NCBI GenBank assembly: GCA_965205265.1
Contig: CBDBGH010000003.1
Span: 960,001 to 1,024,000, forward strand
DNA from: Alphaproteobacteria bacterium
GTDB taxonomy: Bacteria; Pseudomonadota; Alphaproteobacteria; Bin95
DNA length: 64,000 nucleotides
Reading direction: 5' to 3'
The notes beneath the pieces are model-generated. The model saw only the letters and a list, made by a program, of their open reading frames with translations. It was not told where the DNA came from and made no database searches. This document shows positions 1-64,000 of the stretch, piece after piece (the first letter of the stretch is position 1; each line of letters starts with the position of its first letter). Both the position numbers and the translations under genes were made by a program.

Positions 1-826
1 GCTCATGCGCGAGGCGGAAGGCAATGTCGCCATCCGGGTGACGGAGAGCGCGGAGAAGGACGCCTGCGAGGTCGCCGGGCGGGGCGAGCTTCAGATGGCG
101 GTGCTGATCGAGACGATGCGGCGCGAGGGCTTCGAGCTTTCCGTTTCGCGCCCGCGGGTCCTGCTCGAAACCGATCCGGAGACCGGCAAGCGCCTCGAAC
201 CCGTCGAGGAAGTGACGGTGGATGTGGACACAGAGCACGCCGGCGCGGTGGTCGAGAAGATGGGCCAGCGCAAGGCGGAGCTGATCGACATGCGGCCGAC
301 CGGCGCGGGGCGCCAGCGGCTGGTGTTCCATGCGCCGTCGCGCGGGCTCATCGGCTATCACGGCGAGTTCCTGGCCGATACGCGCGGCACCGGCGTGCTG
401 CACCGGCTGTTCCACAGCTACGCGCCCTGGAAGGGGCGGATGGCGGGCCGGTGGCGCGGCGTCATGGTTTCGCTGGAGCGGGGCAGGGCGGCGGCCTATG
501 CGCTCTGGAACCTGGAGGAGCGCGGACGGCTGTTCATCGCGCCGGGCGAGCCCGTCTATGGCGGCATGGTGATCGGCGAATGCGCGCGCGGCCAGGACAT
601 CGAGGTCAACCCGCTCAAGTCCAAGCAGCTCACCAATTTCCGCGCCGCCGGCAAGGACGACGCCATATTGCTCTCGCCGCCCGAGGACATGGCGCTGGAG
701 CGCGCCATCGCCTGGATCGCCGACGACGAGCTTGTGGAGGTGACGCCGAACGCGGTGCGCCTGCGCAAGCGTTACCTCGACATGCACGAACGCAGGCGGC
801 AAGCTAAGAGAATGGCGGCGGAATAG
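1..826 (+). CDS. typA: Translational GTPase TypA/BipA, C-terminal part (5' truncated by window)
   Basis: Motifs VAGRGELQMAVLIETMRREGFE, PSRGLIG, KQLTNFRAAGKD, DDELVEVTP. Confidence 0.96.
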   Translation, partial: LMREAEGNVAIRVTESAEKDACEVAGRGELQMAVLIETMRREGFELSVSRPRVLLETDPETGKRLEPVEEVTVDVDTEHAGAVVEKMGQRKAELIDMRPTGAGRQRLVFHAPSRGLIGYHGEFLADTRGTGVLHRLFHSYAPWKGRMAGRWRGVMVSLERGRAAAYALWNLEERGRLFIAPGEPVYGGMVIGECARGQDIEVNPLKSKQLTNFRAAGKDDAILLSPPEDMALERAIAWIADDELVEVTPNAVRLRKRYLDMHERRRQAKRMAAE

Positions 827-842
827 CGGCGGGAGTGGAACG

Positions 843-1340
843 ATGGCGCTCTCATGGTCCCATATGGTGCTCTATGTCGAGGACGTGGAGCGGATGCTGG
901 CCTTCTACACCGGTGTGCTCGGCTTCGAGGTGACCGACCGCGGGCCGCTGGGGCGGGACGGCAGGGAGATCGTCTTCCTCAGCCAGGACCCCGACGAACA
1001 TCACCAGGTCGCGTTCATCGACGGCAGGAAGGAGTCCGGCCCCTCCAACAGCGTCAACCATGCGGCCTTCCGCATCGACGATCTTGCGGCGCTCAGGAAG
1101 ATGTCGGCGGCGCTGGATGCCGAGGGGGTCGCCTGCAATCCGCGCAGCCACGGCAACACCTGGTCGATCTATTTCGAGGACCCGGAGCAGAACGGCATCG
1201 AGATCTTCTGCGACACGCCCTGGAAGGTGGCCCAGCCGCAGGCGGTCGCCTGGGACCCGGCGCTGAGCGACGAAGACCTCGCCCGCTGGACCGAGGAACG
1301 CTTCCGCGACCAGCCGGGCTTCGCGCCCGCCGACGCCTGA
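843..1340 (+). CDS. VOC/glyoxalase-family protein (single domain)
   Basis: HMVLYV..FY..VLGF, NHAAF, SIYFEDPEQNGIEIF. Confidence 0.85.
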   Translation: MALSWSHMVLYVEDVERMLAFYTGVLGFEVTDRGPLGRDGREIVFLSQDPDEHHQVAFIDGRKESGPSNSVNHAAFRIDDLAALRKMSAALDAEGVACNPRSHGNTWSIYFEDPEQNGIEIFCDTPWKVAQPQAVAWDPALSDEDLARWTEERFRDQPGFAPADA

Positions 1341-1351
1341 GCGGCGCGCCC

Positions 1352-3022
1352 GTGACCGAAATCACCGTCGCCGAGGCGTATCTGGCGCTGCTGAAGGCGC
1401 GCGGCGTGGATGTGCTGTTCGCCAATCCGGGCACCGATTTCGCGCCCATCGTCGAGGCCTATGCGCGGGCCGGGGAGACGGGGCTCGATTTCCCCACACC
1501 CCACACCATCGTGCACGAGACCGTGGCGGTCGGCATGGCGGACGGCTACTGGCAGGCGTCCGGCCGGATGGCGGCCGTCATGGCGCATGTGAATGTCGGC
1601 ACCGCCAACGCGTTGATGGGCCTCATCAACGCCCGGCGCGACAATGTGCCGATCTTCATGGCCGCCGGCCGCTCGCCCGTGACCGAGAAGGGCCGCAAGG
1701 GCGCGCGCGACCGCGGCATCCACTGGGGCCAGGATATGTACGACCAGGCGGGCATGCTGCGCGAGGCGGTGAAGTGGGACTATGAGCTGCGCCTTGCGGA
1801 CCAGCTTGAGGCGGTGGTGGAGCGCGCGCTCGCCGTTGCCGCCTCGCCGCCTCGGGGGCCGGTCTATTTCACCATGCCGCGCGAGATCATGGCGGAGCCG
1901 CTGCCGGGCTTCCGCCTCTCGCCGGAGCCGCGCCAGAAGCCGGTGTCTCCGGGCCTGCCGGACCCGGCCGCCATCGCCGAGGGAGCCGCCGTGCTGTCGG
2001 CTGCGGCGCGGCCGCTGATCGTCGCCAACCGGGGCGCCGGCTGGCAGGTGCTGGCGGATTTCGCCGAACGGTTTGCGATGCCGGTGGTCGAGTTCTGGGC
2101 GAGCCGCGCCTCGCTGCCGGGCGACCACCCCATGCATGGCGGCTTCGATCCCGGCCCCTGGCTCGGGGACGCTGACGCCGTGCTGGTCCTGGACGCGATG
2201 GTGCCCTGGATGCCGGCGGAGCAGGACATTCCGCCCGGCTGCAAGGTGGTGCAGGCGGGCGCTGACCCGCTGTTCTCCGATGTGCCGATGCGCGGGTTTC
2301 CCGCCGATGTCGCCATTGCCGGGGACCCGGCGGCCGTGCTGGAGGCGCTGGCCGCGGACATGGCGCCGCCGCCGAAGGGCCGGGGAAAGGAAGTCGCCCG
2401 CCGCTGCCGCGAGGGGCGGGAGGCGCGCATCGCCGCCGCGGAGGCCGGCGGTGCGTCCGCGCCGATGTCGCCGGGTTGGGTCGCCCGCTGCCTCGACCGG
2501 GCGCTGCCGGACGACGCCATGATCTTCAACGAGCTGGGCGCGCCGCTCCCGGCGCTCACCGTCCGCGATCCGCTCGGCTATTTCGGCGGCTCGCTGGCGG
2601 GCGGGCTCGGCTGGGGGTTGCCGGCGGCGATGGGCGCGAAGCTCGCCCGGCCGGAGCGCATGGCGGTCGCCTGCGTCGGCGACGGCTCATACATGTTCGC
2701 CAACCCCGTCGCCTGCCACCAGGCGGGTGCTTCGCTCGGCCTTCCGGTGCTGACGCTCGTCTTCAACAACGGCATCTACAACGCCGTCCGGCGGGCGGCG
2801 CTCTCGGTCTATCCGGACGGCCATGCGAGCCGCGCCAATGTCATGCCGCTGACCTCGCTGGAGCCCGCGCCGCGCTACGACCTCATCGCGCAGGCGAGCG
2901 GCGGGCACGGGGAGCGGGTGGAGGACCCGGAGGCCCTTCCGGACGCCCTCTCCCGCGCCATCGAAACCGTGACCGGAGAAGGCCGCCAGGCGCTGTTGGA
3001 TATCGCCGTCGGCGTGCCCTGA
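1352..3022 (+). CDS. Thiamine pyrophosphate-dependent enzyme (acetolactate synthase/benzoylformate decarboxylase-like)
   Basis: GTG at 1352; FANPGTDF, HE..AVGMADGY, GDGSYMF...NNG TPP-binding motif. Confidence 0.88.
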   Translation: MTEITVAEAYLALLKARGVDVLFANPGTDFAPIVEAYARAGETGLDFPTPHTIVHETVAVGMADGYWQASGRMAAVMAHVNVGTANALMGLINARRDNVPIFMAAGRSPVTEKGRKGARDRGIHWGQDMYDQAGMLREAVKWDYELRLADQLEAVVERALAVAASPPRGPVYFTMPREIMAEPLPGFRLSPEPRQKPVSPGLPDPAAIAEGAAVLSAAARPLIVANRGAGWQVLADFAERFAMPVVEFWASRASLPGDHPMHGGFDPGPWLGDADAVLVLDAMVPWMPAEQDIPPGCKVVQAGADPLFSDVPMRGFPADVAIAGDPAAVLEALAADMAPPPKGRGKEVARRCREGREARIAAAEAGGASAPMSPGWVARCLDRALPDDAMIFNELGAPLPALTVRDPLGYFGGSLAGGLGWGLPAAMGAKLARPERMAVACVGDGSYMFANPVACHQAGASLGLPVLTLVFNNGIYNAVRRAALSVYPDGHASRANVMPLTSLEPAPRYDLIAQASGGHGERVEDPEALPDALSRAIETVTGEGRQALLDIAVGVP

Positions 3023-3027
3023 CAGGT

Positions 3028-3873
3028 TCAGGACGCGGACGCGGCGAGCGGCGCGTAGTCGTCCAGCAGCCTGAGCGCCTCGTCGCGGCTCACGTCCGGT
3101 ATCTCGAACAGCGCGCGGTCCATGCCGGCCTCGCGGCAGGCGTCGAGCTTCTCCTTGTCCGGCGGCGCGCGGAAGAGCGTGACCTGCAGGGTGGACATGT
3201 CCCGCCCGGCGGCGTCGGCATGGGCGCGCAGGCGGTCCATCTCGACCCTGGGGTCGAAGCCCGGCCTCGGCCGCGGCAGCCAGCCGTCGCAATAGTCCAC
3301 CACGCGGCGCAGCGTGTAATCGGTCTCCCCGCCCATCAGCAGCGGCGGGTTCGGCGTCTGGACCGGCTTCGGCCAGGACCAGCAGGGCTCGAAAGACACA
3401 TGCTCGCCGGAGAAGGACGCCTCGTCCTCCGTCCAGAGCTTCTTCATCGCCAGCACGCGCTCGCGCACGATTGCGAATCTCGTGCGGTAGGTCGCGCCGT
3501 GGTCTTCCATCTCCTCGACGTTCCAGCCGCCGCCGAGGCCGAAGACGAAGCGCCCGCCGGACAGCCGGTCGAGGCTCGCCACCACCTTGGCCGTCACGAT
3601 CGGGTCCCGCTGGGCCAGCAGGCAGATGCCCGTGCCGATGGTGAGCTTCTCCGTCGCCGCCGCCGCGAAGGAAAGCGCGATGAAGGGGTCGTGGGTGTGC
3701 GCATAGCGCTTCTGCAGCGGCCCGCCGGCCGGGAAGGGCGAGCGCCGGCTGGTGGGAATGTGGGTGTGCTCGGGCACGAAAAGCGCCTCGAAGCCCCTCT
3801 CTTCCAGCGCGACGGCAAGCTCGGCGATGTCGATGGAATAGTCCGTCGGGAAGATGAAGACGCCGGTTTTCAT
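3028..3873 (-). CDS. LLM-class (luciferase-like, putative F420-dependent) oxidoreductase
   Basis: PEHTHIP, DPF..LS, AK.VASLDRLSGGRF.FGLGGGWN.EE. Confidence 0.88.
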   Translation of the reverse strand: MKTGVFIFPTDYSIDIAELAVALEERGFEALFVPEHTHIPTSRRSPFPAGGPLQKRYAHTHDPFIALSFAAAATEKLTIGTGICLLAQRDPIVTAKVVASLDRLSGGRFVFGLGGGWNVEEMEDHGATYRTRFAIVRERVLAMKKLWTEDEASFSGEHVSFEPCWSWPKPVQTPNPPLLMGGETDYTLRRVVDYCDGWLPRPRPGFDPRVEMDRLRAHADAAGRDMSTLQVTLFRAPPDKEKLDACREAGMDRALFEIPDVSRDEALRLLDDYAPLAASAS

Positions 3874-4919
3874 GTGTCGGGAGAGTCCTTTTCTCGATAT
3901 CGGGCAAGGCGCTCGGCGATCTCTTCCTCCCGGAGGATGCCGAGCTCGACGATGTTAGCCTTTAGGGCCAGGAGCCAGCGCTGATAGTAGCCGAGGCCGT
4001 CATAGAGCGGCCCGGGCAGGTCCTCCTGCGCGCGCTGGCTGCTGTCGCTGGTCAGGCGCGGATCGTGGTCCTGGAGCAGGACCTTCATCGCATCGACGCG
4101 CTTGCCGAACCCGTCGGGCGGGGTCTCGTCGCGCTCGACCGGGCCGGCGTCGCGGCCGCCATAGTCGCTGACGAGGCCGGAAGCGTTGGGAGAGGTTGCA
4201 GCCATCAGATAGTTCACCGAAAGGTCGCGGGTAAGGCGCCAGGCTCCGGAAAGCGGCGCATAGCTCATGCCCGAAACCGCCGCCGGACGCAAACCCGCCG
4301 CCCGCGCCGCGCGCGCCAGCTCCGAAGGCTTGACGAAACGCGAGAAGTCATGCGTGCCCGGCGGCAGCCAGCGCAGCAGGTATTCCGCGCCGATCTTCGC
4401 CTTGAGCAGGCTCTCCGCCGTGCGGTTGAGCGTCGAGAACAGCATGAGCCCGCCGGGCTTGAGCAAGCCCGCCGCCGCGTGCACGAACGCGCCGAGGTCC
4501 GGGACATGCTCCACGAGCTCCAGCGCAAGGACGGCGTCGAAGCGCTCGCCGGCCAGGGATTCGACCGCGGCGCAGCGATAGTCGATGTCGAGGCCGGCGG
4601 CCGCTGCATGGGCGCGCGCAATCTCGACGGTCTCCGGCTCCGCGTCGATGGCGGTGACGGCGGCGCCCAGCCGCGCCATCGGCTCCGCCATGAGCCCGCC
4701 GCCGCATCCGGCGTCCAGCAGGCTGAGGCCCGCCAGTGGGCGCGGCGCCAGCGGGTCGCGGCCGAAGCGGTCGGCGATCCGGTCCCGCACCCAGCCGATC
4801 CTGACCGGGTTCATGGCGTGGAGCGGCCTGAACTTGCCCTCCGGGTCCCACCACTCATCCGCCATCGCGGCGAAACGCCGGGTTTCCTCGACATCCACGG
4901 TTGCGCCGGGTTCTGTCAT
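3870..4919 (-). CDS. ubiG: UbiG ubiquinone O-methyltransferase with a C-terminal nitrile hydratase beta-like extension
   Basis: WWDPEGKFRPLHAMNPVR, LDAGCGGG, EHVPD, GAEYLLRWLPPGTHD, DLSVNYL, then ~105 extra residues in frame. Confidence 0.9.
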   Translation of the reverse strand: MTEPGATVDVEETRRFAAMADEWWDPEGKFRPLHAMNPVRIGWVRDRIADRFGRDPLAPRPLAGLSLLDAGCGGGLMAEPMARLGAAVTAIDAEPETVEIARAHAAAAGLDIDYRCAAVESLAGERFDAVLALELVEHVPDLGAFVHAAAGLLKPGGLMLFSTLNRTAESLLKAKIGAEYLLRWLPPGTHDFSRFVKPSELARAARAAGLRPAAVSGMSYAPLSGAWRLTRDLSVNYLMAATSPNASGLVSDYGGRDAGPVERDETPPDGFGKRVDAMKVLLQDHDPRLTSDSSQRAQEDLPGPLYDGLGYYQRWLLALKANIVELGILREEEIAERLARYREKDSPDT

Positions 4920-5003
4920 CGCAACTTGTTCCAACCGGGAGGCCGGAATATGTTGCGCCCGCCCGCCGGCGGCAAGCCGTTGCAGGCGGTCGAAGGGTGT
5001 TTC

Positions 5004-6221
5004 ATGGCACGTCTCGTCTTGAAATTCGGCGGCACCTCCGTCGCTGACCGGGAGCATATCCGCAATGCGGCCGGGCGCGTGGCGCGCGAAGCGGCGGCAG
5101 GGCATGAGGTAGCCGTCGTGGTGTCCGCGATGTCGGGAGTCACCAATGACCTCGTCGGGCAGGTTGCCGCGGTCGCGCCGGTCCACGACACGGCGGAATA
5201 CGATGCCGTGGTCGCTACCGGCGAGCAGATTACCAGCGGGCTGATGGCGCTGACCCTGCAGGAGATGGGCGTGCCGGCGCGGTCCTTCCAGGGTTGGCAA
5301 TTGCCGATACGCACCGACGGAACGCACGGCCGGGCGCGCATCCGGCAGGTGGAAGGCGAATCGCTGCGCGCGGCGGCGGCAGCCGGGCAGGTCGCCGTGG
5401 TGGCGGGCTTCCAGGGGCTTTCGCCGGACGGGCGGGTCACCACGCTCGGCCGCGGCGGCTCGGACACGACGGCGGTTGCGCTGGCCGCGGCGCTCGAGGC
5501 GGACCGTTGCGACATCTACACCGATGTGGACGGCGTCTATACCTGCGACCCGAGGGTGGTCCCGAGAGCGCGGAAGATCGAGCGGATCGCGTTCGAGGAA
5601 ATGCTGGAAATGGCGAGCCAGGGCGCCAAGGTCCTGCAGACGCGCTCGGTTGCCATGGCGATGCGGCGCGGCGTACGACTCCGGGTGCTCTCCAGCTTCG
5701 AGGAGACGCCGGGAACCCTGATCGTCGGCGAGGATGAGATAGTGGAAGAACAGGTGGTTACCGGAGTGGCGGTCTCGCGGGAGGACGCGAAGGTGACGCT
5801 GACGGGCGTGGAAGACCGCCCCGGGGTCGCCGCGGCGATTTTCGGCCCGCTTGCCGATGCCGAGATCAATGTCGATATGATCGTTCAGAACGTCGCCGAC
5901 GGAGGCCGGCACACGGACATCACCTTCACGGTGCCGAAGCCCGACCTCGAGCGCGCCACCGCTTTGCTGAGGGAAGCCTCGCTTGCGTTCGAATCGCTGG
6001 TGCCGGACCCGAATGTCGCCAAGGTATCGGTCGTCGGCATCGGGATGCGCAGCCATGCCGGCGTCGCCCAGAGGATGTTCGCGACGCTGGCCGCGCGCGG
6101 CATCAATATCGAGGTGATCTCGACCTCCGAGATCAAGATCAGCGTGTTGATCGAGGAGGAATATGCGGAACTGGCGGCAAGGGCGCTGCATACGGCCTAT
6201 GGACTCGACCGCGACGATTGA
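5004..6221 (+). CDS. lysC: Aspartate kinase
   Basis: VLKFGGTSV, VVSAM, TLGRGGSDTTAV, two ACT domains, ISTSEIKIS. Confidence 0.96.
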   Translation: MARLVLKFGGTSVADREHIRNAAGRVAREAAAGHEVAVVVSAMSGVTNDLVGQVAAVAPVHDTAEYDAVVATGEQITSGLMALTLQEMGVPARSFQGWQLPIRTDGTHGRARIRQVEGESLRAAAAAGQVAVVAGFQGLSPDGRVTTLGRGGSDTTAVALAAALEADRCDIYTDVDGVYTCDPRVVPRARKIERIAFEEMLEMASQGAKVLQTRSVAMAMRRGVRLRVLSSFEETPGTLIVGEDEIVEEQVVTGVAVSREDAKVTLTGVEDRPGVAAAIFGPLADAEINVDMIVQNVADGGRHTDITFTVPKPDLERATALLREASLAFESLVPDPNVAKVSVVGIGMRSHAGVAQRMFATLAARGINIEVISTSEIKISVLIEEEYAELAARALHTAYGLDRDD

Positions 6222-6222
6222 G

Positions 6223-7239
6223 ATGGGCGCGAGGGCGCAGCTCGACCGGCTCTGGGCGCGGGGCCGGGAATTCCTCGGCTGCGAGGCCGCCGTCATGGGC
6301 GGTGCCATGACATGGGTTTCGGAACGGAACCTGGTTTCGGCGATATCGGAGGCCGGGGCGTTCGGCGTCATCGCCTGCGGCGCGATGGAGCCCGACCGGC
6401 TGGCGCTGGAGATTGCCGGCACGCGGGCGCTCACGGACAAGCCCTTCGGCGTCAACCTCATCACCATGCATCCGCAGCTCGATGCGCTGATCGATGTCTG
6501 CGGCGAGATGGGCGTCAGCCACATCGTGCTGGCGGGCGGGCTGCCCGGCCGCGTCGCCATGCGCCGCGTAAAAGGGTGGGGCGCCAGGCTCGTCTGCTTT
6601 GCCCCGGCCCTTCCCCTCGCCCGCAAGCTGGTGCGGGACGGGGCCGATGCGCTGATCGTCGAAGGGGCGGAAGCCGGCGGGCATACCGGGCCCGTGGCGA
6701 CTGCGGTGCTCGCGCAGGAGATCCTGCCCGAGATCCGCGAGGTCCCGGTTTTCGTGGCCGGCGGCATCGGACGGGGCGAGGCGGTGCTTGCCTTCCTGGA
6801 GATGGGCGCGTCGGGCTGCCAGATCGGCACGCGGTTCGCAGCAGCGGAGGAATCGATCGCGCATCCGCGCTTCAAGCAGGCGTTCCTGCGCGGCGAGGCG
6901 CGGGACGCGGTGCTGTCGCAGCAGGTGGACCCGCGCTTCCCGGTGGTTCCCGTGCGCGCGCTCGCCAACGATGCGTCCCGCCGGTTCGCCGCGTTCCAGC
7001 ATGAGGTGATCGCGCGCCACCGGGCCGGCGAACTCGGCCTCAAGGAGGCGCAGCTCGAAATCGAGCATTTCTGGGCCGGCGCATTGCGGCGCGCCGTCAT
7101 CGAGGGGGACGTCGAGAACGGTTCGGTCATGGCGGGCCAGAGCGTCGGCATGGTGAAGCGCATCGAGCCGGTGTCGGACATCCTCGAAGAGTTGCGCGGG
7201 CAGGCGCTTGCCATGCTGATGGAACGGAGGCGCCTGTGA
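6223..7239 (+). CDS. Nitronate monooxygenase/FabK-like flavin oxidoreductase
   Basis: GGAMTWVS, EGAEAGGH, VAGGIG, GTRF, MAGQSVG. Confidence 0.85.
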   Translation: MGARAQLDRLWARGREFLGCEAAVMGGAMTWVSERNLVSAISEAGAFGVIACGAMEPDRLALEIAGTRALTDKPFGVNLITMHPQLDALIDVCGEMGVSHIVLAGGLPGRVAMRRVKGWGARLVCFAPALPLARKLVRDGADALIVEGAEAGGHTGPVATAVLAQEILPEIREVPVFVAGGIGRGEAVLAFLEMGASGCQIGTRFAAAEESIAHPRFKQAFLRGEARDAVLSQQVDPRFPVVPVRALANDASRRFAAFQHEVIARHRAGELGLKEAQLEIEHFWAGALRRAVIEGDVENGSVMAGQSVGMVKRIEPVSDILEELRGQALAMLMERRRL

Positions 7240-9494
7240 CGCGGACCGCCCCCCCGGACGCCTCGCGCCTGCTGCTGCAGCGCGTCCGCGAGGTGGCGGC
7301 GACCGTCGTGGACAAGCAGGACCGCCTGGACGGGATAACCGCGGAAATAGCGGATGTGATGGCGGCGGAGGTCTGTTCCATCTATATCCGCCACGGCGAC
7401 AACCGCCTGTGGCTGACGGCAACCAGGGGCCTGAATCCGGAGGCCGTCCACACCACGGCGCTTGCGGTCGGCGAGGGCCTTGTCGGGCTGGTCGCCGAGA
7501 GCGCCGAGCCGGTGAACCTGTCCGAGGCGACCGCGCACGAAAACTTCGCTTACCGGCCCGAAACCGGCGAGGAAGCCTTCCATTCCTTCGTCGGCGTGCC
7601 GCTGCTGCGCGGCGGCCTGGTCCTCGGCGTGCTGACCGTGCAGAACGTCCGGCCCCGGCTCTACACTGCGGACGAGGTCGAGGCCCTGCAGACCGTGGCC
7701 ATGCTGGTTGCGGAGCCTGCGGCTGCGCATGAACCGCCGGGCGAGGATATCGGCGAGGACCTGCGCCCCGTGCGTCTGGAAGGCAGGGTGCTGAATGCCG
7801 GCGTCGCGCTCGGCACGGCCCATATGCACGAGGCCCGGCTGCCCGTGCAGAGCATGGTGTCGGGCGCCGACGCCGCTGCGGAGATCGCGCGAGTGGACCA
7901 GGCCCTGGATGAAATGCACCGGGCGCTGGACGACCGCTTCCACGCGGCCGACCTTGCCGGGGAGGGCGAGCACCGGGAGGTGTTGCAGGCCTACCGGATG
8001 TTCGCCGAGGACCGGGGCTGGCTCTCGCGGATCCGGGAAGCGGTGCGCGGCGGGTTGAGCGCCGAAGGCGCCGTCGTGCGAATCCAGGAGCAGATGCGGG
8101 CCCGCATGCGGCAGATGCGCGATCCGTTCTTCCGCGAGCGCCTGCACGACCTCGACGACCTCAGCCACCGGCTGCTCGAGCATCTGGCCGGCGAGGCGGG
8201 CAGGATGCAGAAGGACGTGCTTCCCGGCGACGCGGTTCTGGTGGCCCGGAACATGGGGCCGGCCGAGCTGCTCGACTATCCGCGCGAAAGGCTGCGCGCC
8301 CTGCTGCTGGAAGAAGGGTCGCACACGGCGCATGTCGTCATCGTCGCGCGCGCGCTCGACATTCCCGTTCTGGGCGGGCTCAAGGACATCTCCGCCATAG
8401 CCGAAGGCGGCGACCGCGTCGCCGTGGACGGCGAGAACGGCCAGGTCTTCATTCGGCCCGGCGCGCAGGTCGAACAGAATTTCCTCCACGCCATGCAGAT
8501 GCGGGAGGAGCGCCGCGCGCAGTTCGCCGTGCTTCGGGACAAGGCCGCGCGCTCGGTCGACGGCGTGGAGGTGTCGCTCAATATCAATGCCGGCCTGTTG
8601 ATCGACATTCAGCAGGTCGCCGCCGTCGGCGCGGACGGCGTCGGCCTCTATCGCACGGAAATTCCCTTCATGGTCCGGTCGCGCTTCCCCGATGTGGAGG
8701 ACCAGCAACGCCTGTACAGCCGGGCGCTGGACCTGTCCGAAGGGAGGCCTCTGGTGTTCCGCACGCTCGATATCGGCGGCGACAAGGTCCTGCCCTACTG
8801 GCGGCAGGCGGAGGAGGAGAACCCCGCCATGGGCTGGCGGGCGCTGCGGCTCACGCTGGACCGGCCGCAAATGCTCCGCCAGCAGCTCCGGGCCATGGTG
8901 CGCGCGGCTGCGGGCCGCGACCTGCATGTCATGTTCCCGATGGTGGCCGAAGTCTCCGAGTTCGCGCGCGCCAGGGCGGCCCTGGACGCGGAGATCGACC
9001 GCGAGCGAAGGCAGGGCCGGGACGCTCCGGCAGCGGTTTTCGCCGGCGCCATGCTCGAGGTGCCGGCGCTGGTCTGGCAATTGCCGGCGCTGTTGCGGTT
9101 GACGGACTTCATTTCGGTCGGAAGCAACGACCTGCTGCAGTTCTTTTTCGCGGCCGACCGGGCAAATCCAAGGGTTTCGGGGCGGTACGACCTGCTTTCG
9201 CCGGCGGTGCTGGCGTTCTTTGCCCACATCGTGGACAGCGCCAAGGGCGCAAACCGGCCGATCGCATTTTGCGGAGAGATGGCCGGAGGGGTGCTGGAGG
9301 CGATGACCTTGATCGGCCTCGGTTTCCGGACGCTGTCGGTGGCGCCGGCTTCGGTGGGCCCGGTAAAGGCGATGCTGCGTGCGACCGAGGTTGCGCCGCT
9401 TGCAGACTATGTCCGGTCTCTTGCGGGCCTTCCGGATCGTACAGTCCGCGACAAATTGCGCGCCTATGCGCTCGACCATGACATTCCGTTGTAG
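7236..9494 (+). CDS. ptsP: PEP-protein phosphotransferase EI(Ntr), GAF-EI
   Basis: N-terminal GAF (AAEVCSIY), GSHTAH, GLYRTE, RTLDIGGDK, GSNDL.QF, CGEMAG. Confidence 0.95.
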   Translation: MTRTAPPDASRLLLQRVREVAATVVDKQDRLDGITAEIADVMAAEVCSIYIRHGDNRLWLTATRGLNPEAVHTTALAVGEGLVGLVAESAEPVNLSEATAHENFAYRPETGEEAFHSFVGVPLLRGGLVLGVLTVQNVRPRLYTADEVEALQTVAMLVAEPAAAHEPPGEDIGEDLRPVRLEGRVLNAGVALGTAHMHEARLPVQSMVSGADAAAEIARVDQALDEMHRALDDRFHAADLAGEGEHREVLQAYRMFAEDRGWLSRIREAVRGGLSAEGAVVRIQEQMRARMRQMRDPFFRERLHDLDDLSHRLLEHLAGEAGRMQKDVLPGDAVLVARNMGPAELLDYPRERLRALLLEEGSHTAHVVIVARALDIPVLGGLKDISAIAEGGDRVAVDGENGQVFIRPGAQVEQNFLHAMQMREERRAQFAVLRDKAARSVDGVEVSLNINAGLLIDIQQVAAVGADGVGLYRTEIPFMVRSRFPDVEDQQRLYSRALDLSEGRPLVFRTLDIGGDKVLPYWRQAEEENPAMGWRALRLTLDRPQMLRQQLRAMVRAAAGRDLHVMFPMVAEVSEFARARAALDAEIDRERRQGRDAPAAVFAGAMLEVPALVWQLPALLRLTDFISVGSNDLLQFFFAADRANPRVSGRYDLLSPAVLAFFAHIVDSAKGANRPIAFCGEMAGGVLEAMTLIGLGFRTLSVAPASVGPVKAMLRATEVAPLADYVRSLAGLPDRTVRDKLRAYALDHDIPL

Positions 9495-9509
9495 GGGTGG
9501 ATTTCGCGC

Positions 9510-9539
9510 TTGATTTGCGGCGACTCTGTCTGACATAAT
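9510..9539 (+). promoter_or_regulatory. Putative sigma70 promoter for rodZ-ispG-hisS
   Basis: TTGATT-N18-CATAAT with extended TG; AGGAGAGG follows. Confidence 0.35.
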
Positions 9540-9569
9540 TCCGGATAAGGAGAGGAAGTTCGCGCGCCG

Positions 9570-10598
9570 ATGCAAAGTTCAGGTGGATGGCATGCGCGAT
9601 TGCGCGCAATTCGCATCCGGGCGAGAGGACGACGCAATGCGTCGTCGGAAGTATATGAGCTTCGTAACGAGGAAACCGTGGGCGCCTTTCTGCGGCGCTG
9701 CCGGCAGATGCGGCACGAAACGCTGAATCATGTCTCCCAGGCGTTACGCATACGAATACCTTACCTAAAAGCGATCGAAGAAGACGATTGGCGGGCGCTC
9801 CCTAATTCGGTTTATGCGCGGGCTTTTCTGCGCAGCTACGCCATCCATGTCGAGGCGGATCCGGACCAGGTGCTGGTCCGCGCGGAAGCGTGGCTCGACT
9901 CAAGACCCGGACCGGACACGCCGCTGCCGCCGTTGCCTGCGCGCGACCGGTCCCTTCCCGGCGGTGCGCTGATAGGGGCCTCGGTGCTGCTGGCGATCGC
10001 GGTTTATGCCGGCTGGTACTATTTCAGCGTCGAGCAACTGCGCGACGAGCGGGTGGTGGCCGCCATGCCGGAGCGGCTGGTGATGGAGCTTGCGCCGTCC
10101 GAGCGCGTGCTGGACATGCCTGCCGCCGTTTCGCGGCCGATCGGCGGCTCGCCGGGGCCGGCGGAGCGGCCGTCGGCGGCGGAAGACGCCGGGCAGGCGG
10201 CGTCCGACCCGGTCGAGGCCGACGACGAAGTGGCGCAAGGAGTAAGCCCGGGCCTGCCGGCCGTTGCCGCGACGAGGCCGGAAGAGCCCTCCGTTCGGGA
10301 GCGGGCGAACAACGGTGCATCCGCCGATGACGGCATCGTGTTCCACGCCGTCGAGCCCGCCTATATCGAGGTTCGCTCCGTCGAGACGAACGAAGTGCTG
10401 GTGGAGCGGCTTCTGGGCGCGGGCGAACGGTATCGGGCGCCGGAAGGCCGCGGGCTGGTTCTGAGCGTCGGCAATGCCGGAGGGCTGGAAATTACGGTGG
10501 ACGGTATCCAGATTCCGAAGCTCGGCGAGTCGGGTGCCGTGGTGCGCCAGGTTCCGATAGACGCCGAACTGCTGCTGCGAGGGCGGACCGGAGGCTGA
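9570..10598 (+). CDS. rodZ: RodZ-like protein (HTH, TM helix, DUF4115); start uncertain
   Basis: LRIRIPYLKAIEE..LP..VYARAFLRSYA, one TM helix, VGNAGGLEITVDG; upstream of ispG. Confidence 0.85.
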   Translation: MQSSGGWHARLRAIRIRARGRRNASSEVYELRNEETVGAFLRRCRQMRHETLNHVSQALRIRIPYLKAIEEDDWRALPNSVYARAFLRSYAIHVEADPDQVLVRAEAWLDSRPGPDTPLPPLPARDRSLPGGALIGASVLLAIAVYAGWYYFSVEQLRDERVVAAMPERLVMELAPSERVLDMPAAVSRPIGGSPGPAERPSAAEDAGQAASDPVEADDEVAQGVSPGLPAVAATRPEEPSVRERANNGASADDGIVFHAVEPAYIEVRSVETNEVLVERLLGAGERYRAPEGRGLVLSVGNAGGLEITVDGIQIPKLGESGAVVRQVPIDAELLLRGRTGG

Positions 10599-10655
10599 CG
10601 GGCCCTTTCCGGCGCGGGAAGCGGCCGATGGAAACAAGCATCCCGAAGGTGCTGA

Positions 10656-11771
10656 ATGAGCGTTCGTCCATATCGTGACATTTATCGCCGGACCTCCCGG
10701 AAAATCCGGGTCGGGCCGGTCGAGGTCGGCGGCGATGCCCCGATCAGCGTCCAGACCATGACCAACACGCCGACCGGCGATGTCGCCGCGACGATCGCGC
10801 AGGTGCGCCGGGCCGCGCTGGCCGGCGCGGACATCGTCCGGGTGTCCTGTCCCGACGAGGAGAGCACCGCGGCGCTGGCGCAGATCGTGCCGGAAGCCGG
10901 CGTTCCCATCGTTGCCGACATCCACTTCCACTACCGCCGGGCCATCGAGGCGGCGAAGGCCGGAGCGGCCTGCCTGCGCATCAATCCCGGCAATATCGGC
11001 TCGGCCGCACGCGTGCGCGAGGTGGTCCAGGCGGCGAAGGACCACGGCTGCTCGATGCGGATCGGCGTCAATGCCGGCAGCCTCGAGCGCCACCTGCTGG
11101 AGAAATACGCAGAGCCCTGCCCGGAGGCGCTGGTCGAAAGCGCGCTGGAACACGCCCGCATTCTGGAAGACAACGACTTCTTCGAGTTCAAGATCAGCGT
11201 GAAGGCGTCCGACATCTTCCTGGCGACGGCCGCCTATCACGGGCTTGCGGAGGCCTGCGACTATCCCCTGCACATCGGCATAACCGAGGCGGGCGGCCTG
11301 CGCACCGGCACGGTCAAGTCCGCCATCGGGCTCGGCTCGCTGCTATGGGCGGGAATCGGCGATACGGTGCGCGTCTCGTTGTCGGCGGACCCGGACGAGG
11401 AGGTTCGCGCCGGCTTCGAAATTCTCAAGGCCCTCGGCCTGCGCCACCGCGGCGTCAATATCGTGTCCTGCCCGTCCTGCGCCCGGCAGCAGTTCGAGGT
11501 CATCGAGACGGTGGCCGTGCTCGAACAACGGCTCGCCCACATCACGACGCCGATGACGGTTTCGGTCATCGGCTGCGTCGTCAACGGCCCGGGCGAGGCG
11601 CGCGAAACGGATATCGGCATCACCGGCGGCGGCAAGGGCACGCATATGGTCTATGTGGCCGGCCTGCCGCATCACCGCATCCAGAACACCGATGTCGTGG
11701 ACCATCTCGTCGGGCTCATCGAGGAAAAGGCCCGGGAAATCGAAGCCGAGCGGGCGCAAGAGGCGGCCTGA
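10656..11771 (+). CDS. ispG: HMBPP synthase
   Basis: [45 protein letters not shown]. Confidence 0.97.
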
Positions 11772-13009
11772 TGGCGAAGCTTCGTGCCGTTCGCGGCACC
11801 CAGGACCTGCTGCCGGAAGCCTGGGAGCGCCACCGCCATGTCGAGGAGACGGCGCGGCGCGTGACGGCCCTGTTCAACTATCGCAGCGTGGCGACGCCGG
11901 TCTTCGAGTTCACGGAGGTGTTCGCGCGCACGCTCGGCGAGACGTCCGATGTCGTCACCAAGGAGATGTACACCTTCGCCGACAAGGGCGGCGACAGCCT
12001 GACGCTTCGCCCGGAAAACACCGCGGGCGTGGCGCGCGCCTTCATCTCCGGCAATCTCCAGCAGCAGCTGCCGCTCAAATACTTCTACAGCGGGCCGATG
12101 TTCCGCCATGAGCGCCCGCAGAAGGGGCGGCTGCGCCAGTTCCACCAGATCGGCATCGAAGTGCTGGGAGTCGCGGGGCCGGCGGCGGATATCGAGGTCG
12201 TCCAGGCGGGGGCGCATGTGCTCGATGCGCTCGGGGTCCGGGGCCTCACGCGCCTGGAGTTGAACACGCTCGGCGATCCCGACAGCCGGACGGCCTATCG
12301 CGAGGCGCTGGTCGCCTATTTCTCCCGCCGCGAATCGGAGCTTTCGGAGGAGGGGCGGAGCCGCCTCAAGCGCAATCCGCTGCGCCTGCTCGATTCCAAG
12401 GACGAACGCGACAGGGCCGTCTCGGCGGACGCGCCCCGCTACGACGACTACCTGAACGGGTTGTCCGCGGATTTCTTCGCCGAGGTCTGCGAAGGGCTGG
12501 ATGCGCTCGGCATTGCCTATGTTCGCAATCCCCGCCTCGTGCGGGGGCTGGACTATTACGGGCACACGGCCTTCGAGTTCACCACCGACGCGCTCGGTGC
12601 CCAGGGCGCGGTCATAGCAGGCGGACGCTATGACGGCCTGGTCGCCACGATGGGCGGGCCGCCGACGCCGGGCATCGGTTGGGCGGGCGGCATCGAGCGC
12701 CTGGCGATGCTGACGACCGACTATCCGGAAGCCTCTCCGGTGGTCTCGCTCGTGCCGGTCGGGCCGGCGGCCGAGAAGCGGGCGCTGCCGCTTGCCGATG
12801 CGCTGCGGCGGGCGGGCGTCGCCGTAGATCTGGGTATGTCGGGAAACCTCAAGCGCCGCATGCAGCAGGCGAACCGCGCCGGCGCCCGGGTGGCGGTGCT
12901 GCTCGGCGACGACGAACTGGCCAAAGACGTTGCGACCGTTCGCGACATGGAGAGCGGGGAGCAGCGGGAAATCCCGATTGACCGGCTGGCGGCTGCGCTG
13001 GCTCCATGA
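11771..13009 (+). CDS. hisS: Histidyl-tRNA synthetase
   Basis: [50 protein letters not shown]. Confidence 0.97.
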
Positions 13010-14064
13010 GCCTCGACGACAAGCTCGACGCCATTCTCGCCCGCCATGCGGAAGTCGGCGCGCGCCTCTCGACGGGCGAGGTGCCCTCCGGCGAACTCGC
13101 GGCCCTGTCGAAGGAGTATTCCGACCTCTCGACCGTCGCCGCGGCGATCGGGGAGCGCCGGGAGCTGGAGCGCGAGGCGGCCGACCTCGAGGCGATGCTG
13201 GAAGACGACGAGCTCGGCGAGCTGGCGGCTTCGGAACTGCCGGAGCTGCGCGACCGGCTGGCGGAGGCCGAACGCGCGCTGCAGGTTCTGCTGCTGCCCC
13301 GCGACGAAGCCGATGCGCGCAGCGCCATCGTCGAGGTGCGCGCCGGCACGGGCGGCGACGAGGCGGCGCTCTTCGCCGGCGACCTGCTGGCGATGTACCG
13401 CCGCTATGCGGAGATGCGGCGCTGGAAGGTGGAGATGCTCTCGCACTCGCAAACGCCGCTCGGCGGCTGCAAGGAGGCGGTGATGTCGGTCGCCGGCAGG
13501 GACGTTTTCGCGCGCCTGAAATACGAGTCCGGCACGCATCGCGTCCAGCGGGTGCCGGAGACCGAAAGCCAGGGCCGCATCCACACCTCGGCCGCCACGG
13601 TGGCGGTGCTGCCGGAGGCCGAGGAGGTCGATGTGCAGATCGACGAGAAGGACCTGAAGGTCGATACCTACCGCTCGCAGGGCGCCGGCGGGCAGCATGT
13701 CAACACCACCGATTCGGCCGTGCGGATCACGCACCTGCCGACCGGCATCGTCGTGCAGCAGCAGGACGAGAAGTCCCAGCACAAGAACCGCGCGCGGGCG
13801 ATGAAGGTGCTGCGCGCCCGCCTCTACGAGCATGAGCGCGCCCAGGCCGAGGCCGAGCGCGCGGCGGAGCGGCGCAGCCAGGTCGGCACGGGCGACCGCT
13901 CGCAGCGCATCCGCACCTATAACTTCCCCCAGGGCCGCGTGACCGACCACCGCATCAACCTCACGCTCTACAAGCTCGACCGGGTCATCCAGGGCGAGCT
14001 GGACGAGCTGATAGAAGCGCTTGCGGCCGAGGACGAAGCGGCCCGCATTGCGCAACTGTCGTGA
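13006..14064 (+). CDS. prfA: Peptide chain release factor 1
   Basis: [15 protein letters not shown] (PxT), [19 protein letters not shown]. Confidence 0.97.
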
Positions 14065-14876
14065 GCGCCGCGCCCCGGCAGGGCCGGGCCCGGCTGGCGG
14101 CGCTGGCGGAACGGCTGGCGGCGGCCGGCATCGACGAGCCCCGGCGCGAATTACGGCTGCTCCAGCTCGAAGCCGGCGGCGCTGCCTCGCTCGCCGACTG
14201 GCCGGACAGCCCGCATCCTGGCCTGGAGGCGCTGACGGCCCGCCGGGCGGCGCGCGAGCCCTTCTCCCGCATTGTCGGCCGGCGGGAGTTCTGGAGCCGC
14301 GACTTCCTGCTGACGCCGGAGACTTTCGACCCCCGCCCCGACAGCGAGACGGTGGTCGAGGCGGCGCTGGCGGCCATGCCGTCCTTCGCCGCCGTGCTGG
14401 ACCTCGGCACCGGCAGCGGCTGCCTGCTGGCGGCGCTGCTCGCCGAGCGGCCGGAGGCGCGGGGGCTCGGCATCGACCGTTCGCCGGGCGCCTGCCGGGC
14501 GGCGCGGCGGAACCTGGCGGGCCTGCCGGCCGCGGTCGCGGTGGGAGACTGGGGAAGCGCGGTGGCGGGCCGGTTCGACCTCGTGGTCTCGAATCCGCCC
14601 TATATCCCGAGCGCGGACATCGCGGCGCTCATGCCGGAAGTCCGGGACCACGACCCCCGGCTCGCGCTCGACGGCGGCGCGGACGGCCTCGGCGCCTACC
14701 GCGCCATTCTGGCGGACCTTCCGCGCCTGCTGCCTCCTGCCGGGGTTGCGGTGCTGGAACTGGGTTTCGGACAGGCCGGCGCCGTTTCTGAACTCGCCGG
14801 AGCGCAGGGGTTTCGGGTCCAGGACATCCGCGCCGACCTTGGCGGGATTCCTCGTGCCATGGTCCTTGGATTATGA
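14061..14876 (+). CDS. prmC: Release factor glutamine methyltransferase
   Basis: [27 protein letters not shown]; follows prfA. Confidence 0.94.
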
Positions 14877-14886
14877 TCGGCTGACC

Positions 14887-16026
14887 ATGGATTTCGCGCT
14901 TTCCGAAGACCAGCAGGCCTTCCAGGAAGCCGCCCGGCGCTTCGCGGAGGACGTGTTCGCGCCCAATGCCGCGCGCTGGGATGCGGAGTGCATCTTTCCC
15001 AAGGCCGAATTGCGCGAGGCGGCGGCGCTCGGCTTCGGCGGCCTCTATGTGCGCGAGGATTTCGGCGGCACGGGCCTCGGGCGAACGGACGCGGCCGTCG
15101 TGTTCGAGGAACTCGCGGCCGGCTGCACCTCCACCGCGGCCTATATCTCGATCCACAACATGGCCGCCTGGATGATCGACCGCTTCGGCGATGATGGACT
15201 GCGCGAGCGCCTGCTGCCGGACCTCTGCTCCATGGCCAGGCTGGCGAGCTATGCGCTGACCGAGCCCGGCGCCGGGTCGGACGCGGCGGCGCTGGCGACG
15301 CGCGCGGCGCGCGACGGGGACGACTATGTCCTGAACGGCTCCAAGGCGTTCATCTCCGGGGCGTCCGAGACCGATGTCATCGTCTGCATGGTGCGCACGG
15401 GCGGCGAGGGGCCGAACGGCATCACCTGCCTCGCGATAGAGGCGGACTCTCCCGGCCTGTCCTACGGCGCGCAGGAAAAGAAGCTCGGCTGGAACTCGCA
15501 GCCGACGGCCATGGTGCTATTCGACGACTGCCGCGTGCCCGCGGCGAACCGGGTCGGCAGGGAAGGCGACGGCTTCCGGATCGCCATGGCGGGCCTGGAC
15601 GGGGGCCGGATCAACATCGCCGCCTGCTCGATAGGCGCGGCGCGGGCCTCGATGGAGGCGGCGGCCGGCCATATGGGCGAGCGCAAGGCCTTCGGACGGC
15701 GGCTCGCCGATTTCCAGGCGCTCCAGTTCAAGTTGGCGGACATGGCGACCGATCTCGACGCGGCGCGCCTGATGACCTGGCGGGCGGCGGCGGCGCTCGA
15801 CGCCGGGGACCCGGACGCCACCCGCTATTGCGCCATGGCGAAGCGCTTCGCCACGGACGCCGGCTTCGAGATCTGCAATGCGGCGCTGCAGCTCCACGGC
15901 GGCTACGGCTATCTGAAGGACTACCCGCTGGAGCGTTTCCTGCGCGACACGCGGGTCCACCAGATCCTCGAAGGCACCAACGAGATCATGCGCCTGATTA
16001 TCGCGCGCAAGCTGCTGGAGCGATGA
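14887..16026 (+). CDS. Acyl-CoA dehydrogenase (isobutyryl-CoA dehydrogenase-like)
   Basis: [44 protein letters not shown]. Confidence 0.9.
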
Positions 16027-17114
16027 AAGACGACATATTGTTCGACCGCAGGGGCGGCCTCGGCCTCGTCCTGCTGAACCGCCCGAAGGCCCTGAATGCG
16101 CTCACCCTGGAAATGGTGGACGCCTTCGACCGGCAATTGCTGGCCTGGGCGGAGGACGCCGCTGTGCGCGCCGTGGTCGCGGAAGGGGCGGGCGAACGCG
16201 CGTTTGCCGCCGGCGGCGACATCCAGAGGCTCGCGCAGGCGGGCCGGGCCGGCGACCCCTATACCAGCACGTTCTTCTGGGACGAATACATCCTCGACTG
16301 GCGGGTGTTCCATTACCCGAAGCCCTATGTCGCGCTGATCGACGGCATCGCGATGGGCGGCGGCGTCGGGGTTTCGGTGCTCGGCTCGCACCGCGTGGCG
16401 ACCGAACGCACGGTATTCGCCATGCCGGAGACCGGCATCGGCTTCTTTCCCGATGTCGGCGCAACATGGTTCCTGCCCCGCCTGCCGGGCCGGCTCGGGC
16501 TCTATCTCGCGCTCACGGGCGCCCGGCTCGGCGGGGCGGACAGCTACCATGCCGGCATCGCGACCCATTATGTGCCGAGCGCGCGGCTGGAGGAGTTGAA
16601 AGCCGCGCTGGCCGCCGCTCCGCTCGACGGCGAGGATATCGAGGTCAACCACGCCGAGGTGAGCGCGGTGCTGGACCGCTTCTCCGAGAACCCCGGCCCG
16701 CCTCCCATCGCGCAGGTGCGCGCTGCGATGGAGCGCTGCTTCTCGCAGCCGTCGGTCGAGGCGGTGCTGGAGGCCCTGGAAGGCGAGGGCGGCGAATGGG
16801 CGGAGAAGACCCGCAAGGCCATGCTGGCCAAGGCGCCGACCTCGCTCAAGGTGGCGTTCGAGCAATACCGGCGCGGCGGCGGGCTCGAATTCGACGCCGC
16901 GCTTGCGCTGGAATACCGCATGTCGCAGGCGTTCATGCGGGGCCACGATTTCTTCGAGGGTGTGCGCGCGCTCATCCTCGACAAGGACAACCGCCCGGCC
17001 TGGCGGCCGGCGGCGCTTTCCGGGGTGACGGCCGACTCGGTGGCAGGCTATTTCTCTCCGGCGGACGAGGAACTGGCATTCGACAATCCCGTTCGCCGCT
17101 TCGGCCGGGTATGA
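16023..17114 (+). CDS. 3-hydroxyisobutyryl-CoA hydrolase (crotonase family)
   Basis: [45 protein letters not shown]. Confidence 0.9.
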
Positions 17115-17126
17115 GGAGCTGACGGA

Positions 17127-18017
17127 ATGGCGCGGATCGCATTTATCGGGGTCGGCAATATGGGCGGCCCCATGGCCCGAAACCTGATGACGGCCCAGCA
17201 TGCCGTGACCGCCTGGGACCCGGTGGATGCGGCGCTCGACGCCGTCGTCGAGGCGGGTGCTGCGCGGGCGGCTTCGGCGGCCGCGGCCGTCAAGGGTGCG
17301 GAGGCGGTCGTCACCATGGTACCGGCGGGGCCGGAGGTGCGCGAGGTCTATCTGGGCGCGGGCGGGGTTCTGGCGGCGGCGGAGCCGGGAACGCTCCTGA
17401 TCGACTGCTCGACCATCGATGTCGCCACCTCGCGCGACGTTGCGGAGGAAGCGGCGGCGCGGGGCTTCGAGATGGTCGACGCGCCGGTCTCCGGCGGCAC
17501 CGGGGGGGCCATTGCGGGCACGCTCACCTTCATGGTCGGCGGGCCGGATGCGGCCTTCGAGAAGGCCCGCCCGATCCTGGAGCATATGGGCGCGCGGATC
17601 GTGCATTGCGGGCCTGCCGGCAACGGCCAGGCGGCGAAGGTCTGCAACAACATGATGCTGGCGGTCAGCATGCTGGGCGTCTGCGAAGGGTTCACGCTCG
17701 CGGACAATCTGGGCCTCGACCGCCAGACGCTCTTCGATGTCGTCGCGAATTCCTCCGGCCAGAGCTGGGCGGTGACGAGTTACTGCCCGGTGCCGGGCCC
17801 GGTGCCGGCTTCGCCGGCGAACAACGGTTTCCAGCCGGGCTTCACCGCCGACATGATGGTCAAGGACCTGCGCCTCGCCAGGGACGCCGCGATGAAGAGC
17901 GGCACCGGCACGCCGATGGGCGCGCTCGCCGAGGCGCTGATGGCGCTGCATGTGGCCGGGGGCAACGGCCCGCGCGACTTCTCCTCGATCATCGAGACCA
18001 TCCGCGCCGGCGGCTGA
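17127..18017 (+). CDS. mmsB: 3-hydroxyisobutyrate dehydrogenase
   Basis: GVGNMGGPMA, DAPVSGG, GQAAKVCNNM, CPVPG, KDL. Confidence 0.93.
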   Translation: MARIAFIGVGNMGGPMARNLMTAQHAVTAWDPVDAALDAVVEAGAARAASAAAAVKGAEAVVTMVPAGPEVREVYLGAGGVLAAAEPGTLLIDCSTIDVATSRDVAEEAAARGFEMVDAPVSGGTGGAIAGTLTFMVGGPDAAFEKARPILEHMGARIVHCGPAGNGQAAKVCNNMMLAVSMLGVCEGFTLADNLGLDRQTLFDVVANSSGQSWAVTSYCPVPGPVPASPANNGFQPGFTADMMVKDLRLARDAAMKSGTGTPMGALAEALMALHVAGGNGPRDFSSIIETIRAGG

Positions 18018-18034
18018 GGGACGGGGGGAAGAGC

Positions 18035-19141
18035 GTGAAGACGGTCGTCAACAGCTGGAACGAGTGGGACCCGCTGCGCCATGTCATCGTCGGGCGGGCG
18101 GACGGTTGCTGCATTCCGCCGCCGGAGCCCGCGAGCGATCCGAAAATCCCGCTGGACAGCGACATGCGCGGCGTTCACGGGCCCCGCTCGCAGGAGACCG
18201 TGGACAGGGCGAACGAGCAGTTGGATGCCTTCGCCGCCATGCTGGAGAAGCGCGGCATCCGGGTGGACCGTCCGGACCCCATAGACTTCAACCGGGCCAT
18301 TGCGACCCCGGACTGGAGCCACGGATCGATGTTCGGCTGCCAGCCGCCGCGCGACGTGCTGCTGACGGTCGGCTCCGAGATGCTCGAAGCGACCATGTCC
18401 TACCGCTCGCGCTGGTTCGAATATCTCTGCTACCGCCCGTTGCTGAAGCGCTTCTGGGACGAGGACCCGAACATGCGCCATGAGGCGGCGCCGAAGCCGC
18501 GCCTCACGGACGCCTCCTACAAGCCGGACTATCTCTCCGACGACATCACCATTGAGGAGCGCCTGGAGATGGTGGCGGCGAAGGATTTCGTCACCACCGA
18601 GGCGGAGCCGCTGTTCGACGCGGCCGACGTGCTGCGTTTCGGGCGCGACCTCTTCGTCCAGCACGGCTTCACCACGAACCTCACCGGCATCGAATGGCTG
18701 CGCCGGCACTTCCCGGACCACCGCGTCCATGCGCTCAACTTTCCGGGCGACCCCTATCCGATCCATATCGATGCGAGCTTCACGCCGCTCCGGCCGGGCC
18801 TCGTCCTCAACAATCCGGAGCGCCGTCTGCCGGACGAGCAGCGCGAGGTCTTCCACCGTAACGGCTGGGAGATCGTGGACGCGGCCCGCCCGGCGCATAA
18901 CAGCCCGCCGCCGCTCTGCTATTCGAGCGTGTGGCTGTCGATGAACGTGCTGGTGCTGGACCCGAAGACGGTCTGCGTGGAGGCGAGCGAGGTCCACCAG
19001 ATGGACCAGATCGACAGGCTGGGCCTGGAGGTGGTGCCGGTCCCCTTCCGCGACGCCTATGCCTTCGGCGGCGGCCTTCACTGCGCGACGGCGGATGTGC
19101 GGCGCGAGGGCAATTGCGAGGATTATTTCCCGGCAGGCTGA
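18035..19141 (+). CDS. L-arginine amidinotransferase (AGAT-like)
   Basis: VNSWNEWDPL, PRD, FDAAD, HID, GGGLHC (Asp/His/Cys triad). Confidence 0.9.
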   Translation: MKTVVNSWNEWDPLRHVIVGRADGCCIPPPEPASDPKIPLDSDMRGVHGPRSQETVDRANEQLDAFAAMLEKRGIRVDRPDPIDFNRAIATPDWSHGSMFGCQPPRDVLLTVGSEMLEATMSYRSRWFEYLCYRPLLKRFWDEDPNMRHEAAPKPRLTDASYKPDYLSDDITIEERLEMVAAKDFVTTEAEPLFDAADVLRFGRDLFVQHGFTTNLTGIEWLRRHFPDHRVHALNFPGDPYPIHIDASFTPLRPGLVLNNPERRLPDEQREVFHRNGWEIVDAARPAHNSPPPLCYSSVWLSMNVLVLDPKTVCVEASEVHQMDQIDRLGLEVVPVPFRDAYAFGGGLHCATADVRREGNCEDYFPAG

Positions 19142-19240
19142 CTGCCGCATTCATGCCGGCATGCTTCTCTTCCCCTACTTTCCAGCTTTGCAGCACATGA
19201 ACAATTTCCGATACTTCTAAATTTTGTTCCCTGTATGGGC

Positions 19241-19267
19241 TTGACATCTGGCGGATTGTGGTATGAC
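19241..19267 (+). promoter_or_regulatory. Promoter-like site of element copy A
   Basis: TTGACA-N15-TATGAC with TGTGG (extended -10) behind an AT-rich tract; same geometry in copy B. Confidence 0.55.
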
Positions 19268-19345
19268 GGCTCCCAGGGAAGCGGACTCCGGAGCCGCCTC
19301 CCCCGGGTGCTGCGCAGCGCCATTTTTGAAAACACCCGAGAAGCC

Positions 19346-19465
19346 AACGGGAGACGTGCGTCCTGTGCTTCGCGCGCGCAATCAGGCGCGCAAACCGCGC
19401 CGCCGCGAAATGCGCGCCGGCGGGCGCGGGCTCAGGCGCGCAGGATACGCGCGAAACAGGGACCC
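19346..19465 (+). ncRNA. Putative structured RNA/ssDNA motif, copy A
   Basis: Outer stem CCTG..TTCGCGCG / CGCGCGAAACAGG enclosing GGCGCG-CAAAC-CGCGCC and TGCGCGCC..GGCGCGCA hairpins; conserved in three copies. Confidence 0.5.
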
Positions 19466-19490
19466 GCTCCCCGTCGGAGGAGGAGAGACG

Positions 19491-20087
19491 ATGACCGCAA
19501 CCGACCCCCGCCCCGAACTGGCGGCGATGCTGGCCGAAAAGCTGGCACCGGCCGCCGCAGCCCTCGCCGCCGCCTATGCGGAAGATATGAACGCAGCGCC
19601 GCCGCCGGAGGACGACCGCGCCCTTGCCGAACATCACCGCGCCGGACGCGCCGCGCTCTCGCATCTGCGCCAGCTCCTCAACGTGCTCGACTGGGCCGCC
19701 ACCCGCATGCCCGAGCCGGAGCCTTTGCCTGCCGGGGAGACGGCGGACGACCTCGACGACTGGGCGCCGGAGCCGGAACCGGAGACCGGCTATGACGGCA
19801 GCGAGGACGAATACCACTATTTCGACGAGGTCTATGTCGGCAGCCAGCAGACGCCGGAGTTCCGGGCCTGGCATGCGGAGCAGGAGCGCCGCTTCGGGCC
19901 GCTGGTGCCGGACGAGGACAGTTACGACGGCAGCGAGGACTACTACAACTTCGGCGAGCGCCAGTATGTGGGCAAGCTGACCACGCCTGAGTTCTACGAC
20001 TGGCTCGCCCGCCAGGAACGCCGCGAGGCCGCAGAACTCGCCGCAAGAGAAGCCGCAGAAGGAGGCGGGAGCGTCGGCGGGCGGTAG
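19491..20087 (+). CDS. Hypothetical 198-aa protein with a helical N-terminus and two acidic/aromatic repeats
   Basis: Strong RBS GGAGGAGGAG; high GC3; YDGSED..YVG...TPEF..W...QERR twice, 44 aa apart. Confidence 0.75.
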   Translation: MTATDPRPELAAMLAEKLAPAAAALAAAYAEDMNAAPPPEDDRALAEHHRAGRAALSHLRQLLNVLDWAATRMPEPEPLPAGETADDLDDWAPEPEPETGYDGSEDEYHYFDEVYVGSQQTPEFRAWHAEQERRFGPLVPDEDSYDGSEDYYNFGERQYVGKLTTPEFYDWLARQERREAAELAAREAAEGGGSVGGR

Positions 20088-20247
20088 GGCCTCGCGCCGC
20101 AAGGGGCAGCGCTCGCCGAGAGAGGTCCCGGATCGACGCTGACGCGCCGTCCGGGACAACGGGAGAGGCTTGAAAGGAAATCGAAGAGCGGACGGCTTCA
20201 TGCCCGAAACGACTACAGCATATGACTCCGGCGCATACAAAACATGA

Positions 20248-20495
20248 GGGGCTTATATGGATAGGTTGACAACAGGTTTGGGAGGCTTCGCACCTTCTCT
20301 CCGGCGTCCAACCCGCCCCCATATCGTCATACCCGGACTTGTTCCGGGTATCCATGCGGCCGTCCGGCGGCAGCGGTGGAGAGAGATACCCGGAACAAGT
20401 CCGGGTATGACGGAGGGGACGTGACGGAGGGGGCGTTGAGGTATGACGGAAGAAATGTCGTCGGTCTCCCCCGTCAACCTATCCATATAAGCCCC
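20248..20495. mobile_element. 248-bp MITE (IS1595/IS1016-like ends, inferred)
   Basis: Perfect 23-bp TIR GGGGCTTATATGGATAGGTTGAC; 8-bp TSD AAACATGA at 20240-20247 and 20496-20503. Confidence 0.88.
20325..20412. repeat. REP doublet (REPIN/RIME-like hairpin) inside the MITE
   Basis: CGTCATACCCGGACTTGTTCCGGGTATC ... GATACCCGGAACAAGTCCGGGTATGACG. Confidence 0.85.
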
Positions 20496-20567
20496 AAACA
20501 TGACATATCATGACGCCTGCCGGGTGTGGGCTGTTATGCGTCCTCGCTGCCCATGGCTCCCGCGGCC

Positions 20568-21515
20568 TCAACCGTATTTGGCCGCATAGCCGCCGTCGGC
20601 CTGCGGTTCGACGAAATGGACCAGCAGGCCGCCGCCGAAATTGGATGGGTGGACGAAGCCGATCAGCGAGCCGCGCCCGCCGGGCCGGCCTTCGAGGTCG
20701 ATCATGCGCCAGCCGTCACCGGCAAGCTTCGGCAGCAGCGCGTCGATATCGCGCGTGGCGAAGGCGACATGCGCGAGACCCGGCCCCCGCCGCGCCACGA
20801 ATTTCGCGATCGCGCTCTGGTCGCCCTTGGTATTGCCCTTCTCCTCGCCGAGCCCGTCCCTGGGCTTCAGCGCCGGGTCGTAATCCATCAGCAGTTCGAG
20901 ATCGCAGTCGCCGATGGCGATGAACACGTCGCGCAGCCCGCCCAGAATCTCCGCCGGGCGCGAATGATAGACCGCGCCGTATTTGTCGGAGACGAAGCTC
21001 TCGGTCACGTTGCGAATCTCGACGTCGGTCTGCCTGCTTTCGACGGGACAGCCGAGATTGCCCGAGAAAACGCGCACCGTGGCGTCATTGTCGTCGGTGG
21101 CGACGCCGAGATGGTCGATCTTGTAGGCGGGACCGTCGGCCGAGGGGACGTCCAGCGGCTCGATGAAGCGGGTGCGGATGCCGACGGTCTCCCGCGGATC
21201 GACGACAACGAACCGCCTGCCGTCCGGCCCCGCGCCCTCGGCCGTGACCGTGAGGCCGTGCCGGGCGGCGGTGCCGGCGGGGTCCGGCGCGGCCAGCGCC
21301 ATGTGGTGGACGCCCGGGAATTGCGGCTCTTCCAGATAGGAGTCGTAAGGGTCGAACAGCGCCACCGCCGATCTGCCGACGCCGAAAAACGGAACGGTGC
21401 GGCCGCCCAGCGCCACATCGGTCCGCTCCAGGCCGAGCGAGCCGCCGAGGAACCGGCAGGCGGCTTCCGCGTCGCGGGCCGCCAGCGCCAGGTAGTTGAG
21501 CGCATAACCGGCCAT
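20568..21515 (-). CDS. Two-domain VOC-family protein (methylmalonyl-CoA epimerase-like C-terminal domain)
   Basis: GVHHMAL, IDHLGVA, GPGLAHVAF, GRPGGRGSLIGFVHP. Confidence 0.8.
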   Translation of the reverse strand: MAGYALNYLALAARDAEAACRFLGGSLGLERTDVALGGRTVPFFGVGRSAVALFDPYDSYLEEPQFPGVHHMALAAPDPAGTAARHGLTVTAEGAGPDGRRFVVVDPRETVGIRTRFIEPLDVPSADGPAYKIDHLGVATDDNDATVRVFSGNLGCPVESRQTDVEIRNVTESFVSDKYGAVYHSRPAEILGGLRDVFIAIGDCDLELLMDYDPALKPRDGLGEEKGNTKGDQSAIAKFVARRGPGLAHVAFATRDIDALLPKLAGDGWRMIDLEGRPGGRGSLIGFVHPSNFGGGLLVHFVEPQADGGYAAKYG

Positions 21516-21518
21516 GGG

Positions 21519-22445
21519 TCAGACCTCCTCGCGCTGGACGAAATGCATCAGCACGCCGCCGATCATGGTGGGATGCATGAAGCCGATGAGCGCGCGGCGG
21601 GAGCCCGGCCGGCCGACCGTGTCGATGGTCCGGTGGCCCGCCGCGCGGAGCGTCGCCAGCGACCCGGCCACGTCCGGCGTCTTGAAGGCGATGTGGTGCA
21701 GCCCCGCGCCGCGCGCCGCGATGTAGCGCGCGATGGCGCTGCGGTCGCCGCGCGTGTTGCCGGCCGCGTCGTGCCGCGCCGCATCGGCCTCGACGCCCGT
21801 CGTCAGGTCCTGGATGAACTCCAGCTCCGTGTCGCCGACGGTGATGAAGGTCACCCGCATGCTGCCGACCAGATGCGACGGCCGCGTGTGGAAAATGTAG
21901 TTGTAGGTGTCCGAGGTGAAATTCTCCGAGATCGTCTCGTTTTCGCTGTCGGTCTGCTGGCTCTCATAGACGCAGCCCAGCCCGTCGATGAACGCCTCGC
22001 GCGCCGCCTCGTTATCGGCCGACGCCACGCCCAAATGGTCGATCCGCTCGACCATCGCGGACGAACCGGATCCGGCGCCGAGCGGCGCGGCAAGGCGTGT
22101 GCGCACCCCGGCCGTCGCCTCCGGCGAAAGCGCCACCTGCGGCCCGCCGCCCAGGCCCTCCGAGACGCCGCCCGCCGTCGGGATGCCGGACTCCCGGGCG
22201 GCTGCCTCGGGGTCCGCGGTGGCAATGGCCATATGGTGGACACCCTTCTTCGCATCCGGCCCGAGAAACGGGTCGTCCGGGCGGAAAAGGGCAAGCGCCG
22301 AGCGCCCGACCGAGACCACGGGCACACGGGAGCCGCCGCAGGCGAAGTCCTGCCGCGGCAACTGGAAATCCTTCTCGAAGATCGCCGCGCTGGCCTCCGG
22401 CTCATCGACGGCAAGCGCCACATAGGCAAGGTCGGGAGCGGCCAT
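21519..22445 (-). CDS. Two-domain VOC-family protein, paralog of the adjacent gene
   Basis: GVHHMAI, IDHLGVA, GAGLHHIAF, GRPGSRRALIGFMHP. Confidence 0.8.
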   Translation of the reverse strand: MAAPDLAYVALAVDEPEASAAIFEKDFQLPRQDFACGGSRVPVVSVGRSALALFRPDDPFLGPDAKKGVHHMAIATADPEAAARESGIPTAGGVSEGLGGGPQVALSPEATAGVRTRLAAPLGAGSGSSAMVERIDHLGVASADNEAAREAFIDGLGCVYESQQTDSENETISENFTSDTYNYIFHTRPSHLVGSMRVTFITVGDTELEFIQDLTTGVEADAARHDAAGNTRGDRSAIARYIAARGAGLHHIAFKTPDVAGSLATLRAAGHRTIDTVGRPGSRRALIGFMHPTMIGGVLMHFVQREEV

Positions 22446-22475
22446 GAGTCCTCCGTTCGGCTCTTGAGGCAGGCC

Positions 22476-23252
22476 TCAAACGATCTCCAACTCCACCGTG
22501 CCCAGCGCCTCGTGGGTATAGACGGCGCGGTTGCCGGCTTCCAGGAACTGGGTCGGGACGATGGAACCCGTCATCACAAGTTCGCCGGCGCGCAGCGGGC
22601 GGCCGCGGGCGATGGCGTTGTTGGCCAGCCAGGCGAGCGGCTCGAAGGGATGGCCCATGGCGTCGCCGCCCCGACCCTCGCCCACGGGCTTGCCGTCGAT
22701 CTCCAGGCTGCCGCGCGCGCCCACGAGGTCGAGCGCCTGCCAGTCGGAGACTTCCGCGCCGACCGCCACGCCGCCGTTCCAGGCATTGTCGGCGATCAGC
22801 TCGAAGGCGTTCATGTTGTTGTAGTCGGCCTCGCGGTCGTCGATGAGCTCGAAGGCGGCCGCGACCGCGCCGACATGAGCGGCCACGCTCTCCCGCGTCC
22901 AGGGCCGGCCCGTGTCCGGCAGATCGTCGGCAAGGCGCACCATCGCCTCGCATTCGAGCCCGATGCGCATCAGCGCCGAGCGCGCCAGCGTCGCCGGCGA
23001 GCGGTGGACGCGTTCGGCGAAGATCGCGCCGGCGCAGGGCTGGTCGATGCCGGGCACGACGCGGCGCATGGCGGCGGAGGTGAGCGCCACCTTCCAGCCG
23101 GCCACGGGCAGGCCGAAGCCGGCGACGAGCGCTTCCTGGACACTGTAGGCCTCGTCCTCGGATTTGGGCGCGATGCCGGCGGGCAGGCGCTCAAAACGCC
23201 GGCCCTCGCGGTGCGCGGCAAGCAGGAAGTCCGCTGCTGCCTGGACGCTCAC
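22476..23252 (-). CDS. 2-keto-4-pentenoate hydratase-like protein (FAH superfamily)
   Basis: GTG overlaps upstream stop; AYSVQ, GWKVALTS, ECE, IADNA, GHPF..LAWLAN, VMTGS. Confidence 0.85.
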   Translation of the reverse strand: MSVQAAADFLLAAHREGRRFERLPAGIAPKSEDEAYSVQEALVAGFGLPVAGWKVALTSAAMRRVVPGIDQPCAGAIFAERVHRSPATLARSALMRIGLECEAMVRLADDLPDTGRPWTRESVAAHVGAVAAAFELIDDREADYNNMNAFELIADNAWNGGVAVGAEVSDWQALDLVGARGSLEIDGKPVGEGRGGDAMGHPFEPLAWLANNAIARGRPLRAGELVMTGSIVPTQFLEAGNRAVYTHEALGTVELEIV

Positions 23253-23650
23253 ACGCCCATCTCCTCGAACACTTTCGAGGCCTCGCGGAACGCCTCGACC
23301 GCAGCCGGGACGCCGGCATAGATGCCGACCTGCAGGAACACCTCGGCGATTTCCTCCTTGGTGACGCCGTTGTTGAGGGCGCCGCGCGTGTGCAGGCGGA
23401 GCTCGTGGGTGCGCCCGAGGGCGGCCAGCATGGTCAGGTTCATGATGCTGCGGGTCTTGTCCGGCAGGCCGTCGCGGCACCACACCGTGCCCCAGCAATA
23501 TTCGGTGACGAATTGCTGGAGCTGGTGGGCGAAATCGTCCTCCGCGCCCCTGGCGATGGAAGGGCCGACATACTCCTCGCCGAGCACCCGGCGGCGGGCT
23601 TCCAGGCCCTGCTCGAAGCCGGGCGTGCGGTTGTAGCTGCTGAGGTCCAT
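23249..23650 (-). CDS. Carboxymuconolactone decarboxylase-family protein
   Basis: RRRVLGEEYV, EYCWGTVWCR, ELRLHTRGALNNG, IYAGVPA. Confidence 0.88.
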   Translation of the reverse strand: MDLSSYNRTPGFEQGLEARRRVLGEEYVGPSIARGAEDDFAHQLQQFVTEYCWGTVWCRDGLPDKTRSIMNLTMLAALGRTHELRLHTRGALNNGVTKEEIAEVFLQVGIYAGVPAAVEAFREASKVFEEMGV

Positions 23651-23950
23651 GGTCCTGTTCGCTCCGTTTCGGTCCCCCGCAGCAAAGCCCATTCCCGCCC
23701 TGCGCTCAAGCGGGGTTCGAGACACGGCAACCGAATTCAAGCGCGGCTTTCGAGCATGGTGGAAGGAAAGGAAACATCCACAAACGCTGTCACCCCCGTC
23801 TGTTCCCGTCCCCGAGCAGGGAAGGCGGGCCCGGCCCCGGTTCTCGCGGCAGCCCCGGACCGCCAGGACAGGCCCCGGCGGTCCGGCCCGCTCTCCACCG
23901 GCTGCGGCGGCATCGAAGGCCAGAGCGGCGATTCGAGTCCGAACCGGAAA

Positions 23951-24480
23951 TATGTATCTATTGGAATAGGTTCCGATAAAATTCAGAATATTCGGGCTAT
24001 ATTTCTCTTATAGTAATTGCATTTTCAGAAAATGTGGTATGATGATCCGAAGGAAGAGGCATCAGCGGACCGCTTCCTGCCCGCGCCGGCCCGGCGTGGA
24101 CCGACCCCGATTCAGCCGACGGGCGAGGTGAGCCCTGCATCCGTCTCGCGCGCAATCAGGTGCGCGAACCGCGCCGGCGCGAAACGCCCGCCCGCCCGCG
24201 CACGGGCGCGCACGCGATACGCGCGAAACAGGGTCCTGCCGTTCCGGGACGCCCGGGGGGGGGGGTGGCGCCAACGCCGCCATCCGGAATGTTCGCTGCG
24301 TTCGGCACGGTGGCGGGAAAAACGGAACAATGACGGATCGAAAGGAAGGGCCATGTCGAAGAGACGGAGCCGGGGGAACCCGGATGCGATACCCGGAACT
24401 CGAGCCCGAAGCGACGGCGTCATGCCTGGAAGGACCACAGGATATGCATCGTAAACATGCAGATCATGACATTTCATGAC
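23951..24480 (+). repeat. Composite intergenic element, copy B
   Basis: AT-rich island; TTGCAT-N15-TATGAT (24017-24043); core 24118-24236; RBS and 33-aa ORF 24353-24454; tail 24413-24480. Confidence 0.75.
24118..24236 (+). ncRNA. Putative structured motif, copy B
   Basis: CCCTG..GTCTCGCGCG / CGCGCGAAACAGGG outer stem; GGTGCG-CGAAC-CGCGCC hairpin retained through a G-U pair. Confidence 0.5.
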
Positions 24481-24547
24481 GTATCGCCGGGGTGCGGCTC
24501 ATAACATGCCGCTCGGGTCCTCCTCCCGACCGGTGCGAAGCGCGCGG

Positions 24548-25657
24548 TCAGGAGAGTACGGAGATCGTCTTCGCCCGGATGAGGTCGAAGTCGATGGCGG
24601 CGCCGAGGCCGGGCGTTTCGGGCGCGTGGACCCGCCCGTCGCCGTCCACGACGATTTCCTCCGCGAGGCCGTAGCGGTGGGCGCCGTCGGGCATCAGCAC
24701 CTCGAACATCTCCGTGTTCGGGATCGAGCAGATGAGATGCAGGTTCGCCATGTTGTTGAGCGAATTGCCGCCGTGATGGACCTCGTAGGACATGTGGAAG
24801 GCCTCGGCGAGATGGGCGGTCTTGAGGCAGGCGGTGAGCCCGCCCTTCACCGCCACGTCGCCGCGCAGATAGTCGGTGGCCTGCAGCAGCAGCCAGGGCG
24901 CATAGGCCTGGAAGCCGCCGGGACTGTATTCCGTCGCGAGGATCGGGATGTCGAGCTTCTGGCGCAGCTTGATGTAGTTGGTGATGTCGTCGTCGGCGAG
25001 CGGGTCCTCGTACCAGTAGAAGCCGAGCCGCTCCGCCGCCCGGCCGACGCGCATCGCCGCCGGGTAGTCGTAGGACCAGGTGCTGTCCAGCATGATGCGG
25101 TAACCGTCGCCGACCGCCTTGCGCACGGCTTCGCAGACGCGGATATCCTCGTCCGGGTCGGTCGGCGGGTGGATCTTGTAGGCCTTCCAGTTCGCGTCGC
25201 GGAAGGAGACCGCCTCCTCGGCATAGGCTTCGGGCGAGGCGAGCACGGCGGAGCTGGCATAGGCGGGCGCGCTCGTCCTAACCGTGCCCATCAGCCGGTG
25301 GATCGGCAGGCCCGCCGCCTTGCCGGCGATGTCCCAGAGCGCGATATCGACCGCGCCGATCGCCCGCCAGGTGGTGTTACGGTTGCGTGCTGTCAGCCCA
25401 AGGTAAAGCCTCTCGCGGTCGAGCGGGTTCTCGCCCATCACCTGCGGCTTGAGGAAGCGGATGAGCGAATCGGCGTCGCTCGCCGCGCCCCGGCTGGCCG
25501 AGCCAAGAAACGCGTGGCCCTCGATCCCGTCATCCGTGCGGAGCGTCAGCAGGCCGAGTTCGCTCCGGCCCTGGAAGGTCCCCGTATGGCTGCCATAGGT
25601 TGTCGCCGGGATGTCGTCCCAGGCGAACAGGGTGAGTGTCACATCGTCGATCTTCAT
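24548..25657 (-). CDS. Mandelate racemase/muconate lactonizing (enolase superfamily) enzyme
   Basis: AVDIALWDIAGK, YKIH, IMLDS, WYEDP, ATE, EVHHG. Confidence 0.88.
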   Translation of the reverse strand: MKIDDVTLTLFAWDDIPATTYGSHTGTFQGRSELGLLTLRTDDGIEGHAFLGSASRGAASDADSLIRFLKPQVMGENPLDRERLYLGLTARNRNTTWRAIGAVDIALWDIAGKAAGLPIHRLMGTVRTSAPAYASSAVLASPEAYAEEAVSFRDANWKAYKIHPPTDPDEDIRVCEAVRKAVGDGYRIMLDSTWSYDYPAAMRVGRAAERLGFYWYEDPLADDDITNYIKLRQKLDIPILATEYSPGGFQAYAPWLLLQATDYLRGDVAVKGGLTACLKTAHLAEAFHMSYEVHHGGNSLNNMANLHLICSIPNTEMFEVLMPDGAHRYGLAEEIVVDGDGRVHAPETPGLGAAIDFDLIRAKTISVLS

Positions 25658-25680
25658 GGGGCGCCGCGCCCTCCTGCCAT

Positions 25681-25709
25681 CTTGAACCGCGGCGCGAAGC
25701 GTCTCATAT
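25681..25709 (+). promoter_or_regulatory. RpoH (sigma32)-type heat-shock promoter of htpG
   Basis: CTTGAA-N16-CTCATAT about 40 bp upstream of the htpG ATG; matches the alphaproteobacterial RpoH consensus. Confidence 0.7.
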
Positions 25710-25746
25710 GCCGGGCCGGGACGGAACAGGCGGAAGGACACACGCG

Positions 25747-27600
25747 ATGAGCGAAGAGCGCCAGGCGTTTCAGGCGGAGGTCGGACGCATTCTCGATCTC
25801 ATGGTGCACTCGGTCTATTCGGACAAGGAAATCTTCCTGCGCGAGCTGATCTCGAATGCGGCGGACGCCTGCGACCGGCTGCGCTACCGCGCCATCGCCG
25901 AGCCGGAATTGCTGGACGGGGACGCCGAATTCCGCATCCGCATCGAGGTGGACAAGGAGGCGCGCACCATCGCCGTCGCCGACAATGGCGAAGGCATGGG
26001 CCGGGAGGAGCTGGCGGAAAATCTCGGCACTATCGCGCGCTCGGGCACCGCGGCTTTCGCCGACAGGCTGACCGGCGACGCCAAGAACGACGTGGCGCTG
26101 ATCGGCCAGTTCGGCGTCGGCTTCTATTCCGCCTTCATGGTGGCGGAGCGGGTGCAGGTGGTCTCGCGCGCCGCCGGGGCGGAAGAGGCGTTCGCCTGGG
26201 AGTCGGACGGGCGGGGCGAATTCACCGTCTCGGAGGCGGAATGGGACGCGCGCGGCACCGAGGTCCGGTTGCATCTGAGGGAGGGCGAGGACGAGTTCCT
26301 GGAGCCGGCCCGGCTCCGGTCTGTGGTCAAGACCTATTCGGATCACATCGCCATCCCGGTGGAGATGGACGGCGAGACCGTCAACGAAGCCTCCGCCCTC
26401 TGGACCCGGCCGCGGAACGAGATCGAGCCGGAGCAATATGCCGAGTTCTACCGCCATGTCGGCCATACCTTCGACGAACCGTGGCTCACCTTGCATTTCC
26501 GCGCCGAGGGCGTGATCGAATATGCGGGCCTCCTGTTCGTGCCGACATCGCGACCGTTCAACCTCTTCCACCCGGACCGCAAATCCGCGCTCAAGCTCTA
26601 TGTGAAGCGCGTCTTCATCACGGACGACGCGCCGGAGCTGGTCCCGGGCTGGCTGCGCTTCCTGCGCGGCGTCGTGGACAGCGAGGACCTGCCGCTCAAC
26701 CTCTCGCGCGAGATGCTGCAACGGAACCCCGTGCTCCGGCGCATCCGCGACGGGCTGGTGCGCCGGGTGCTGGGCGAACTCAAGACGAAGGCTGAGGCGG
26801 ACGAAAAAGGCTACGAGACCTTCTGGGACGCCTTCGGGCCTGTGCTCAAGGAAGGGCTCTACGAGGACGCCGGCCAACGCGAGGCGCTGCTGGAGCTGGC
26901 GCGCTTCCGCTCGACCGCTTCGGAGGGCTGGACGACGCTCGCCGGCTATGCCGAGCGGATGCGCGAGGGCCAGGAGGCGATCTACTACATCGCCGGCGAG
27001 GAGGGCGCTGGGCTTGCCGGCAGCCCGCATCTGGAGGGCTTCCGCGCCCGCAAGGTCGAGGTGCTGCTGCTGCAGGACCCGGTGGACGATTTCTGGGTGC
27101 CGGCCGTCGGCGAGTATGAGGGCCGGCCCTTCGTCTCGGTTTCGCGCGGCGGCATCGACCTCGGCGCCATTCCGCCCGCTGAGGACGGGGCGCCGAAGGA
27201 GGAGGACGGGCCGGCGGCCGATATCGCTTCGCTGGTCGCGCTGCTCAAGGTCACGCTGGGCGAGGCGGTCAAGGACGTGCGCGGCTCGGAGGCGCTCACT
27301 GAAAGCGCGGTGCGCCTGGTGGCGGACGAGGGCGACATGGACCTGCATCTGGAGCGGATGCTGCGCCGTCACGGCCAGATCGACGGCGCGGCGTCGCGCC
27401 GCGTGCTGGAGCTCAATCCCCGACACCGGCTCGTGCAGGGCCTTGCGCGTTCCATGGCGGCCGGGGAGGACCGGGCCGCGCAGCTCGCGCCGCTGCTGCT
27501 GGACCAGGCGCGCATTGCCGAGGGTGAGGCGCCGGAAGACCCCGCCGCCTTCGCCCGCCGCCTCGCCGACGCGCTCGCGGACAGCCTGCCCGGCGAGTGA
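25747..27600 (+). CDS. htpG: Chaperone HtpG (Hsp90)
   Basis: FQAEV, YSDKEIFLRELISNA, IGQFGVGFYS, DSEDLPLNLSRE. Confidence 0.97.
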   Translation: MSEERQAFQAEVGRILDLMVHSVYSDKEIFLRELISNAADACDRLRYRAIAEPELLDGDAEFRIRIEVDKEARTIAVADNGEGMGREELAENLGTIARSGTAAFADRLTGDAKNDVALIGQFGVGFYSAFMVAERVQVVSRAAGAEEAFAWESDGRGEFTVSEAEWDARGTEVRLHLREGEDEFLEPARLRSVVKTYSDHIAIPVEMDGETVNEASALWTRPRNEIEPEQYAEFYRHVGHTFDEPWLTLHFRAEGVIEYAGLLFVPTSRPFNLFHPDRKSALKLYVKRVFITDDAPELVPGWLRFLRGVVDSEDLPLNLSREMLQRNPVLRRIRDGLVRRVLGELKTKAEADEKGYETFWDAFGPVLKEGLYEDAGQREALLELARFRSTASEGWTTLAGYAERMREGQEAIYYIAGEEGAGLAGSPHLEGFRARKVEVLLLQDPVDDFWVPAVGEYEGRPFVSVSRGGIDLGAIPPAEDGAPKEEDGPAADIASLVALLKVTLGEAVKDVRGSEALTESAVRLVADEGDMDLHLERMLRRHGQIDGAASRRVLELNPRHRLVQGLARSMAAGEDRAAQLAPLLLDQARIAEGEAPEDPAAFARRLADALADSLPGE

Positions 27601-27606
27601 CGGGAT

Positions 27607-28344
27607 TCAATACCGGACGCGCGTCAGGCAAAGGCCGTGCGGCGGGGCGGTCGGGCCTGCCGCGGGGCGCGAGGCGGCTTCGAGCGCTGCGGATACATCC
27701 TCGGGCGTGCGCTTGCCGATGCCGACCTCGCGCAAGGTTCCGGCAATGATGCGCATCTGGTGGTGCAGGAAGGAGCGCGCTTCGGCATGGAGCACGACCT
27801 CCTCGCCCTCGCGGCGGACATCGAGCCGGTCGAGCGTGCGCAGCGGCGAGTTGGCCTGGCATTCGGAGGACCGGAAGCTGCTGAAATCATGCCGGCCGAG
27901 CAGGCGTTTGGCGGCCTCGTCCATCGCCCCGGCGTCGAGCGGCGTGCCGACATGCCAGACCCGGCCCCGGTCCAGCGCCGGCGGCGCGCGACGGTTCAGG
28001 ATGCGGTAGCGGTAGGCGCGGCCGATGGCTGAGAACCGCGCATGGAAGTCGGGCGCGGCCTCCTCGGCGCCGAGCACGGAGACAGGCAGCGGACCCAGAT
28101 GGTGGTTGACCGCGTCGCGCAGCACGTTTGGCGGCCTTGCGCCCTCGAGGTCGAGATGCGCGACTTGTCCCTCGGCATGGACGCCGGCATCGGTGCGGCC
28201 CGCGCCCTGGATCCGCGCCCGTTCACCGCAGAAGCGGAAGACCGCTTCCTCCAGCGCCGACTGCACCGAGGGGCCGTTCGCCTGGGCCTGCCAGCCGACG
28301 AACGGTCCGCCGTCATATTCGACAAGGATGCGGTATCGCGGCAT
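27607..28344 (-). CDS. truA: tRNA pseudouridine(38-40) synthase
   Basis: EYDG..F.GWQ, AGRTDAGVHA, FHARFSA, SFLHHQMR, TAPPHGL. Confidence 0.96.
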   Translation of the reverse strand: MPRYRILVEYDGGPFVGWQAQANGPSVQSALEEAVFRFCGERARIQGAGRTDAGVHAEGQVAHLDLEGARPPNVLRDAVNHHLGPLPVSVLGAEEAAPDFHARFSAIGRAYRYRILNRRAPPALDRGRVWHVGTPLDAGAMDEAAKRLLGRHDFSSFRSSECQANSPLRTLDRLDVRREGEEVVLHAEARSFLHHQMRIIAGTLREVGIGKRTPEDVSAALEAASRPAAGPTAPPHGLCLTRVRY

Positions 28345-29257
28345 CGAGCAGGTCCGTTCCCGCCGGCAGGGGGAAGCCGCGCAGGAAGGCGGCGGCCTCC
28401 ATGGCCGAGCGCCCCGGCCGTTGCAGGCGAAGCAGGCGCAATACCCCTTCGCCGCAGGCCACGGCGGCGCCGTCGTCCAGCACGCGGCCGGGCGGTCCGC
28501 CGCCGGCTTCGACAACCGCTGCTTCGACCCCGATGCTTTCGCTCCGGTAGGCGAAACGGGCGCCCGGCCGCGGCGCGAAGGCGCGCACCCGCCGCTCCAG
28601 CTCGGCCGCCGGGCGGGTCCAGTCGAGCCGGCTGTCCTCCCGCGTGAGCTTCGGTGCCCGGGTTGCGCCATCCTCCGGCTGTGCCACTGGCTTCATCGTT
28701 CCTTCGGCCAGTCCGGCCAGCGCCTCCACCACCGCTTCGGCGGCGATCTGCGCCAGCCGGTCGTGCAACGCTCCGCCGGTCGTTTCCGGCCCGATGGGCG
28801 TGCGCCGCACAAGAAGCACGGGGCCGGTGTCGAGGCCTTCATCCATCGCCATCACCGAGATGCCGGTCTCTCGGTCGCCGGCGAGGATTGCATGCTGGAT
28901 CGGCGCTGCGCCCCGCCAGCGCGGCAGCAGCGAGGCATGAAGGTTCAGGCAGCCGAATCGCGGCGCGGCCAGAATTGCCGGCGGGAGCAACAGCCCATAG
29001 GCGGCGGTAACGGCGGCGTCGAGGCGGAGCGCCTCGAAATCCCGCTGGAGCGCAGGATCGCGAAGGCTTGCGGGCGTCGCTACCGGGATACCGCGCGCCT
29101 CGGCGAAGGCCTGCACCGGGGAAGGCCTGAGCCGTTGCCCGCGGCCGGCGGGGCGCGGCGGCTGTGCAAAGGCGCGCACGACCTCATGGCCTGCATCCAG
29201 CAATGCTTCAAGCGCAGGCAGGGCGAATTCCGGTGTGCCCAGGAAGGCCAGGCGCAT
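28313..29257 (-). CDS. fmt: Methionyl-tRNA formyltransferase
   Basis: FLGTPEFA, QPPRPAGRG, NLHASLLPRWRGAAPI, MDEGLDTG. Confidence 0.96.
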   Translation of the reverse strand: MRLAFLGTPEFALPALEALLDAGHEVVRAFAQPPRPAGRGQRLRPSPVQAFAEARGIPVATPASLRDPALQRDFEALRLDAAVTAAYGLLLPPAILAAPRFGCLNLHASLLPRWRGAAPIQHAILAGDRETGISVMAMDEGLDTGPVLLVRRTPIGPETTGGALHDRLAQIAAEAVVEALAGLAEGTMKPVAQPEDGATRAPKLTREDSRLDWTRPAAELERRVRAFAPRPGARFAYRSESIGVEAAVVEAGGGPPGRVLDDGAAVACGEGVLRLLRLQRPGRSAMEAAAFLRGFPLPAGTDLLDAAIPHPCRI

Positions 29258-29263
29258 GCGCCG

Positions 29264-29779
29264 TCAGTCCTTCTTGCGGCGCTTCGACTTGTCCAGCCGC
29301 CGCAGGATCATGCCGCGCTTGACCGCCGACAGGTGGTCCACATGCAACACGCCGTTCAGATGGTCGATCTCGTGCTGGAGGCAGCGGGCGCGCAGGCCCT
29401 CGGCCTCGATCTCCTGCGGTTCGCCGTTCTCGTCGAGATAGGCGATGCGCACCGCTTCCGGCCGCTCCACATCCACATAGACCTCGGGCAGGGAGAGACA
29501 GCCTTCGTTGCCGATGACGAGTTCCTCCGAGCGCCAGACAACTTCCGGATCGACCAGCTTGAGCGGGGCCGGCTCTTCCTCGTCGCGGGCGCAGTCGATC
29601 ACCACCAGGCGCTTCAGCACGCCGACCTGCGGCGCCGCCAGCCCGATGCCGGGCGCGGCATACATGGTCTCCAGCATGTCGTCGAGCAGGCGCCGGGCGG
29701 CGTCGTCCACCTCGCCCACTGGGGCGCATTTGGTCCGCAGCCGCCGGTCGGGCGCGATCAGGATGTCGAGCGTGGCCAT
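29264..29779 (-). CDS. def: Peptide deformylase
   Basis: GIGLAAPQ, EGCLS, QHEIDHL. Confidence 0.97.
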   Translation of the reverse strand: MATLDILIAPDRRLRTKCAPVGEVDDAARRLLDDMLETMYAAPGIGLAAPQVGVLKRLVVIDCARDEEEPAPLKLVDPEVVWRSEELVIGNEGCLSLPEVYVDVERPEAVRIAYLDENGEPQEIEAEGLRARCLQHEIDHLNGVLHVDHLSAVKRGMILRRLDKSKRRKKD

Positions 29780-29840
29780 GTCCGCAGGTCGTCGATTTCG
29801 GGCCGCCTTATGCCACGGCGCGCCGCCTCCCGGAAGCCCG

Positions 29841-30401
29841 TTACATCGTCACCCAGCCGGGCGGCGGCTCGCGGCCGGGATGGATTGCGCCGCATCCGCC
29901 GCAGGTCCGGGCCGTTTCGTCCGCGTAGAAGGCATCGAACAGCGGCGGCAGGTCCGTCACGATATTGCCGACCGGCAGCTCGACCCGGTGCACCAGCGCG
30001 CCGCAGTCGAAGCAGAACCACTCGAAACCGTCCAGCATGCCGCCCACGCGCGGCGCTTCCACCACTAGCCCGACGGAGCCCGGCATCGGGCGCTGCGGCG
30101 AGTGGCGCACATGAGGGGGCAGCATGAACACCTCGCCCGCACGGATCGGGACATCGTAGATGCAGCCCTTTTCCGCCACCTTGAGGATCATGTCGCCTTC
30201 CAGCTGATAGAAGAACTCCTCGACGGGGTCGTCGTGGAAATCCACCCGCTGGTTCGGCCCGCCCACGACCATCACGGTCATGCCGGCTTCCTCGAACACC
30301 AGCTTGTTGCCGACCGGCGGTTTCAGGAGTTCGCGGTGTTCGTCGATCCAGCGGCGGAAATCGAAGGGCCTGAAGCGCGGGTGTTCCGAAAAGCCTGCCA
30401 T
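29841..30401 (-). CDS. nbaC: 3-hydroxyanthranilate 3,4-dioxygenase
   Basis: LKPPVGNK, VGGPNQR.DFH, EEFFYQ, HSPQR, rubredoxin-like CxxC pairs. Confidence 0.92.
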   Translation of the reverse strand: MAGFSEHPRFRPFDFRRWIDEHRELLKPPVGNKLVFEEAGMTVMVVGGPNQRVDFHDDPVEEFFYQLEGDMILKVAEKGCIYDVPIRAGEVFMLPPHVRHSPQRPMPGSVGLVVEAPRVGGMLDGFEWFCFDCGALVHRVELPVGNIVTDLPPLFDAFYADETARTCGGCGAIHPGREPPPGWVTM

Positions 30402-30414
30402 CGCCGGTTCCTCC

Positions 30415-31389
30415 TCACTCGGCGGCGCTGCGCATCAGTTCCGGTCCGCAGGTCTCGAAGGCCAGCCGGGTGGCCTGCTTCTCGGCCTCGGTCAGATCCA
30501 GCATGGGAGGCCGCACCGGCCCGCCGGCTTGGCCCAGCAACTCCTGCCAGTATTTTTGGTGCGCATGCGGCTTTGCGCCGGGGCGGGTTCGCTTCAGGGC
30601 GTCCCGCACGGGATCGAGGCTGTCCCTCACCCGCCTGGCTTCCTCCGCCTCACCGGCGAATGCGAGATCGGTGTAGAGGCGCATCCGGCGGTCCACCGCC
30701 GTCTGCAGCAGGTAGGGCGGTGAGGAACACAGATATAGCTGCCAGCCGAGTTCGAGAATGTTGTCGAGCCACTCCTCCTCGGAGGCCGTGCTGACCAGGA
30801 GCCGGTCGCCTGCAAGGCGGGTGAGTTCGGTGTACATCTCGCGGGGCACGCTGTATTTGATGGCCACGATATTGGGGAGTTCGGCGATCCGGGCGCAGAG
30901 TTCGGGGCTCATCAGATAGCCGCTGTCGGGATGGCTCCACATGGCGATCCCGATATCCACCGCCTCGCTGACCGTGCGGTAGTACTCGTAGAGAAGGTCG
31001 TCGCGGTCGGTCACGAAACTCAACACCGGCGCATGCACGACGATGTAATCCGCGCCCACGGCCTGGGCATGGCGGGCCAGATCGATGACCGTATCCATGT
31101 TCTGGTCGGAGCAGGACATGACGGTGCCGGCGCCCGTGCCGTGCGCTGCATCGACCGCAATCTCGAAGACGCGCTTGCGCTCCTCGACCGACATCGAGAA
31201 GTATTCGCCCTGCTTCCCGGAAATGAACAGCCCGTCGATGCCGAGGTCTTCGACCCAGTGGCGGATGTTGGACCGCATGCCCGCCTCGTCTATCGACAGG
31301 TCTTCCCGGAAGGGTTGCAGGGCGGCGGCCCAGATTCCCTTCATGCGGGCGCGCGCATGCTCCTTGGCTTCATTCCGGCGATAGTCCAT
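30415..31389 (-). CDS. DHDPS/N-acetylneuraminate lyase-family protein
   Basis: GKQGEYFSMS.EER, Schiff-base lysine in IVAIKYS, GPVRPPM. Confidence 0.82.
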   Translation of the reverse strand: MDYRRNEAKEHARARMKGIWAAALQPFREDLSIDEAGMRSNIRHWVEDLGIDGLFISGKQGEYFSMSVEERKRVFEIAVDAAHGTGAGTVMSCSDQNMDTVIDLARHAQAVGADYIVVHAPVLSFVTDRDDLLYEYYRTVSEAVDIGIAMWSHPDSGYLMSPELCARIAELPNIVAIKYSVPREMYTELTRLAGDRLLVSTASEEEWLDNILELGWQLYLCSSPPYLLQTAVDRRMRLYTDLAFAGEAEEARRVRDSLDPVRDALKRTRPGAKPHAHQKYWQELLGQAGGPVRPPMLDLTEAEKQATRLAFETCGPELMRSAAE

Positions 31390-31543
31390 GGGCCGCGTTC
31401 CCCGATGCGCCCGGGATCATGAGTCCGGTCGCGCGGCGCCAGTATGCGTCCAATCTCGACGCTCGACAATGAAGTGCCGGTGCGCCGTTGTCCGGCGGCC
31501 GCAATGCGAGGGCCGCCGGACAACAGCCATGCGGCGCGGGCTG

Positions 31544-32887
31544 TCAGAACGCCGCGTCGCGGCCGTGCGCCCTGGCGACCTCGCGGGCGTTGGGGTTGAC
31601 GGAGGGACGGAACGGCATTTCGCAGACTTCCGCCGCCACCGGCTGTCCCGGCTGTTCGGCGTAGCGGTCCGGCAGCCACACGGCGTATTCCGTGCCGACG
31701 CCGGACCTCTCCACCGGCACATAGCCCATGGATATGTTGCAACCGAGCTCCGGCGAGTACCAGGGCGAGGTGAGATAGCCGACCGGCTCGCCGCCGCCCG
31801 GCTCCGACACCAGCCAGAAGTCCGGCGCATAGTCGTCGATGGGCCGGCCGCCGAGGCGCAGGCCCACAAGCTGCTGGCGCCAGGGCGGATTGCCGGCTTC
31901 CATCTCCGCCCGCATCCGTTCCAGCGCCGCCCTGCCGATATAGTCGGCGGTCTTCTTGCGCGGTACCTGGTAGCCGAGATTGCACTGGAAGGGGTTGGTC
32001 TCGTGGTCGAGGTCCTGGCCCCAGGAAAGGATGCCGGCGGCAATGCGGCGCTGGTGGCCGGGCGCGATCACCATCAGCTTGTGCGCCTTGCCGGCTTCCA
32101 GCACCGCCTCCCACATGGTATTGGCGTGCAGGGTCGCGTCGCGCAGATAGATTTCGTAGCCCTTTTCGCCCGAGAAGCCGGACTGCGAAATCACGACGGC
32201 GCAGCCGCCCACCTCCGCCTCCATGATGCCGTAGAACGGAATCTCGCGGATCGCGGGCCCGACAAGGTCCGCCATCAGCGCTTCCGACTTCGGACCCTGA
32301 ATCTGCACCGGGCAGACGTCGATTTCGTCGATCTCGACATTCATACGCGCGCCGGTATTGACGCCCTGCAGCCAGAACAGGATGTCGCTGTCGGAAAGCG
32401 AGAACCAGAATTCGTCCTCCGCCAGCCGCAGCAGCACCGGGTCGTTGAGGATGCCGCCCTTCTCGTTGCAAAGGATGACGTATTTGCCGTGCATCGGCTG
32501 GATGCGGCTGGCATCGCGGGTGATGACATAGTTCACGAAGCGCTCGGCGTCCGGGCCTTTCACGCGGATCTGCCGCTCGACCGCGACATTCCACATGGTC
32601 ACATGCTTCGTCAGCGCCTCGTATTCCACGGACGCGCCGCCGTCCTCCGGGCGCACATAGCCGCGCGGATGATAGACGCGGTTGTAGACCGTCGCCCGCC
32701 AGCAGCCGGCCTCGTGGCTCAGATGCCAGTAGGGCGACTTGCGCACCCGGGTCGAGATCAACAGCTCCGTCTTCGTCGGCCCGCTCTGGCGCAGGTTGTA
32801 GGGCACGACGCGGTCGGACTGGTCGACGCTTGTCGCCTGTTCCCTGCGATAGCGGGAATCGAGGCTCGGGGAAATGTCGAGGGGCAT
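31544..32887 (-). CDS. GcvT-like aminomethyltransferase/THF-dependent demethylase
   Basis: RKSPY, GPDAERF, GGILNDPVLL, IQGPKS, SGFSGEKGYE, LTSPWYSPEL. Confidence 0.88.
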   Translation of the reverse strand: MPLDISPSLDSRYRREQATSVDQSDRVVPYNLRQSGPTKTELLISTRVRKSPYWHLSHEAGCWRATVYNRVYHPRGYVRPEDGGASVEYEALTKHVTMWNVAVERQIRVKGPDAERFVNYVITRDASRIQPMHGKYVILCNEKGGILNDPVLLRLAEDEFWFSLSDSDILFWLQGVNTGARMNVEIDEIDVCPVQIQGPKSEALMADLVGPAIREIPFYGIMEAEVGGCAVVISQSGFSGEKGYEIYLRDATLHANTMWEAVLEAGKAHKLMVIAPGHQRRIAAGILSWGQDLDHETNPFQCNLGYQVPRKKTADYIGRAALERMRAEMEAGNPPWRQQLVGLRLGGRPIDDYAPDFWLVSEPGGGEPVGYLTSPWYSPELGCNISMGYVPVERSGVGTEYAVWLPDRYAEQPGQPVAAEVCEMPFRPSVNPNAREVARAHGRDAAF

Positions 32888-32954
32888 GGGCTTCGCGCCT
32901 CCGCAGCAGGGACAGGAATCCCAGAATCGGCTCGGAGTCCGGGGCGGATGCGCC

Positions 32955-32995
32955 CGTTCGCGACGATTTTCGCGGCATGTGCGACAGAATTTTGC
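32955..32995 (-). promoter_or_regulatory. Putative AraC/GlxA-type operator: GCGAC half-sites 21 bp apart
   Basis: GCGACgATTTT at 32960 and GCGACagaATTTT at 32981, between the regulator and its divergent target. Confidence 0.45.
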
Positions 32996-33076
32996 TTCCG
33001 GAGCCCCGGAACCGATTGACAAGCCGGCAACACAGCGGCATTTGCAGCTTTAGCGTCATATTGCCGGAGTCGGCCC

Positions 33077-34102
33077 ATGGCTGGCGAGCAGGTATTCCGC
33101 GGGAGCGACGGCGCACCTGTCGAGGTGACGCTCCTGCCCATTCCGAACTTCTCCCTTTCGAGTTTCGCGGCGTTGGTCGAACCCCTTCGCCTTGCGAACT
33201 ACGTTGCGGAGCGTCCGCTCTACAGCTGGCGGGTCGTAACGCCGGAAGGCGCGCCGGTGCGCTCCAGTTGCGGCGTGGCGGTGGCGGCGGACGAGCCGGC
33301 CGAGCGCATCCGAAGACCGGAGAACATCGTTGTCTGCGGCGGCGTGGACGGCTGGGCCTATGAGGATCAGGCCGCGCTTGCGCTGTTGCGCCGCTGGGCG
33401 CGGGACGGCGCATATGTGGGCGCGGCATGCACCGGGGCCTATGTGCTGGCCCGGGCCGGCCTGTTGCGGGACCGGCGCTGCACCATCCACTGGGAGAGCC
33501 TCGACGGGTTCGCCGAACGGTTCCCGGATATCGACCTGCGCGCGGCGCTGTTCGAGATCGACCGCGACCGGTTCACCTGCACCGGCGGCGAGGCGGCGTG
33601 CGACATGGTCCTCCAGGACATCGCCTGGCGTCACGGCGGGGACATCATGGCGGCGGTGGCGGGACAGCTCCTGCATGACCGCGTGCGGAGCGGGCGCGAC
33701 GAACGCTACCTGCCGCACCAGGCGTGGCTGCGTACCAGCCATCCCGTGCTGGTCAAGGCGTTGACGGCCATGGCCGCGAATCGGGAAGAGCGCCTTTCCC
33801 TGGTCGAGATCGCCCGGGAGGCCAATGTTTCGCCGCGCCAGCTCGAGCGGCTGTTCCGGCGCTATCTCGATTCGACCCCGGCGCGCTGGTATCTGCGGAT
33901 GCGGCTGACGCGGGCGCGCCAGTTGCTGATCGAGACGCAAATGCCGGTGACCTGGATCGCGGTCGCCTGCGGTTTCGGCTCGACCTCGCATTTCTCCAAG
34001 AATTACCGCCAGTTCTTCGGCGTCTGCCCGCGCGAGGAACGCCGCCAGCGGCGGGCCGCGCGCGAATCCGCTGCCGCGCCGCCTGTGAGCCGCGCGGCAT
34101 AG
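33077..34102 (+). CDS. GlxA-family AraC transcriptional regulator
   Basis: EPLRLAN, CTGA..LA.AGLL, CTIHWE, SPRQLERLF, ACGF.S.SHFSK. Confidence 0.92.
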   Translation: MAGEQVFRGSDGAPVEVTLLPIPNFSLSSFAALVEPLRLANYVAERPLYSWRVVTPEGAPVRSSCGVAVAADEPAERIRRPENIVVCGGVDGWAYEDQAALALLRRWARDGAYVGAACTGAYVLARAGLLRDRRCTIHWESLDGFAERFPDIDLRAALFEIDRDRFTCTGGEAACDMVLQDIAWRHGGDIMAAVAGQLLHDRVRSGRDERYLPHQAWLRTSHPVLVKALTAMAANREERLSLVEIAREANVSPRQLERLFRRYLDSTPARWYLRMRLTRARQLLIETQMPVTWIAVACGFGSTSHFSKNYRQFFGVCPREERRQRRAARESAAAPPVSRAA

Positions 34103-34232
34103 AACGCAGCTCGATCCTATCCGGGCTTCTTCCGCGCCGGTCGCTGCCGCTGCTCCGCTGTCCGTTACCCTGGGCCGGCGTGTCGGGCTATGCTCCGGTG
34201 AAACCGGCCCGCTATGGAGGACTGAAGAGCCC

Positions 34233-35120
34233 ATGCCTTACGCAACGACCGACGACGGGGTGCGCCTGTATTACGAGGAGGCCGGGTCGGGGACGCCGGT
34301 CGTCTTCGTGCATGAGTTCGCGGGCGACATGCGCTCCTGGGAGCCGCAGATGCGGCACTTTGCGCATCGTTACCGCGTGCTCGCCTATAATGCGCGCGGC
34401 TATCCGCCCTCCGAGGTGCCGGAAGACCCGGCCAAGTATAGCCAGACGCGCGCCGCGGACGACATCGCCGCCGTCATGGACGCCGTCGGCATCGACCGCG
34501 CGCATATCTGCGGGCTGTCCAAGGGCGGGTTCGCCACCTTGCATTTCGGTTTCCGCCATGCCGAGCGCGCGATCTCCCTTGTCGTGGCGGGCTGCGGTTA
34601 CGGGGCGGAGCCGGACAAGCGCGCGCAGTTCAAGGCCGAGGCCGAGGCGACGGCGGCGCTGATCGAGCGCGACGGCATGGAGGCGTTCGCCGACATCTAC
34701 GCGCAGGGGCCGACCCGGGTGCAGTTCGAAAACAAGGACCCGCGCGGCTGGCGCGAGTTCCGCGACCAGCTTGCCGAACATTCGCAGGCGGGGGCGGCCG
34801 CCACCATGCGCGGCCTCCAGGCTAAGCGGCCCTCGCTCTACGACCTGATGGACGAGATGGCGGCGCTCCGGGTGCCGACCCTGGTGCTGACCGGCGACGA
34901 GGACTGGCCCTGCCTGCTGCCGGGCGTGCTGATGAAACAGACCATCCCCTCGGCGGCGCTCTCGGTAATGGTCAATTGCGGGCACACCATCAATATCGAG
35001 GACCCGGACGAGTTCAACCGCATCTGCGGCGAGTTCTTCGCCCAGGTGGATGCCGGCCGCTGGCCGGAGCGCGACCCGCGCGCGGTGACGGGCTCGATCC
35101 TCGGCGTCGAGGCGAAGTAG
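34233..35120 (+). CDS. Alpha/beta hydrolase
   Basis: HEFAGD, ARGYPPS, GLSKGG nucleophile elbow, GDED, GH. Confidence 0.85.
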   Translation: MPYATTDDGVRLYYEEAGSGTPVVFVHEFAGDMRSWEPQMRHFAHRYRVLAYNARGYPPSEVPEDPAKYSQTRAADDIAAVMDAVGIDRAHICGLSKGGFATLHFGFRHAERAISLVVAGCGYGAEPDKRAQFKAEAEATAALIERDGMEAFADIYAQGPTRVQFENKDPRGWREFRDQLAEHSQAGAAATMRGLQAKRPSLYDLMDEMAALRVPTLVLTGDEDWPCLLPGVLMKQTIPSAALSVMVNCGHTINIEDPDEFNRICGEFFAQVDAGRWPERDPRAVTGSILGVEAK

Positions 35121-35127
35121 GCGACGG

Positions 35128-36189
35128 TCAGGCGGCGGCGGCTTCCAGGGCGTCGAGCGGGGCCGTCGGCCGCACATTTGCCGGAAGCCGGAGGCCGAGC
35201 GGGCGGCCCGTGGCCGGGTCGCGGCCGTGGCGGCTGAAGAAAGGCTCCGGCACGGCGCGCCCGTCCGGCACGGCCAGCCAGATCCGGTAGAGGTGGCGCT
35301 TCCGGCCCGGCAGTTCCTCATAGGCCGTGCGCGTGTGCAGGACCGCCAGATTGTCGATCCACTGGATGTCGCCCGGCTGGAAGTCCATGTCGAGGCGAAG
35401 GTCCGCTTCGGCGGCGGTCCGCTCCAGGAAGTCGAGGGCTTCCACCTGTCGGGGCGTCAGGTCCGGCGCGCCTTCGTGCCGCGTGCAGGAATCGATGAAG
35501 CGCCGCACGAGGTTGACCGTCATGCGCCCGTCGGCGGCCCGCATGAAGACCGGCATCTCGTACCAGGGAAGCTGGCCTTCCACCTCCTCGCCGCGCCGGT
35601 CGATCAGGAAGGGCTCGGCGAGCACCTGCGCAAGGTCCGGGCGGCGTTCGAGGATGCGGTTCCAGACCGCGCCGGCGCTGACGATGCTGGAGAGCCCGCC
35701 CGTTCGCGCCGGGACGAGGCAGAACAGCCCGACGATCTCCGCGCCGATATCGGTGTGGAACGGCAGTTCGGCCGAGGACTGGTAGCCGCGTTTGTTCGGC
35801 GCCCAGGCGTCGATGCCGAGGTCCTTCACATGGCCGAGCAGGTGCCCGAGCGGGTTCTGGCAGACGGGCATGCCGATGCGCGAGCCGATGGCCCAGAAGG
35901 CGCGCGCGGCCACTTCGCGCGGCCACTCGTCCACCGGCAGGCCGCGCATGAGCGCAAAGCCGCAGCCTTCGACCACGGCGTCGCGCATCTCCTTGAGGCG
36001 CGCATCGAGGCGGGGCAGAGGCAGGTCGGCGCGGCCGAGCCCGGTGAGCTCGCGGTCGAGCGCGGCGGTCGCCGCCGCTTCCAGTTCGGCGATCTCGCCG
36101 GCGTCGAGCGTCACGATCCAGTCGTCGCGCCGCATGAGCTCGCCGCCATGCCAGACCGACGGACCGATGATGGGTTCGAGCGCCGTCAT
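35128..36189 (-). CDS. TauD/TfdA-family Fe(II)/2-oxoglutarate dioxygenase
   Basis: FHTD, LFCL, QPGDIQW.DN..VLHTR, RHLYRIWL. Confidence 0.88.
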   Translation of the reverse strand: MTALEPIIGPSVWHGGELMRRDDWIVTLDAGEIAELEAAATAALDRELTGLGRADLPLPRLDARLKEMRDAVVEGCGFALMRGLPVDEWPREVAARAFWAIGSRIGMPVCQNPLGHLLGHVKDLGIDAWAPNKRGYQSSAELPFHTDIGAEIVGLFCLVPARTGGLSSIVSAGAVWNRILERRPDLAQVLAEPFLIDRRGEEVEGQLPWYEMPVFMRAADGRMTVNLVRRFIDSCTRHEGAPDLTPRQVEALDFLERTAAEADLRLDMDFQPGDIQWIDNLAVLHTRTAYEELPGRKRHLYRIWLAVPDGRAVPEPFFSRHGRDPATGRPLGLRLPANVRPTAPLDALEAAAA

Positions 36190-36204
36190 GGGCCTTCCTC
36201 CCGC

Positions 36205-37467
36205 TTATGCGCCGGTTTGCGCGATGTCCCGGCGGCAGAATGCGCCCGGCCAGTCTATCGCATCGACGCCGCGATAGGCCAGCGCGCGCGCCTCGGCGCG
36301 GGTTGCGCCGGCGGCCGAGACGCCGAGCACCCGCCCGCCGGCCGCGAGTACCCGCCCGGCGTCGCCTGCCGCCGTGCCGGCATGGAAGACGGTCACGCCT
36401 TCCGGCATGCCGTCGAGGCCCGCGATTTCGCCGCCCCGGTCATACGGCCCCGGATAGCCCCGGTTCGCCATCACGACGCAGACCGACGCCTCCGCCGACC
36501 ATCGGAGATCGACATGGGAGAGATCGCCTTCGGCCGCCGCGACCAGCGCCGGCAGCAGGTCCGAGCGCAGGCGGAGCATCAGCGCCTGCGTTTCCGGGTC
36601 GCCGAAGCGGACATTGAATTCCAGCAGCTTCGGCTCGCCGTCCTCGATCATCAGCCCGGCGAACAGCACGCCGCGATAGGGCGTGCCGTCGGCCGCCATC
36701 TGCCGGACGGCCGGCAGGAAGATCTCGTTCTCGATCCTGGCCGCAAGCTCCGGCGCGACAGCTGGCGCGGGCGAGTGGCTGCCCATGCCGCCCGTATTGG
36801 GCCCGGTATCGCCCTCGCCCACGCGCTTGTAGTCCTGCGCCGTCTCCAGCATGAGCACGCGCTCGCCGTCGGCCAGCGCGAAGGCGCTCACTTCCTCGCC
36901 CCGCAGGCAGTCTTCAATGACAACCCTGGCGCCCGCCTCGCCGAAGGCGCGCTCGACCATGGCGGCGCTCACGGCGGCTTCGGCCTCTTCCACCGTCGCG
37001 GCGACGGTGACGCCCTTGCCGGCGGCGAGGCCGTCCGCCTTCACCACGACCGGCGCGCCGCGCTCCCGGATATGGGCCCGGGCGGCGCCGGCATCGTCGA
37101 ACACCGCAAAGCCGGCCGTGGGAATGCCGGCCCGGCGTGCGAGGTCCTTCATGAAGGCCTTGGAACTTTCCAGCCGCGCTGCCGCCCTGTCCGGCCCGAA
37201 TACCGCGATGCCGTCCTGCCGGAGGCGGTCCGCCAGCCCGGCCGCCAGCGGCGCTTCCGGCCCGACGACGACGAGGTCCATGCGCTCCTCCCGCGCAAGC
37301 GCCGCCAGGCTTTCGACATCCTCGGCGGCGACCGGCACGCAGTCGGCCTCGGCCGCGATCCCGGGATTGCCGGGCGCGCACCAGAGCCGCTCCACCAGCG
37401 GCGAGGCCGCAATCGTCCAGACGAGCGCATGCTCGCGCCCGCCGCCGCCCACCACCAGAACCCGCAT
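36205..37467 (-). CDS. purD: Phosphoribosylamine-glycine ligase
   Basis: GGREHAL, VGPEAPL, KADGLAAGKGV, GPNTGGMG, EFNVRFGDPE. Confidence 0.97.
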   Translation of the reverse strand: MRVLVVGGGGREHALVWTIAASPLVERLWCAPGNPGIAAEADCVPVAAEDVESLAALAREERMDLVVVGPEAPLAAGLADRLRQDGIAVFGPDRAAARLESSKAFMKDLARRAGIPTAGFAVFDDAGAARAHIRERGAPVVVKADGLAAGKGVTVAATVEEAEAAVSAAMVERAFGEAGARVVIEDCLRGEEVSAFALADGERVLMLETAQDYKRVGEGDTGPNTGGMGSHSPAPAVAPELAARIENEIFLPAVRQMAADGTPYRGVLFAGLMIEDGEPKLLEFNVRFGDPETQALMLRLRSDLLPALVAAAEGDLSHVDLRWSAEASVCVVMANRGYPGPYDRGGEIAGLDGMPEGVTVFHAGTAAGDAGRVLAAGGRVLGVSAAGATRAEARALAYRGVDAIDWPGAFCRRDIAQTGA

Positions 37468-37508
37468 GGCCTTCACGCCCTCCCGATTCGCGTGTATCTC
37501 CGGCAGGT

Positions 37509-38960
37509 ATGACGCAAGCGCCGCCGCTTTCCAACATACCGGAATACACGGTCGGCGAGGTCTCGGCAGCCGTTCGCCGCAATCTGGAAGCCGGGTTCCC
37601 GCGCGTGCGGGTGCGCGGCGAGGTGTCGGGCTTCAAGCGCGCCGCCTCGGGCCACCTCTATTTCAACCTGAAGGACGACCGGGACGTGCTGAACGCCGTG
37701 TGCTGGCGCGGCGCGGCGGGGCGGCTCGGACTTCGCCCGGAAGACGGCATGGAAGTGGTCGCGACGGGCCGGGTGACGGCCTATGGCGCGCGCTCCGCCT
37801 ACCAGCTTGTCGTGGACGCGCTCGACCTTGCGGGCGAGGGGGCGCTGCTCAAGCTGCTGGAGGAGCGCCGGCGGCGCCTCGCCGAAGAGGGGCTGTTCGC
37901 GGAAGACCGCAAGCGGCCGATTCCCTTCCTGCCGGAGCGTATCGGCATCGCCACCTCGCTCGGCGGGGCGGTGCTGCACGATATCCTGCACCGGCTGCGC
38001 GAGCGTTTCCCGCGCCATGTGCTGGTCTGGCCCGTGCCGGTGCAGGGCGAGGGCGCGGCGGAGAGGATCGCCGAATCCGTGGACGGCATGGGCGCGCTGC
38101 CGCCGGAGATGCGCCCTGACGTGCTGATCGTGGCGCGGGGCGGCGGCTCCTTGGAGGACCTTTGGGCCTTCAACGAGGAAGCGGTCGTGCGCGCGACGGC
38201 CCGCTCCGCCATTCCGCTGATCTCGGCTGTCGGCCATGAAACCGATACGACGCTGATCGATTTCGCCGCCGACCTTCGCGCGCCAACGCCGACGGCTGCG
38301 GCGGAAATGGCGGTGCCCGTCCGCGCGGAACTCCTTGCCCGGACAGGCGGGCAGGGAGAACGGCTGCTGGCCGCCGGCGCGCGTCTCGTGCAGGAGCGCC
38401 GGGCGCAGATCGCGGGCCTCGCGCGGGGCCTGCCGGCGCCGACGGCGCTTCTGGAACAGGCGAGCCAGAGGCTGGACGACAGGGGCGAGCGCATGGAAGC
38501 GGGGCTCCGTGCCCGCGTGGCGCTGGCCGCGTCCCGGATCGCGGAACTCTCGGCGCGCTTCGGGCGGCCGCGCGCGCTGCTCGACGCCCAGCAGGAGCGG
38601 CTGGCGGCGCTGGGCGCATCCTTTGTCCGCGCCGGGCAACACAGGGTCGAGGTCGAGGCCCACCGGCTGGAGCGGCTCGATGCGGGGCGGCGTTTGCCTG
38701 CGGCCTGGCATCGGCTTGCCGAAAACGCCGCCGCCGGACTCAAGCGGGCCGGCGCGTTGCTTGAAAGCTCTTCCTACCGCCGCGTGCTTGAGCGCGGCTT
38801 CGCCCTGGTGCGGGACGAGAGCGGGCCCGTTGTGTCGGCGGCGGAGGCACGCAAGCGAGGGCGCGTCGAAATCGTCTTCGCCGACGGCGAGGCTGCGGCC
38901 CGAATCGTCGGGGAAGGCCAGGAGGGGCCCGCCAAACCGAAGCAGGGAACGCTCTTCTGA
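37509..38960 (+). CDS. xseA: Exodeoxyribonuclease VII large subunit
   Basis: SGHLYFNLKD, VQGEGAA, ARGGGSLEDLWAFN, SAVGHETD, RAPTPTAAAE. Confidence 0.96.
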   Translation: MTQAPPLSNIPEYTVGEVSAAVRRNLEAGFPRVRVRGEVSGFKRAASGHLYFNLKDDRDVLNAVCWRGAAGRLGLRPEDGMEVVATGRVTAYGARSAYQLVVDALDLAGEGALLKLLEERRRRLAEEGLFAEDRKRPIPFLPERIGIATSLGGAVLHDILHRLRERFPRHVLVWPVPVQGEGAAERIAESVDGMGALPPEMRPDVLIVARGGGSLEDLWAFNEEAVVRATARSAIPLISAVGHETDTTLIDFAADLRAPTPTAAAEMAVPVRAELLARTGGQGERLLAAGARLVQERRAQIAGLARGLPAPTALLEQASQRLDDRGERMEAGLRARVALAASRIAELSARFGRPRALLDAQQERLAALGASFVRAGQHRVEVEAHRLERLDAGRRLPAAWHRLAENAAAGLKRAGALLESSSYRRVLERGFALVRDESGPVVSAAEARKRGRVEIVFADGEAAARIVGEGQEGPAKPKQGTLF

Positions 38961-39073
38961 TACCGGCGGCGCGGGGTTGCGACCCACGAAGATGCCTCCC
39001 CGCCATCGCCCCGGACCTTGAACCCTACCGGATTCACGCATCTGCCAACGATCTCGGACTACGCGCTCTCATG

Positions 39074-39163
39074 CGTCGCCCCGAACCCCGATCCGGGGCC
39101 TTGTGCAGCCGGAGCTCCGCTGCACGGAGGCCCCGGCTCGCCCTGCGGGCGTCCGGGGCGACG
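39074..39163. repeat. REP/RIME-like palindrome (second sequence type)
   Basis: CGTCGCCCCG ... CGGGGCGACG outer arms with nested GGGGCC/GGCCCC and GTGCAGC/GCTGCAC stems. Confidence 0.6.
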
Positions 39164-39193
39164 ATTGGGGCGCGGGGAGGGACTGCGGAATGT

Positions 39194-39640
39194 GTCATGG
39201 GATGTCATGTTTTCCATGCCGGGCGGTCATGCACTACAGCCGTTCCAGGCATAACGCTCTCGGTTCCGCCCCGGCTTCCGCCTGTTTCTCCGGGGTCTTC
39301 CATCTTCGGGTTCGGGGCATGGGTTTCTCCTTTTCGCTCCCGTTTCGTTCCATCCGCCTGCCGGCGGCGGGACCCTGATTCGCGCGTAATGCGCGCGGGT
39401 GCCCGCGCCCGCGGGCGCACGTTTCGCGCCGGCGCGATTCGCGCGCCTGATTGCCCGGGAGCGCCCCCGCGCGCGATCCGGACGCAGGGCGCACGTCTCC
39501 CGTTCGCTCTGAGGGGGTCTTTACGCGCCGACGCGGCAGCAGACGGCCTCCGGATGACGCCTGCTCGCGCCCTATATGGCTGAGAGCGGCTCTAATATCA
39601 AGTCCCTATACAGAATTATTTCAAAATTTTCGAACAATCC
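39194..39640 (-). repeat. Composite intergenic element, copy C
   Basis: AT-rich island; CTTGAT-N17-CCATAT (39602-39574); core 39504-39369; RBS AAGGAG and 28-aa ORF 39320-39234; tail 39261-39194. Confidence 0.75.
39369..39504 (-). ncRNA. Putative structured motif, copy C
   Basis: CCCTG..GATCGCGCG / CGCGCGAATCAGGG outer stem; GGCGCG-CGAAT-CGCGCC hairpin. Confidence 0.5.
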
Positions 39641-39719
39641 CGGTTTCATACCAGCAGTCGTTGACCGGAACCCATTCCGGCTTCGACGCCCGCCGCCCCG
39701 ATCGCCTCCATCCGTCATG

Positions 39720-40076
39720 CCCGGACTTGTTCCACGGCTGTCCAGTTTAGATTTGGGGGACAGAGCGCATGGCCTGGATTCAACCGGGTTTCGAGGGGTT
39801 CGGCGAGATCGGGACCCGGATCGACGCCCGGCGGCCCGGCCCTGTTCCCGTCATACCCGGACTTGTTCCGGGTATCCATACGGCCGCCTGGCAGAGCCGC
39901 TTGAGAGAGATACCCGGAACAAGTCCGGGTATGACGAAAGAGCCTGCCCTGAACCTGTCGAAGGGGGGCGTTCGGGCATGACGGACAGGAGGCCGACCGG
40001 GGACGCCGCGCGCTCCCAAAATCCCGTTCGGCTCCCCCTCAATGTCTGAACCGGACACCAGTGGAACAAGTCCGGG
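39720..40076. mobile_element. Non-autonomous element with ~30-40-bp imperfect TIRs inserted in a REP arm
   Basis: CCCGGACTTGTTCCACGGCTGTCCAGTTTAGA versus reverse complement of the right end CCCGGACTTGTTCCACTGGTGTCCGGTTCAGA; the REP resumes after 40076. Confidence 0.62.
39849..39985. repeat. REP doublet plus AGCCTGCCCTGAACCTGTCGAAGG repeat, nested in the above element
   Basis: Arms identical to 20325-20412. Confidence 0.85.
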
Positions 40077-40142
40077 TATCCATGCGGCCGCCCCGGGGAG
40101 AAGCGGTGGAGGGAGATGCCCGGAACAAGTCCGGGCATGACG
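40063..40142. repeat. Right part of the interrupted REP doublet
   Basis: CCGGGTATCCATGCGGCC ... GATGCCCGGAACAAGTCCGGGCATGACG pairs with CGTCATGCCCGG at 39713. Confidence 0.75.
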
Positions 40143-40291
40143 AGAAGAAGACATGAGTCCGAAGTCGAGGCCACTGGTATCACACTCTGGCGCGCCTGTT
40201 CCCGCCCCCGGGCGGGGACGTGGAGACCGATGCAGCCGGGGCGGCCGTCGGCCCCGGCTCCGGTCAACGATGGTCGGTACGGGCCGGCCCG

Positions 40292-40918
40292 TCAGGTCAG
40301 CGGAACGCCCGAGACGTGCTCCGCGAAGGCCGGGCGCCCGCCCAGCCGCGCCAGCCAGGCGTCGCAATGGGGCAGGTCGGCCCGTTCGATGCCGGGTATG
40401 CGCACATAGCGGCAGTAGAACGCGCCGACGGGAATGTCGCCCATGGTGAAGCCTGCGCCCGCCACGAAATCGCGCCCGTCCAGATGGGCATCGAGAATGC
40501 CCCAGACGGATTGAAGGGCGGCGGCGGCGCGGCCGATCGCATCCATGTCCCGCTCGGCTTCCGGCGTGCGGACCATGCCCCAGAACACGGGCGTCATATG
40601 CGGTTGCAGGGAAGCGGTCGCCCAGTCCATCCAGCGGTCGGCGAGGCTGCGCTCCGCCGGGCCTTCCGGCCAGAGGCCTCCGACGCCGTGGAGGGCGCCC
40701 AGATAGCGGACGATGGCATGGCTTTCCCAGATGACCGTGTCGCCATCGACCAGCACCGGCACAAGACCGTTCGGGTTCATGGCGCGGTATTCCGGCGTGT
40801 CATTGCCGCCGAACGGCCCGCCGACATCCAGCCGCTCACAGGCGACGCCGACCTCGCCGACCGCCCACATCGCCTTCTGCACATTGATCGAGTTGTTGCG
40901 TCCGTGAACCGTAATCAT
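40292..40918 (-). CDS. Glutathione S-transferase (GstB-like)
   Basis: GRNNSINVQK, MNPNGLVP, WESHAIVRYL, FTMGDIP. Confidence 0.92.
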   Translation of the reverse strand: MITVHGRNNSINVQKAMWAVGEVGVACERLDVGGPFGGNDTPEYRAMNPNGLVPVLVDGDTVIWESHAIVRYLGALHGVGGLWPEGPAERSLADRWMDWATASLQPHMTPVFWGMVRTPEAERDMDAIGRAAAALQSVWGILDAHLDGRDFVAGAGFTMGDIPVGAFYCRYVRIPGIERADLPHCDAWLARLGGRPAFAEHVSGVPLT

Positions 40919-41577
40919 CGCAGCGATTCCCCGTCGTTCGATGTCGGGCCCAGCGCGTCCCAGCGCTCGCCCCAGCGGTCGAGATAGACGATCTCCTCGA
41001 GCGGCCCGCGCCCGACCGGGCCGAAATTGCCCATCGGCCAGCCGATCGGCAGGATGGCGTAGGAATGAACCCCGGGCGGCAGGCCGAGCGCGCGCTCGCT
41101 CTCTTCCTCGAAGAAGAGATGGCGCGTGGTAAGCGTGGAGCCGAGGCCGAGCCCGCGCGCCGCCAGCAGCATGTTCTGCACGGCCGGGTAGATCGAGGCG
41201 CCCGACATGCGCGTCGGCGCTTCGCCTTCCTCCAGGCAGGCCACGATCCAGACCGGCGCTTCGTCGAAATGCTCCGTCAGATATTCCACCGCATCGTGCT
41301 GGCGGTGATATTTCTCCGCCGAGCTGCCGGGCGGCGGCGCGCTCGTCTTGTAGCGCGGCCCTATGATCTCGTCGAAGGCGCGCTTGTAGTGCACCTTCAC
41401 CGCCTTCTTGATCTCGCGGTCCTTGACGACCAGGAACCGCCAGCGCTGGAAATTGCCGCCATTGGCCGCCGACGCACCGGCCTCCAGGATCTTGCGGATC
41501 AGCTCGTCCGGCACCGGGTCCGGCTTCAGCCGGCGCATGGCGCGGGTGCCGTGGAGAATTTCGAAGAGTTCGGGCAT
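40915..41577 (-). CDS. Nitroreductase-family protein
   Basis: TRAMRRLKPDPV, NFQRWRFLVV, SIYPAVQNMLLAARGLGLG. Confidence 0.9.
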   Translation of the reverse strand: MPELFEILHGTRAMRRLKPDPVPDELIRKILEAGASAANGGNFQRWRFLVVKDREIKKAVKVHYKRAFDEIIGPRYKTSAPPPGSSAEKYHRQHDAVEYLTEHFDEAPVWIVACLEEGEAPTRMSGASIYPAVQNMLLAARGLGLGSTLTTRHLFFEEESERALGLPPGVHSYAILPIGWPMGNFGPVGRGPLEEIVYLDRWGERWDALGPTSNDGESLR

Positions 41578-41675
41578 GGCGTCGTGGGGCCTCCGTCCGT
41601 GTTTCGGGATGCGACAGGTGCGGAAGGGCTATGGATAGAGGCTTTCCGCTGCGGACGGAAGCCGACGGCTGCCCG

Positions 41676-42763
41676 TCAGGATGCGCCGGCCATGGCCGCG
41701 TGGGGCGGCACGCAGTCTTCCCCGACCAGGTGGCAGGAAACCAGATGCCCCTCGCGCACTTCGCGCAGGGCCGGCTTTTCGCTGTGGCACCGGTCCACGG
41801 CGAAGGGGCAGCGCGGCGCGAACCGGCAGCCGGGCGGCGGGTCGATGGGATTGGGCGGGTCTCCCTCGAGGCGGACCCTGCCGTCCTGCCCGCTCGTGCG
41901 GCGCCTCGCGGAGGGCACGGCCGAGATCAGCGCCCAGGTGTAGGGATGCAGCGGCAGGGTGAAGAGCGAAACGCGGTCCGACTGCTCGACGATCTCGCCG
42001 AGATACATGACTGCAATGTCGTCGCAGATATATTGCACCACGCCGAGATCGTGGGAGATGAACAGGTAAGTGAGGCCGAACCCCTCCTGCAACTCGCGGA
42101 GCAGGTTCAGGATTTGCGCCTGGATCGCGACATCGAGGGCGGAGACGGGTTCGTCGCAGACGATCAGCTCGGGCTGTGTCGCCAGCGCCCGTGCGACGCC
42201 GATCCGTTGGCGCTGGCCGCCGGAGAACTGGTGCGGGAAGAGCGCCGCCTGTTCGGGCCGGAGGCCGACGCGGTCGAAAAGCTCGGCAACGCGGAGGTCA
42301 CGCTCGGCGGGGTCCCCGACTTCCATGAGGTCCATCGGCTCGCGCACGATGGCGCCGGCGCGCATGCGCGGATTGAGCGACGAATAGGGGTCCTGGAACA
42401 CGATCTGGATCTTGCGGCGCATCTCGCGCAGCGCGTCGCCTCCCAAGGTCGTCATCTCGACGCCGTCGAGCCGGATCGACCCGCCGGTAACGGGCACGAG
42501 CCGCATGGCGGCAAGCGCGGCGGTCGTCTTGCCCGAGCCGCTTTCGCCGACGATCCCGAAGGTGGAGCCCCGGCGCACCCTGTAGCTGATGCCGTCCACG
42601 GCATGAACCGTGCCGCCGGGTGTGAGGACATTGCGGCGGGGCAGGCGGAAATGGACCTTGAGGTCGCGGACGTCCAGCAGGTAATCCGCACCGCCGCGCT
42701 GGACGCGGCGAACGTTACGGATGGCGGCGTTGGCGCCGCCGCTGCCCGGTGTCTCCCCGCCCG

Positions 42764-42767
<4 letters not shown>
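41676..42767 (-). CDS. Peptide ABC transporter ATPase (DppF/OppF-like)
   Basis: GESGSGKT, FSGGQRQR, DEPVSALD, C-terminal oligo_HPY domain. Confidence 0.93.
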
Positions 42768-43765
<998 letters not shown>

Positions 43766-43768
43766 GGC

Positions 43769-44662
43769 TCAGCGCTCCCTGAGGCGGGGGTTGAAGGCGT
43801 CGTTCAGCCCGTCCCCGATCAGGCTCACCGCCAGCACGGTCAGGAAGATCGCCACACCCGGAATGGTGACGGTCCAAGGGGCGTCCAGCAGGTAGTCGCG
43901 GTTGTCGCCAATGATCTTGCCCCAGCTCATCACATTCGGGTCGCTCAGGCCCAGGAAGCTCAGCGCCGCCTCGAACAGGATCGCGATGCCGCAGGTGAGC
44001 GCAGCGTTGACGATCAGCGGCGGCAGCGCATTGGGCAGGATCACGCGCCAGATGATGCGCCGGTCGCGCGACCCGATGGAGCGCGCCGCCTTCACGAACT
44101 CCAACTCCCGAATGCGCATGAATTCGGCCCGCGCGAGGCGCGCCACGCCGGTCCAGGTCACGACGCCGATGGCGATGGCGACCGTCGGGAGCGTCGGCTC
44201 GAAGAGCGCCACCAGCACCATGGCCAGCAGCAGCGGCGGCAGCACCTGGAAAAACTCGGTGATCCGCATCAGCACCTCGTCCACCCAGCCCCGGTAGTAG
44301 CCGGCGAGCGAGCCGATGGTGAGGCCGATGACGATGGTGAGCCCCGCCGCCGAGCCGCCCACCACAAGGGTTGCGCGCGCGCCGTAAACGACGGCCGTGA
44401 GCATGTCGCGGCCGAGATTGTCGGTGCCGAGGACGTAGCCGTCCTGCCCCGGCGGGGTGAAGGGCATCCACACCATCTCGAACGGGTCCACGGCCAGGAT
44501 CACGGGCGCAAAGAGCGCCGCGAACACGATGGCCGCAAACACGATGAATCCGGCGACGGCCGCCCAGTTGCGCACATACATGCGCAGGAACTCGACGACC
44601 GGACGCTCGATGCGGACGGTTTCGGGGCCGTTTTCCGGCGCCGTTGTCGGACGGTCCGTCAT
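43769..44662 (-). CDS. Peptide ABC transporter permease (DppC-like)
   Basis: LGTDNLGRD, EAA loop EFVKAARSIG, EAALSFLGL. Confidence 0.93.
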   Translation of the reverse strand: MTDRPTTAPENGPETVRIERPVVEFLRMYVRNWAAVAGFIVFAAIVFAALFAPVILAVDPFEMVWMPFTPPGQDGYVLGTDNLGRDMLTAVVYGARATLVVGGSAAGLTIVIGLTIGSLAGYYRGWVDEVLMRITEFFQVLPPLLLAMVLVALFEPTLPTVAIAIGVVTWTGVARLARAEFMRIRELEFVKAARSIGSRDRRIIWRVILPNALPPLIVNAALTCGIAILFEAALSFLGLSDPNVMSWGKIIGDNRDYLLDAPWTVTIPGVAIFLTVLAVSLIGDGLNDAFNPRLRER

Positions 44663-45642
44663 GCGTTGCGCGCCGAGCGGATTCTGGGATCCACAAGCCG
44701 GTAGGCAAGGTCGGTCAGCAGATTGACGACGATGACGATCATGGCCGAGAAAAACAGGATGCCCATGATGGTGGGCGTATCGCCGCGCAGGATCGATTCG
44801 AAGGCGAGCGTGCCCAGCCCCGGCCAGGTGAACACCGTCTCCACCACCACTGCGCCCGAGAAGATGTGCGAGAACTGGAGCCCGGCGATGGTGATGACCG
44901 GGATGACGGCGTTGCGCAGCGCATGCTTGTAGGTGACGGAGGTCTCGCCGAGACCCTTGGCGCGCGCGGTGCGGATGTAGTCGGAGCCCAGCACGTCCAT
45001 CATGCTCGCCCGCGCGAGGCGGCTGTATGACGCCAGATAGATCGACGACAGCGACAGCACCGGCAGGAACAGGTGGTGCAGCACGTCAAGATACCATGAG
45101 AACGTGCCTCTCGGCGTGGTCGGGTCCACAAGGCCCGAGAGCGGCATGATCTCCAGCATGGCGACGAACAGCACGATCAAAAGGAAGGCCGTCCAGAACA
45201 CCGGCGCCGCGAAGCCGACAAGGGCCAGCACGGTGACGAAGTGGCTGAACAGCCCGTTCGGCCTGCGCGAGGCGATGACGCCGAACAGCGTGCCGATCAG
45301 GATGGCGAGTACCAGCGCCGTGACGACCAGCAGCAGGGTCGGCGCGACGCGCCCGAGGATGAGCTCGGTGACCGGCATGTTGAAATAGTAGGACGTGCCG
45401 AGGTCGCCTTGGACCACCTTGCCGACATAGGTCACCAGCTGGATGTGGAACGGCCGGTCGAGCCCGTAGGTGCGGCGGATATCGTCCATCACCTCCTGGC
45501 TGGCGCCGCCGCTTTCCCCGGCGAGCGTGTCGGCGATGTCGCCCGGCACCAGCGAGAGGAGGATGAAATTGAAAACGACGACGGCTAGCAGCAGCACAGC
45601 AGCGTAGAAGAGTCGCTGGGCTATGACGGTCAGGAATGCGAT
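44659..45642 (-). CDS. Peptide ABC transporter permease (DppB-like); inferred ATC start
   Basis: PGD, YGLDRP, GDLGTS, DYIRTARAKG, VVETVFTWPGLG; typical N-terminus QRLFYA lies upstream of the first GTG (45597). Confidence 0.88.
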   Translation of the reverse strand: MAFLTVIAQRLFYAAVLLLAVVVFNFILLSLVPGDIADTLAGESGGASQEVMDDIRRTYGLDRPFHIQLVTYVGKVVQGDLGTSYYFNMPVTELILGRVAPTLLLVVTALVLAILIGTLFGVIASRRPNGLFSHFVTVLALVGFAAPVFWTAFLLIVLFVAMLEIMPLSGLVDPTTPRGTFSWYLDVLHHLFLPVLSLSSIYLASYSRLARASMMDVLGSDYIRTARAKGLGETSVTYKHALRNAVIPVITIAGLQFSHIFSGAVVVETVFTWPGLGTLAFESILRGDTPTIMGILFFSAMIVIVVNLLTDLAYRLVDPRIRSARNA

Positions 45643-45671
45643 GACGCGTCCGTCCTCGTCCTGAGGTCCCC

Positions 45672-45709
45672 GGCGCCGGGGCGGCTTCGGTCTATGCCGC
45701 CCCGGCGCC
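45672..45709 (-). terminator. 14-bp perfect stem-loop between the binding-protein and permease genes (stabiliser or attenuator)
   Basis: GGCGCCGGGGCGGC-N10-GCCGCCCCGGCGCC, no U-tract. Confidence 0.55.
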
Positions 45710-45717
45710 CGGCCGGG

Positions 45718-47295
45718 CTACCTGATATAGACCTCGTCCCACGGCGAGCAGACGCCCCAGATGGAATCCACCGGCGCGTTGCCGATGCGCTCGTGGTTGA
45801 AGACCGTGTGGTAGGGCGAGGTGTGCAGATAGGCGATGGGCGCCTCATCGACGACCAGCTTCTGCATCTCCCCGTAGAGCGCCGCGCGCTTGTCGCGGTC
45901 CAGCTCCTTGCCCGCCTTCTCCATGACCGCATCGACCTCGGCGTTCTGGAACTGCTGGGTGTTGTGCCACGGCACGCCCGGGCGGATGTTCGTGGACTGG
46001 TAGGTGCGGTGCACGCCGATCACCGGGTCGCCCCAGTTGAAGACCGAGTCCATCGTCATGTCGAACTCATGGTTGGAGACGGTCTTGATCCAGGCCCGGA
46101 AGTCGGCCGAGGCCTTGATGGTCACGTCGATGCCGACCTTCTTGAGCTGCGCCTTGACGAACTCGGTCTTGCGCTTCCAGGTGCCGCCGGCGGGAATGTA
46201 GTCGAGCGTGGTGCGGATGCGGATACCGTCCGCGTCCGGCTTGTAGCCGGCCTCGTCCAGCAGCGCCTTCGCCTTTTCGACATCGTAGTCGTAGGGGTTC
46301 ACATCCTTCGGCGCGAACACGCTGCCCGGATGGATGGGCCCGAGCGAACGCTGCGCATAGCCGCCATAGAGCACCTTGAGGATGAACTCCTTGTCGATGG
46401 CGTAGGCGATCGCCTGGCGCACGCGCTTGTCGTCGAACGGCTTGCGCTTGGTGTTGAAGGCCAGCCACTCCAGCGGGCCGATGGCGGAATAGCCGTCCGG
46501 CGTCAGCGTCAGGTGCTCGTTCTTCTTCAGGCGGTCGAGAACCGGCGCATCGGACTCGAAGGCGGTCAGGTCCACATCGCCCTTCTCCAGCGCGATCACG
46601 CGGCTCGTGTTCTCAGCGATCTTCTTGTAGACGATCCGGTCGATATAGGGCTTGCCCTCGAGGAAGTAGTCCTCGTTGCGCTCCATGATGATGTATTCGC
46701 CGGGCTTGAACTCCTTCAGCTTGAAGGGGCCGGAGCCGACGACATCCTGGCTGTTCTGCGGATGCTGGCGGATATTGTCGGTATTGCCGTACACATGCTT
46801 CGGAATGACCACGCCGAGCTGCGAGGAGAACGCCAGCAGGATCGCCGGGTGCGGGTTGCTCAGATTGAACACCGCGGTCAGCGGGTCCGGCGTGTCGATG
46901 GACTTCACCGGCGCATACATGGGCTTGAACGGGTGGTGCTGCTGGTAGGTCTCGATGGAGAACTTCACGTCTTCCGAGGTGATCGGCTTGCCGTCATGGA
47001 AGCGCGCATTGGAGCGCAGCTTGACGGTCACCGTCAGGCCGTCGTCGGAAATGTCCCAGCTTTCCGCCAGATAGGGCTTCGGGTTCCACTCGTCGTCGAA
47101 CCGGAGCAGCGCCGCGAACAGCTGCGTGCCCGGTATGCCGGTGGGCGTGCCGGAGGCGATCGCCGGGTTGAAGTGCCCCGCGATGATCCGGTACGAGAAT
47201 GTGAGCGTGCCGCCCCGTTTGGGCTCCTCCGCCGAGGCCGCCGCCGCGGCCAGCGCCACGGCTGCGGAACTCAGCGCAACCAAGAATTTCTTCAT
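45718..47295 (-). CDS. Family 5 ABC substrate-binding protein
   Basis: Signal peptide MKKFLVALSSAAV.., PYLAESW, FHDGKPITSEDVKFS, VGSGPF, RVRQAIAYAID. Confidence 0.93.
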   Translation of the reverse strand: MKKFLVALSSAAVALAAAAASAEEPKRGGTLTFSYRIIAGHFNPAIASGTPTGIPGTQLFAALLRFDDEWNPKPYLAESWDISDDGLTVTVKLRSNARFHDGKPITSEDVKFSIETYQQHHPFKPMYAPVKSIDTPDPLTAVFNLSNPHPAILLAFSSQLGVVIPKHVYGNTDNIRQHPQNSQDVVGSGPFKLKEFKPGEYIIMERNEDYFLEGKPYIDRIVYKKIAENTSRVIALEKGDVDLTAFESDAPVLDRLKKNEHLTLTPDGYSAIGPLEWLAFNTKRKPFDDKRVRQAIAYAIDKEFILKVLYGGYAQRSLGPIHPGSVFAPKDVNPYDYDVEKAKALLDEAGYKPDADGIRIRTTLDYIPAGGTWKRKTEFVKAQLKKVGIDVTIKASADFRAWIKTVSNHEFDMTMDSVFNWGDPVIGVHRTYQSTNIRPGVPWHNTQQFQNAEVDAVMEKAGKELDRDKRAALYGEMQKLVVDEAPIAYLHTSPYHTVFNHERIGNAPVDSIWGVCSPWDEVYIR

Positions 47296-47447
47296 GCCTG
47301 TTACCTCCCGATGGGTTCCCGGTCCCGTCCTGAACTCCGAAGTCGCCGTGAGGCGCAAACTGCCCCGGAGCCGCCGGCATCCTCGAAGGTCGCGGATTTG
47401 TTGTCAACGGCGCGGCCCGCCGGCATCGGTCGTCCTGCCGGAGCGGC

Positions 47448-49001
47448 TCACGGGCGGATGGCGAAGCGGGACGGGCCGCGCTGCGCTTCGAGCTGCTGCT
47501 GGCTCCATTCGATCCACTCGCACAGCATGGGCCGCGTCTCGCAGGGGTCGATGAGCTCGTGCATGGAGAAGCTCTCGGCGCGCCGCGCCGGGGACAGGGT
47601 CGCCGCCATGCGCGCCTCGATCTCGGCGCGTTTCGCTTCCGGGTCTTCCGCAGCCGCAATCTCCCGCCCGAAGGCGACCGCCACGCCCCCTTCGAGCGGC
47701 AAGGCGCCCATCTCGGCCGAAGGCCAGCCGAGAACATAGGCGCCGGGGCCGTAATGCGCGCCCTGGGCGACGCCGTAGGACTTGCGCACGATGACCGACG
47801 CCCAGGGCGACCGGCAGGTGGCCGCCGCCAGCACCGCGGCCGTGCCGGCCCGGATGGCGCCCTCCTGCTCTGCCTGGCTGCCGATCATGAAGCCCGGCTC
47901 GTCCACGAAGCTGACGATCGGCAGGTTGAAGGTTTCGCAGAACTCGATGAAGCGCCGCGCCTTGCGGGCGCCGTCCGCCGTCATGGCGCCCGCATAGAAG
48001 CGCGAATCGTTGGAAAAGACGCCGACCGGGTAGCCGTTTAGACGGGCGAGCATGGTGATCTGCCCCGGCCCGTACTGGCGGGACATCTCGAAACCCGAAT
48101 CCCGGTCCACGATCATGGATATGGCGCGGCGCATGTTGAAGAACTTGCGCCGGTTCTCGGGCACGATGCCGCGCAGCTGGTCGTCGGCGCGGGCCGGGTC
48201 GTCGTCCGTGTCGGCGCGGGCGGGCACCTGCCAGGCATTCTGCGGCAGGTAGGACAGGAAGCGGCGGACCTGCGCGAGCGCATCCGCCTCGTCCTCGGCG
48301 ATATTGTCGATGGCGCCGCTCCTGGCATGGACCTGGACGCCGCCCAACTCCTCCTTGGTCACGTCTTCGCCGAGCGCGCGCTTGACGACCGCGGGACCCG
48401 CGATCAGCACCTGGGCGGTTTCCCTGGTCATCACCGCGAAATGCGCCGCAACCAGCCGGGAGGCCGGCAGGCCGGCGACCGGGCCGAGCGCCGCCGTCGC
48501 GACCGGCACCGCGCCCATGCATTCGGCCACCGAGGCGAAGCGGCGCGGCGCATGCACGGGCTCGCCGACCGGGCCGCCGCCGCCGGCACCGGTGACGCTG
48601 CCGCCGCCGCCCTCATGCAGGCGGATGAGCGGCACGCGGTATTGCAGCGCAAGGTCCTCGATATAGACGCTCTTGCGCAGGCCCGCCGCGTTCGGCGAGC
48701 CGCCGCGCACGGTGAAATCCTCGCCGCCGACGGCTACGAGCCGGCCGTCGATACGGCCCATTCCGACCACGAAATTGGCGGGCGTGAAGCTCTTGAGCGT
48801 CCCGTCCGCATGGCGCTCGACGCCGCCTGCGCCGCGCCCGTGCTCGCGGAAGCTGTCCGGATCGACAAGGCCGTCTATGCGCTCGCGGACGGTCAGGCGG
48901 CCCTGCGCGTGCTGGCGCGCCACCGCTTCCGCGCCGCCCTGTTCCAGCGCCGCCTTGCGCTTGGCGTGAATATCCTCGATTTCGCGGGACCAGCCCATCA
49001 A
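47448..49001 (-). CDS. Acyl-CoA carboxylase carboxyltransferase subunit
   Basis: GRLTVRERI, DFTVRGGS, IAGPAVV, EELGG, VDEPGFMIG, IDPCETR. Confidence 0.9.
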   Translation of the reverse strand: MMGWSREIEDIHAKRKAALEQGGAEAVARQHAQGRLTVRERIDGLVDPDSFREHGRGAGGVERHADGTLKSFTPANFVVGMGRIDGRLVAVGGEDFTVRGGSPNAAGLRKSVYIEDLALQYRVPLIRLHEGGGGSVTGAGGGGPVGEPVHAPRRFASVAECMGAVPVATAALGPVAGLPASRLVAAHFAVMTRETAQVLIAGPAVVKRALGEDVTKEELGGVQVHARSGAIDNIAEDEADALAQVRRFLSYLPQNAWQVPARADTDDDPARADDQLRGIVPENRRKFFNMRRAISMIVDRDSGFEMSRQYGPGQITMLARLNGYPVGVFSNDSRFYAGAMTADGARKARRFIEFCETFNLPIVSFVDEPGFMIGSQAEQEGAIRAGTAAVLAAATCRSPWASVIVRKSYGVAQGAHYGPGAYVLGWPSAEMGALPLEGGVAVAFGREIAAAEDPEAKRAEIEARMAATLSPARRAESFSMHELIDPCETRPMLCEWIEWSQQQLEAQRGPSRFAIRP

Positions 49002-49077
49002 TCCATCCTTGCAGTTGCGGATGTCGTTATACCAACGGTCTCCATGCGGGACCCACGACTTCTTCTCGCCCTGCCCT

Positions 49078-49300
49078 CATATCGTCATACCCGCCCATAT
49101 CGTCATACCCGGACTTGTTCCGGGTATCTCTCTCCTGCTTCCGCCGAGCGGCCGCATGGATACCCGGAACAAGTCCAGGTATGACGGAGGGGGCGTTCGG
49201 GCATGATGGAGAGGGGCGTTCCGGCATGATGAGAGCCTGCCCTGAGCCCGTCGAAGGGGCGTCCGGGAATGGCGCAGGGGGGCCGTTCGGACATGGTGGA
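49078..49300. repeat. REP cluster: doublet 49101-49186, 18-bp-period duplication, several GGGGCGTTCGGGCATGA units and one GCCCTGAGCCCGTCGAAGG repeat
   Basis: Arms match those at 20325 and 39849. Confidence 0.85.
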
Positions 49301-49331
49301 GCGGCAGAGGCCGGGGTGACGAGAAGAAGCG

Positions 49332-49841
49332 TCAATCGGCGCGTTCCACGGCTGAACTTAGCATTGCGACGGCGCATTCGACGGCCGCGCGGCGTATCTG
49401 CGCGCGGTCGCCGTCGAGACGGCGTTTGGACGCGACCGTTCCGCCGCCGGTGGCTGCTACGGCCAGCCAGACCGTGCCGACCGGCTTTTCGGCCGAACCG
49501 CCGCCGGGGCCGGCCACGCCCGTGACGGCGACGGCGAGATGGGCGTCCAGCCCGGCGCGGGTGAGCGCGCCCCTGGCCATTTCCCGCGCCGTCTCGCCGC
49601 TGACCGCACCGTGCGCCGCGAGCGTTTCGGCGCGCACGCCGAGCATTTCCTGCTTGGCTTCGTTGGAATAGGTGACGAAGCCGCGTCCGACGACATCGGA
49701 GGAGCCCGGTATCTCCGTCATCAGGGAGGCGATGAGGCCGCCGGTGCACGACTCGGCCGTGGTCAGCCGGAGGCCCCTGGCGCGGCATGTGTCGAGCAGC
49801 GCTTCCGCTGCTTGCAGCAGGTCATCCGAAAAGAACGCCAT
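49332..49841 (-). CDS. cinA: CinA/PncC-family nicotinamide mononucleotide deamidase
   Basis: TAESCTGGL, YSNEAK, HGAVS, TGVAGPGG, KPVGTV. Confidence 0.92.
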   Translation of the reverse strand: MAFFSDDLLQAAEALLDTCRARGLRLTTAESCTGGLIASLMTEIPGSSDVVGRGFVTYSNEAKQEMLGVRAETLAAHGAVSGETAREMARGALTRAGLDAHLAVAVTGVAGPGGGSAEKPVGTVWLAVAATGGGTVASKRRLDGDRAQIRRAAVECAVAMLSSAVERAD

Positions 49842-50286
49842 GTCCCAGCCCCCAGTCGGCAAGATGGAGAAGCGCGGCTGCGCAGGCGGCCGCCGCCACG
49901 TCGTCGGCCATTACGCCGAGCCCTCCGGGAACCCGGCGCTCGATCCATCCTACAGGCGGCGGCTTGGCGATGTCGAAGAGCCGGAATGCGGCGAAGCCGA
50001 GAGCGTAGGCGAGCAGCTCGAGCGGGAGCGTCGCCAGCACCAGCCATTGCCCCACGACCTCGTCGATGACGACCGCGCCGGCGTCGCGCTCGCCCGTTTC
50101 CCGCTCGTGGCGCGCGGCCGCATGGCAGCCGGCGAGGCCCAGCAGCACCGCCGCCGCCGCGAGCGCCCAGGGGCCGGCGGCCCAGACGATCCCCCAGGCC
50201 GGCGGCAGGGCGGCGAGCGAGGCCCAGGTTCCCGGCGCCCGGGGAAGACGGCCCAATCCGAAAACGGTAGCGACAGGATGCCTCAC
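49822..50286 (-). CDS. pgpA: Phosphatidylglycerophosphatase A
   Basis: APGTWASL, VVIDEVVGQW, FRLFDIAKP, GVMADD. Confidence 0.92.
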   Translation of the reverse strand: MRHPVATVFGLGRLPRAPGTWASLAALPPAWGIVWAAGPWALAAAAVLLGLAGCHAAARHERETGERDAGAVVIDEVVGQWLVLATLPLELLAYALGFAAFRLFDIAKPPPVGWIERRVPGGLGVMADDVAAAACAAALLHLADWGLGHGVLFG

Positions 50287-51407
50287 GGCAGCGACAGGGT
50301 CGCCGTGGCCTGGGCGGCAATGCCCTCGCCGCGCCCGGTGAAGCCCAGCTTCTCCGAAGTCGTGGCCTTGACGGAGACCCGGTCCACGGGAATGGCCAGG
50401 ATGCGCGCGAGTTCGGCGCGCATGGCGTCGCGGTGGGGGCCGATCCTCGGCGCCTCGCAGACCAGCGTGACGTCGCAATGCAGGATGCGACCGCCCCGGG
50501 CGGACGCCATGTCGCGCGCATGGGCGAGGAATATCTCCGAGGCCGCGCCGCGCCATTCGGGGTCGCCCGGCGGGAAATGCCGGCCGATATCGTCCTCTGC
50601 CAGTGCGCCGAGGATCGCGTCGGTGAGCGCGTGCATGCCGACATCGGCGTCGGAATGGCCGGCAAGCGTCCTGTCATGCGCAATGCGGACGCCGCAAAGG
50701 GTGACGCCGTCGCCGGACACCAGCCGGTGAACGTCGAAGCCATTGCCGGTGCGGATGTCCGGAGCCGAAAGCCGGGCCGCGTCGCCGGGTTCCGTGACCT
50801 TTTCGAGCCGGGCGTCGCCCGGCACCACGGCGACGGTGAGCCCGGCGGCCTCGGCGAGCGCCGTGTCGTCCGAAAACGCGCCGGAAGCGGCCTGCCGGTG
50901 GGCTTCGAGCAGGGCGGAGAACCGGAAGCCCTGGGGCGTCTGGATGCGCCAGAGGCCGTCTCGGGAGACGGTGCCGACGGACCGGCCGTCCTCCACCCGC
51001 TTGAGCGTGTCGGCGACGGGCAGGCCCGGCGCCGCCCCGTCATGCGTCTCCAGCGCCTCCATTATGCGCCGCACGACCGCCGGAGGCAGGTCCGGGCGCG
51101 CGGCATCGTGGACCAGCACATGCCCGGGCGGGTCGGCGGCCAGCGCCTCCAAGCCGTTGCGGACGCTCGCCTGGCGGTCCGGCCCGCCGAAGACCGGCGG
51201 CAGGAGGTCGAGGCCGGCGGTCGCCGCGCGGTAGCGCTCGGCGTCGTCGGGATGGATGACGCAGGCGACCGGCATGAAGGGGCGGAGCGCCATCGCCGCA
51301 GCGGCCAGAACCGTCCCGTCGCCCAAGGCCAGATACTGCTTGGGCTCCGGGCCGCCGAAGCGCGTTCCGCGGCCTGCCGCGACGATCAGGGCGATACGGT
51401 CCCGCAT
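50283..51407 (-). CDS. ispDF: Bifunctional IspD/IspF
   Basis: AAGRGTR..PKQY, VHDAARP, QTPQGF; GNGFDVH, GHSDADV, KATTSE.LGFTGR. Confidence 0.96.
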   Translation of the reverse strand: MRDRIALIVAAGRGTRFGGPEPKQYLALGDGTVLAAAAMALRPFMPVACVIHPDDAERYRAATAGLDLLPPVFGGPDRQASVRNGLEALAADPPGHVLVHDAARPDLPPAVVRRIMEALETHDGAAPGLPVADTLKRVEDGRSVGTVSRDGLWRIQTPQGFRFSALLEAHRQAASGAFSDDTALAEAAGLTVAVVPGDARLEKVTEPGDAARLSAPDIRTGNGFDVHRLVSGDGVTLCGVRIAHDRTLAGHSDADVGMHALTDAILGALAEDDIGRHFPPGDPEWRGAASEIFLAHARDMASARGGRILHCDVTLVCEAPRIGPHRDAMRAELARILAIPVDRVSVKATTSEKLGFTGRGEGIAAQATATLSLP

Positions 51408-51473
51408 GGCGGCCAAGCATATTTCAGAACCGCGGCGACGGCGCAACGGGTCTCGATCGCCGCAATCCAGAGT

Positions 51474-51517
51474 TGATTATGAATTGGGCAATCGCTATTT
51501 CGGTCATAAAACGGGCA
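51474..51517. promoter_or_regulatory. Two putative NtrC-binding sites upstream of ntrB
   Basis: 17-mers TGATTATGAATTGGGCA and CGGTCATAAAACGGGCA, with AT-rich cores and GGGCA right halves. Confidence 0.5.
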
Positions 51518-51529
51518 ATTCGAGTTGCC

Positions 51530-52606
51530 ATGACAGATGCAGCGGCAATAATTTCCGCCCTGAGCGCAGCGGTGCTCACGGTGGACCGGACCGGGACCGT
51601 CACCTCCTTCAACCCGGCCGCCGAGGTCCTGCTGAACACAGGGGCGCCGCAGGCGCTGGGGCAGCCTCTCGGCCGGATCCTGCCGGAGGACCACCCGCTG
51701 TTCGGCATGATCGAAACCGTGCGCGAGCAGGGCGTCAACCTCACGGAATACGAGGTTTCCATCGAGACGCCGCGCGTGAAGCTGCCCGTGGCGGTCGCGC
51801 AACTGTCTCCCGTTGCCGAGGAGGCCGGCGCCGTGGCGGTCATGCTCGTGCCGATGACGCTTGCCCGCGAGATCGACAGGCACCTCGTGCATCGGGGCGC
51901 GGCGCGGTCGGTCGGCGGCATGGCGGCCATGCTCGCCCACGAGATCAAGAACCCGCTTGCCGGAATCCGGGGCGCCGCCCAGCTTATCGAGGCGAATGTC
52001 GATACGGGCGACAGGGAGCTGGCGGCGCTCATCCGCGAGGAGGCGGACCGGGTGGCGGCGCTGGTCAACCGCATGGAGGCGTTCGCCGGGCCCGACGGGC
52101 TCGAACGCAAGCCGGTCAATATCCATGAAGTCCTGAAACGGGTGCGGAAGGTTTCCGAGACGGGATTCGCATCGAAGGTGGCCTTCGTGGAGGAATACGA
52201 CCCCTCGCTGCCGCCGGTCCCGGGCGACCATGACCGGCTGGTGCAGGTTTTTCTCAACCTCGTGAAGAACGCCGCCGAAGCCTGCCCCGAAGACGGCGGG
52301 GAAATCCTGTTGCGCACCGTCTATCGCCACGGCGAAAGGCTCGCGGTTTCCGGGAGCGGCAGGCGCATACACCTGCCGCTCGAGGTTGCCGTGCAGGACA
52401 ATGGCCGCGGCATTCCGGAGGAGTTGCACAGGACGCTGTTCGACCCCTTTGTGAGCGGCAAGCAGGGCGGGCAGGGGCTCGGCCTCTCGCTCGTCGCCAA
52501 GATCGTGGACGACCATGCGGGAGCGGTGGCTTTCGAAAGCGAGCCCCGGCGCACTGTCTTTCGCGTCCTGCTGCCTGTAGATACCGAGGAAGGAGGTGTG
52601 CGGTGA
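51530..52606 (+). CDS. ntrB: Sensor histidine kinase NtrB
   Basis: [39 protein letters not shown]. Confidence 0.94.
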
Positions 52607-54051
52607 GCGCCACCGTTCTTGTCGCCGACGACGACCGCGCCGTGCGCACCGTGCTGAGCCATGCGCTCGGACGGGCCGGCTACGAGGTGAAGGCAACCAG
52701 CAATGCGGCCACCCTCTGGCACTGGGTGCAGGACGGCGAGGGAGACCTGGTGATTACCGATGTGGTGATGCCGGACGAGAACGGCCTCGACCTGGTGCCC
52801 CGGATCCGCCGGCGGAGGCCGGAGCTGCGCGTCATCGTGATGAGCGCCAGATCCACCCTGCAGACCGCCGTCAAGGCGGCGGAGCGCGGCGCGTTCGAGT
52901 ATCTGCCGAAGCCTTTCGACATTGCCGAGTTGATCGGTATCGTGCAGCGCGCGCTGAGCGTCCCGCTGGCCGACCCGCCCGTCGAGCGGGAGGAGGACGA
53001 GACCGGCCGCCTGCCGTTGATCGGCCGTTCGGCGGCCATGCAGGAAATCTACCGGGTGGTCGCGCGGCTGGTCGGCGTGGACCTCACGGTGACGATTACC
53101 GGCGAGTCGGGCACGGGAAAGGAACTCATCGCACGGGCGCTGCACGACTACGGAACCCGGCGCAACGGGCCGTTCGTCGCCATCAATATGGCGGCAATCC
53201 CGAAGGACCTCATAGAGGCCGAACTGTTCGGGCATGAGCGCGGGGCCTTCACAGGCGCCTCGCAGCGCATGGCCGGGCGCTTCGAGCAGGCGGAAGGCGG
53301 TACGCTCTTCCTCGACGAGATCGGCGACATGCCGATGGAAGCGCAGACCCGGCTTCTGCGCGTGCTGCAGGAGGGCGAATACACCCGGGTCGGCGGCCGG
53401 CAGCCGCTCCGCGCCAATGTCCGCATCGTGGCCGCCACCCACCGCGACCTGCGCCTCGCCATCCGGCAGGGCCTGTTCCGCGAAGACCTCTTCTACCGGC
53501 TGAACGTGGTGCCGCTGCGTGTGCCGCCGCTGCGCCATCGCCGCGAGGACATTGCGGAACTCGTGGCCCATTTCCTGTCCGTCGCGCGCCGCGAGGGCCT
53601 CGGCGCCAAGACGATCGACAGCGAAGCGATGCGCCGCCTGCGCGCCTATTCCTGGCCCGGCAATGTCCGAGAGCTTGAAAACCTGATCAGGCGGATTGCC
53701 GCCCTTTATCCCCAGGACACGGTCGGCATCGACATCGTGGAGGCGGAGCTCGCCGAGATTGCCGAAGAGGCTTCGGACGAGCTTCCTGCGCGCACGGAAC
53801 GGGCCGAGTCGCTCGGCGAGGCGGTGGACATCCACCTGCGCCGGCACTTCGCGCTCGACGGCGACAGCCTTCCGGAGCCGGGCCTCTACGAACGCATCGT
53901 CCGTGAAGTGGAGCGTCCGCTGATCCAGCATTGCCTGGCGGCGACGAACGGCAACCAGATCAGGTCCGCGGAGATTCTCGGCCTCAACCGGAATACGTTG
54001 CGCAAGAAGATCCGGTATCTCGAAATTCCGGTGGTTCGCGGTTTGCGCTGA
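52603..54051 (+). CDS. ntrC: Response regulator NtrC
   Basis: [34 protein letters not shown]. Confidence 0.95.
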
Positions 54052-56240
54052 TGGCGGCGCGCTTCGAGAGCCTGTCGGCGGTGCGGAGATGGGCGGCGTT
54101 CGCCTTCGCCGGCCTCGCGGCGTTTTCCGGCGTGCTCACCTATCTGGCGATGACCGGCGCGGTGCCCTTCATCCCGCCGACCGTGGACAATGTCGTCATC
54201 CTGCTGGTTGTCGATCTCGTCCTGCTGGTCCTGCTGGCGACGGTTGTCGGATACCGGATGGCGGCGCTGTGGAGGGAACGCCGCCGCCGCCGCGGGGGCT
54301 CCCAGCTCCATGTGCGCCTTGCTGTGCTGTTCACCGCAGTCGCGCTGGTGCCGACCGTGCTCGTCGCATTGTTTACCGTGCTCTTTTTCGACTACGGCCT
54401 GCACGGATGGTTCAGCCAGCGGGTGCAGACAGCTCTCGACCGCTCGCTCGCGGTTGCCGAGGCTTATGTGGAAGAACACAGGCGCGTGCTCGTTTCCGAC
54501 GCGCTCGCCATGGCGAACGATCTGAGCCGCGGCGGTCCGTTGCTGTTTGCCAACACACGGGCCCTCGAGAACGTCCTCGAATCGCAGGCCAGCGCGAGGT
54601 CTCTCTCCGACGCCCAGGTCGTCCAGGCCGGAGGACGGGTGCTGGCGCGCTCGATGTTTTCGTTCGGCGTGGTCTTTTCGCCGGTGCCCGAATGGGCGCT
54701 GGAGGCAGCCCGGCGCGGCGAGGTCGCCATTCTGGAAGACAGGGACGGAGACCGGCTCGGCGCTCTGCTGCGCATTGCCGGCCTCGAGGAGACGTTCCTC
54801 TATATCGGGCGGTTTGTGGACCCCATCGTGGTCAACCAGGTCACGCGGGTGCGCTCGGCCGTGGCGGAATACGAGTCCTTCGAGGGACAGCGCACCACGA
54901 TCGAATACACGTTCGCGATGATGTTCGCGACGGTGGCCGCCCTGTTCGTGTTCGCCGCGATCTGGGTAGGGTTCAACATGGCCGCACAACTGGCGGAGCC
55001 GATCATGAACCTCATCTTGGCAGCCAACCAGGTGCGGGGCGGAGACCTCACCGCGCGGGTGCAGGTAGGCACGAGGGAAGGCGGCGAGATCGATGCGCTG
55101 AGCCGGGCCTTCAACCGCATGACCGATCAGCTGAGCCGCCAAAGGACCGCGCTCATCGATGCGAATCTCGAGCTGGACGAACGGCGGCGGTTTACGGAAG
55201 CCGTTCTGGCCGGCGTTGCGGTCGGCGTGGTCGGGCTGGATGCGGAACGCCGGGTGCATCTGCCCAACAGGGTCGCCTCCGACCTGCTGGGCATGGACCT
55301 GATGGAGCATCTCGACCGCCCGCTGATCGACGTTGTGCCCGCGTTCGGGGCCGCTCTGGAAGAGGCGGCCCGGCGGCCCGACCGGTCTGTCGAAGCCGAG
55401 GTTGCGATAGAGCGCAACCGGGAGTTGCGCACCTTCCAGCTCCGCGTCACCGCCGAGCCTTCGCCCGATGGGCTGGGCGGCTTTGTGCTCACATTCGCGG
55501 ACATTACCGACCTGCAGTCCGCGCAGCGCATGGCCGCGTGGTCCGACGTTGCGCGCCGCATCGCCCATGAGATCAAGAATCCGCTGACGCCCATCCAGCT
55601 CGCCGCGGAACGCCTCCGCCGGCGCTACGCCAAGGAGATCGAGAACGATCCCGAAACCTTCTCGCTGTGCATCGACACCATTGTGCGCCAGGTGGACGAC
55701 ATGCGCCGGATGGTCGATGAATTCGCGTCCTTCGCCCGCATGCCGGCTCCCGCGCCGGCGGAAGCCGACCTCGCCGACATCGTCCGCCGGGCGGTCTTCC
55801 TGCAAAGGCAAGCCGCCGCCGGGCTCGATATCCAGATGCGCCTGCCCGACGGTCCCGTCCTGCAGGTCTGCGATGCGCAATTGCTCGGCCAGGCCTTGAC
55901 CAACCTTCTGCTGAACGCGATTCAGGCGCTCGAAGGCAGCGGCGGCGGCCGCATCCTTGTGGCACTCTGCGAGTCGCCCGGGCAGACCGAGATATCGGTA
56001 GAGGATGACGGGCCCGGCTTTCCCGCGGAGTTGCGCCACCGGTTGACCGAGCCCTATGTCACGACCAAGGGACGGCGGGGCGCGGGCCTCGGACTTGCCA
56101 TCGTCCAGAAGATCGTCGAGGATCAGGACGCGGCGCTTCATCTGGAGGATGGCGAGGCCGGCGGCGCCCGCGCGCGGATCGTTTTCCGGCGCGGAGAGGC
56201 CGCTCCGGAGCCGGAACGGGGCCGACACCACGATGCATGA
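54051..56240 (+). CDS. ntrY: Sensor kinase NtrY
   Basis: TM helices, [36 protein letters not shown]. Confidence 0.94.
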   Translation: MAARFESLSAVRRWAAFAFAGLAAFSGVLTYLAMTGAVPFIPPTVDNVVILLVVDLVLLVLLATVVGYRMAALWRERRRRRGGSQLHVRLAVLFTAVALVPTVLVALFTVLFFDYGLHGWFSQRVQTALDRSLAVAEAYVEEHRRVLVSDALAMANDLSRGGPLLFANTRALENVLESQASARSLSDAQVVQAGGRVLARSMFSFGVVFSPVPEWALEAARRGEVAILEDRDGDRLGALLRIAGLEETFLYIGRFVDPIVVNQVTRVRSAVAEYESFEGQRTTIEYTFAMMFATVAALFVFAAIWVGFNMAAQLAEPIMNLILAANQVRGGDLTARVQVGTREGGEIDALSRAFNRMTDQLSRQRTALIDANLELDERRRFTEAVLAGVAVGVVGLDAERRVHLPNRVASDLLGMDLMEHLDRPLIDVVPAFGAALEEAARRPDRSVEAEVAIERNRELRTFQLRVTAEPSPDGLGGFVLTFADITDLQSAQRMAAWSDVARRIAHEIKNPLTPIQLAAERLRRRYAKEIENDPETFSLCIDTIVRQVDDMRRMVDEFASFARMPAPAPAEADLADIVRRAVFLQRQAAAGLDIQMRLPDGPVLQVCDAQLLGQALTNLLLNAIQALEGSGGGRILVALCESPGQTEISVEDDGPGFPAELRHRLTEPYVTTKGRRGAGLGLAIVQKIVEDQDAALHLEDGEAGGARARIVFRRGEAAPEPERGRHHDA

Positions 56241-57615
56241 CATCCTGATTGTCGATGATGAGCAAGACATCCGGCAACTGATTACCGGTGTGCTCGAAGA
56301 CGAAGGTTTCGAAGCGCGCAGCGCCAGCAACAGCGACAGGGCGCTGGAAGAGTTGCAGAAGCGCCAGCCCAGCGTGCTGCTGCTCGATGTGTGGCTTGAG
56401 GGCAGTCGTCTGAGCGGCATGGACCTGCTGCGCCATGTGCGCAACCGGCATCCGGACCTGCCCGTGCTGATGATCAGCGGCCACGGCAGCATCGAGACCG
56501 CCGTCGCGGCGATCCGGGACGGCGCCTACGATTTCGTCGAGAAGCCGTTCACCACCGACAGGATCCTGCTCGCAATCTCGCGCGCGATGGAGGCGTTCCG
56601 CCTGCGTCGCGAGAATGCCGAACTTCGGCTTCATACCGGCGCCGCGACGGAGTTGATCGGACGGTCTCTCGAGATGTCACAGACGCGCGGCCTGATCGAG
56701 CGCGTCGCGCCGACCGGCAGCCGCATCCTTATCCAGGGCCCGCCGGGCAGCGGCAAGGAGGTGGCCGCGCGGATGATCCATCGCTGCTCGCGCCGCAGCG
56801 AAGGGCCTTTCGTCGTGGCCAATTGCGCCATCATGGCCCCGTCGCGGCTCGAAGAAGAACTGTTCGGGAGCGAGGAGGGTGCCGGCAAGACCGGCCTGCT
56901 GGAGCGCGCCCATGGCGGCACCCTGCTGCTGGACGAGATTGCCGACATGCCGCCCGAGACCCAGGGAAAGATAGTCCGCGTTCTCCAGGAACAGACATTC
57001 CTGCGTGTCGGGGGAGCGCAAAGGGTCAGCGTCGATGTGCGCGTCATCGCCACCTCCAACCGCGACCTCGCCGCGGAGGTGGCGCAGGGACGATTGCGGC
57101 AGGACCTGTTCTATCGGCTCAACGTCGTGCCGCTGGAGATGGCGCCCCTGCGCCGGCGCCGGGAGGACATTCCCCTCCTCGTCAACCACTTTCTGCAAAG
57201 ATACGCCATGCAGGCCGGCATCAACCCGCCTGAGGTCGCCGAGGACGCGATGGCGGTGCTGCAGGCCTATGACTGGCCGGGAAATGTCCGCGAGTTGCGC
57301 AATATCGTGGAACGGCTGTCGATTCTGGCGCCGGGCGAGAGCGCCGCAACGCTCCGCGCCAGCGCGCTTCCGCCGGAACTCTGCAAGGATGCACCCGTCA
57401 TCTCGCATTTCGAAAAGGGCGACGCGATGATGTCCCTGCCGCTGCGGGAGGCGCGCGACATGTTCGAACGCGAATATCTGCTCGCCCAGATGCGCCGGTT
57501 CGGCAACAATATTTCCCAAACGGCGCAATTCATCGGCATGGACCGCTCGACCCTGCACCGCAAGATCAAGACATTCAGCGCTCCGCTCGCCGGCGAGCGG
57601 AACCGGCCCGTCTAG
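56233..57615 (+). CDS. ntrX: Response regulator NtrX
   Basis: ILIVDDE.DIR, ISGHG, AAA+ domain lacking GAFTGA, IGMDRSTLHRK. Confidence 0.93.
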   Translation: MHDILIVDDEQDIRQLITGVLEDEGFEARSASNSDRALEELQKRQPSVLLLDVWLEGSRLSGMDLLRHVRNRHPDLPVLMISGHGSIETAVAAIRDGAYDFVEKPFTTDRILLAISRAMEAFRLRRENAELRLHTGAATELIGRSLEMSQTRGLIERVAPTGSRILIQGPPGSGKEVAARMIHRCSRRSEGPFVVANCAIMAPSRLEEELFGSEEGAGKTGLLERAHGGTLLLDEIADMPPETQGKIVRVLQEQTFLRVGGAQRVSVDVRVIATSNRDLAAEVAQGRLRQDLFYRLNVVPLEMAPLRRRREDIPLLVNHFLQRYAMQAGINPPEVAEDAMAVLQAYDWPGNVRELRNIVERLSILAPGESAATLRASALPPELCKDAPVISHFEKGDAMMSLPLREARDMFEREYLLAQMRRFGNNISQTAQFIGMDRSTLHRKIKTFSAPLAGERNRPV

Positions 57616-57626
57616 CGGCGCGGGCC

Positions 57627-59003
57627 ATGCGCGTAATCGTTTGCGGCGCCGGCCAGGTCGGCATCAATATCGCCCGCTATCTGGCGGCCGAGCGCAACGA
57701 CGTCACCGTGGTGGACCAGTCTTCGGAACTGATCGAGCAGCTGGCGGAAACCCTCGATATACGGGCGCTCGCCGGCCATGCCTCCAGTCCCGACGTGCTG
57801 GCCCGGGCCGGCGCGGAAGATGCGGACATGCTGATTGCGGTCACGCTCGTCGATGAGATCAACATGATTGCGTGCCAGGTTGCGCACTCGCTGTTCAACA
57901 TTCCGACGAAGATCGCCCGTATCCGCCGCCCGTCCTATCTCGACGGCCACTGGGCCGACCTGTTCGCGCGGGAGGGGATGCCGATCGACACGATCATCTC
58001 TCCCGAGCGCGAGGTTGCGAGCGCGATCATGCGCAGACTGTCCCGGCCGGGCGCGACGGAAATGATCCCGTTTGCGGACGGGCGGGTCCGCCTGATCGGG
58101 GTGCGCCTCGACGACAACTGCCCGATCGTCAATACGCCGCTGCGGCAGCTGACGGCGCTGTTTCCGGACCTGAACATCAATGTCGTCGGCATTATCCGCG
58201 GAGAACGGAAATTCGTTCCCAAGGCGCGCGACCAGATGCTGGTCGGGGACGAAGTCTATTTCGTCGTGGACAACGCCCATGTGACGCGCGCGATGGCGGC
58301 ATTCGGCCACGAGGAACGGGAGGCCGAGCGCGCGGTCATAATCGGGGGCGGCAATATCGGGCACCGGCTTGCGAGCCTGATCGAGGAGGAGTTGCCGCAT
58401 GTGCGCCTGCGCCTGATCGAGCGCGACCGCGAAAAGGCTGCGGAACTCACCGATACCTTGCGGCGGACCACCGTATTGCAGGGCGATGCGCTCTCCGAGG
58501 ACCTTCTGGAGGAGGCCAATTTCGAAAATGCGGATCTGACGATTGCGCTGACGGACGACGACGAGACCAACATCCTGGCTTCGCTGCTGGCGAAGCGGGC
58601 CGGGTCGTCGCGCACGGTCGCGCTCATAAACAAGTCCGCCTACGGCGCGCTCATAAGCCCGCTCGACATAGACGTCGTCATCAATCCCCGGGCGATCACC
58701 GTGTCCCAGATCCTGCAGCATGTGCGCCGCGGGCGGATCCTGGCGGCCTTTTCCATCGGGGACGATTTCGGCGAGGCGCTGGAGGTTGAAATCCTCGAAA
58801 CCTCAGCGGTGGCGGACAAGGACTTGAGGGTGCTCAAGATGCCGGCCGGCTCCATCCTGGGAGCCATTCTGCGCGGCGACGAAGTCGTGATCCCGCGCGG
58901 GCGCACCATGATCCGCGCCGGAGACCGGGTCGTGCTGTTTTCCATGGCCGGCGTGCTCAAACGGGTCGAGCAGATGTTCGCCGTGCGCCTCGAATTCTTC
59001 TAG
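57627..59003 (+). CDS. trkA: Trk potassium uptake regulatory protein
   Basis: GAGQVG, DEINM.ACQ, ISPE, GGGNIG, DDETNI. Confidence 0.95.
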   Translation: MRVIVCGAGQVGINIARYLAAERNDVTVVDQSSELIEQLAETLDIRALAGHASSPDVLARAGAEDADMLIAVTLVDEINMIACQVAHSLFNIPTKIARIRRPSYLDGHWADLFAREGMPIDTIISPEREVASAIMRRLSRPGATEMIPFADGRVRLIGVRLDDNCPIVNTPLRQLTALFPDLNINVVGIIRGERKFVPKARDQMLVGDEVYFVVDNAHVTRAMAAFGHEEREAERAVIIGGGNIGHRLASLIEEELPHVRLRLIERDREKAAELTDTLRRTTVLQGDALSEDLLEEANFENADLTIALTDDDETNILASLLAKRAGSSRTVALINKSAYGALISPLDIDVVINPRAITVSQILQHVRRGRILAAFSIGDDFGEALEVEILETSAVADKDLRVLKMPAGSILGAILRGDEVVIPRGRTMIRAGDRVVLFSMAGVLKRVEQMFAVRLEFF

Positions 59004-59023
59004 AGACAGGGAAGGGAATCCGC

Positions 59024-59887
59024 TTGGCCAGAATCGCTTATGTCAACGGCCGCTATGTGCCTCATCGCGAGGCGGCGGTGCATGTGGAGGACCGGGGCTA
59101 CCAGTTCGCCGACGGCGTTTACGAAGTCATCACCGTGCGGGCCGGCGGGTTCGTCGATGCCGGACCGCATCTCGACCGGCTGGACCGTTCGCTCGGCGAG
59201 TTGCGGATCGCGCCGCCCATGGACCGCTCGGCCCTGCATCATGTGTTGCGCGAGGTAAGGCGCCGCAACCGCATAACGGACGGCATTGTCTATCTTCAGG
59301 CAACGCGCGGCGTGGCGCGCCGCGACCACCCGTTTCCGGCTGAGGCGGAAACCGCGCTGGTGGTGACCGGCAGCCGCAGGCCGCCCCCGAATCCCGGAAT
59401 ACTGGAAACCGGGGTCGATGCCGTCTCGGTGCCGGACAATCGCTGGAAACGCTGCGACATTAAGTCGGTCTCGCTGCTGCCCAACATCCTGGCCAAGCAG
59501 ACCGCCCGGGAAGCCGGCGCCTATGAGGCCGTGTTCGTGGACGAGGAGGGCTTCGTCACCGAGGGCGCCTCGACCAATGTCTGGATCGTGACCTCCGGCG
59601 GCGAACTGCTGACCAGGGAGCTCGACCACGGGATTCTGGCGGGCGTCACGCGCGGCACCGTCGTGAAACTGGCCGAACGCCTCGGCCTTTCCTTCGCCGA
59701 GCGCCGCTTCACCATCGATGAGGCCAGGCGCGCCCGCGAAGCCTTCGTGACCAGCGCGACCTCCTTTGTGACCCCGGTTGTGCGTATCGACGAGGCGGTT
59801 ATCGGCAATGGCAGGCCCGGCTCGACCGCCCACGCCCTGTTCGAGGTCTATGCGCGCTACATGGAGGAGGGAGACGCCGCTGCATGA
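59024..59887 (+). CDS. dat: D-amino acid aminotransferase (PLP class IV)
   Basis: TTG start; EDRGYQFADGVYE, DIKSVSLLPN, TEG.STN, ILAGVTR. Confidence 0.9.
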   Translation: MARIAYVNGRYVPHREAAVHVEDRGYQFADGVYEVITVRAGGFVDAGPHLDRLDRSLGELRIAPPMDRSALHHVLREVRRRNRITDGIVYLQATRGVARRDHPFPAEAETALVVTGSRRPPPNPGILETGVDAVSVPDNRWKRCDIKSVSLLPNILAKQTAREAGAYEAVFVDEEGFVTEGASTNVWIVTSGGELLTRELDHGILAGVTRGTVVKLAERLGLSFAERRFTIDEARRAREAFVTSATSFVTPVVRIDEAVIGNGRPGSTAHALFEVYARYMEEGDAAA

Positions 59888-60516
59888 CCCGTCCCGTCGT
59901 CCTCTTCGACTGGGACGGGACGCTGGTGGACAATTGGCCGGTCATCCATGAGGCGCTCGTGGTCACGCGCAACTCGTTCGGCCTGCCTTGCTGGAGCTTC
60001 GGCGAGACCCTGCGGCACGTCTCCCGGTCGGGACGCGAGAGCTTCCCGAAGATGTTCGGCGAAAACTGGCGGCAGGCGAGCGACATGTTCTACGCCGCCT
60101 TCGAAGCCCGGCACCTGGACGCGCTCACGCTCCTGCCCGGCGCCGAAGCCTGTCTGGACCGTCTGGAAGCCGCCGGATTTGCCCTCGCGGTCGTGTCCAA
60201 CAAAAAGGGCGTCTATCTTCGGCGCGAGGCGGACCGCCTCGGCTGGACCGGCCGCTTCGAGGCGCTCGTCGGGGCGGGGGACGCATGCCGCGACAAGCCG
60301 GATGCCGCGCCTGTCCGGATGGCTCTGGGCGGGCTGGCGGGACAATGGCTGGTCGGGGATTCGGACACCGACATCCGCACAGCGCGCAATGCCGGACTGC
60401 GTTCGGCAATCGTGCCTTATGCCGGCGGCCCCGAACCCGGACCGGGTGCAGACGCGCGCTGCGACAGTCTGGCCGCGATCCCGGACCTTGTCGCGTTCTC
60501 GGATCGTATCAATTAG
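59884..60516 (+). CDS. HAD-family phosphatase (Gph-like)
   Basis: [20 protein letters not shown]. Confidence 0.88.
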
Positions 60517-60590
60517 GAAAGGGGAGGAAGCTGCCTCGATCCCGGCAATGGCCGGGCAGCCTTCCCAGCGCGGATCCGGGGTCAATATCG

Positions 60591-60839
60591 ATGTCGTCTG
60601 CCCAGAAAAGCAGGAACCTTCAGGACCAGTTCCTCAATCACATCAGGAAGGCGAAGGCGCCGGTCACGGTGTTCCTCGTCAACGGCGTCAAATTGCAGGG
60701 CCTGGTGGTTTCGTTCGACAATTTCTCGGTGCTGCTGCGCCGCGACGGCCATTCGCAACTGGTTTACAAGCACGCGATCTCGACCATCATGCCATCGACG
60801 CCGATCCAGCTCTTCGACCGCGAAGACGATCCCGCTTGA
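60591..60839 (+). CDS. hfq: RNA chaperone Hfq
   Basis: [32 protein letters not shown]. Confidence 0.97.
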
Positions 60840-62104
60840 GCGAAGCCGCCCTCGTCCTCCACCCGGTTGTCCGCAGGGACGCGCTCAGAGCGCCCGAAGC
60901 GCGCCTTGCCGAGGCCGTCCGGCTGACCGAGTCCATCGGCGTGGAAGTTCCGGCGACACGCATCGTGCGCCTGGCCCGGCCCCGCCCGGCGACCCTGCTC
61001 GGCAACGGCGCGATCGACGATGTGAAGGATGCGCTGGCCGAGAAGGAAGCCGGCCTGGTCGTCGTGGACGGCGCGCTGACGCCGGTGCAGCAGCGCAATC
61101 TGGAGCGGGCCTGGGAAGCCAAGGTCATCGACCGCACGGGCCTTATTCTGGAGATATTCGGCGCCAGGGCGCGGACGCGGGAAGGCGTGTTGCAGGTGGA
61201 CCTGGCGGCGCTCAGCTACCAGCGCACCCGCCTTGTCCGTTCCTGGACGCATCTCGAGCGCCAGCGGGGCGGGGCGGGCTTTCTCGGCGGGCCGGGCGAG
61301 GCCCAGATCGAGATCGACCGCCGGCTGATCGACGAGAAGATCGTCAAGCTGAAGCGCGAGCTGGAAGACGTGCGCCGCACGCGCGGCATCCAGCGCCGCG
61401 CCCGCAGGCGGGTGCCGTTTCCGGTCGTCGCGCTGGTCGGATACACCAATGCCGGCAAATCCACCCTGTTCAACCGCCTGACGGGCAGCGGCGTTGTTGC
61501 GCAGGACCGGCTTTTCGCGACGCTGGACCCGACAATGCGCGGGCTCGACCTGCCATCCGGCCGGCGGGCCATCCTTTCCGACACGGTGGGGTTCATATCG
61601 GAGCTGCCGACGCAGCTCGTCGCCGCCTTCCGGGCGACCCTGGAAGAAGTGGTCGAGGCCGACCTGATCCTGCATGTCCGGGATATCGCCGACCCGGACA
61701 CCGCCGCGCAGAAGCACGATGTCGATCTCGTGCTGGACGAGCTGGACGCGCACATGACGCCGCGGCTCGAAGTGTGGAACAAGACAGACCTGCTGGATGC
61801 GCTGCCGGCGAATGGCGGCGGCATTCCGGTTTCGGCGGTGACCGGGGCGGGCGTCCGGGACCTGCTGCATGCGGTGGACGAAGAACTCTCGCGCTCCCGG
61901 ACGGTTTCGGAATTCGTCCTGCCGCCGGGTGACGGGGCCGCGATCGCCTGGCTTTACCGGCATGGCGATGTGCAGCAGCGCGCGGACAGCGACGACGGCG
62001 TGTCGTTGACGGTCGCGCTCGATCCGGCGGACCGGGCGCGGTTCGAGCAGCGGTTTCAGCCTGAGCGCAGCAGCCTCACCCCGGCGTCGCGCTCGAAAAG
62101 GTAG
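60836..62104 (+). CDS. hflX: Ribosome-splitting GTPase HflX
   Basis: [39 protein letters not shown]. Confidence 0.96.
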
Positions 62105-64000
62105 AGCAATATCCTGAGCGCCTCGCCGCGCGGCCCGGAGAGACCGGGGTCGCGGTCGACGATCAGGCGCGCCTCGTCGCGGGCCATGCGCAGCATGTCG
62201 CCGTGCTCCTCCAGGTCGGCGATGCGGAATACCGGCAGCCCGCTCTGCCTGGTGCCGAGCAATTCGCCGGCGCCCCGCAGTTCGAGATCGGCCTCGGCGA
62301 TCCGGAAGCCGTCGTCGCATTCCCTGAGCAGCCGCAGGCGCTTTTCCGCCGCCTCCCCGAGCGGCTCCCCGTAGAGCAGCACGCAGGCGCCCGTCTGCCC
62401 GCCGCGGCCGACGCGGCCGCGAAGCTGGTGCAGCTGCGCGAGGCCGAACCGGTCCGCCTGCTCGATGACCATGATGTCCGCCGCCGGGACATCGACGCCG
62501 ACCTCGATCACGGTGGTGGCCACGAGCAGGCTCGCGGTTCCTTCCGCAAACGCCGCCATGGCGGCCGCCTTGCGGTCCGTCGCCATGCGGCCGTGAATGA
62601 GCGCCAACCGGTCGCCGAACACCGGCTGGAGTTCCGCGAAGCGCGCTTCCGCGGCGGCAGCGTCGGTCTTGTCGCTCTCTTCCACCAGCGGGCAGACCCA
62701 GTAGGCGCGGCGCCCGGCGTCGATGGCCGCGCCGATGCGCTCCACGACCCGGTCGAGCTGTTCCATGCGCAGCACGCGCGTCTCGACCGGCTTGCGGCCG
62801 GGCGGCTTCTCGTCGAGGCGCGAAGTGTCGAGGTCTCCATAGGCCGTCATCAGCAGGGTTCGCGGGATGGGGGTCGCCGTCATGGCGAGCGTGTGGACAT
62901 CCCTGCCCTTGTCGGTGAGCGCCAGGCGCTGCTCGACGCCGAAGCGGTGCTGCTCGTCGATGACGGCGAGGCGCAGGTCCGCGAAGGCCACCCTCTCCTG
63001 GAAGAGGGCATGGGTTCCGACGACGACCGGCAAGGCGCCGGAAGCCAGCGCCGCCACCACGCTGCGCCGCGTGCCGGCGCGGCCCCGTCCGGTCAACAGG
63101 CCGACTTCCAGTCCGGCGGGCTCCAGCAGGGCGCCCAGCGTCTCGAAATGCTGCTGCGCCAGGATTTCCGTGGGCGCCATGATCGCGGCCTGGCCGCCGG
63201 AGTCATGCGCCGCCGCCGCCGCCAGCGCGGCGACGACCGTCTTGCCGCTGCCGACATCTCCCTGGAGCAGGCGCATCATGCGCTGGCCGGAGGCGAGGTC
63301 GCCGCCGATCTCCGCCAGCGCCCGGCGCTGCGCCCCGGTGAGCGCGAAGGGCAAATGCGCCTCCACGGCCCGGCAGGCGGGTCCGTCCAGCGAAAAGGAA
63401 CGGGCGGCGCTGCGGCGCTGATGGTGGCGGACCAGCGCCATGGCGAGCTGGCTTGCCAGCAATTCGTCATAAGCGAGGCGGCGGCGCGCCGGATGGCCGG
63501 GCATCGCGCCGGCTGCGTCTTCCGGGCGGTGCGCGCCAAGCAGCGCCTCCCGCCAGGCGGACCACCGTTCGCGGGCCAGCACCGAGGGCGATTGCCATTC
63601 TGGAAGGTCCGGGGCCGCATCGAGCGCGGCGCCGGCCGCGCGGCGGTAAACCCTCGGGCCCAGCCCCTGCGTCAGGGGATAGACCGGCTCCACCGCCTTG
63701 GCCGGCGTCCACCTTTCCGGCCGCTCGATCACATCGGGATGGGCGATTTGCGGCGCCGAGCGGTACCATTCGACGAGGCCGCTCACCACCCGGGACTCGC
63801 CGACAGGCAGCGCGGACGCCAGATAGTCGGGGCGGGCGTTGAAGAACACGAGATCGATGGCGCCCGTGTCGTCCCGGCAGCGCACCTTGTAGGGCAGGCG
63901 GGTGCCGCGCGGGGGCGGGCGGTGCTCCTCGACGAGAAGGGTGAAGGTGGCGATGCGTCCGTCCGGCGCTTCGGCGACGGACGGCGCGAAGCGCCGGTCC
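62056..64000 (-). CDS. recG: ATP-dependent DNA helicase RecG (N-terminus beyond window)
   Basis: QGDVGSGKT, DEQHRFGV, MTATPIPR, QLHQLRGRVGRG, DLELRG.GE..GTRQSG. Confidence 0.96.
   Translation of the reverse strand, partial: DRRFAPSVAEAPDGRIATFTLLVEEHRPPPRGTRLPYKVRCRDDTGAIDLVFFNARPDYLASALPVGESRVVSGLVEWYRSAPQIAHPDVIERPERWTPAKAVEPVYPLTQGLGPRVYRRAAGAALDAAPDLPEWQSPSVLARERWSAWREALLGAHRPEDAAGAMPGHPARRRLAYDELLASQLAMALVRHHQRRSAARSFSLDGPACRAVEAHLPFALTGAQRRALAEIGGDLASGQRMMRLLQGDVGSGKTVVAALAAAAAHDSGGQAAIMAPTEILAQQHFETLGALLEPAGLEVGLLTGRGRAGTRRSVVAALASGALPVVVGTHALFQERVAFADLRLAVIDEQHRFGVEQRLALTDKGRDVHTLAMTATPIPRTLLMTAYGDLDTSRLDEKPPGRKPVETRVLRMEQLDRVVERIGAAIDAGRRAYWVCPLVEESDKTDAAAAEARFAELQPVFGDRLALIHGRMATDRKAAAMAAFAEGTASLLVATTVIEVGVDVPAADIMVIEQADRFGLAQLHQLRGRVGRGGQTGACVLLYGEPLGEAAEKRLRLLRECDDGFRIAEADLELRGAGELLGTRQSGLPVFRIADLEEHGDMLRMARDEARLIVDRDPGLSGPRGEALRILLYLFERDAGVRLLRSG

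Follow-up and report, generated by a model that had tools for sequence, protein, structure and literature searches.

In small terminases of the Terminase_2 (SPP1/SF6 G1P) type, a central oligomerisation domain builds a ring of 8–11 subunits, and the gene is encoded beside the large terminase in the morphogenesis module; pac sites of pac-type phages are found in or next to terS. Satellites of the SaPI/PICI group carry small terminases which mis-direct the phage motor, redirecting helper phage packaging to the pac site of the island itself. According to PMC6854486, the small terminase of RcGTA, gp1, is encoded inside the particle cluster, has no DNA-binding domain and binds DNA non-specifically, and no discrete packaging start sites are known for gene transfer agents (GTAs).

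The window analysed here, a 64-kb stretch of alphaproteobacterial DNA, contains three loci, A (19201–20514, forward strand), B (23951–24480, forward) and C (39640–39194, reverse), whose positions and common module order, as proposed in the initial annotation, were confirmed in the sequence. They belong to a lineage-specific family of dispersed, small, self-contained gene cassettes. The cores of A, B and C match each other and 70 more sequences by blastn (E 1e-12 to 1e-73, far beyond chance), which amounts to 73 chromosomal core loci in the source genome (G000) and bears out the expectation of a multi-copy family of expression-type cassettes with many copies genome-wide. A CATGAC tail lies downstream on the same strand in 64 of the 73 core loci, and 92 of 108 genome-wide tail motifs sit behind a core; the two modules, the co-occurrence of which had been singled out for checking, are thus linked in fixed order and orientation. 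Among 79 loci fetched around terS-like genes of other MAGs, core, gene and tail follow in order in 30, the core is upstream in a further 19 that stop short of the 3′ end, and only in one (L088) does a tail motif lie on the opposite strand. Each copy measures 0.5–1.5 kb, all copies are intergenic, and at the DNA level the family is confined to one genus. The host is a sponge-associated bacterium from an uncultured sponge-symbiont lineage.

In each cassette, a conserved promoter-like site precedes a leader of ~280 nt, in which a variable hairpin is followed by an almost invariant G+C-rich core; next come a ribosome-binding site, a cargo ORF and 2–5 CATGAC units. Three cargo groups are recognised: a terS-like gene (7 intact, full-length copies and 4 partial ones, with no intact copy in the 64-kb window), a gene for a 198-aa protein (9 intact, full-length copies, including that of locus A, and 2 partial) and short forms, including B and C; behind 51 of the 73 cores, the ORFs belong to neither gene. 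Pfam searches of the cassette ORFs returned Terminase_2 only.

Locus A, on the forward strand, begins with an AT-rich island and promoter-like site (19196..19267; 42% G+C) in which a −35 element, TTGACA (19241–19246), is separated by a 15-nt spacer from an extended −10 element, TGgTATGAC (19259–19267). Hairpin 1 of the leader (GGGAAGCGG...CCGCCTCCC; 19276..19301) is followed by a terminator-like hairpin with a T-run (19306..19331; stem 19306–19321, tail ATTTTTGAAA), which has the same form in related copies of the alignment and is restricted to the subfamily with the 198-aa cargo. The conserved G+C-rich core, assigned by blastn to the family of 73 loci, occupies 19341..19470, and the cargo gene, encoding a 198-aa protein of an unnamed conserved family, lies at 19491..20087 with GGAGGAGGAG just before it. 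The tail proposed for locus A is real and ends in CATGAC units, but it is not continuous: its left part, with phased ATG/CATG motifs (20190..20247), is separated from its end (20496..20514; units at 20499–20504 and 20509–20514) by a 248-bp MITE (20248..20495) which is not part of the cassette and has inverted ends GGGGCTTATATGGATAGGTTGAC and an 8-bp duplication, AAACATGA, at 20240–20247 and 20496–20503.

Locus B, also on the forward strand, has a more AT-rich island (23951..24043; 29% G+C) with GTTCCGATAAAATTC at 23970–23984, a −35 element TTGCAT (24017–24022) and a −10 element TGgTATGAT (24035–24043), followed by hairpin 1 (24052..24077), a core identified by blastn (24111..24241), a short-form ORF of 33 aa (MSKRRSRGN...; 24353..24454) after GGAAGG, and a tail (24413..24480) with its last CATGAC units at 24465–24470 and 24475–24480. 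On the reverse strand, locus C comprises an island (39571..39640) with a −35 element TTGATA (39601–39596) and a degenerate −10, a core detected by blastn (39361..39510), a 28-aa short-form ORF (MPRTRRWK...; 39234..39320) and a tail (39194..39258) with its last units at 39209–39204 and 39199–39194. Translation of the ORF in locus B is doubtful, since the reading frame is not kept among copies (indels of 2 and 22 nt). The three ORFs had been described as unrelated, which holds for the 198-aa cargo of A, whereas B and C hold variants of a single short-form module in shifted frames.

The islands of A, B and C contain 29–42% G+C, compared with 69% for the window, and in 64 copies, drawn from the window and from loci of other genomes, conservation of the −35 TTG and the −10 TA..AT reaches 90% or more; a consensus promoter scan of the three loci called no promoter, owing to the 15-nt spacer. 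The RNA runs located consisted of contigs assembled from relatives. In the copy alignment, the apex of hairpin 1 alternates among the palindromes TCCGGA, TCCGCGCGGA and CCATGG, and compensatory changes affect 4 of 22 predicted pairs, all of them in this hairpin upstream of the core, the sole helix with such changes (GC/AU and AU/GC). These changes favour an RNA role, in which the leader or core would act as a cis-regulatory element or small RNA present in many copies and the tail as an RNA processing or protein-binding signal, as do the terminator-like hairpin before the core in the 198-aa-cargo subfamily, the near invariance of the core sequence across species and, on our reading of the alignment, C-to-T substitutions in the second leader hairpin which keep G-U pairs on the sense strand only. 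Nevertheless, we consider such a role highly improbable. The core shows no covariation among the 64 copies, its pairs being invariant or changed on one side only, also among within-genome copies, and the covariation term is −0.82 kcal/mol; the core can therefore not be called structured, as had been claimed, on the strength of covariation. Furthermore, the 10-bp phasing seen in the tail is suggestive of double-stranded DNA, and a distant clade considered below has no leader altogether. An RNA family described in Rfam was rejected, as the Rfam 15 scan of the 64-kb window gave no match at gathering score and a scan of 19000–24700, covering A and B, nothing beyond chance level at E up to 10.

The terS-like cargo connects the family to phages. 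Full-length members match Pfam Terminase_2 (PF03592; E 4e-13) over residues 11–85, although only to profile positions 2–73 of 141, so that the family is not, as first thought, without a named relative, while the phage-related origin suggested at the same time is upheld. The protein also matches phrog_51 (E 5e-14), and the family profile matches the DNA-binding domain of SF6 G1P (PDB 2cmp/4zc3; E 2.7e-8). In the structural model, residues 11–60 are predicted with pLDDT 93–97 and helices span 52–90 and 93–106; the top 10 Foldseek matches are all small terminases, with 4zc3 aligned at TM 0.82 and an rmsd of 0.8 Å over 50 columns, and full-length SF6 3zqq_C was matched with probability 0.98, E 0.088 and TM 0.36, a ring-forming central domain being at most a possibility. 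Hence, the N-terminal helix-turn-helix (HTH) is homologous to the SPP1/SF6 G1P DNA-binding domain. Neither a full-length relative of the protein nor any viral relative of its lineage-specific C-terminal extension of ~200 aa turned up among 2.9 million viral contigs and 50,697 phage records. The 198-aa protein has 154 homologues and no Pfam domain; its model, a helical hairpin followed by two beta-hairpin/helix repeats (pLDDT 77), found no fold match in the structure search. Both conserved genes are under purifying selection, with dN/dS of 0.26–0.44 for terS-like genes (9 pairs) and 0.20–0.28 for the 198-aa gene of locus A against 6 paralogues.

What unites these otherwise variable cargoes is the tail. 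It consists of 2–5 CATGAC units with 107 of 129 successive spacings equal to 10 bp, and in both cargo genes the stop codon falls within it: across species, the ORFs of the two families terminate in ..HD(I/K)x-stop inside the array, and the tail-encoded ..P.HD.. end is all that the two profiles have in common. A distant clade, with TerS-like proteins 47–55% identical, has neither core nor leader but, at or after the terS-like stop codon, keeps 2–6 C(A/C)TGAC units at intervals of 10 bp; the gene-plus-array unit is older than the core. The initial annotation, which had named a mapping of core and tail to a known prophage gene as evidence against it, is in part contradicted on its own terms, the tail being the 3′ end of a gene of prophage type. 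No large terminase or other phage gene accompanies the terS-like gene in the 5 distant-clade loci scanned; it lies there at syntenic housekeeping positions, flanked by purD and genes for DsbA, a methyltransferase, an ABC transporter, a HAD hydrolase and a transketolase-like protein. GAAC-N7-GAAC adjoins the terS-like promoters of this clade and of two G033 loci read (L127 and L128).

An array of this kind might also belong to a dispersed regulon, with the TerS-like HTH protein as a transcription factor which binds the arrays and roadblocks or terminates outgoing transcription, or controls the neighbours, the cassettes being stress-responsive units that make the 198-aa protein or small peptides. 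In keeping with this, promoter elements and ribosome-binding sites are kept in every cargo class, both cargo genes are under purifying selection, relatives have LexA-type boxes, and no intrinsic terminator was detected behind the tail in loci A, B and C, so that a protein roadblock would make sense. We regard a regulon as improbable, however, given that 3′ operator arrays over the stop codons of ~70 units have no known counterpart among regulatory layouts, the DNA-binding domain belongs to the small-terminase type in particular, and the small ORFs do not keep their reading frame.

The copies are homogenised within each genome, and sites can hold different cargo in different species. In the tree they group by genome (7/7 for G000 and 7/7 for G012; support 100/100 and 100/99); at two sites (e30/L020 and e70/L021) the flanks are 90–96% identical and the ORFs only 76–77%; and equivalent sites differ in cargo, a terS-like gene in L034 corresponding to a short form in e34, and one in L056 to the 198-aa cargo in e27. 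Synteny breaks at cassettes, rearrangement breakpoints are associated with them, and cassettes are nested with other repeats.

Whether the family could be a non-autonomous mobile element moved in trans, its array and AT-rich left end being recombinase sites and the TerS-like HTH an accessory factor that bends DNA in the manner of Xis or transposition helpers, deserves consideration in view of the ~70 intergenic copies, the restriction to one genus at the DNA level and the common deletion derivatives. Presence also varies between species: B is missing in G005, G007, G011, G012 and G014, C in G005, G007, G010, G012 and G016, and the site occupied in L040 is empty in G000. Yet B and C are not clean insertions, both being found within G000-specific blocks that hold other repeats as well, and three empty-site comparisons revealed no target duplication and no clean junction, the extra blocks containing unique DNA and other repeats. 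The copy consensus, which starts with TTGTTC and an AT-rich stretch and ends with CATGACA, has no terminal inverted repeats, and no transposase or recombinase is encoded by the ORFs behind the 73 cores (scanned gene by gene where the tail lies within 2.7 kb). Moreover, orthologous sites remain occupied across species while their sequence is homogenised, and the distant clade retains the gene at syntenic positions. An element of this sort is accordingly rather unlikely, and the mobility envisaged at the outset was not borne out; the accompanying statement that the cassettes have no IS, MITE or CRISPR architecture and no recombinase agrees with the consensus ends and the cargo classification. 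IS or MITE identity was rejected for want of a transposase, a target duplication and inverted ends such as those displayed by the MITE inside locus A.

The explanation we favour, tentatively and at somewhat less than even confidence, is that the family derives from a stand-alone phage-type terS-like gene together with the putative binding-site array at its 3′ end, other members having an unrelated 198-aa gene (A) or only a short remnant (B and C). The TerS-like protein from the 7 intact copies is predicted to dock in a cooperative manner on the helically phased array of every cassette, and the common leader and tail would serve as homology arms through which recombination, rather than a transposase, exchanges cargo and homogenises copies. 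The most likely use of docking would be the choice of packaging start sites for a single podovirus-like particle cluster. Against the terS/pac reading, 51 of the 73 cassettes have neither conserved gene, which also fits decay of a selfish repeat, and GTAs as described package without specific sites (PMC6854486).

The particle cluster appears to be podovirus-like, vertically inherited and LexA-box-bearing. It encodes TerL (phrog_38, E 1e-71), a major head protein, tail tubular proteins, a GTA_holin_3TM domain and an S24 repressor, has GTTC-N7-GTTC in its promoter region, and includes no recognisable small terminase; the cassettes are possibly linked to it. The terL gene is single in G000 (C3:3818323-3819840), apart from all cassettes, and 14 of 16 other genomes in the genus likewise have one copy. 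Among 41 genomes, 15 have both terL and terS-like genes, 6 only terL, 2 only terS-like and 18 neither, a co-occurrence that is imperfect and confounded by phylogeny. Several observations count against a packaging link: no cassette lies beside the cluster, the closest core being ~23 kb from its end and ~33 kb from terL; G003, G008 and G013 have terL and no terS-like gene, G008 still with many cores, and G002 (95% completeness) has cassettes and no terL match; and cassette LexA-type boxes are rare in this genus (strict, 1/73; degenerate, 5/60), such that co-regulation with the cluster is not evident there.

Carried further, the packaging idea would become one of addressed gene transfer, in which a domesticated, SOS-wired particle cluster that lost its own small terminase is steered by TerS-like proteins to ~70 pac-like arrays, packaging and transfer would begin at defined sites all round the chromosome, and cassettes would spread, swap cargo and homogenise via recombination after transfer; we give this scenario little credence. 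By analogy with satellites, orphan TerS-like proteins and many pac-like arrays could instead form an anti-phage decoy that mis-directs the packaging motor of an infecting phage. The small-terminase domain kept outside any phage, the high copy number, with many copies in several lineages, and the lack of full-length relatives in the viral data sets are compatible with a decoy. However, no defence genes were present nearby in the loci examined, and the terL with which the family co-occurs is resident and vertically inherited, a pattern that suits a cooperative role equally well or better, making a decoy very unlikely indeed.

Compared with MITEs, REP/BIME and RIME-type mosaics, the cassettes are likewise multi-copy, intergenic, located at rearrangement breakpoints and nested with other repeats, but each forms a complete module resembling a transcription unit, with a promoter, a ribosome-binding site and an ORF, lacks terminal inverted repeats and target duplications, and two cargo genes are under purifying selection. 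Even if no more than this is accepted, the family is a major driver of rearrangement and a source of repeated promoters in a sponge-symbiont lineage. With SPP1/SF6 G1P of Bacillus phages they share the N-terminal HTH, the long helices that follow it in the model and a helically phased row of sites at the gene; they differ in the ~200-aa extension, in having no adjacent large terminase or phage genes, and in the presence of 7 intact genes and ~70 arrays per chromosome. As in SaPI/PICI, the terS-like gene is apart from the presumed motor and beside its own putative recognition site, although an island, an integrase and a replication module are all lacking, the sites are dispersed by the dozen, and a chromosomal, vertically inherited cluster, rather than an infecting helper, would supply the motor. 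If the favoured explanation is correct, a small terminase and its recognition array live outside any phage, where amplification has carried them to dozens of chromosomal addresses and gene conversion keeps them uniform. RcGTA resembles this arrangement in its particle cluster, which is retained by the host and includes a large terminase and GTA-type holin, and a small terminase would decide what is packaged. On the description in PMC6854486, identity with the RcGTA-type small terminase is rejected, since the DNA-binding domain is present and the genes are dispersed; retention of this domain, dispersed terS-like genes, specific arrays and a podovirus-like cluster would then represent a different answer from that of GTAs to the question of what gets packaged.

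The three cassette loci of the window (A, 19201-20514, plus strand; B, 23951-24480, plus strand; C, 39640-39194, minus strand) are members of a dispersed family of self-contained cassettes, each combining a promoter-like site, a leader, a ribosome-binding site (RBS) and interchangeable cargo with an array of helically phased repeats. Alignment bore out the modules that the initial annotation had described at all three loci, namely an AT-rich island (29-42% G+C vs 69% for the window), a -35/-10 pair, a G+C-rich core and a tail ending in two CATGAC units. When the three window cores were compared by blastn with the whole source genome (5.70 Mb in three contigs, the window being 960001-1024000 of the large contig), 73 merged core loci were recovered, all on the large contig, on both strands and in approximately equal numbers on each. 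A CATGAC-N4-6-CATGAC motif follows within 2.7 kb downstream on the same strand in 64 of the 73 core loci, and 92 of the 108 such motifs found genome-wide lie no more than 2.6 kb behind a core; therefore, core and tail co-occur in fixed order and orientation, as had been proposed. Within each of the pairs of core loci e0/e71 and e1/e72 the flanks are identical, so that a few of the 73 loci may be duplicated blocks; two cassette loci, one at positions 350 and 4632917 of the large contig and the other at 42722 and 5413714, are present twice with identical flanks, as would be expected from the duplication of large blocks or from an error of assembly in a genome listed with 7.3% contamination.

The shortest members span about 530 bp and comprise, in order, TTGTTC with an AT-rich stretch, the -35/-10 pair, a hairpin, a second G+C hairpin, the core, a third hairpin, a purine-rich RBS with ATG, and the tail module, in which ATG/CATG motifs repeat at about 0, -10, -19, -32 and -54 from the last unit. 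Tails contain two to five CATGAC units, and 107 of the 129 consecutive spacings are 10 bp. Cassette C yielded no blastn match to phages and plasmids. The core had initially been described as structured; RNAalifold lent no support to this description, either with 56 within-genome copies or with 64 cross-genome copies. For the latter set, the covariation term was -0.82 kcal/mol and compensatory changes affected 4 of the 22 predicted pairs, all located in the first hairpin. Since the core pairs in these copies are invariant or altered on one side only, the core is conserved as sequence. Rfam returned no match at gathering score and nothing usable at E up to 10.

Upstream of the leader, the -35 TTG and the -10 TA..AT are at least 90% conserved in 64 copies drawn from the window and from loci of other genomes, most of which also have TG one base upstream of the -10 element. 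This layout recalls alphaproteobacterial housekeeping promoters. A consensus promoter/terminator scan called no promoter in loci A, B and C owing to the 15-nt spacing of the hexamers, and we treat the site, judged from its sequence, as promoter-like but unproven as a promoter. The same scan identified one terminator-like hairpin, within the leader of A, and no terminator after the tails of the three loci. The public RNA runs found consist entirely of contigs that belong to relatives and were assembled from metatranscriptomes of sponge and marine origin, and they cannot show transcription of the cassettes; depth summed over the repeats is uninterpretable. One such contig skips 23714-24544, reproducing the empty site at B, which is not evidence of expression.

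The cargo behind the core is of several kinds. A full-length gene for a small-terminase-like (TerS-like) protein is present in 7 of the 73 loci and part of it in four; a full-length gene for a second, unrelated protein of 198 aa in nine, locus A among them, and part of it in two; neither conserved gene is found in the remaining 51, including B and C. The ORFs of A, B and C had been considered unrelated, yet those of B (33 aa) and C (28 aa) represent variants of a single short module, MPKTxSRxNR... Indels of 2 and 22 nt prevent the reading frame of this module from being kept between copies, and two frames are open through the tail module; we do not regard the small ORFs of B and C as established genes.

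The TerS-like protein (~300-330 aa) is under purifying selection (dN/dS 0.26-0.44, nine pairs). It matches Pfam Terminase_2 (E 4e-13, limited to the N-terminal 75 residues) and phrog_51, and its family profile matches the SF6 G1P DNA-binding domain in the PDB (E 2.7e-8). In the AlphaFold model, a helix-turn-helix predicted with confidence precedes a set of long helices, and its ten best Foldseek rows are all small terminases, every E-value being above 0.001. The family comprises 366 matches, nearly all full length, for which the sole source name is 'terminase small subunit'. Against viral sequences, tblastn of the protein found no match in 50,697 phage records; IMG/VR matches, at 49 loci and 28-50% identity, cover only ~50-90 N-terminal residues (residues 10-90); and the remaining ~200 residues have no relative in the phage records or IMG/VR. 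The 198-aa protein of locus A has 154 homologues and no Pfam domain; fold search and the ESM Atlas gave no informative match, and in PHROGs it matches only phrog_31793 (unknown function, E 2e-6). The dN/dS of its gene is 0.20-0.28 vs six paralogues and 0.745 vs the sole extractable cross-species copy. The profiles of the two cargo proteins have in common only the last few residues, ..P.HD.., an end which is encoded by the CATGAC units, and the stop codons of both ORFs fall inside the CATGAC array across species.

The cassette family traces back to a terS-like gene together with its array. Of the 16 other genomes of the genus, 15 contain several copies of the core DNA, which was found in none of eight genomes of two sister genera and none of 16 genomes of other families; the MAGs are recorded as uncultured Alphaproteobacteria or Rhodospirillaceae, several of them sponge-derived. 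Among 79 loci fetched around terS-like genes, 30 contain core, gene and tail in that order; another 19 have the core but stop short of the 3' end. Only the tail is seen in 15 and neither module in 14, and one has a weak core match. In a more distant clade of sponge MAGs (loci L066, L070, L071, L080 and L082), with TerS-like proteins 47-55% identical, the core is missing, and GAACATTTATCGAACA and an RBS come immediately after the AT-rich promoter. GAAC-N7-GAAC, the alphaproteobacterial LexA box, occurs after the AT-rich promoter of these stand-alone terS-like genes, which lie between housekeeping genes at positions syntenic across MAGs, with 2-6 C(A/C)TGAC units, one every 10 bp, persisting at their 3' ends. 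Since this core-less clade retains the 3' array, the gene-plus-array unit is the more ancient component, to which the core was added later in the genus of the window. A genome of another family (G033; loci L119-L128) encodes at least eight near-identical terS-like genes (~290 aa) with a common short promoter region, ACTTGTATTCCTAGGACTATAAGCGC; two of them carry GAACATAATGCGAACA (GAAC-N7-GAAC) upstream, and the CATGAC tail is absent from all those examined.

Within genomes, the cassette copies are homogenised. TerS-like copies group by genome with full support (7/7 in the source genome and 7/7 in its relative G012), and at e30/L020 and e70/L021, pairs of loci from the source genome and other MAGs, the flanks are 90-96% identical, the copies themselves only 76-77%. 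Corresponding sites may also differ in cargo, with terS at L034 vs the short form at e34, and terS at L056 vs the 198-aa gene at e27. The copies show concerted evolution, a pattern pointing to recombination between copies rather than a transposase; leader and tail would serve as homology arms. B and C are each missing at orthologous sites of five relatives, and the extra blocks (~830 bp at B, 1.3 kb at C) also hold unique DNA and other repeats. No clean insertion junctions were found at B, C or L040; the last is the reverse case, occupied in the relative and empty in the source genome, and is as ragged as B and C. Nor did we find a transposase, inverted ends or duplications in the cassettes. 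Synteny is interrupted at locus A (window 17500-23714), its left flank with the cassette and its right flank being on separate contigs in three relatives (G005, G007 and G012); the 5' part of the cassette accompanies the left flank in G005 and G007. Several cassettes of relatives link flanks that lie far apart in the source genome.

Other repeats are nested in or beside the cassettes. The tail of locus A is split by a 248-bp MITE (window 20248-20495) with 23-bp inverted ends, GGGGCTTATATGGATAGGTTGAC, and an 8-bp duplication, AAACATGA, which also flanks the second complete copy (293197-293410 of the large contig). Related MITE insertions occur at the same tail point in e1/e72, e24 and e34, and the MITE family seems to favour the cassette tail for insertion. 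Immediately to the left of cassette B (window 23827-23915), in a block specific to the source genome, is another short G+C-rich repeat, of which the genome contains ~15-20 partial copies, and the 1.3-kb block absent from five relatives (window 38961-40284) is a repeat nest between conserved genes, containing cassette C with other repeat families on both sides.

A resident podovirus-like particle cluster (3817400-3828000 of the large contig; L099) encodes a large terminase, TerL (phrog_38, E 1e-71), a major head protein, two tail tubular proteins (A/B), a GTA_holin_3TM protein and an S24 LexA-like repressor, and carries GTTC-N7-GTTC in its divergent promoter region. No small terminase is recognisable in the cluster, the small ORF preceding terL being without family match and looking partly artefactual. 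One copy of terL is present in each of 14 of the 16 other genus members and in all four genomes of one sister genus, and TerL of G033 is 57% identical to that of the source genome. Across 41 genomes, terL and terS-like genes occur together in 15, terL only in six, terS-like genes only in two and neither in 18, a distribution that, the genomes being related, does not amount to a statistical test. LexA-type boxes were rejected as a general feature of cassettes in the source genome (strict form 1/73, degenerate form 5/60; shuffle mean 0.8, maximum 5). The island of locus B contains GTTCCGATAAAATTC (window 23970-23984), of the GTTC-N7-ATTC form also present upstream of recA (position 400420 of the large contig).

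We propose that the TerS-like protein would dock on the CATGAC arrays and that docking would serve site choice for the particle cluster. The site-choice step is the weakest, as cassettes of this genus are without LexA boxes, none adjoins the cluster, and described GTAs operate without specific sites (PMC6854486). Less likely rival readings are a trans-mobilised element, a helix-turn-helix regulon, an RNA element or an anti-phage decoy.

A literature search (full-text, at the level of abstracts) returned no description of dispersed multi-copy terS-like cassettes or of a podovirus-type GTA. New here are three further members, a census of the cargo, the recognition of an older gene-plus-array unit in the LexA-box clade, the concerted evolution and a terL cluster without terS. 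The dispersed, promoter-bearing, cargo-swapping and concertedly evolving arrangement appears to fit no described family that we can name; the small-terminase DNA-binding domain and the phased sites are of known kinds.

Follow-up and report, generated by a model that had tools for sequence, protein, structure and literature searches.

A genus-restricted family of about 70 dispersed promoter-bearing cassettes with a near-invariant GC-rich core in an alphaproteobacterial genome

The 64,000-nt stretch of DNA analyzed here (the window; G+C 69%) contains three copies of a dispersed unit, here called A, B and C, each centered on a GC-rich core. A preliminary description of this DNA had pointed to three look-alike segments at 19346-19465 (copy A), 24118-24236 (copy B) and 39504-39369 (copy C, reverse strand). 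Our alignment confirmed them in the form described, down to the linker GCAATCA, the motif CGCGAAA and a 6-bp palindrome with T in place of C in copy B; likewise, the octamer AACGGGAG is present at 19346 and 20158 in copy A and at 39504 and 39344 in copy C. The three copies are real and their similarity is far beyond chance, but only a part of the repeated unit had been recognized. Comparison of the copies together with their flanks showed that similarity begins about 130 nt upstream of the core and continues to 235-1223 nt downstream of it. The complete unit, which measures 0.45-1.3 kb and contains a promoter, a ribosome-binding site and ORFs, is arranged in a constant order: an AT-rich promoter-like region, a pair of hairpins in the leader (P1 and P2), the GC-rich core of about 120 nt, a hairpin with the ribosome-binding site, an ORF and a 3' module.

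The AT-rich block holds a TGTTC motif in 50 of 66 copies, and the promoter-like site displays good -35 and TG-extended -10 hexamers that are mostly separated by a 15-nt spacer. In copy A, which lies on the forward strand, this region was read from the sequence at 19196..19267, in a layout that recurs throughout the family: CATGAACAA at 19196-19204, TTGACA at 19241-19246, the 15-nt spacer and a TG-extended TATGAC at 19262-19267. A scan for E. coli-type promoters returned no sites in the regions of A, B and C; it requires a spacer of 16-18 nt and hence misses the site of copy A with its 15 nt. Hexamers at this shorter spacing presumably fit the housekeeping promoter consensus of the alphaproteobacteria. 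Next come the leader hairpin P1 (19276..19302) and, directly upstream of the core, P2 with a T-run (19306..19328), which is terminator-like by scan (19306-19321) and conserved in the A-type copies. The core itself (19346..19465) is followed by a candidate for a short hairpin (CTCC/GGAG; 19467..19488), overlapping with the purine-rich ribosome-binding site, and by the cargo, an ORF for an acidic protein of 198 aa (19491..20087; GC3 0.83) with nine intact paralogues in the genome. The unit closes with the 3' module (20158..20247), which runs from the second AACGGGAG through ATGCCCGAA to CATGA and is shortened at 20247/20248 by another repeat element.

Copy B, also on the forward strand, has its promoter-like site at 24017..24043 (TTGCAT, a 15-nt spacer and a TG-extended TATGAT), the leader hairpins at 24052-24077 (P1) and 24081-24099 (P2) and the core at 24118..24236. 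Behind a GAAAGGAAGG ribosome-binding site lies a 33-codon ORF of uncertain coding status (24353..24454), and the 3' module (24420..24480) has two CATGAC repeats at 24465-24470 and 24475-24480. An extra insert of about 55 nt (GGCGCCAACGCCGCC..., about 24266-24320), which is shared with the cassettes c57, c59 and c68, separates the core of this copy from its ribosome-binding site and is preceded by a run of 11 G (about 24256-24266). Copy C is laid out on the reverse strand, with a promoter-like site at 39573..39601 (TTGATA, a 17-nt spacer and CATATA), P1 at 39565-39538, P2 at 39535-39524 and a core that contains an additional GC insert of about 18 nt (39369..39504). A 28-codon ORF, again of uncertain coding status, follows behind a ribosome-binding site (39234..39320), and the 3' module (39194..39243) includes CATGAC repeats at 39209-39204 and 39199-39194. 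Larger ORFs of 931, 424 and 522 aa downstream of A, B and C, respectively, were rejected as spurious, as they match no Pfam family and failed the GC3 test; the actual downstream neighbors of all three copies are convergent genes. Across the genome, crude GC3-based gene calls place a convergent gene downstream of 41 of 70 cassettes and a co-directional one downstream of 29, and because the neighbor is mostly convergent, the cassette does not act as a leader of host genes.

The 3' module ends in two to six CATGAC repeats with a 10-nt period, often grouped as two clusters, each of 2-3 repeats, with about 27 nt between them. It is found downstream on the same strand for 55 of 71 cores (54 at a distance of 235-1223 nt and one at 3904 nt). 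Viewed from the other side, of the 89 tandem CATGAC arrays detected genome-wide, 72 have a same-strand core upstream of them. A related motif (TGTTCATG or CATGAACA) also occurs near the opposite end of the cassette in 16 of 66 copies, compared to 1.7 ± 1.2 in shuffled sequences.

A profile built from copies A, B and C recovered 71 copies at E < 1e-10 in an assembly-wide search, all of them on the 5.46-Mb contig and none on the contigs of 193 kb and 43 kb. BLAST identity between the copies is 70-85%. The listed contamination of the assembly is 7.28%; every cassette copy is on its main contig. We detected the promoter-core stretch in 15 of the 16 genomes from the genus; it was not found in any of 24 more distant ones (eight from other genera of the same family and 16 from other families of the class). 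With the core of copy B as the query, three divergent congeners yielded 35-40 matches each at 70-83% identity, and these genomes keep the full layout, including the terminase-like ORF described below and the CATGAC arrays; the same query found no match in G003 and G013, two of the weak positives of the promoter-core search. An exact-pattern scan with one genome per species returned at least 63 loci, and those listed are all in records with MAG titles (60 as 'Alphaproteobacteria bacterium', 2 as 'Bryobacterales bacterium' and 1 as 'bacterium'). There were no matches to the cassette DNA in 50,697 phage records, plasmid collections or IMG/VR, and our literature searches on mobile promoters, on repeats of sponge-symbiont Alphaproteobacteria and on pac recognition by small terminases yielded no account of the element. 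Copies A, B and C are members of a genus-specific family of about 70 cassettes.

The cassettes differ in their presence between related genomes. A block of 830 bp that includes copy B (23715-24544) is absent in three of five relatives, where its flanks are 4-13 bp apart; in the remaining two the flanks lie elsewhere. The empty junction is also seen in one contig of the RNA-library run X1. The block with copy C (38961-40282, 1322 bp) is absent in all five relatives, and two copies found in other MAGs (L031 and L048, both with rearranged sites) are missing from this genome. Other cassettes have been retained at orthologous positions. Copy A coincides with a break in synteny relative to five relatives (about 19130-19165 and 20561), in which its left and right flanks are on separate contigs or far apart, a situation that fits rearrangement via recombination between dispersed copies. 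Since the inserted B and C blocks include other repeat families, the exact ends, target sites and duplications are unreadable; neither terminal inverted repeats nor a target duplication was seen at the junctions examined.

Three kinds of ORF, which are not homologous to each other, are found behind one and the same leader: the acidic protein of the 198-aa type, a terminase-like helix-turn-helix (HTH) protein and an ORF of about 30 codons. The acidic protein (195-206 aa) is present in nine copies, including copy A. It belongs to no Pfam, NCBIfam or PADLOC family, and its sole match is a weak one to phrog_31793 (E 2e-6); in public data its family comprises 154 protein clusters. The HTH protein, of about 303-317 aa, is encoded by seven of the 71 copies, none of them within the window, and two more copies hold shortened versions. 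Its N-terminus is a Terminase_2 domain (PF03592 at 4e-13; phrog_51 at 9e-14), and all seven Terminase_2 genes of the genome lie inside cassettes. At least 365 clusters, each of them full-length, make up its family, and 34 homologues share many invariant residues over the full length. The structural model is confident for the first ~100 residues only, with the C-terminal two thirds being of low confidence. Its N-domain superposes on the DNA-binding domain of the SF6 small terminase (4zc3) with a TM score of 0.90 and an rmsd of 1.1 Å over 57 columns, and the fold also matches 2cmp; a Foldseek search with the model of the protein gave no rows at E ≤ 0.001. NCBIfam and PADLOC have no family for this protein either, and its viral relatives have the HTH domain alone in common with it, at 28-36% identity. 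Kinship between the HTH and acidic proteins was ruled out by comparison. In the majority of copies, including B and C, the ORF of about 30 codons is the only one; its 3' frame is not kept between copies, several showing in-frame stops in the conserved 3' module. Searches of the genome for the large terminase (PF03354, PF03237 and PF04466) and the HK97-type capsid (PF05065) returned no matches to any of them, and the control genomes did match. In the absence of these genes, the seven small-terminase-like genes cannot serve a resident phage; in this genome, which has no phage, all genes of the kind are carried by cassettes.

Conservation within the unit is highest in the core, with about 95% identity at its center as against about 60% in the promoter. 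In an alignment of 150 sequences (the first 150 of the 156 from this and other genomes that were left by a redundancy filter), 20 core columns are invariant and 33 nearly so, and the core stays conserved even in cassettes where the ORF has decayed. A coding role was rejected: the core has an open frame in A, B and C, but the copies differ by 2-nt and other non-triplet indels. The preliminary description had instead proposed a multi-stem fold, preserved by compatible changes, in a structured RNA placed between a promoter and a ribosome-binding site. The placement holds up, given the promoter-like site, but the hairpins that covary all lie outside the core. Several tests went against the fold. 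First, the outer stem and the first hairpin (hairpin 1) showed zero to one pairs with changes on both sides across the 150 sequences, and a covariation score of 0.032 that equals the 0.032 of shuffled alignments. Second, RNAalifold, applied to 64 of the 71 copies (c04, c15, c23, c35, c55, c70 and c71 being excluded as duplicates or truncated), gave -16.6 kcal/mol and a covariation term as small as -0.43 kcal/mol; among the 14 pairs of the resulting fold, a single one has a compensatory change, and the proposed hairpin does not appear in it. Third, the folding energy of 59 distinct cores is close to that of dinucleotide shuffles (mean z -0.74, with 10% below -2), and the antisense strand folds equally well (-1.02). 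The second hairpin, supposedly formed by a different sequence in each copy, has a mean z of -0.58, and across 65 copies the share in which the longest stem exceeded that of 95% of shuffles was 0% (hairpin 1) and 9% (hairpin 2), so that the energies and best stems of the latter match those of shuffled sequences. The minimum-free-energy folds of the whole leader vary between copies. Finally, Rfam had no match in the whole window at the gathering score, and at E ≤ 5 the region 19150-20350 retrieved solely an irrelevant miRNA model (E 1.7), leaving the core without a match at either level.

The possibility that the core is nonetheless a structured non-coding or cis-regulatory RNA, with stems too conserved to display covariation, draws on its location in a leader with RNA-like behavior of the flanking hairpins, and on its persistence despite ORF decay. 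Hairpin 1 is indeed paired in 99% of cells and hardly variable, its commonest change is a C to U that retains a G.U pair (11 of 150 sequences), and in some divergent copies it is lengthened by a 2-nt insert with pairing maintained. Against this, its nine unpaired cells in the 150 sequences arise from disruptive changes, none of which is compensated, and together with the tests above they make this explanation unlikely. The preliminary description had itself cautioned, correctly, that CG-rich sequence pairs easily by chance, and had offered as an alternative that the recurring units are recognition sites read as sequence; this fits the near-invariance of the core better. The core is conserved as a sequence and not as a demonstrable RNA fold, although its invariance could also be due to gene conversion among the copies. 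There is a caution here for RNA discovery: CG-rich repeats can yield plausible stems, including an apparent 'different sequence, same hairpin' pattern, from composition alone.

The hairpins flanking the core behave differently. In P1 and P2, analyzed in the first 150 of 157 sequences, compensatory changes were observed in eight of 11 pairs (six of seven for P1 alone). Cells with double changes number 87 as against 39.8 ± 4.4 in shuffles, none of 500 shuffles being as high, and the score is 0.236 compared to 0.171 for shuffled and 0.047-0.114 for slid controls. Among the non-Watson-Crick cells, G.U outnumbers A.C by 85 to 38 in P1 and by 70 to 8 in P2, a bias that fits pairing in the sense RNA and not in the other strand or in a DNA palindrome. 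The post-core hairpin, tested on a MAFFT alignment that mixes subfamilies, has 58 compensatory cells versus 36.3 ± 4.4 and a score of 0.192 versus 0.124, again with none of 500 shuffles as high. The shuffles ignore relatedness, and related sequences can exceed them even without structure; hence, the covariation of P1 and P2 is only suggestive and leans partly on the slid controls. The case for the flanking hairpins covarying as sense-strand RNA would is good but not conclusive. As for transcripts, two metatranscriptome runs hold part of the stretch in the form of assembled contigs, and the cover of the core relative to its neighbors in these RNA-library contigs does not exceed the inflation by copy number that a DNA run displays as well.

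Taken together, we favor, at a probability of roughly 60%, the reading that these elements form a selfish or recombining, genus-restricted cassette of about 70 copies, which is gained and lost between species and whose core is read as sequence. Under such a model, a housekeeping-type promoter would drive a leader RNA that opens with the two covarying hairpins, the second of them terminator-like in A-type copies, and continues through the near-invariant core and the hairpin overlapping the ribosome-binding site to an exchangeable ORF and the CATGAC 3' module. As the core is kept as primary sequence, something presumably reads it as such; the core would then be a primary-sequence recognition site, with a protein acting on the leader or its DNA as the likeliest reader. 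This reader might control expression of the cassette ORF, by way of terminator read-through in the leader or of ribosome-binding-site accessibility, or else the propagation of the cassette. The phased CATGAC repeats would most likely be binding sites of the cassette HTH protein, which would act in trans on copies that do not have the gene. It looks like conservation holds for the cis-acting parts, namely the core and the 3' module, with the ORF being exchanged or left to decay. The ancestry of the cassette probably goes back to the promoter/packaging-site/small-terminase region of a phage. If the favored reading as a whole is correct, the cassette would be an undescribed kind of bacterial repeat, a closed expression unit whose ORF is exchangeable, whose core is invariant and whose end repeats are phased; it would occupy some tens of kilobases per genome across a whole uncultured genus and mark synteny breakpoints. 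It would also offer a tractable case for studying how promoter-bearing elements spread without a recognizable transposase, what role orphan terminase-like HTH proteins play and whether a protein reads an invariant leader element of 35-40 nt.

An alternative view would be that of a neutral dispersed repeat with no present function, in which the cores are alike through shared descent and GC-biased gene conversion among the copies, and both the promoter and the ORFs would be relics. Several observations are in line with it: the genome is packed with other repeat families, the position of copy A at a synteny breakpoint is expected under recombination between copies, the frames of the short ORFs are not maintained and the gradient of conservation has its maximum in the longest run of identical sequence. 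However, the whole layout and both protein families persist in species with copies of only 70-83% identity, the HTH protein has many invariant residues along its entire length, the two families amount to the 365 or more and 154 clusters noted above and the hairpins retain their pairing through compensatory change. We accordingly rate neutrality as improbable, on a par with a structured-RNA core.

We compared the cassette with several known types of elements. The putative mobile promoters, in the part of their description drawn on here (PMC3575422), are likewise highly similar promoter-plus-leader segments that occur many times per genome in front of unrelated coding sequences, and the cassette shows this feature in that the HTH protein, the 198-aa protein and short ORFs all have the same promoter-leader in front of them. 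In contrast to the mobile promoters of that account, the cassette promoter moves inside a closed unit that also comprises an ORF of its own, a conserved 3' module and the invariant core of 120 nt; it is present in about 70 copies and in most cases is not directed at a host gene. MITEs, REP/BIME and Correia repeats resemble the cassettes in being dispersed, intergenic and multicopy, in showing presence/absence variation among relatives and in being nested with other repeats. Unlike these, the cassette has no terminal inverted repeats or target duplications at the junctions examined, is 0.45-1.3 kb long with a promoter and ORFs and combines an identity of 70-85% with a sharply uneven conservation. 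The ends of transposons such as Tn7 and Mu hold several phased transposase-binding sites. The cassette similarly has two to six direct repeats at one end and the related motif near the other in 16 of 66 copies, but there is no associated transposase gene, its exact termini are undefined and the left motif is missing in most copies. Moreover, no Pfam domain of a transposase or recombinase is present in the cargo ORFs, by which measure the cassette is not an insertion sequence or an autonomous transposon. The antisense RNAs P1 c4 and P4 CI, of which the preliminary description had been reminded, share with the cassette a short structured-looking region near repeated motifs downstream of a promoter. 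In the cassette, however, the octamers AACGGGAG are of the same sense, are found in A and C and are missing in B, and the context is not that of an immunity region. Rfam includes a C4 family, and as there was neither an Rfam match nor a phage context, this likeness does not hold.

By analogy, the nearest known layout would be that of the pac region of SPP1-type phages, as far as the relevant part of the published account (PMC4737164) covers it. There, the SPP1 pac site is described as spanning promoters and the start of the small-terminase gene, with direct repeats in three sets, and the isolated small-terminase domain of SF6 as having little sequence specificity in vitro. To the extent given in that source, the SPP1/SF6 region with G1P (PDB 3zqq, 4zc3, 2cmp) and the cassette have in common an HTH small-terminase gene behind its own promoter, conserved non-coding flanks, sets of direct repeats and a matching N-domain fold. 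Set against the same description, the cassettes reside in a genome that has no large terminase, capsid or other phage gene, have their repeats 3' of the gene, encode a protein with a conserved extension of 200 aa and exist as about 70 dispersed copies, most of which have lost or swapped the gene. A G1P-type HTH domain is encoded in seven of 71 copies, with the partner large terminase and head genes absent.

These parallels raise a further and more doubtful explanation, namely that of a packaging hijack: the orphan small-terminase-like protein would bind dispersed pac-like sites and recruit the large terminase of an infecting phage, with host DNA then being packaged from about 70 starts and transduction, phage interference or both as the outcome. 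The SF6/SPP1 type of the HTH domain, the succession of promoter, conserved site, small-terminase gene and direct repeats, and the seven genes with no resident phage to serve are all compatible with it, but packaging, cleavage and phage dependence are purely putative here, the phage records and IMG/VR gave no match to cassette DNA, viral relatives share the HTH domain only, the C-terminal two thirds of the protein are modeled with low confidence, the gene is absent from 64 of 71 copies and PADLOC has no such family, which together make the hijack quite unlikely. The same slim chance attaches to the chromosome-wide version of the idea, in which the cassettes would serve as some 70 pac-like sites, the core being recognized or cut, and the orphan protein would capture the packaging motors of infecting phages in trans. 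Were it true, this would be the smallest known phage satellite, or a host-level system of transduction or interference, in an uncultured symbiont lineage.

Returning to the cassettes as selfish or recombining elements, a few observations concern their immediate surroundings. A repeat of about 370 bp with GTCATACCCGGACTTGTTCCGGGTAT-type palindromes lies at about 39713-40079 of the window, and also inside 20300-20560; with 664 blastn hits in the genome, it represents a very abundant MITE-like family nested beside cassettes. GC-rich REP-like repeats of about 90-100 nt, at about 23827-23915 and 39072-39174, have 20-31 blastn hits each and often adjoin cassettes. The relative G007 has about 860 bp extra compared to the window at about 17998-18024. 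One cassette copy has an unrelated inserted gene behind it, which by eye from its sequence we take to be IS1595-like. Another repeat element, starting with GGGGCTTATATGG, is inserted right after CATGA of the CATGAC repeats in six cassettes, including copy A (20248-20560 of the window). One further cassette, c39, shows a related end, GGGGATTACAAAG, with a transposase-like ORF of 332 aa behind it. These junctions suggest target-specific insertion into the CATGAC array. Finally, two tandem cassettes occur at G000:C3 near 165,600-166,200, where the terminase-like ORF of the upstream cassette is broken by the downstream cassette directly after a CATGAC-like pair.
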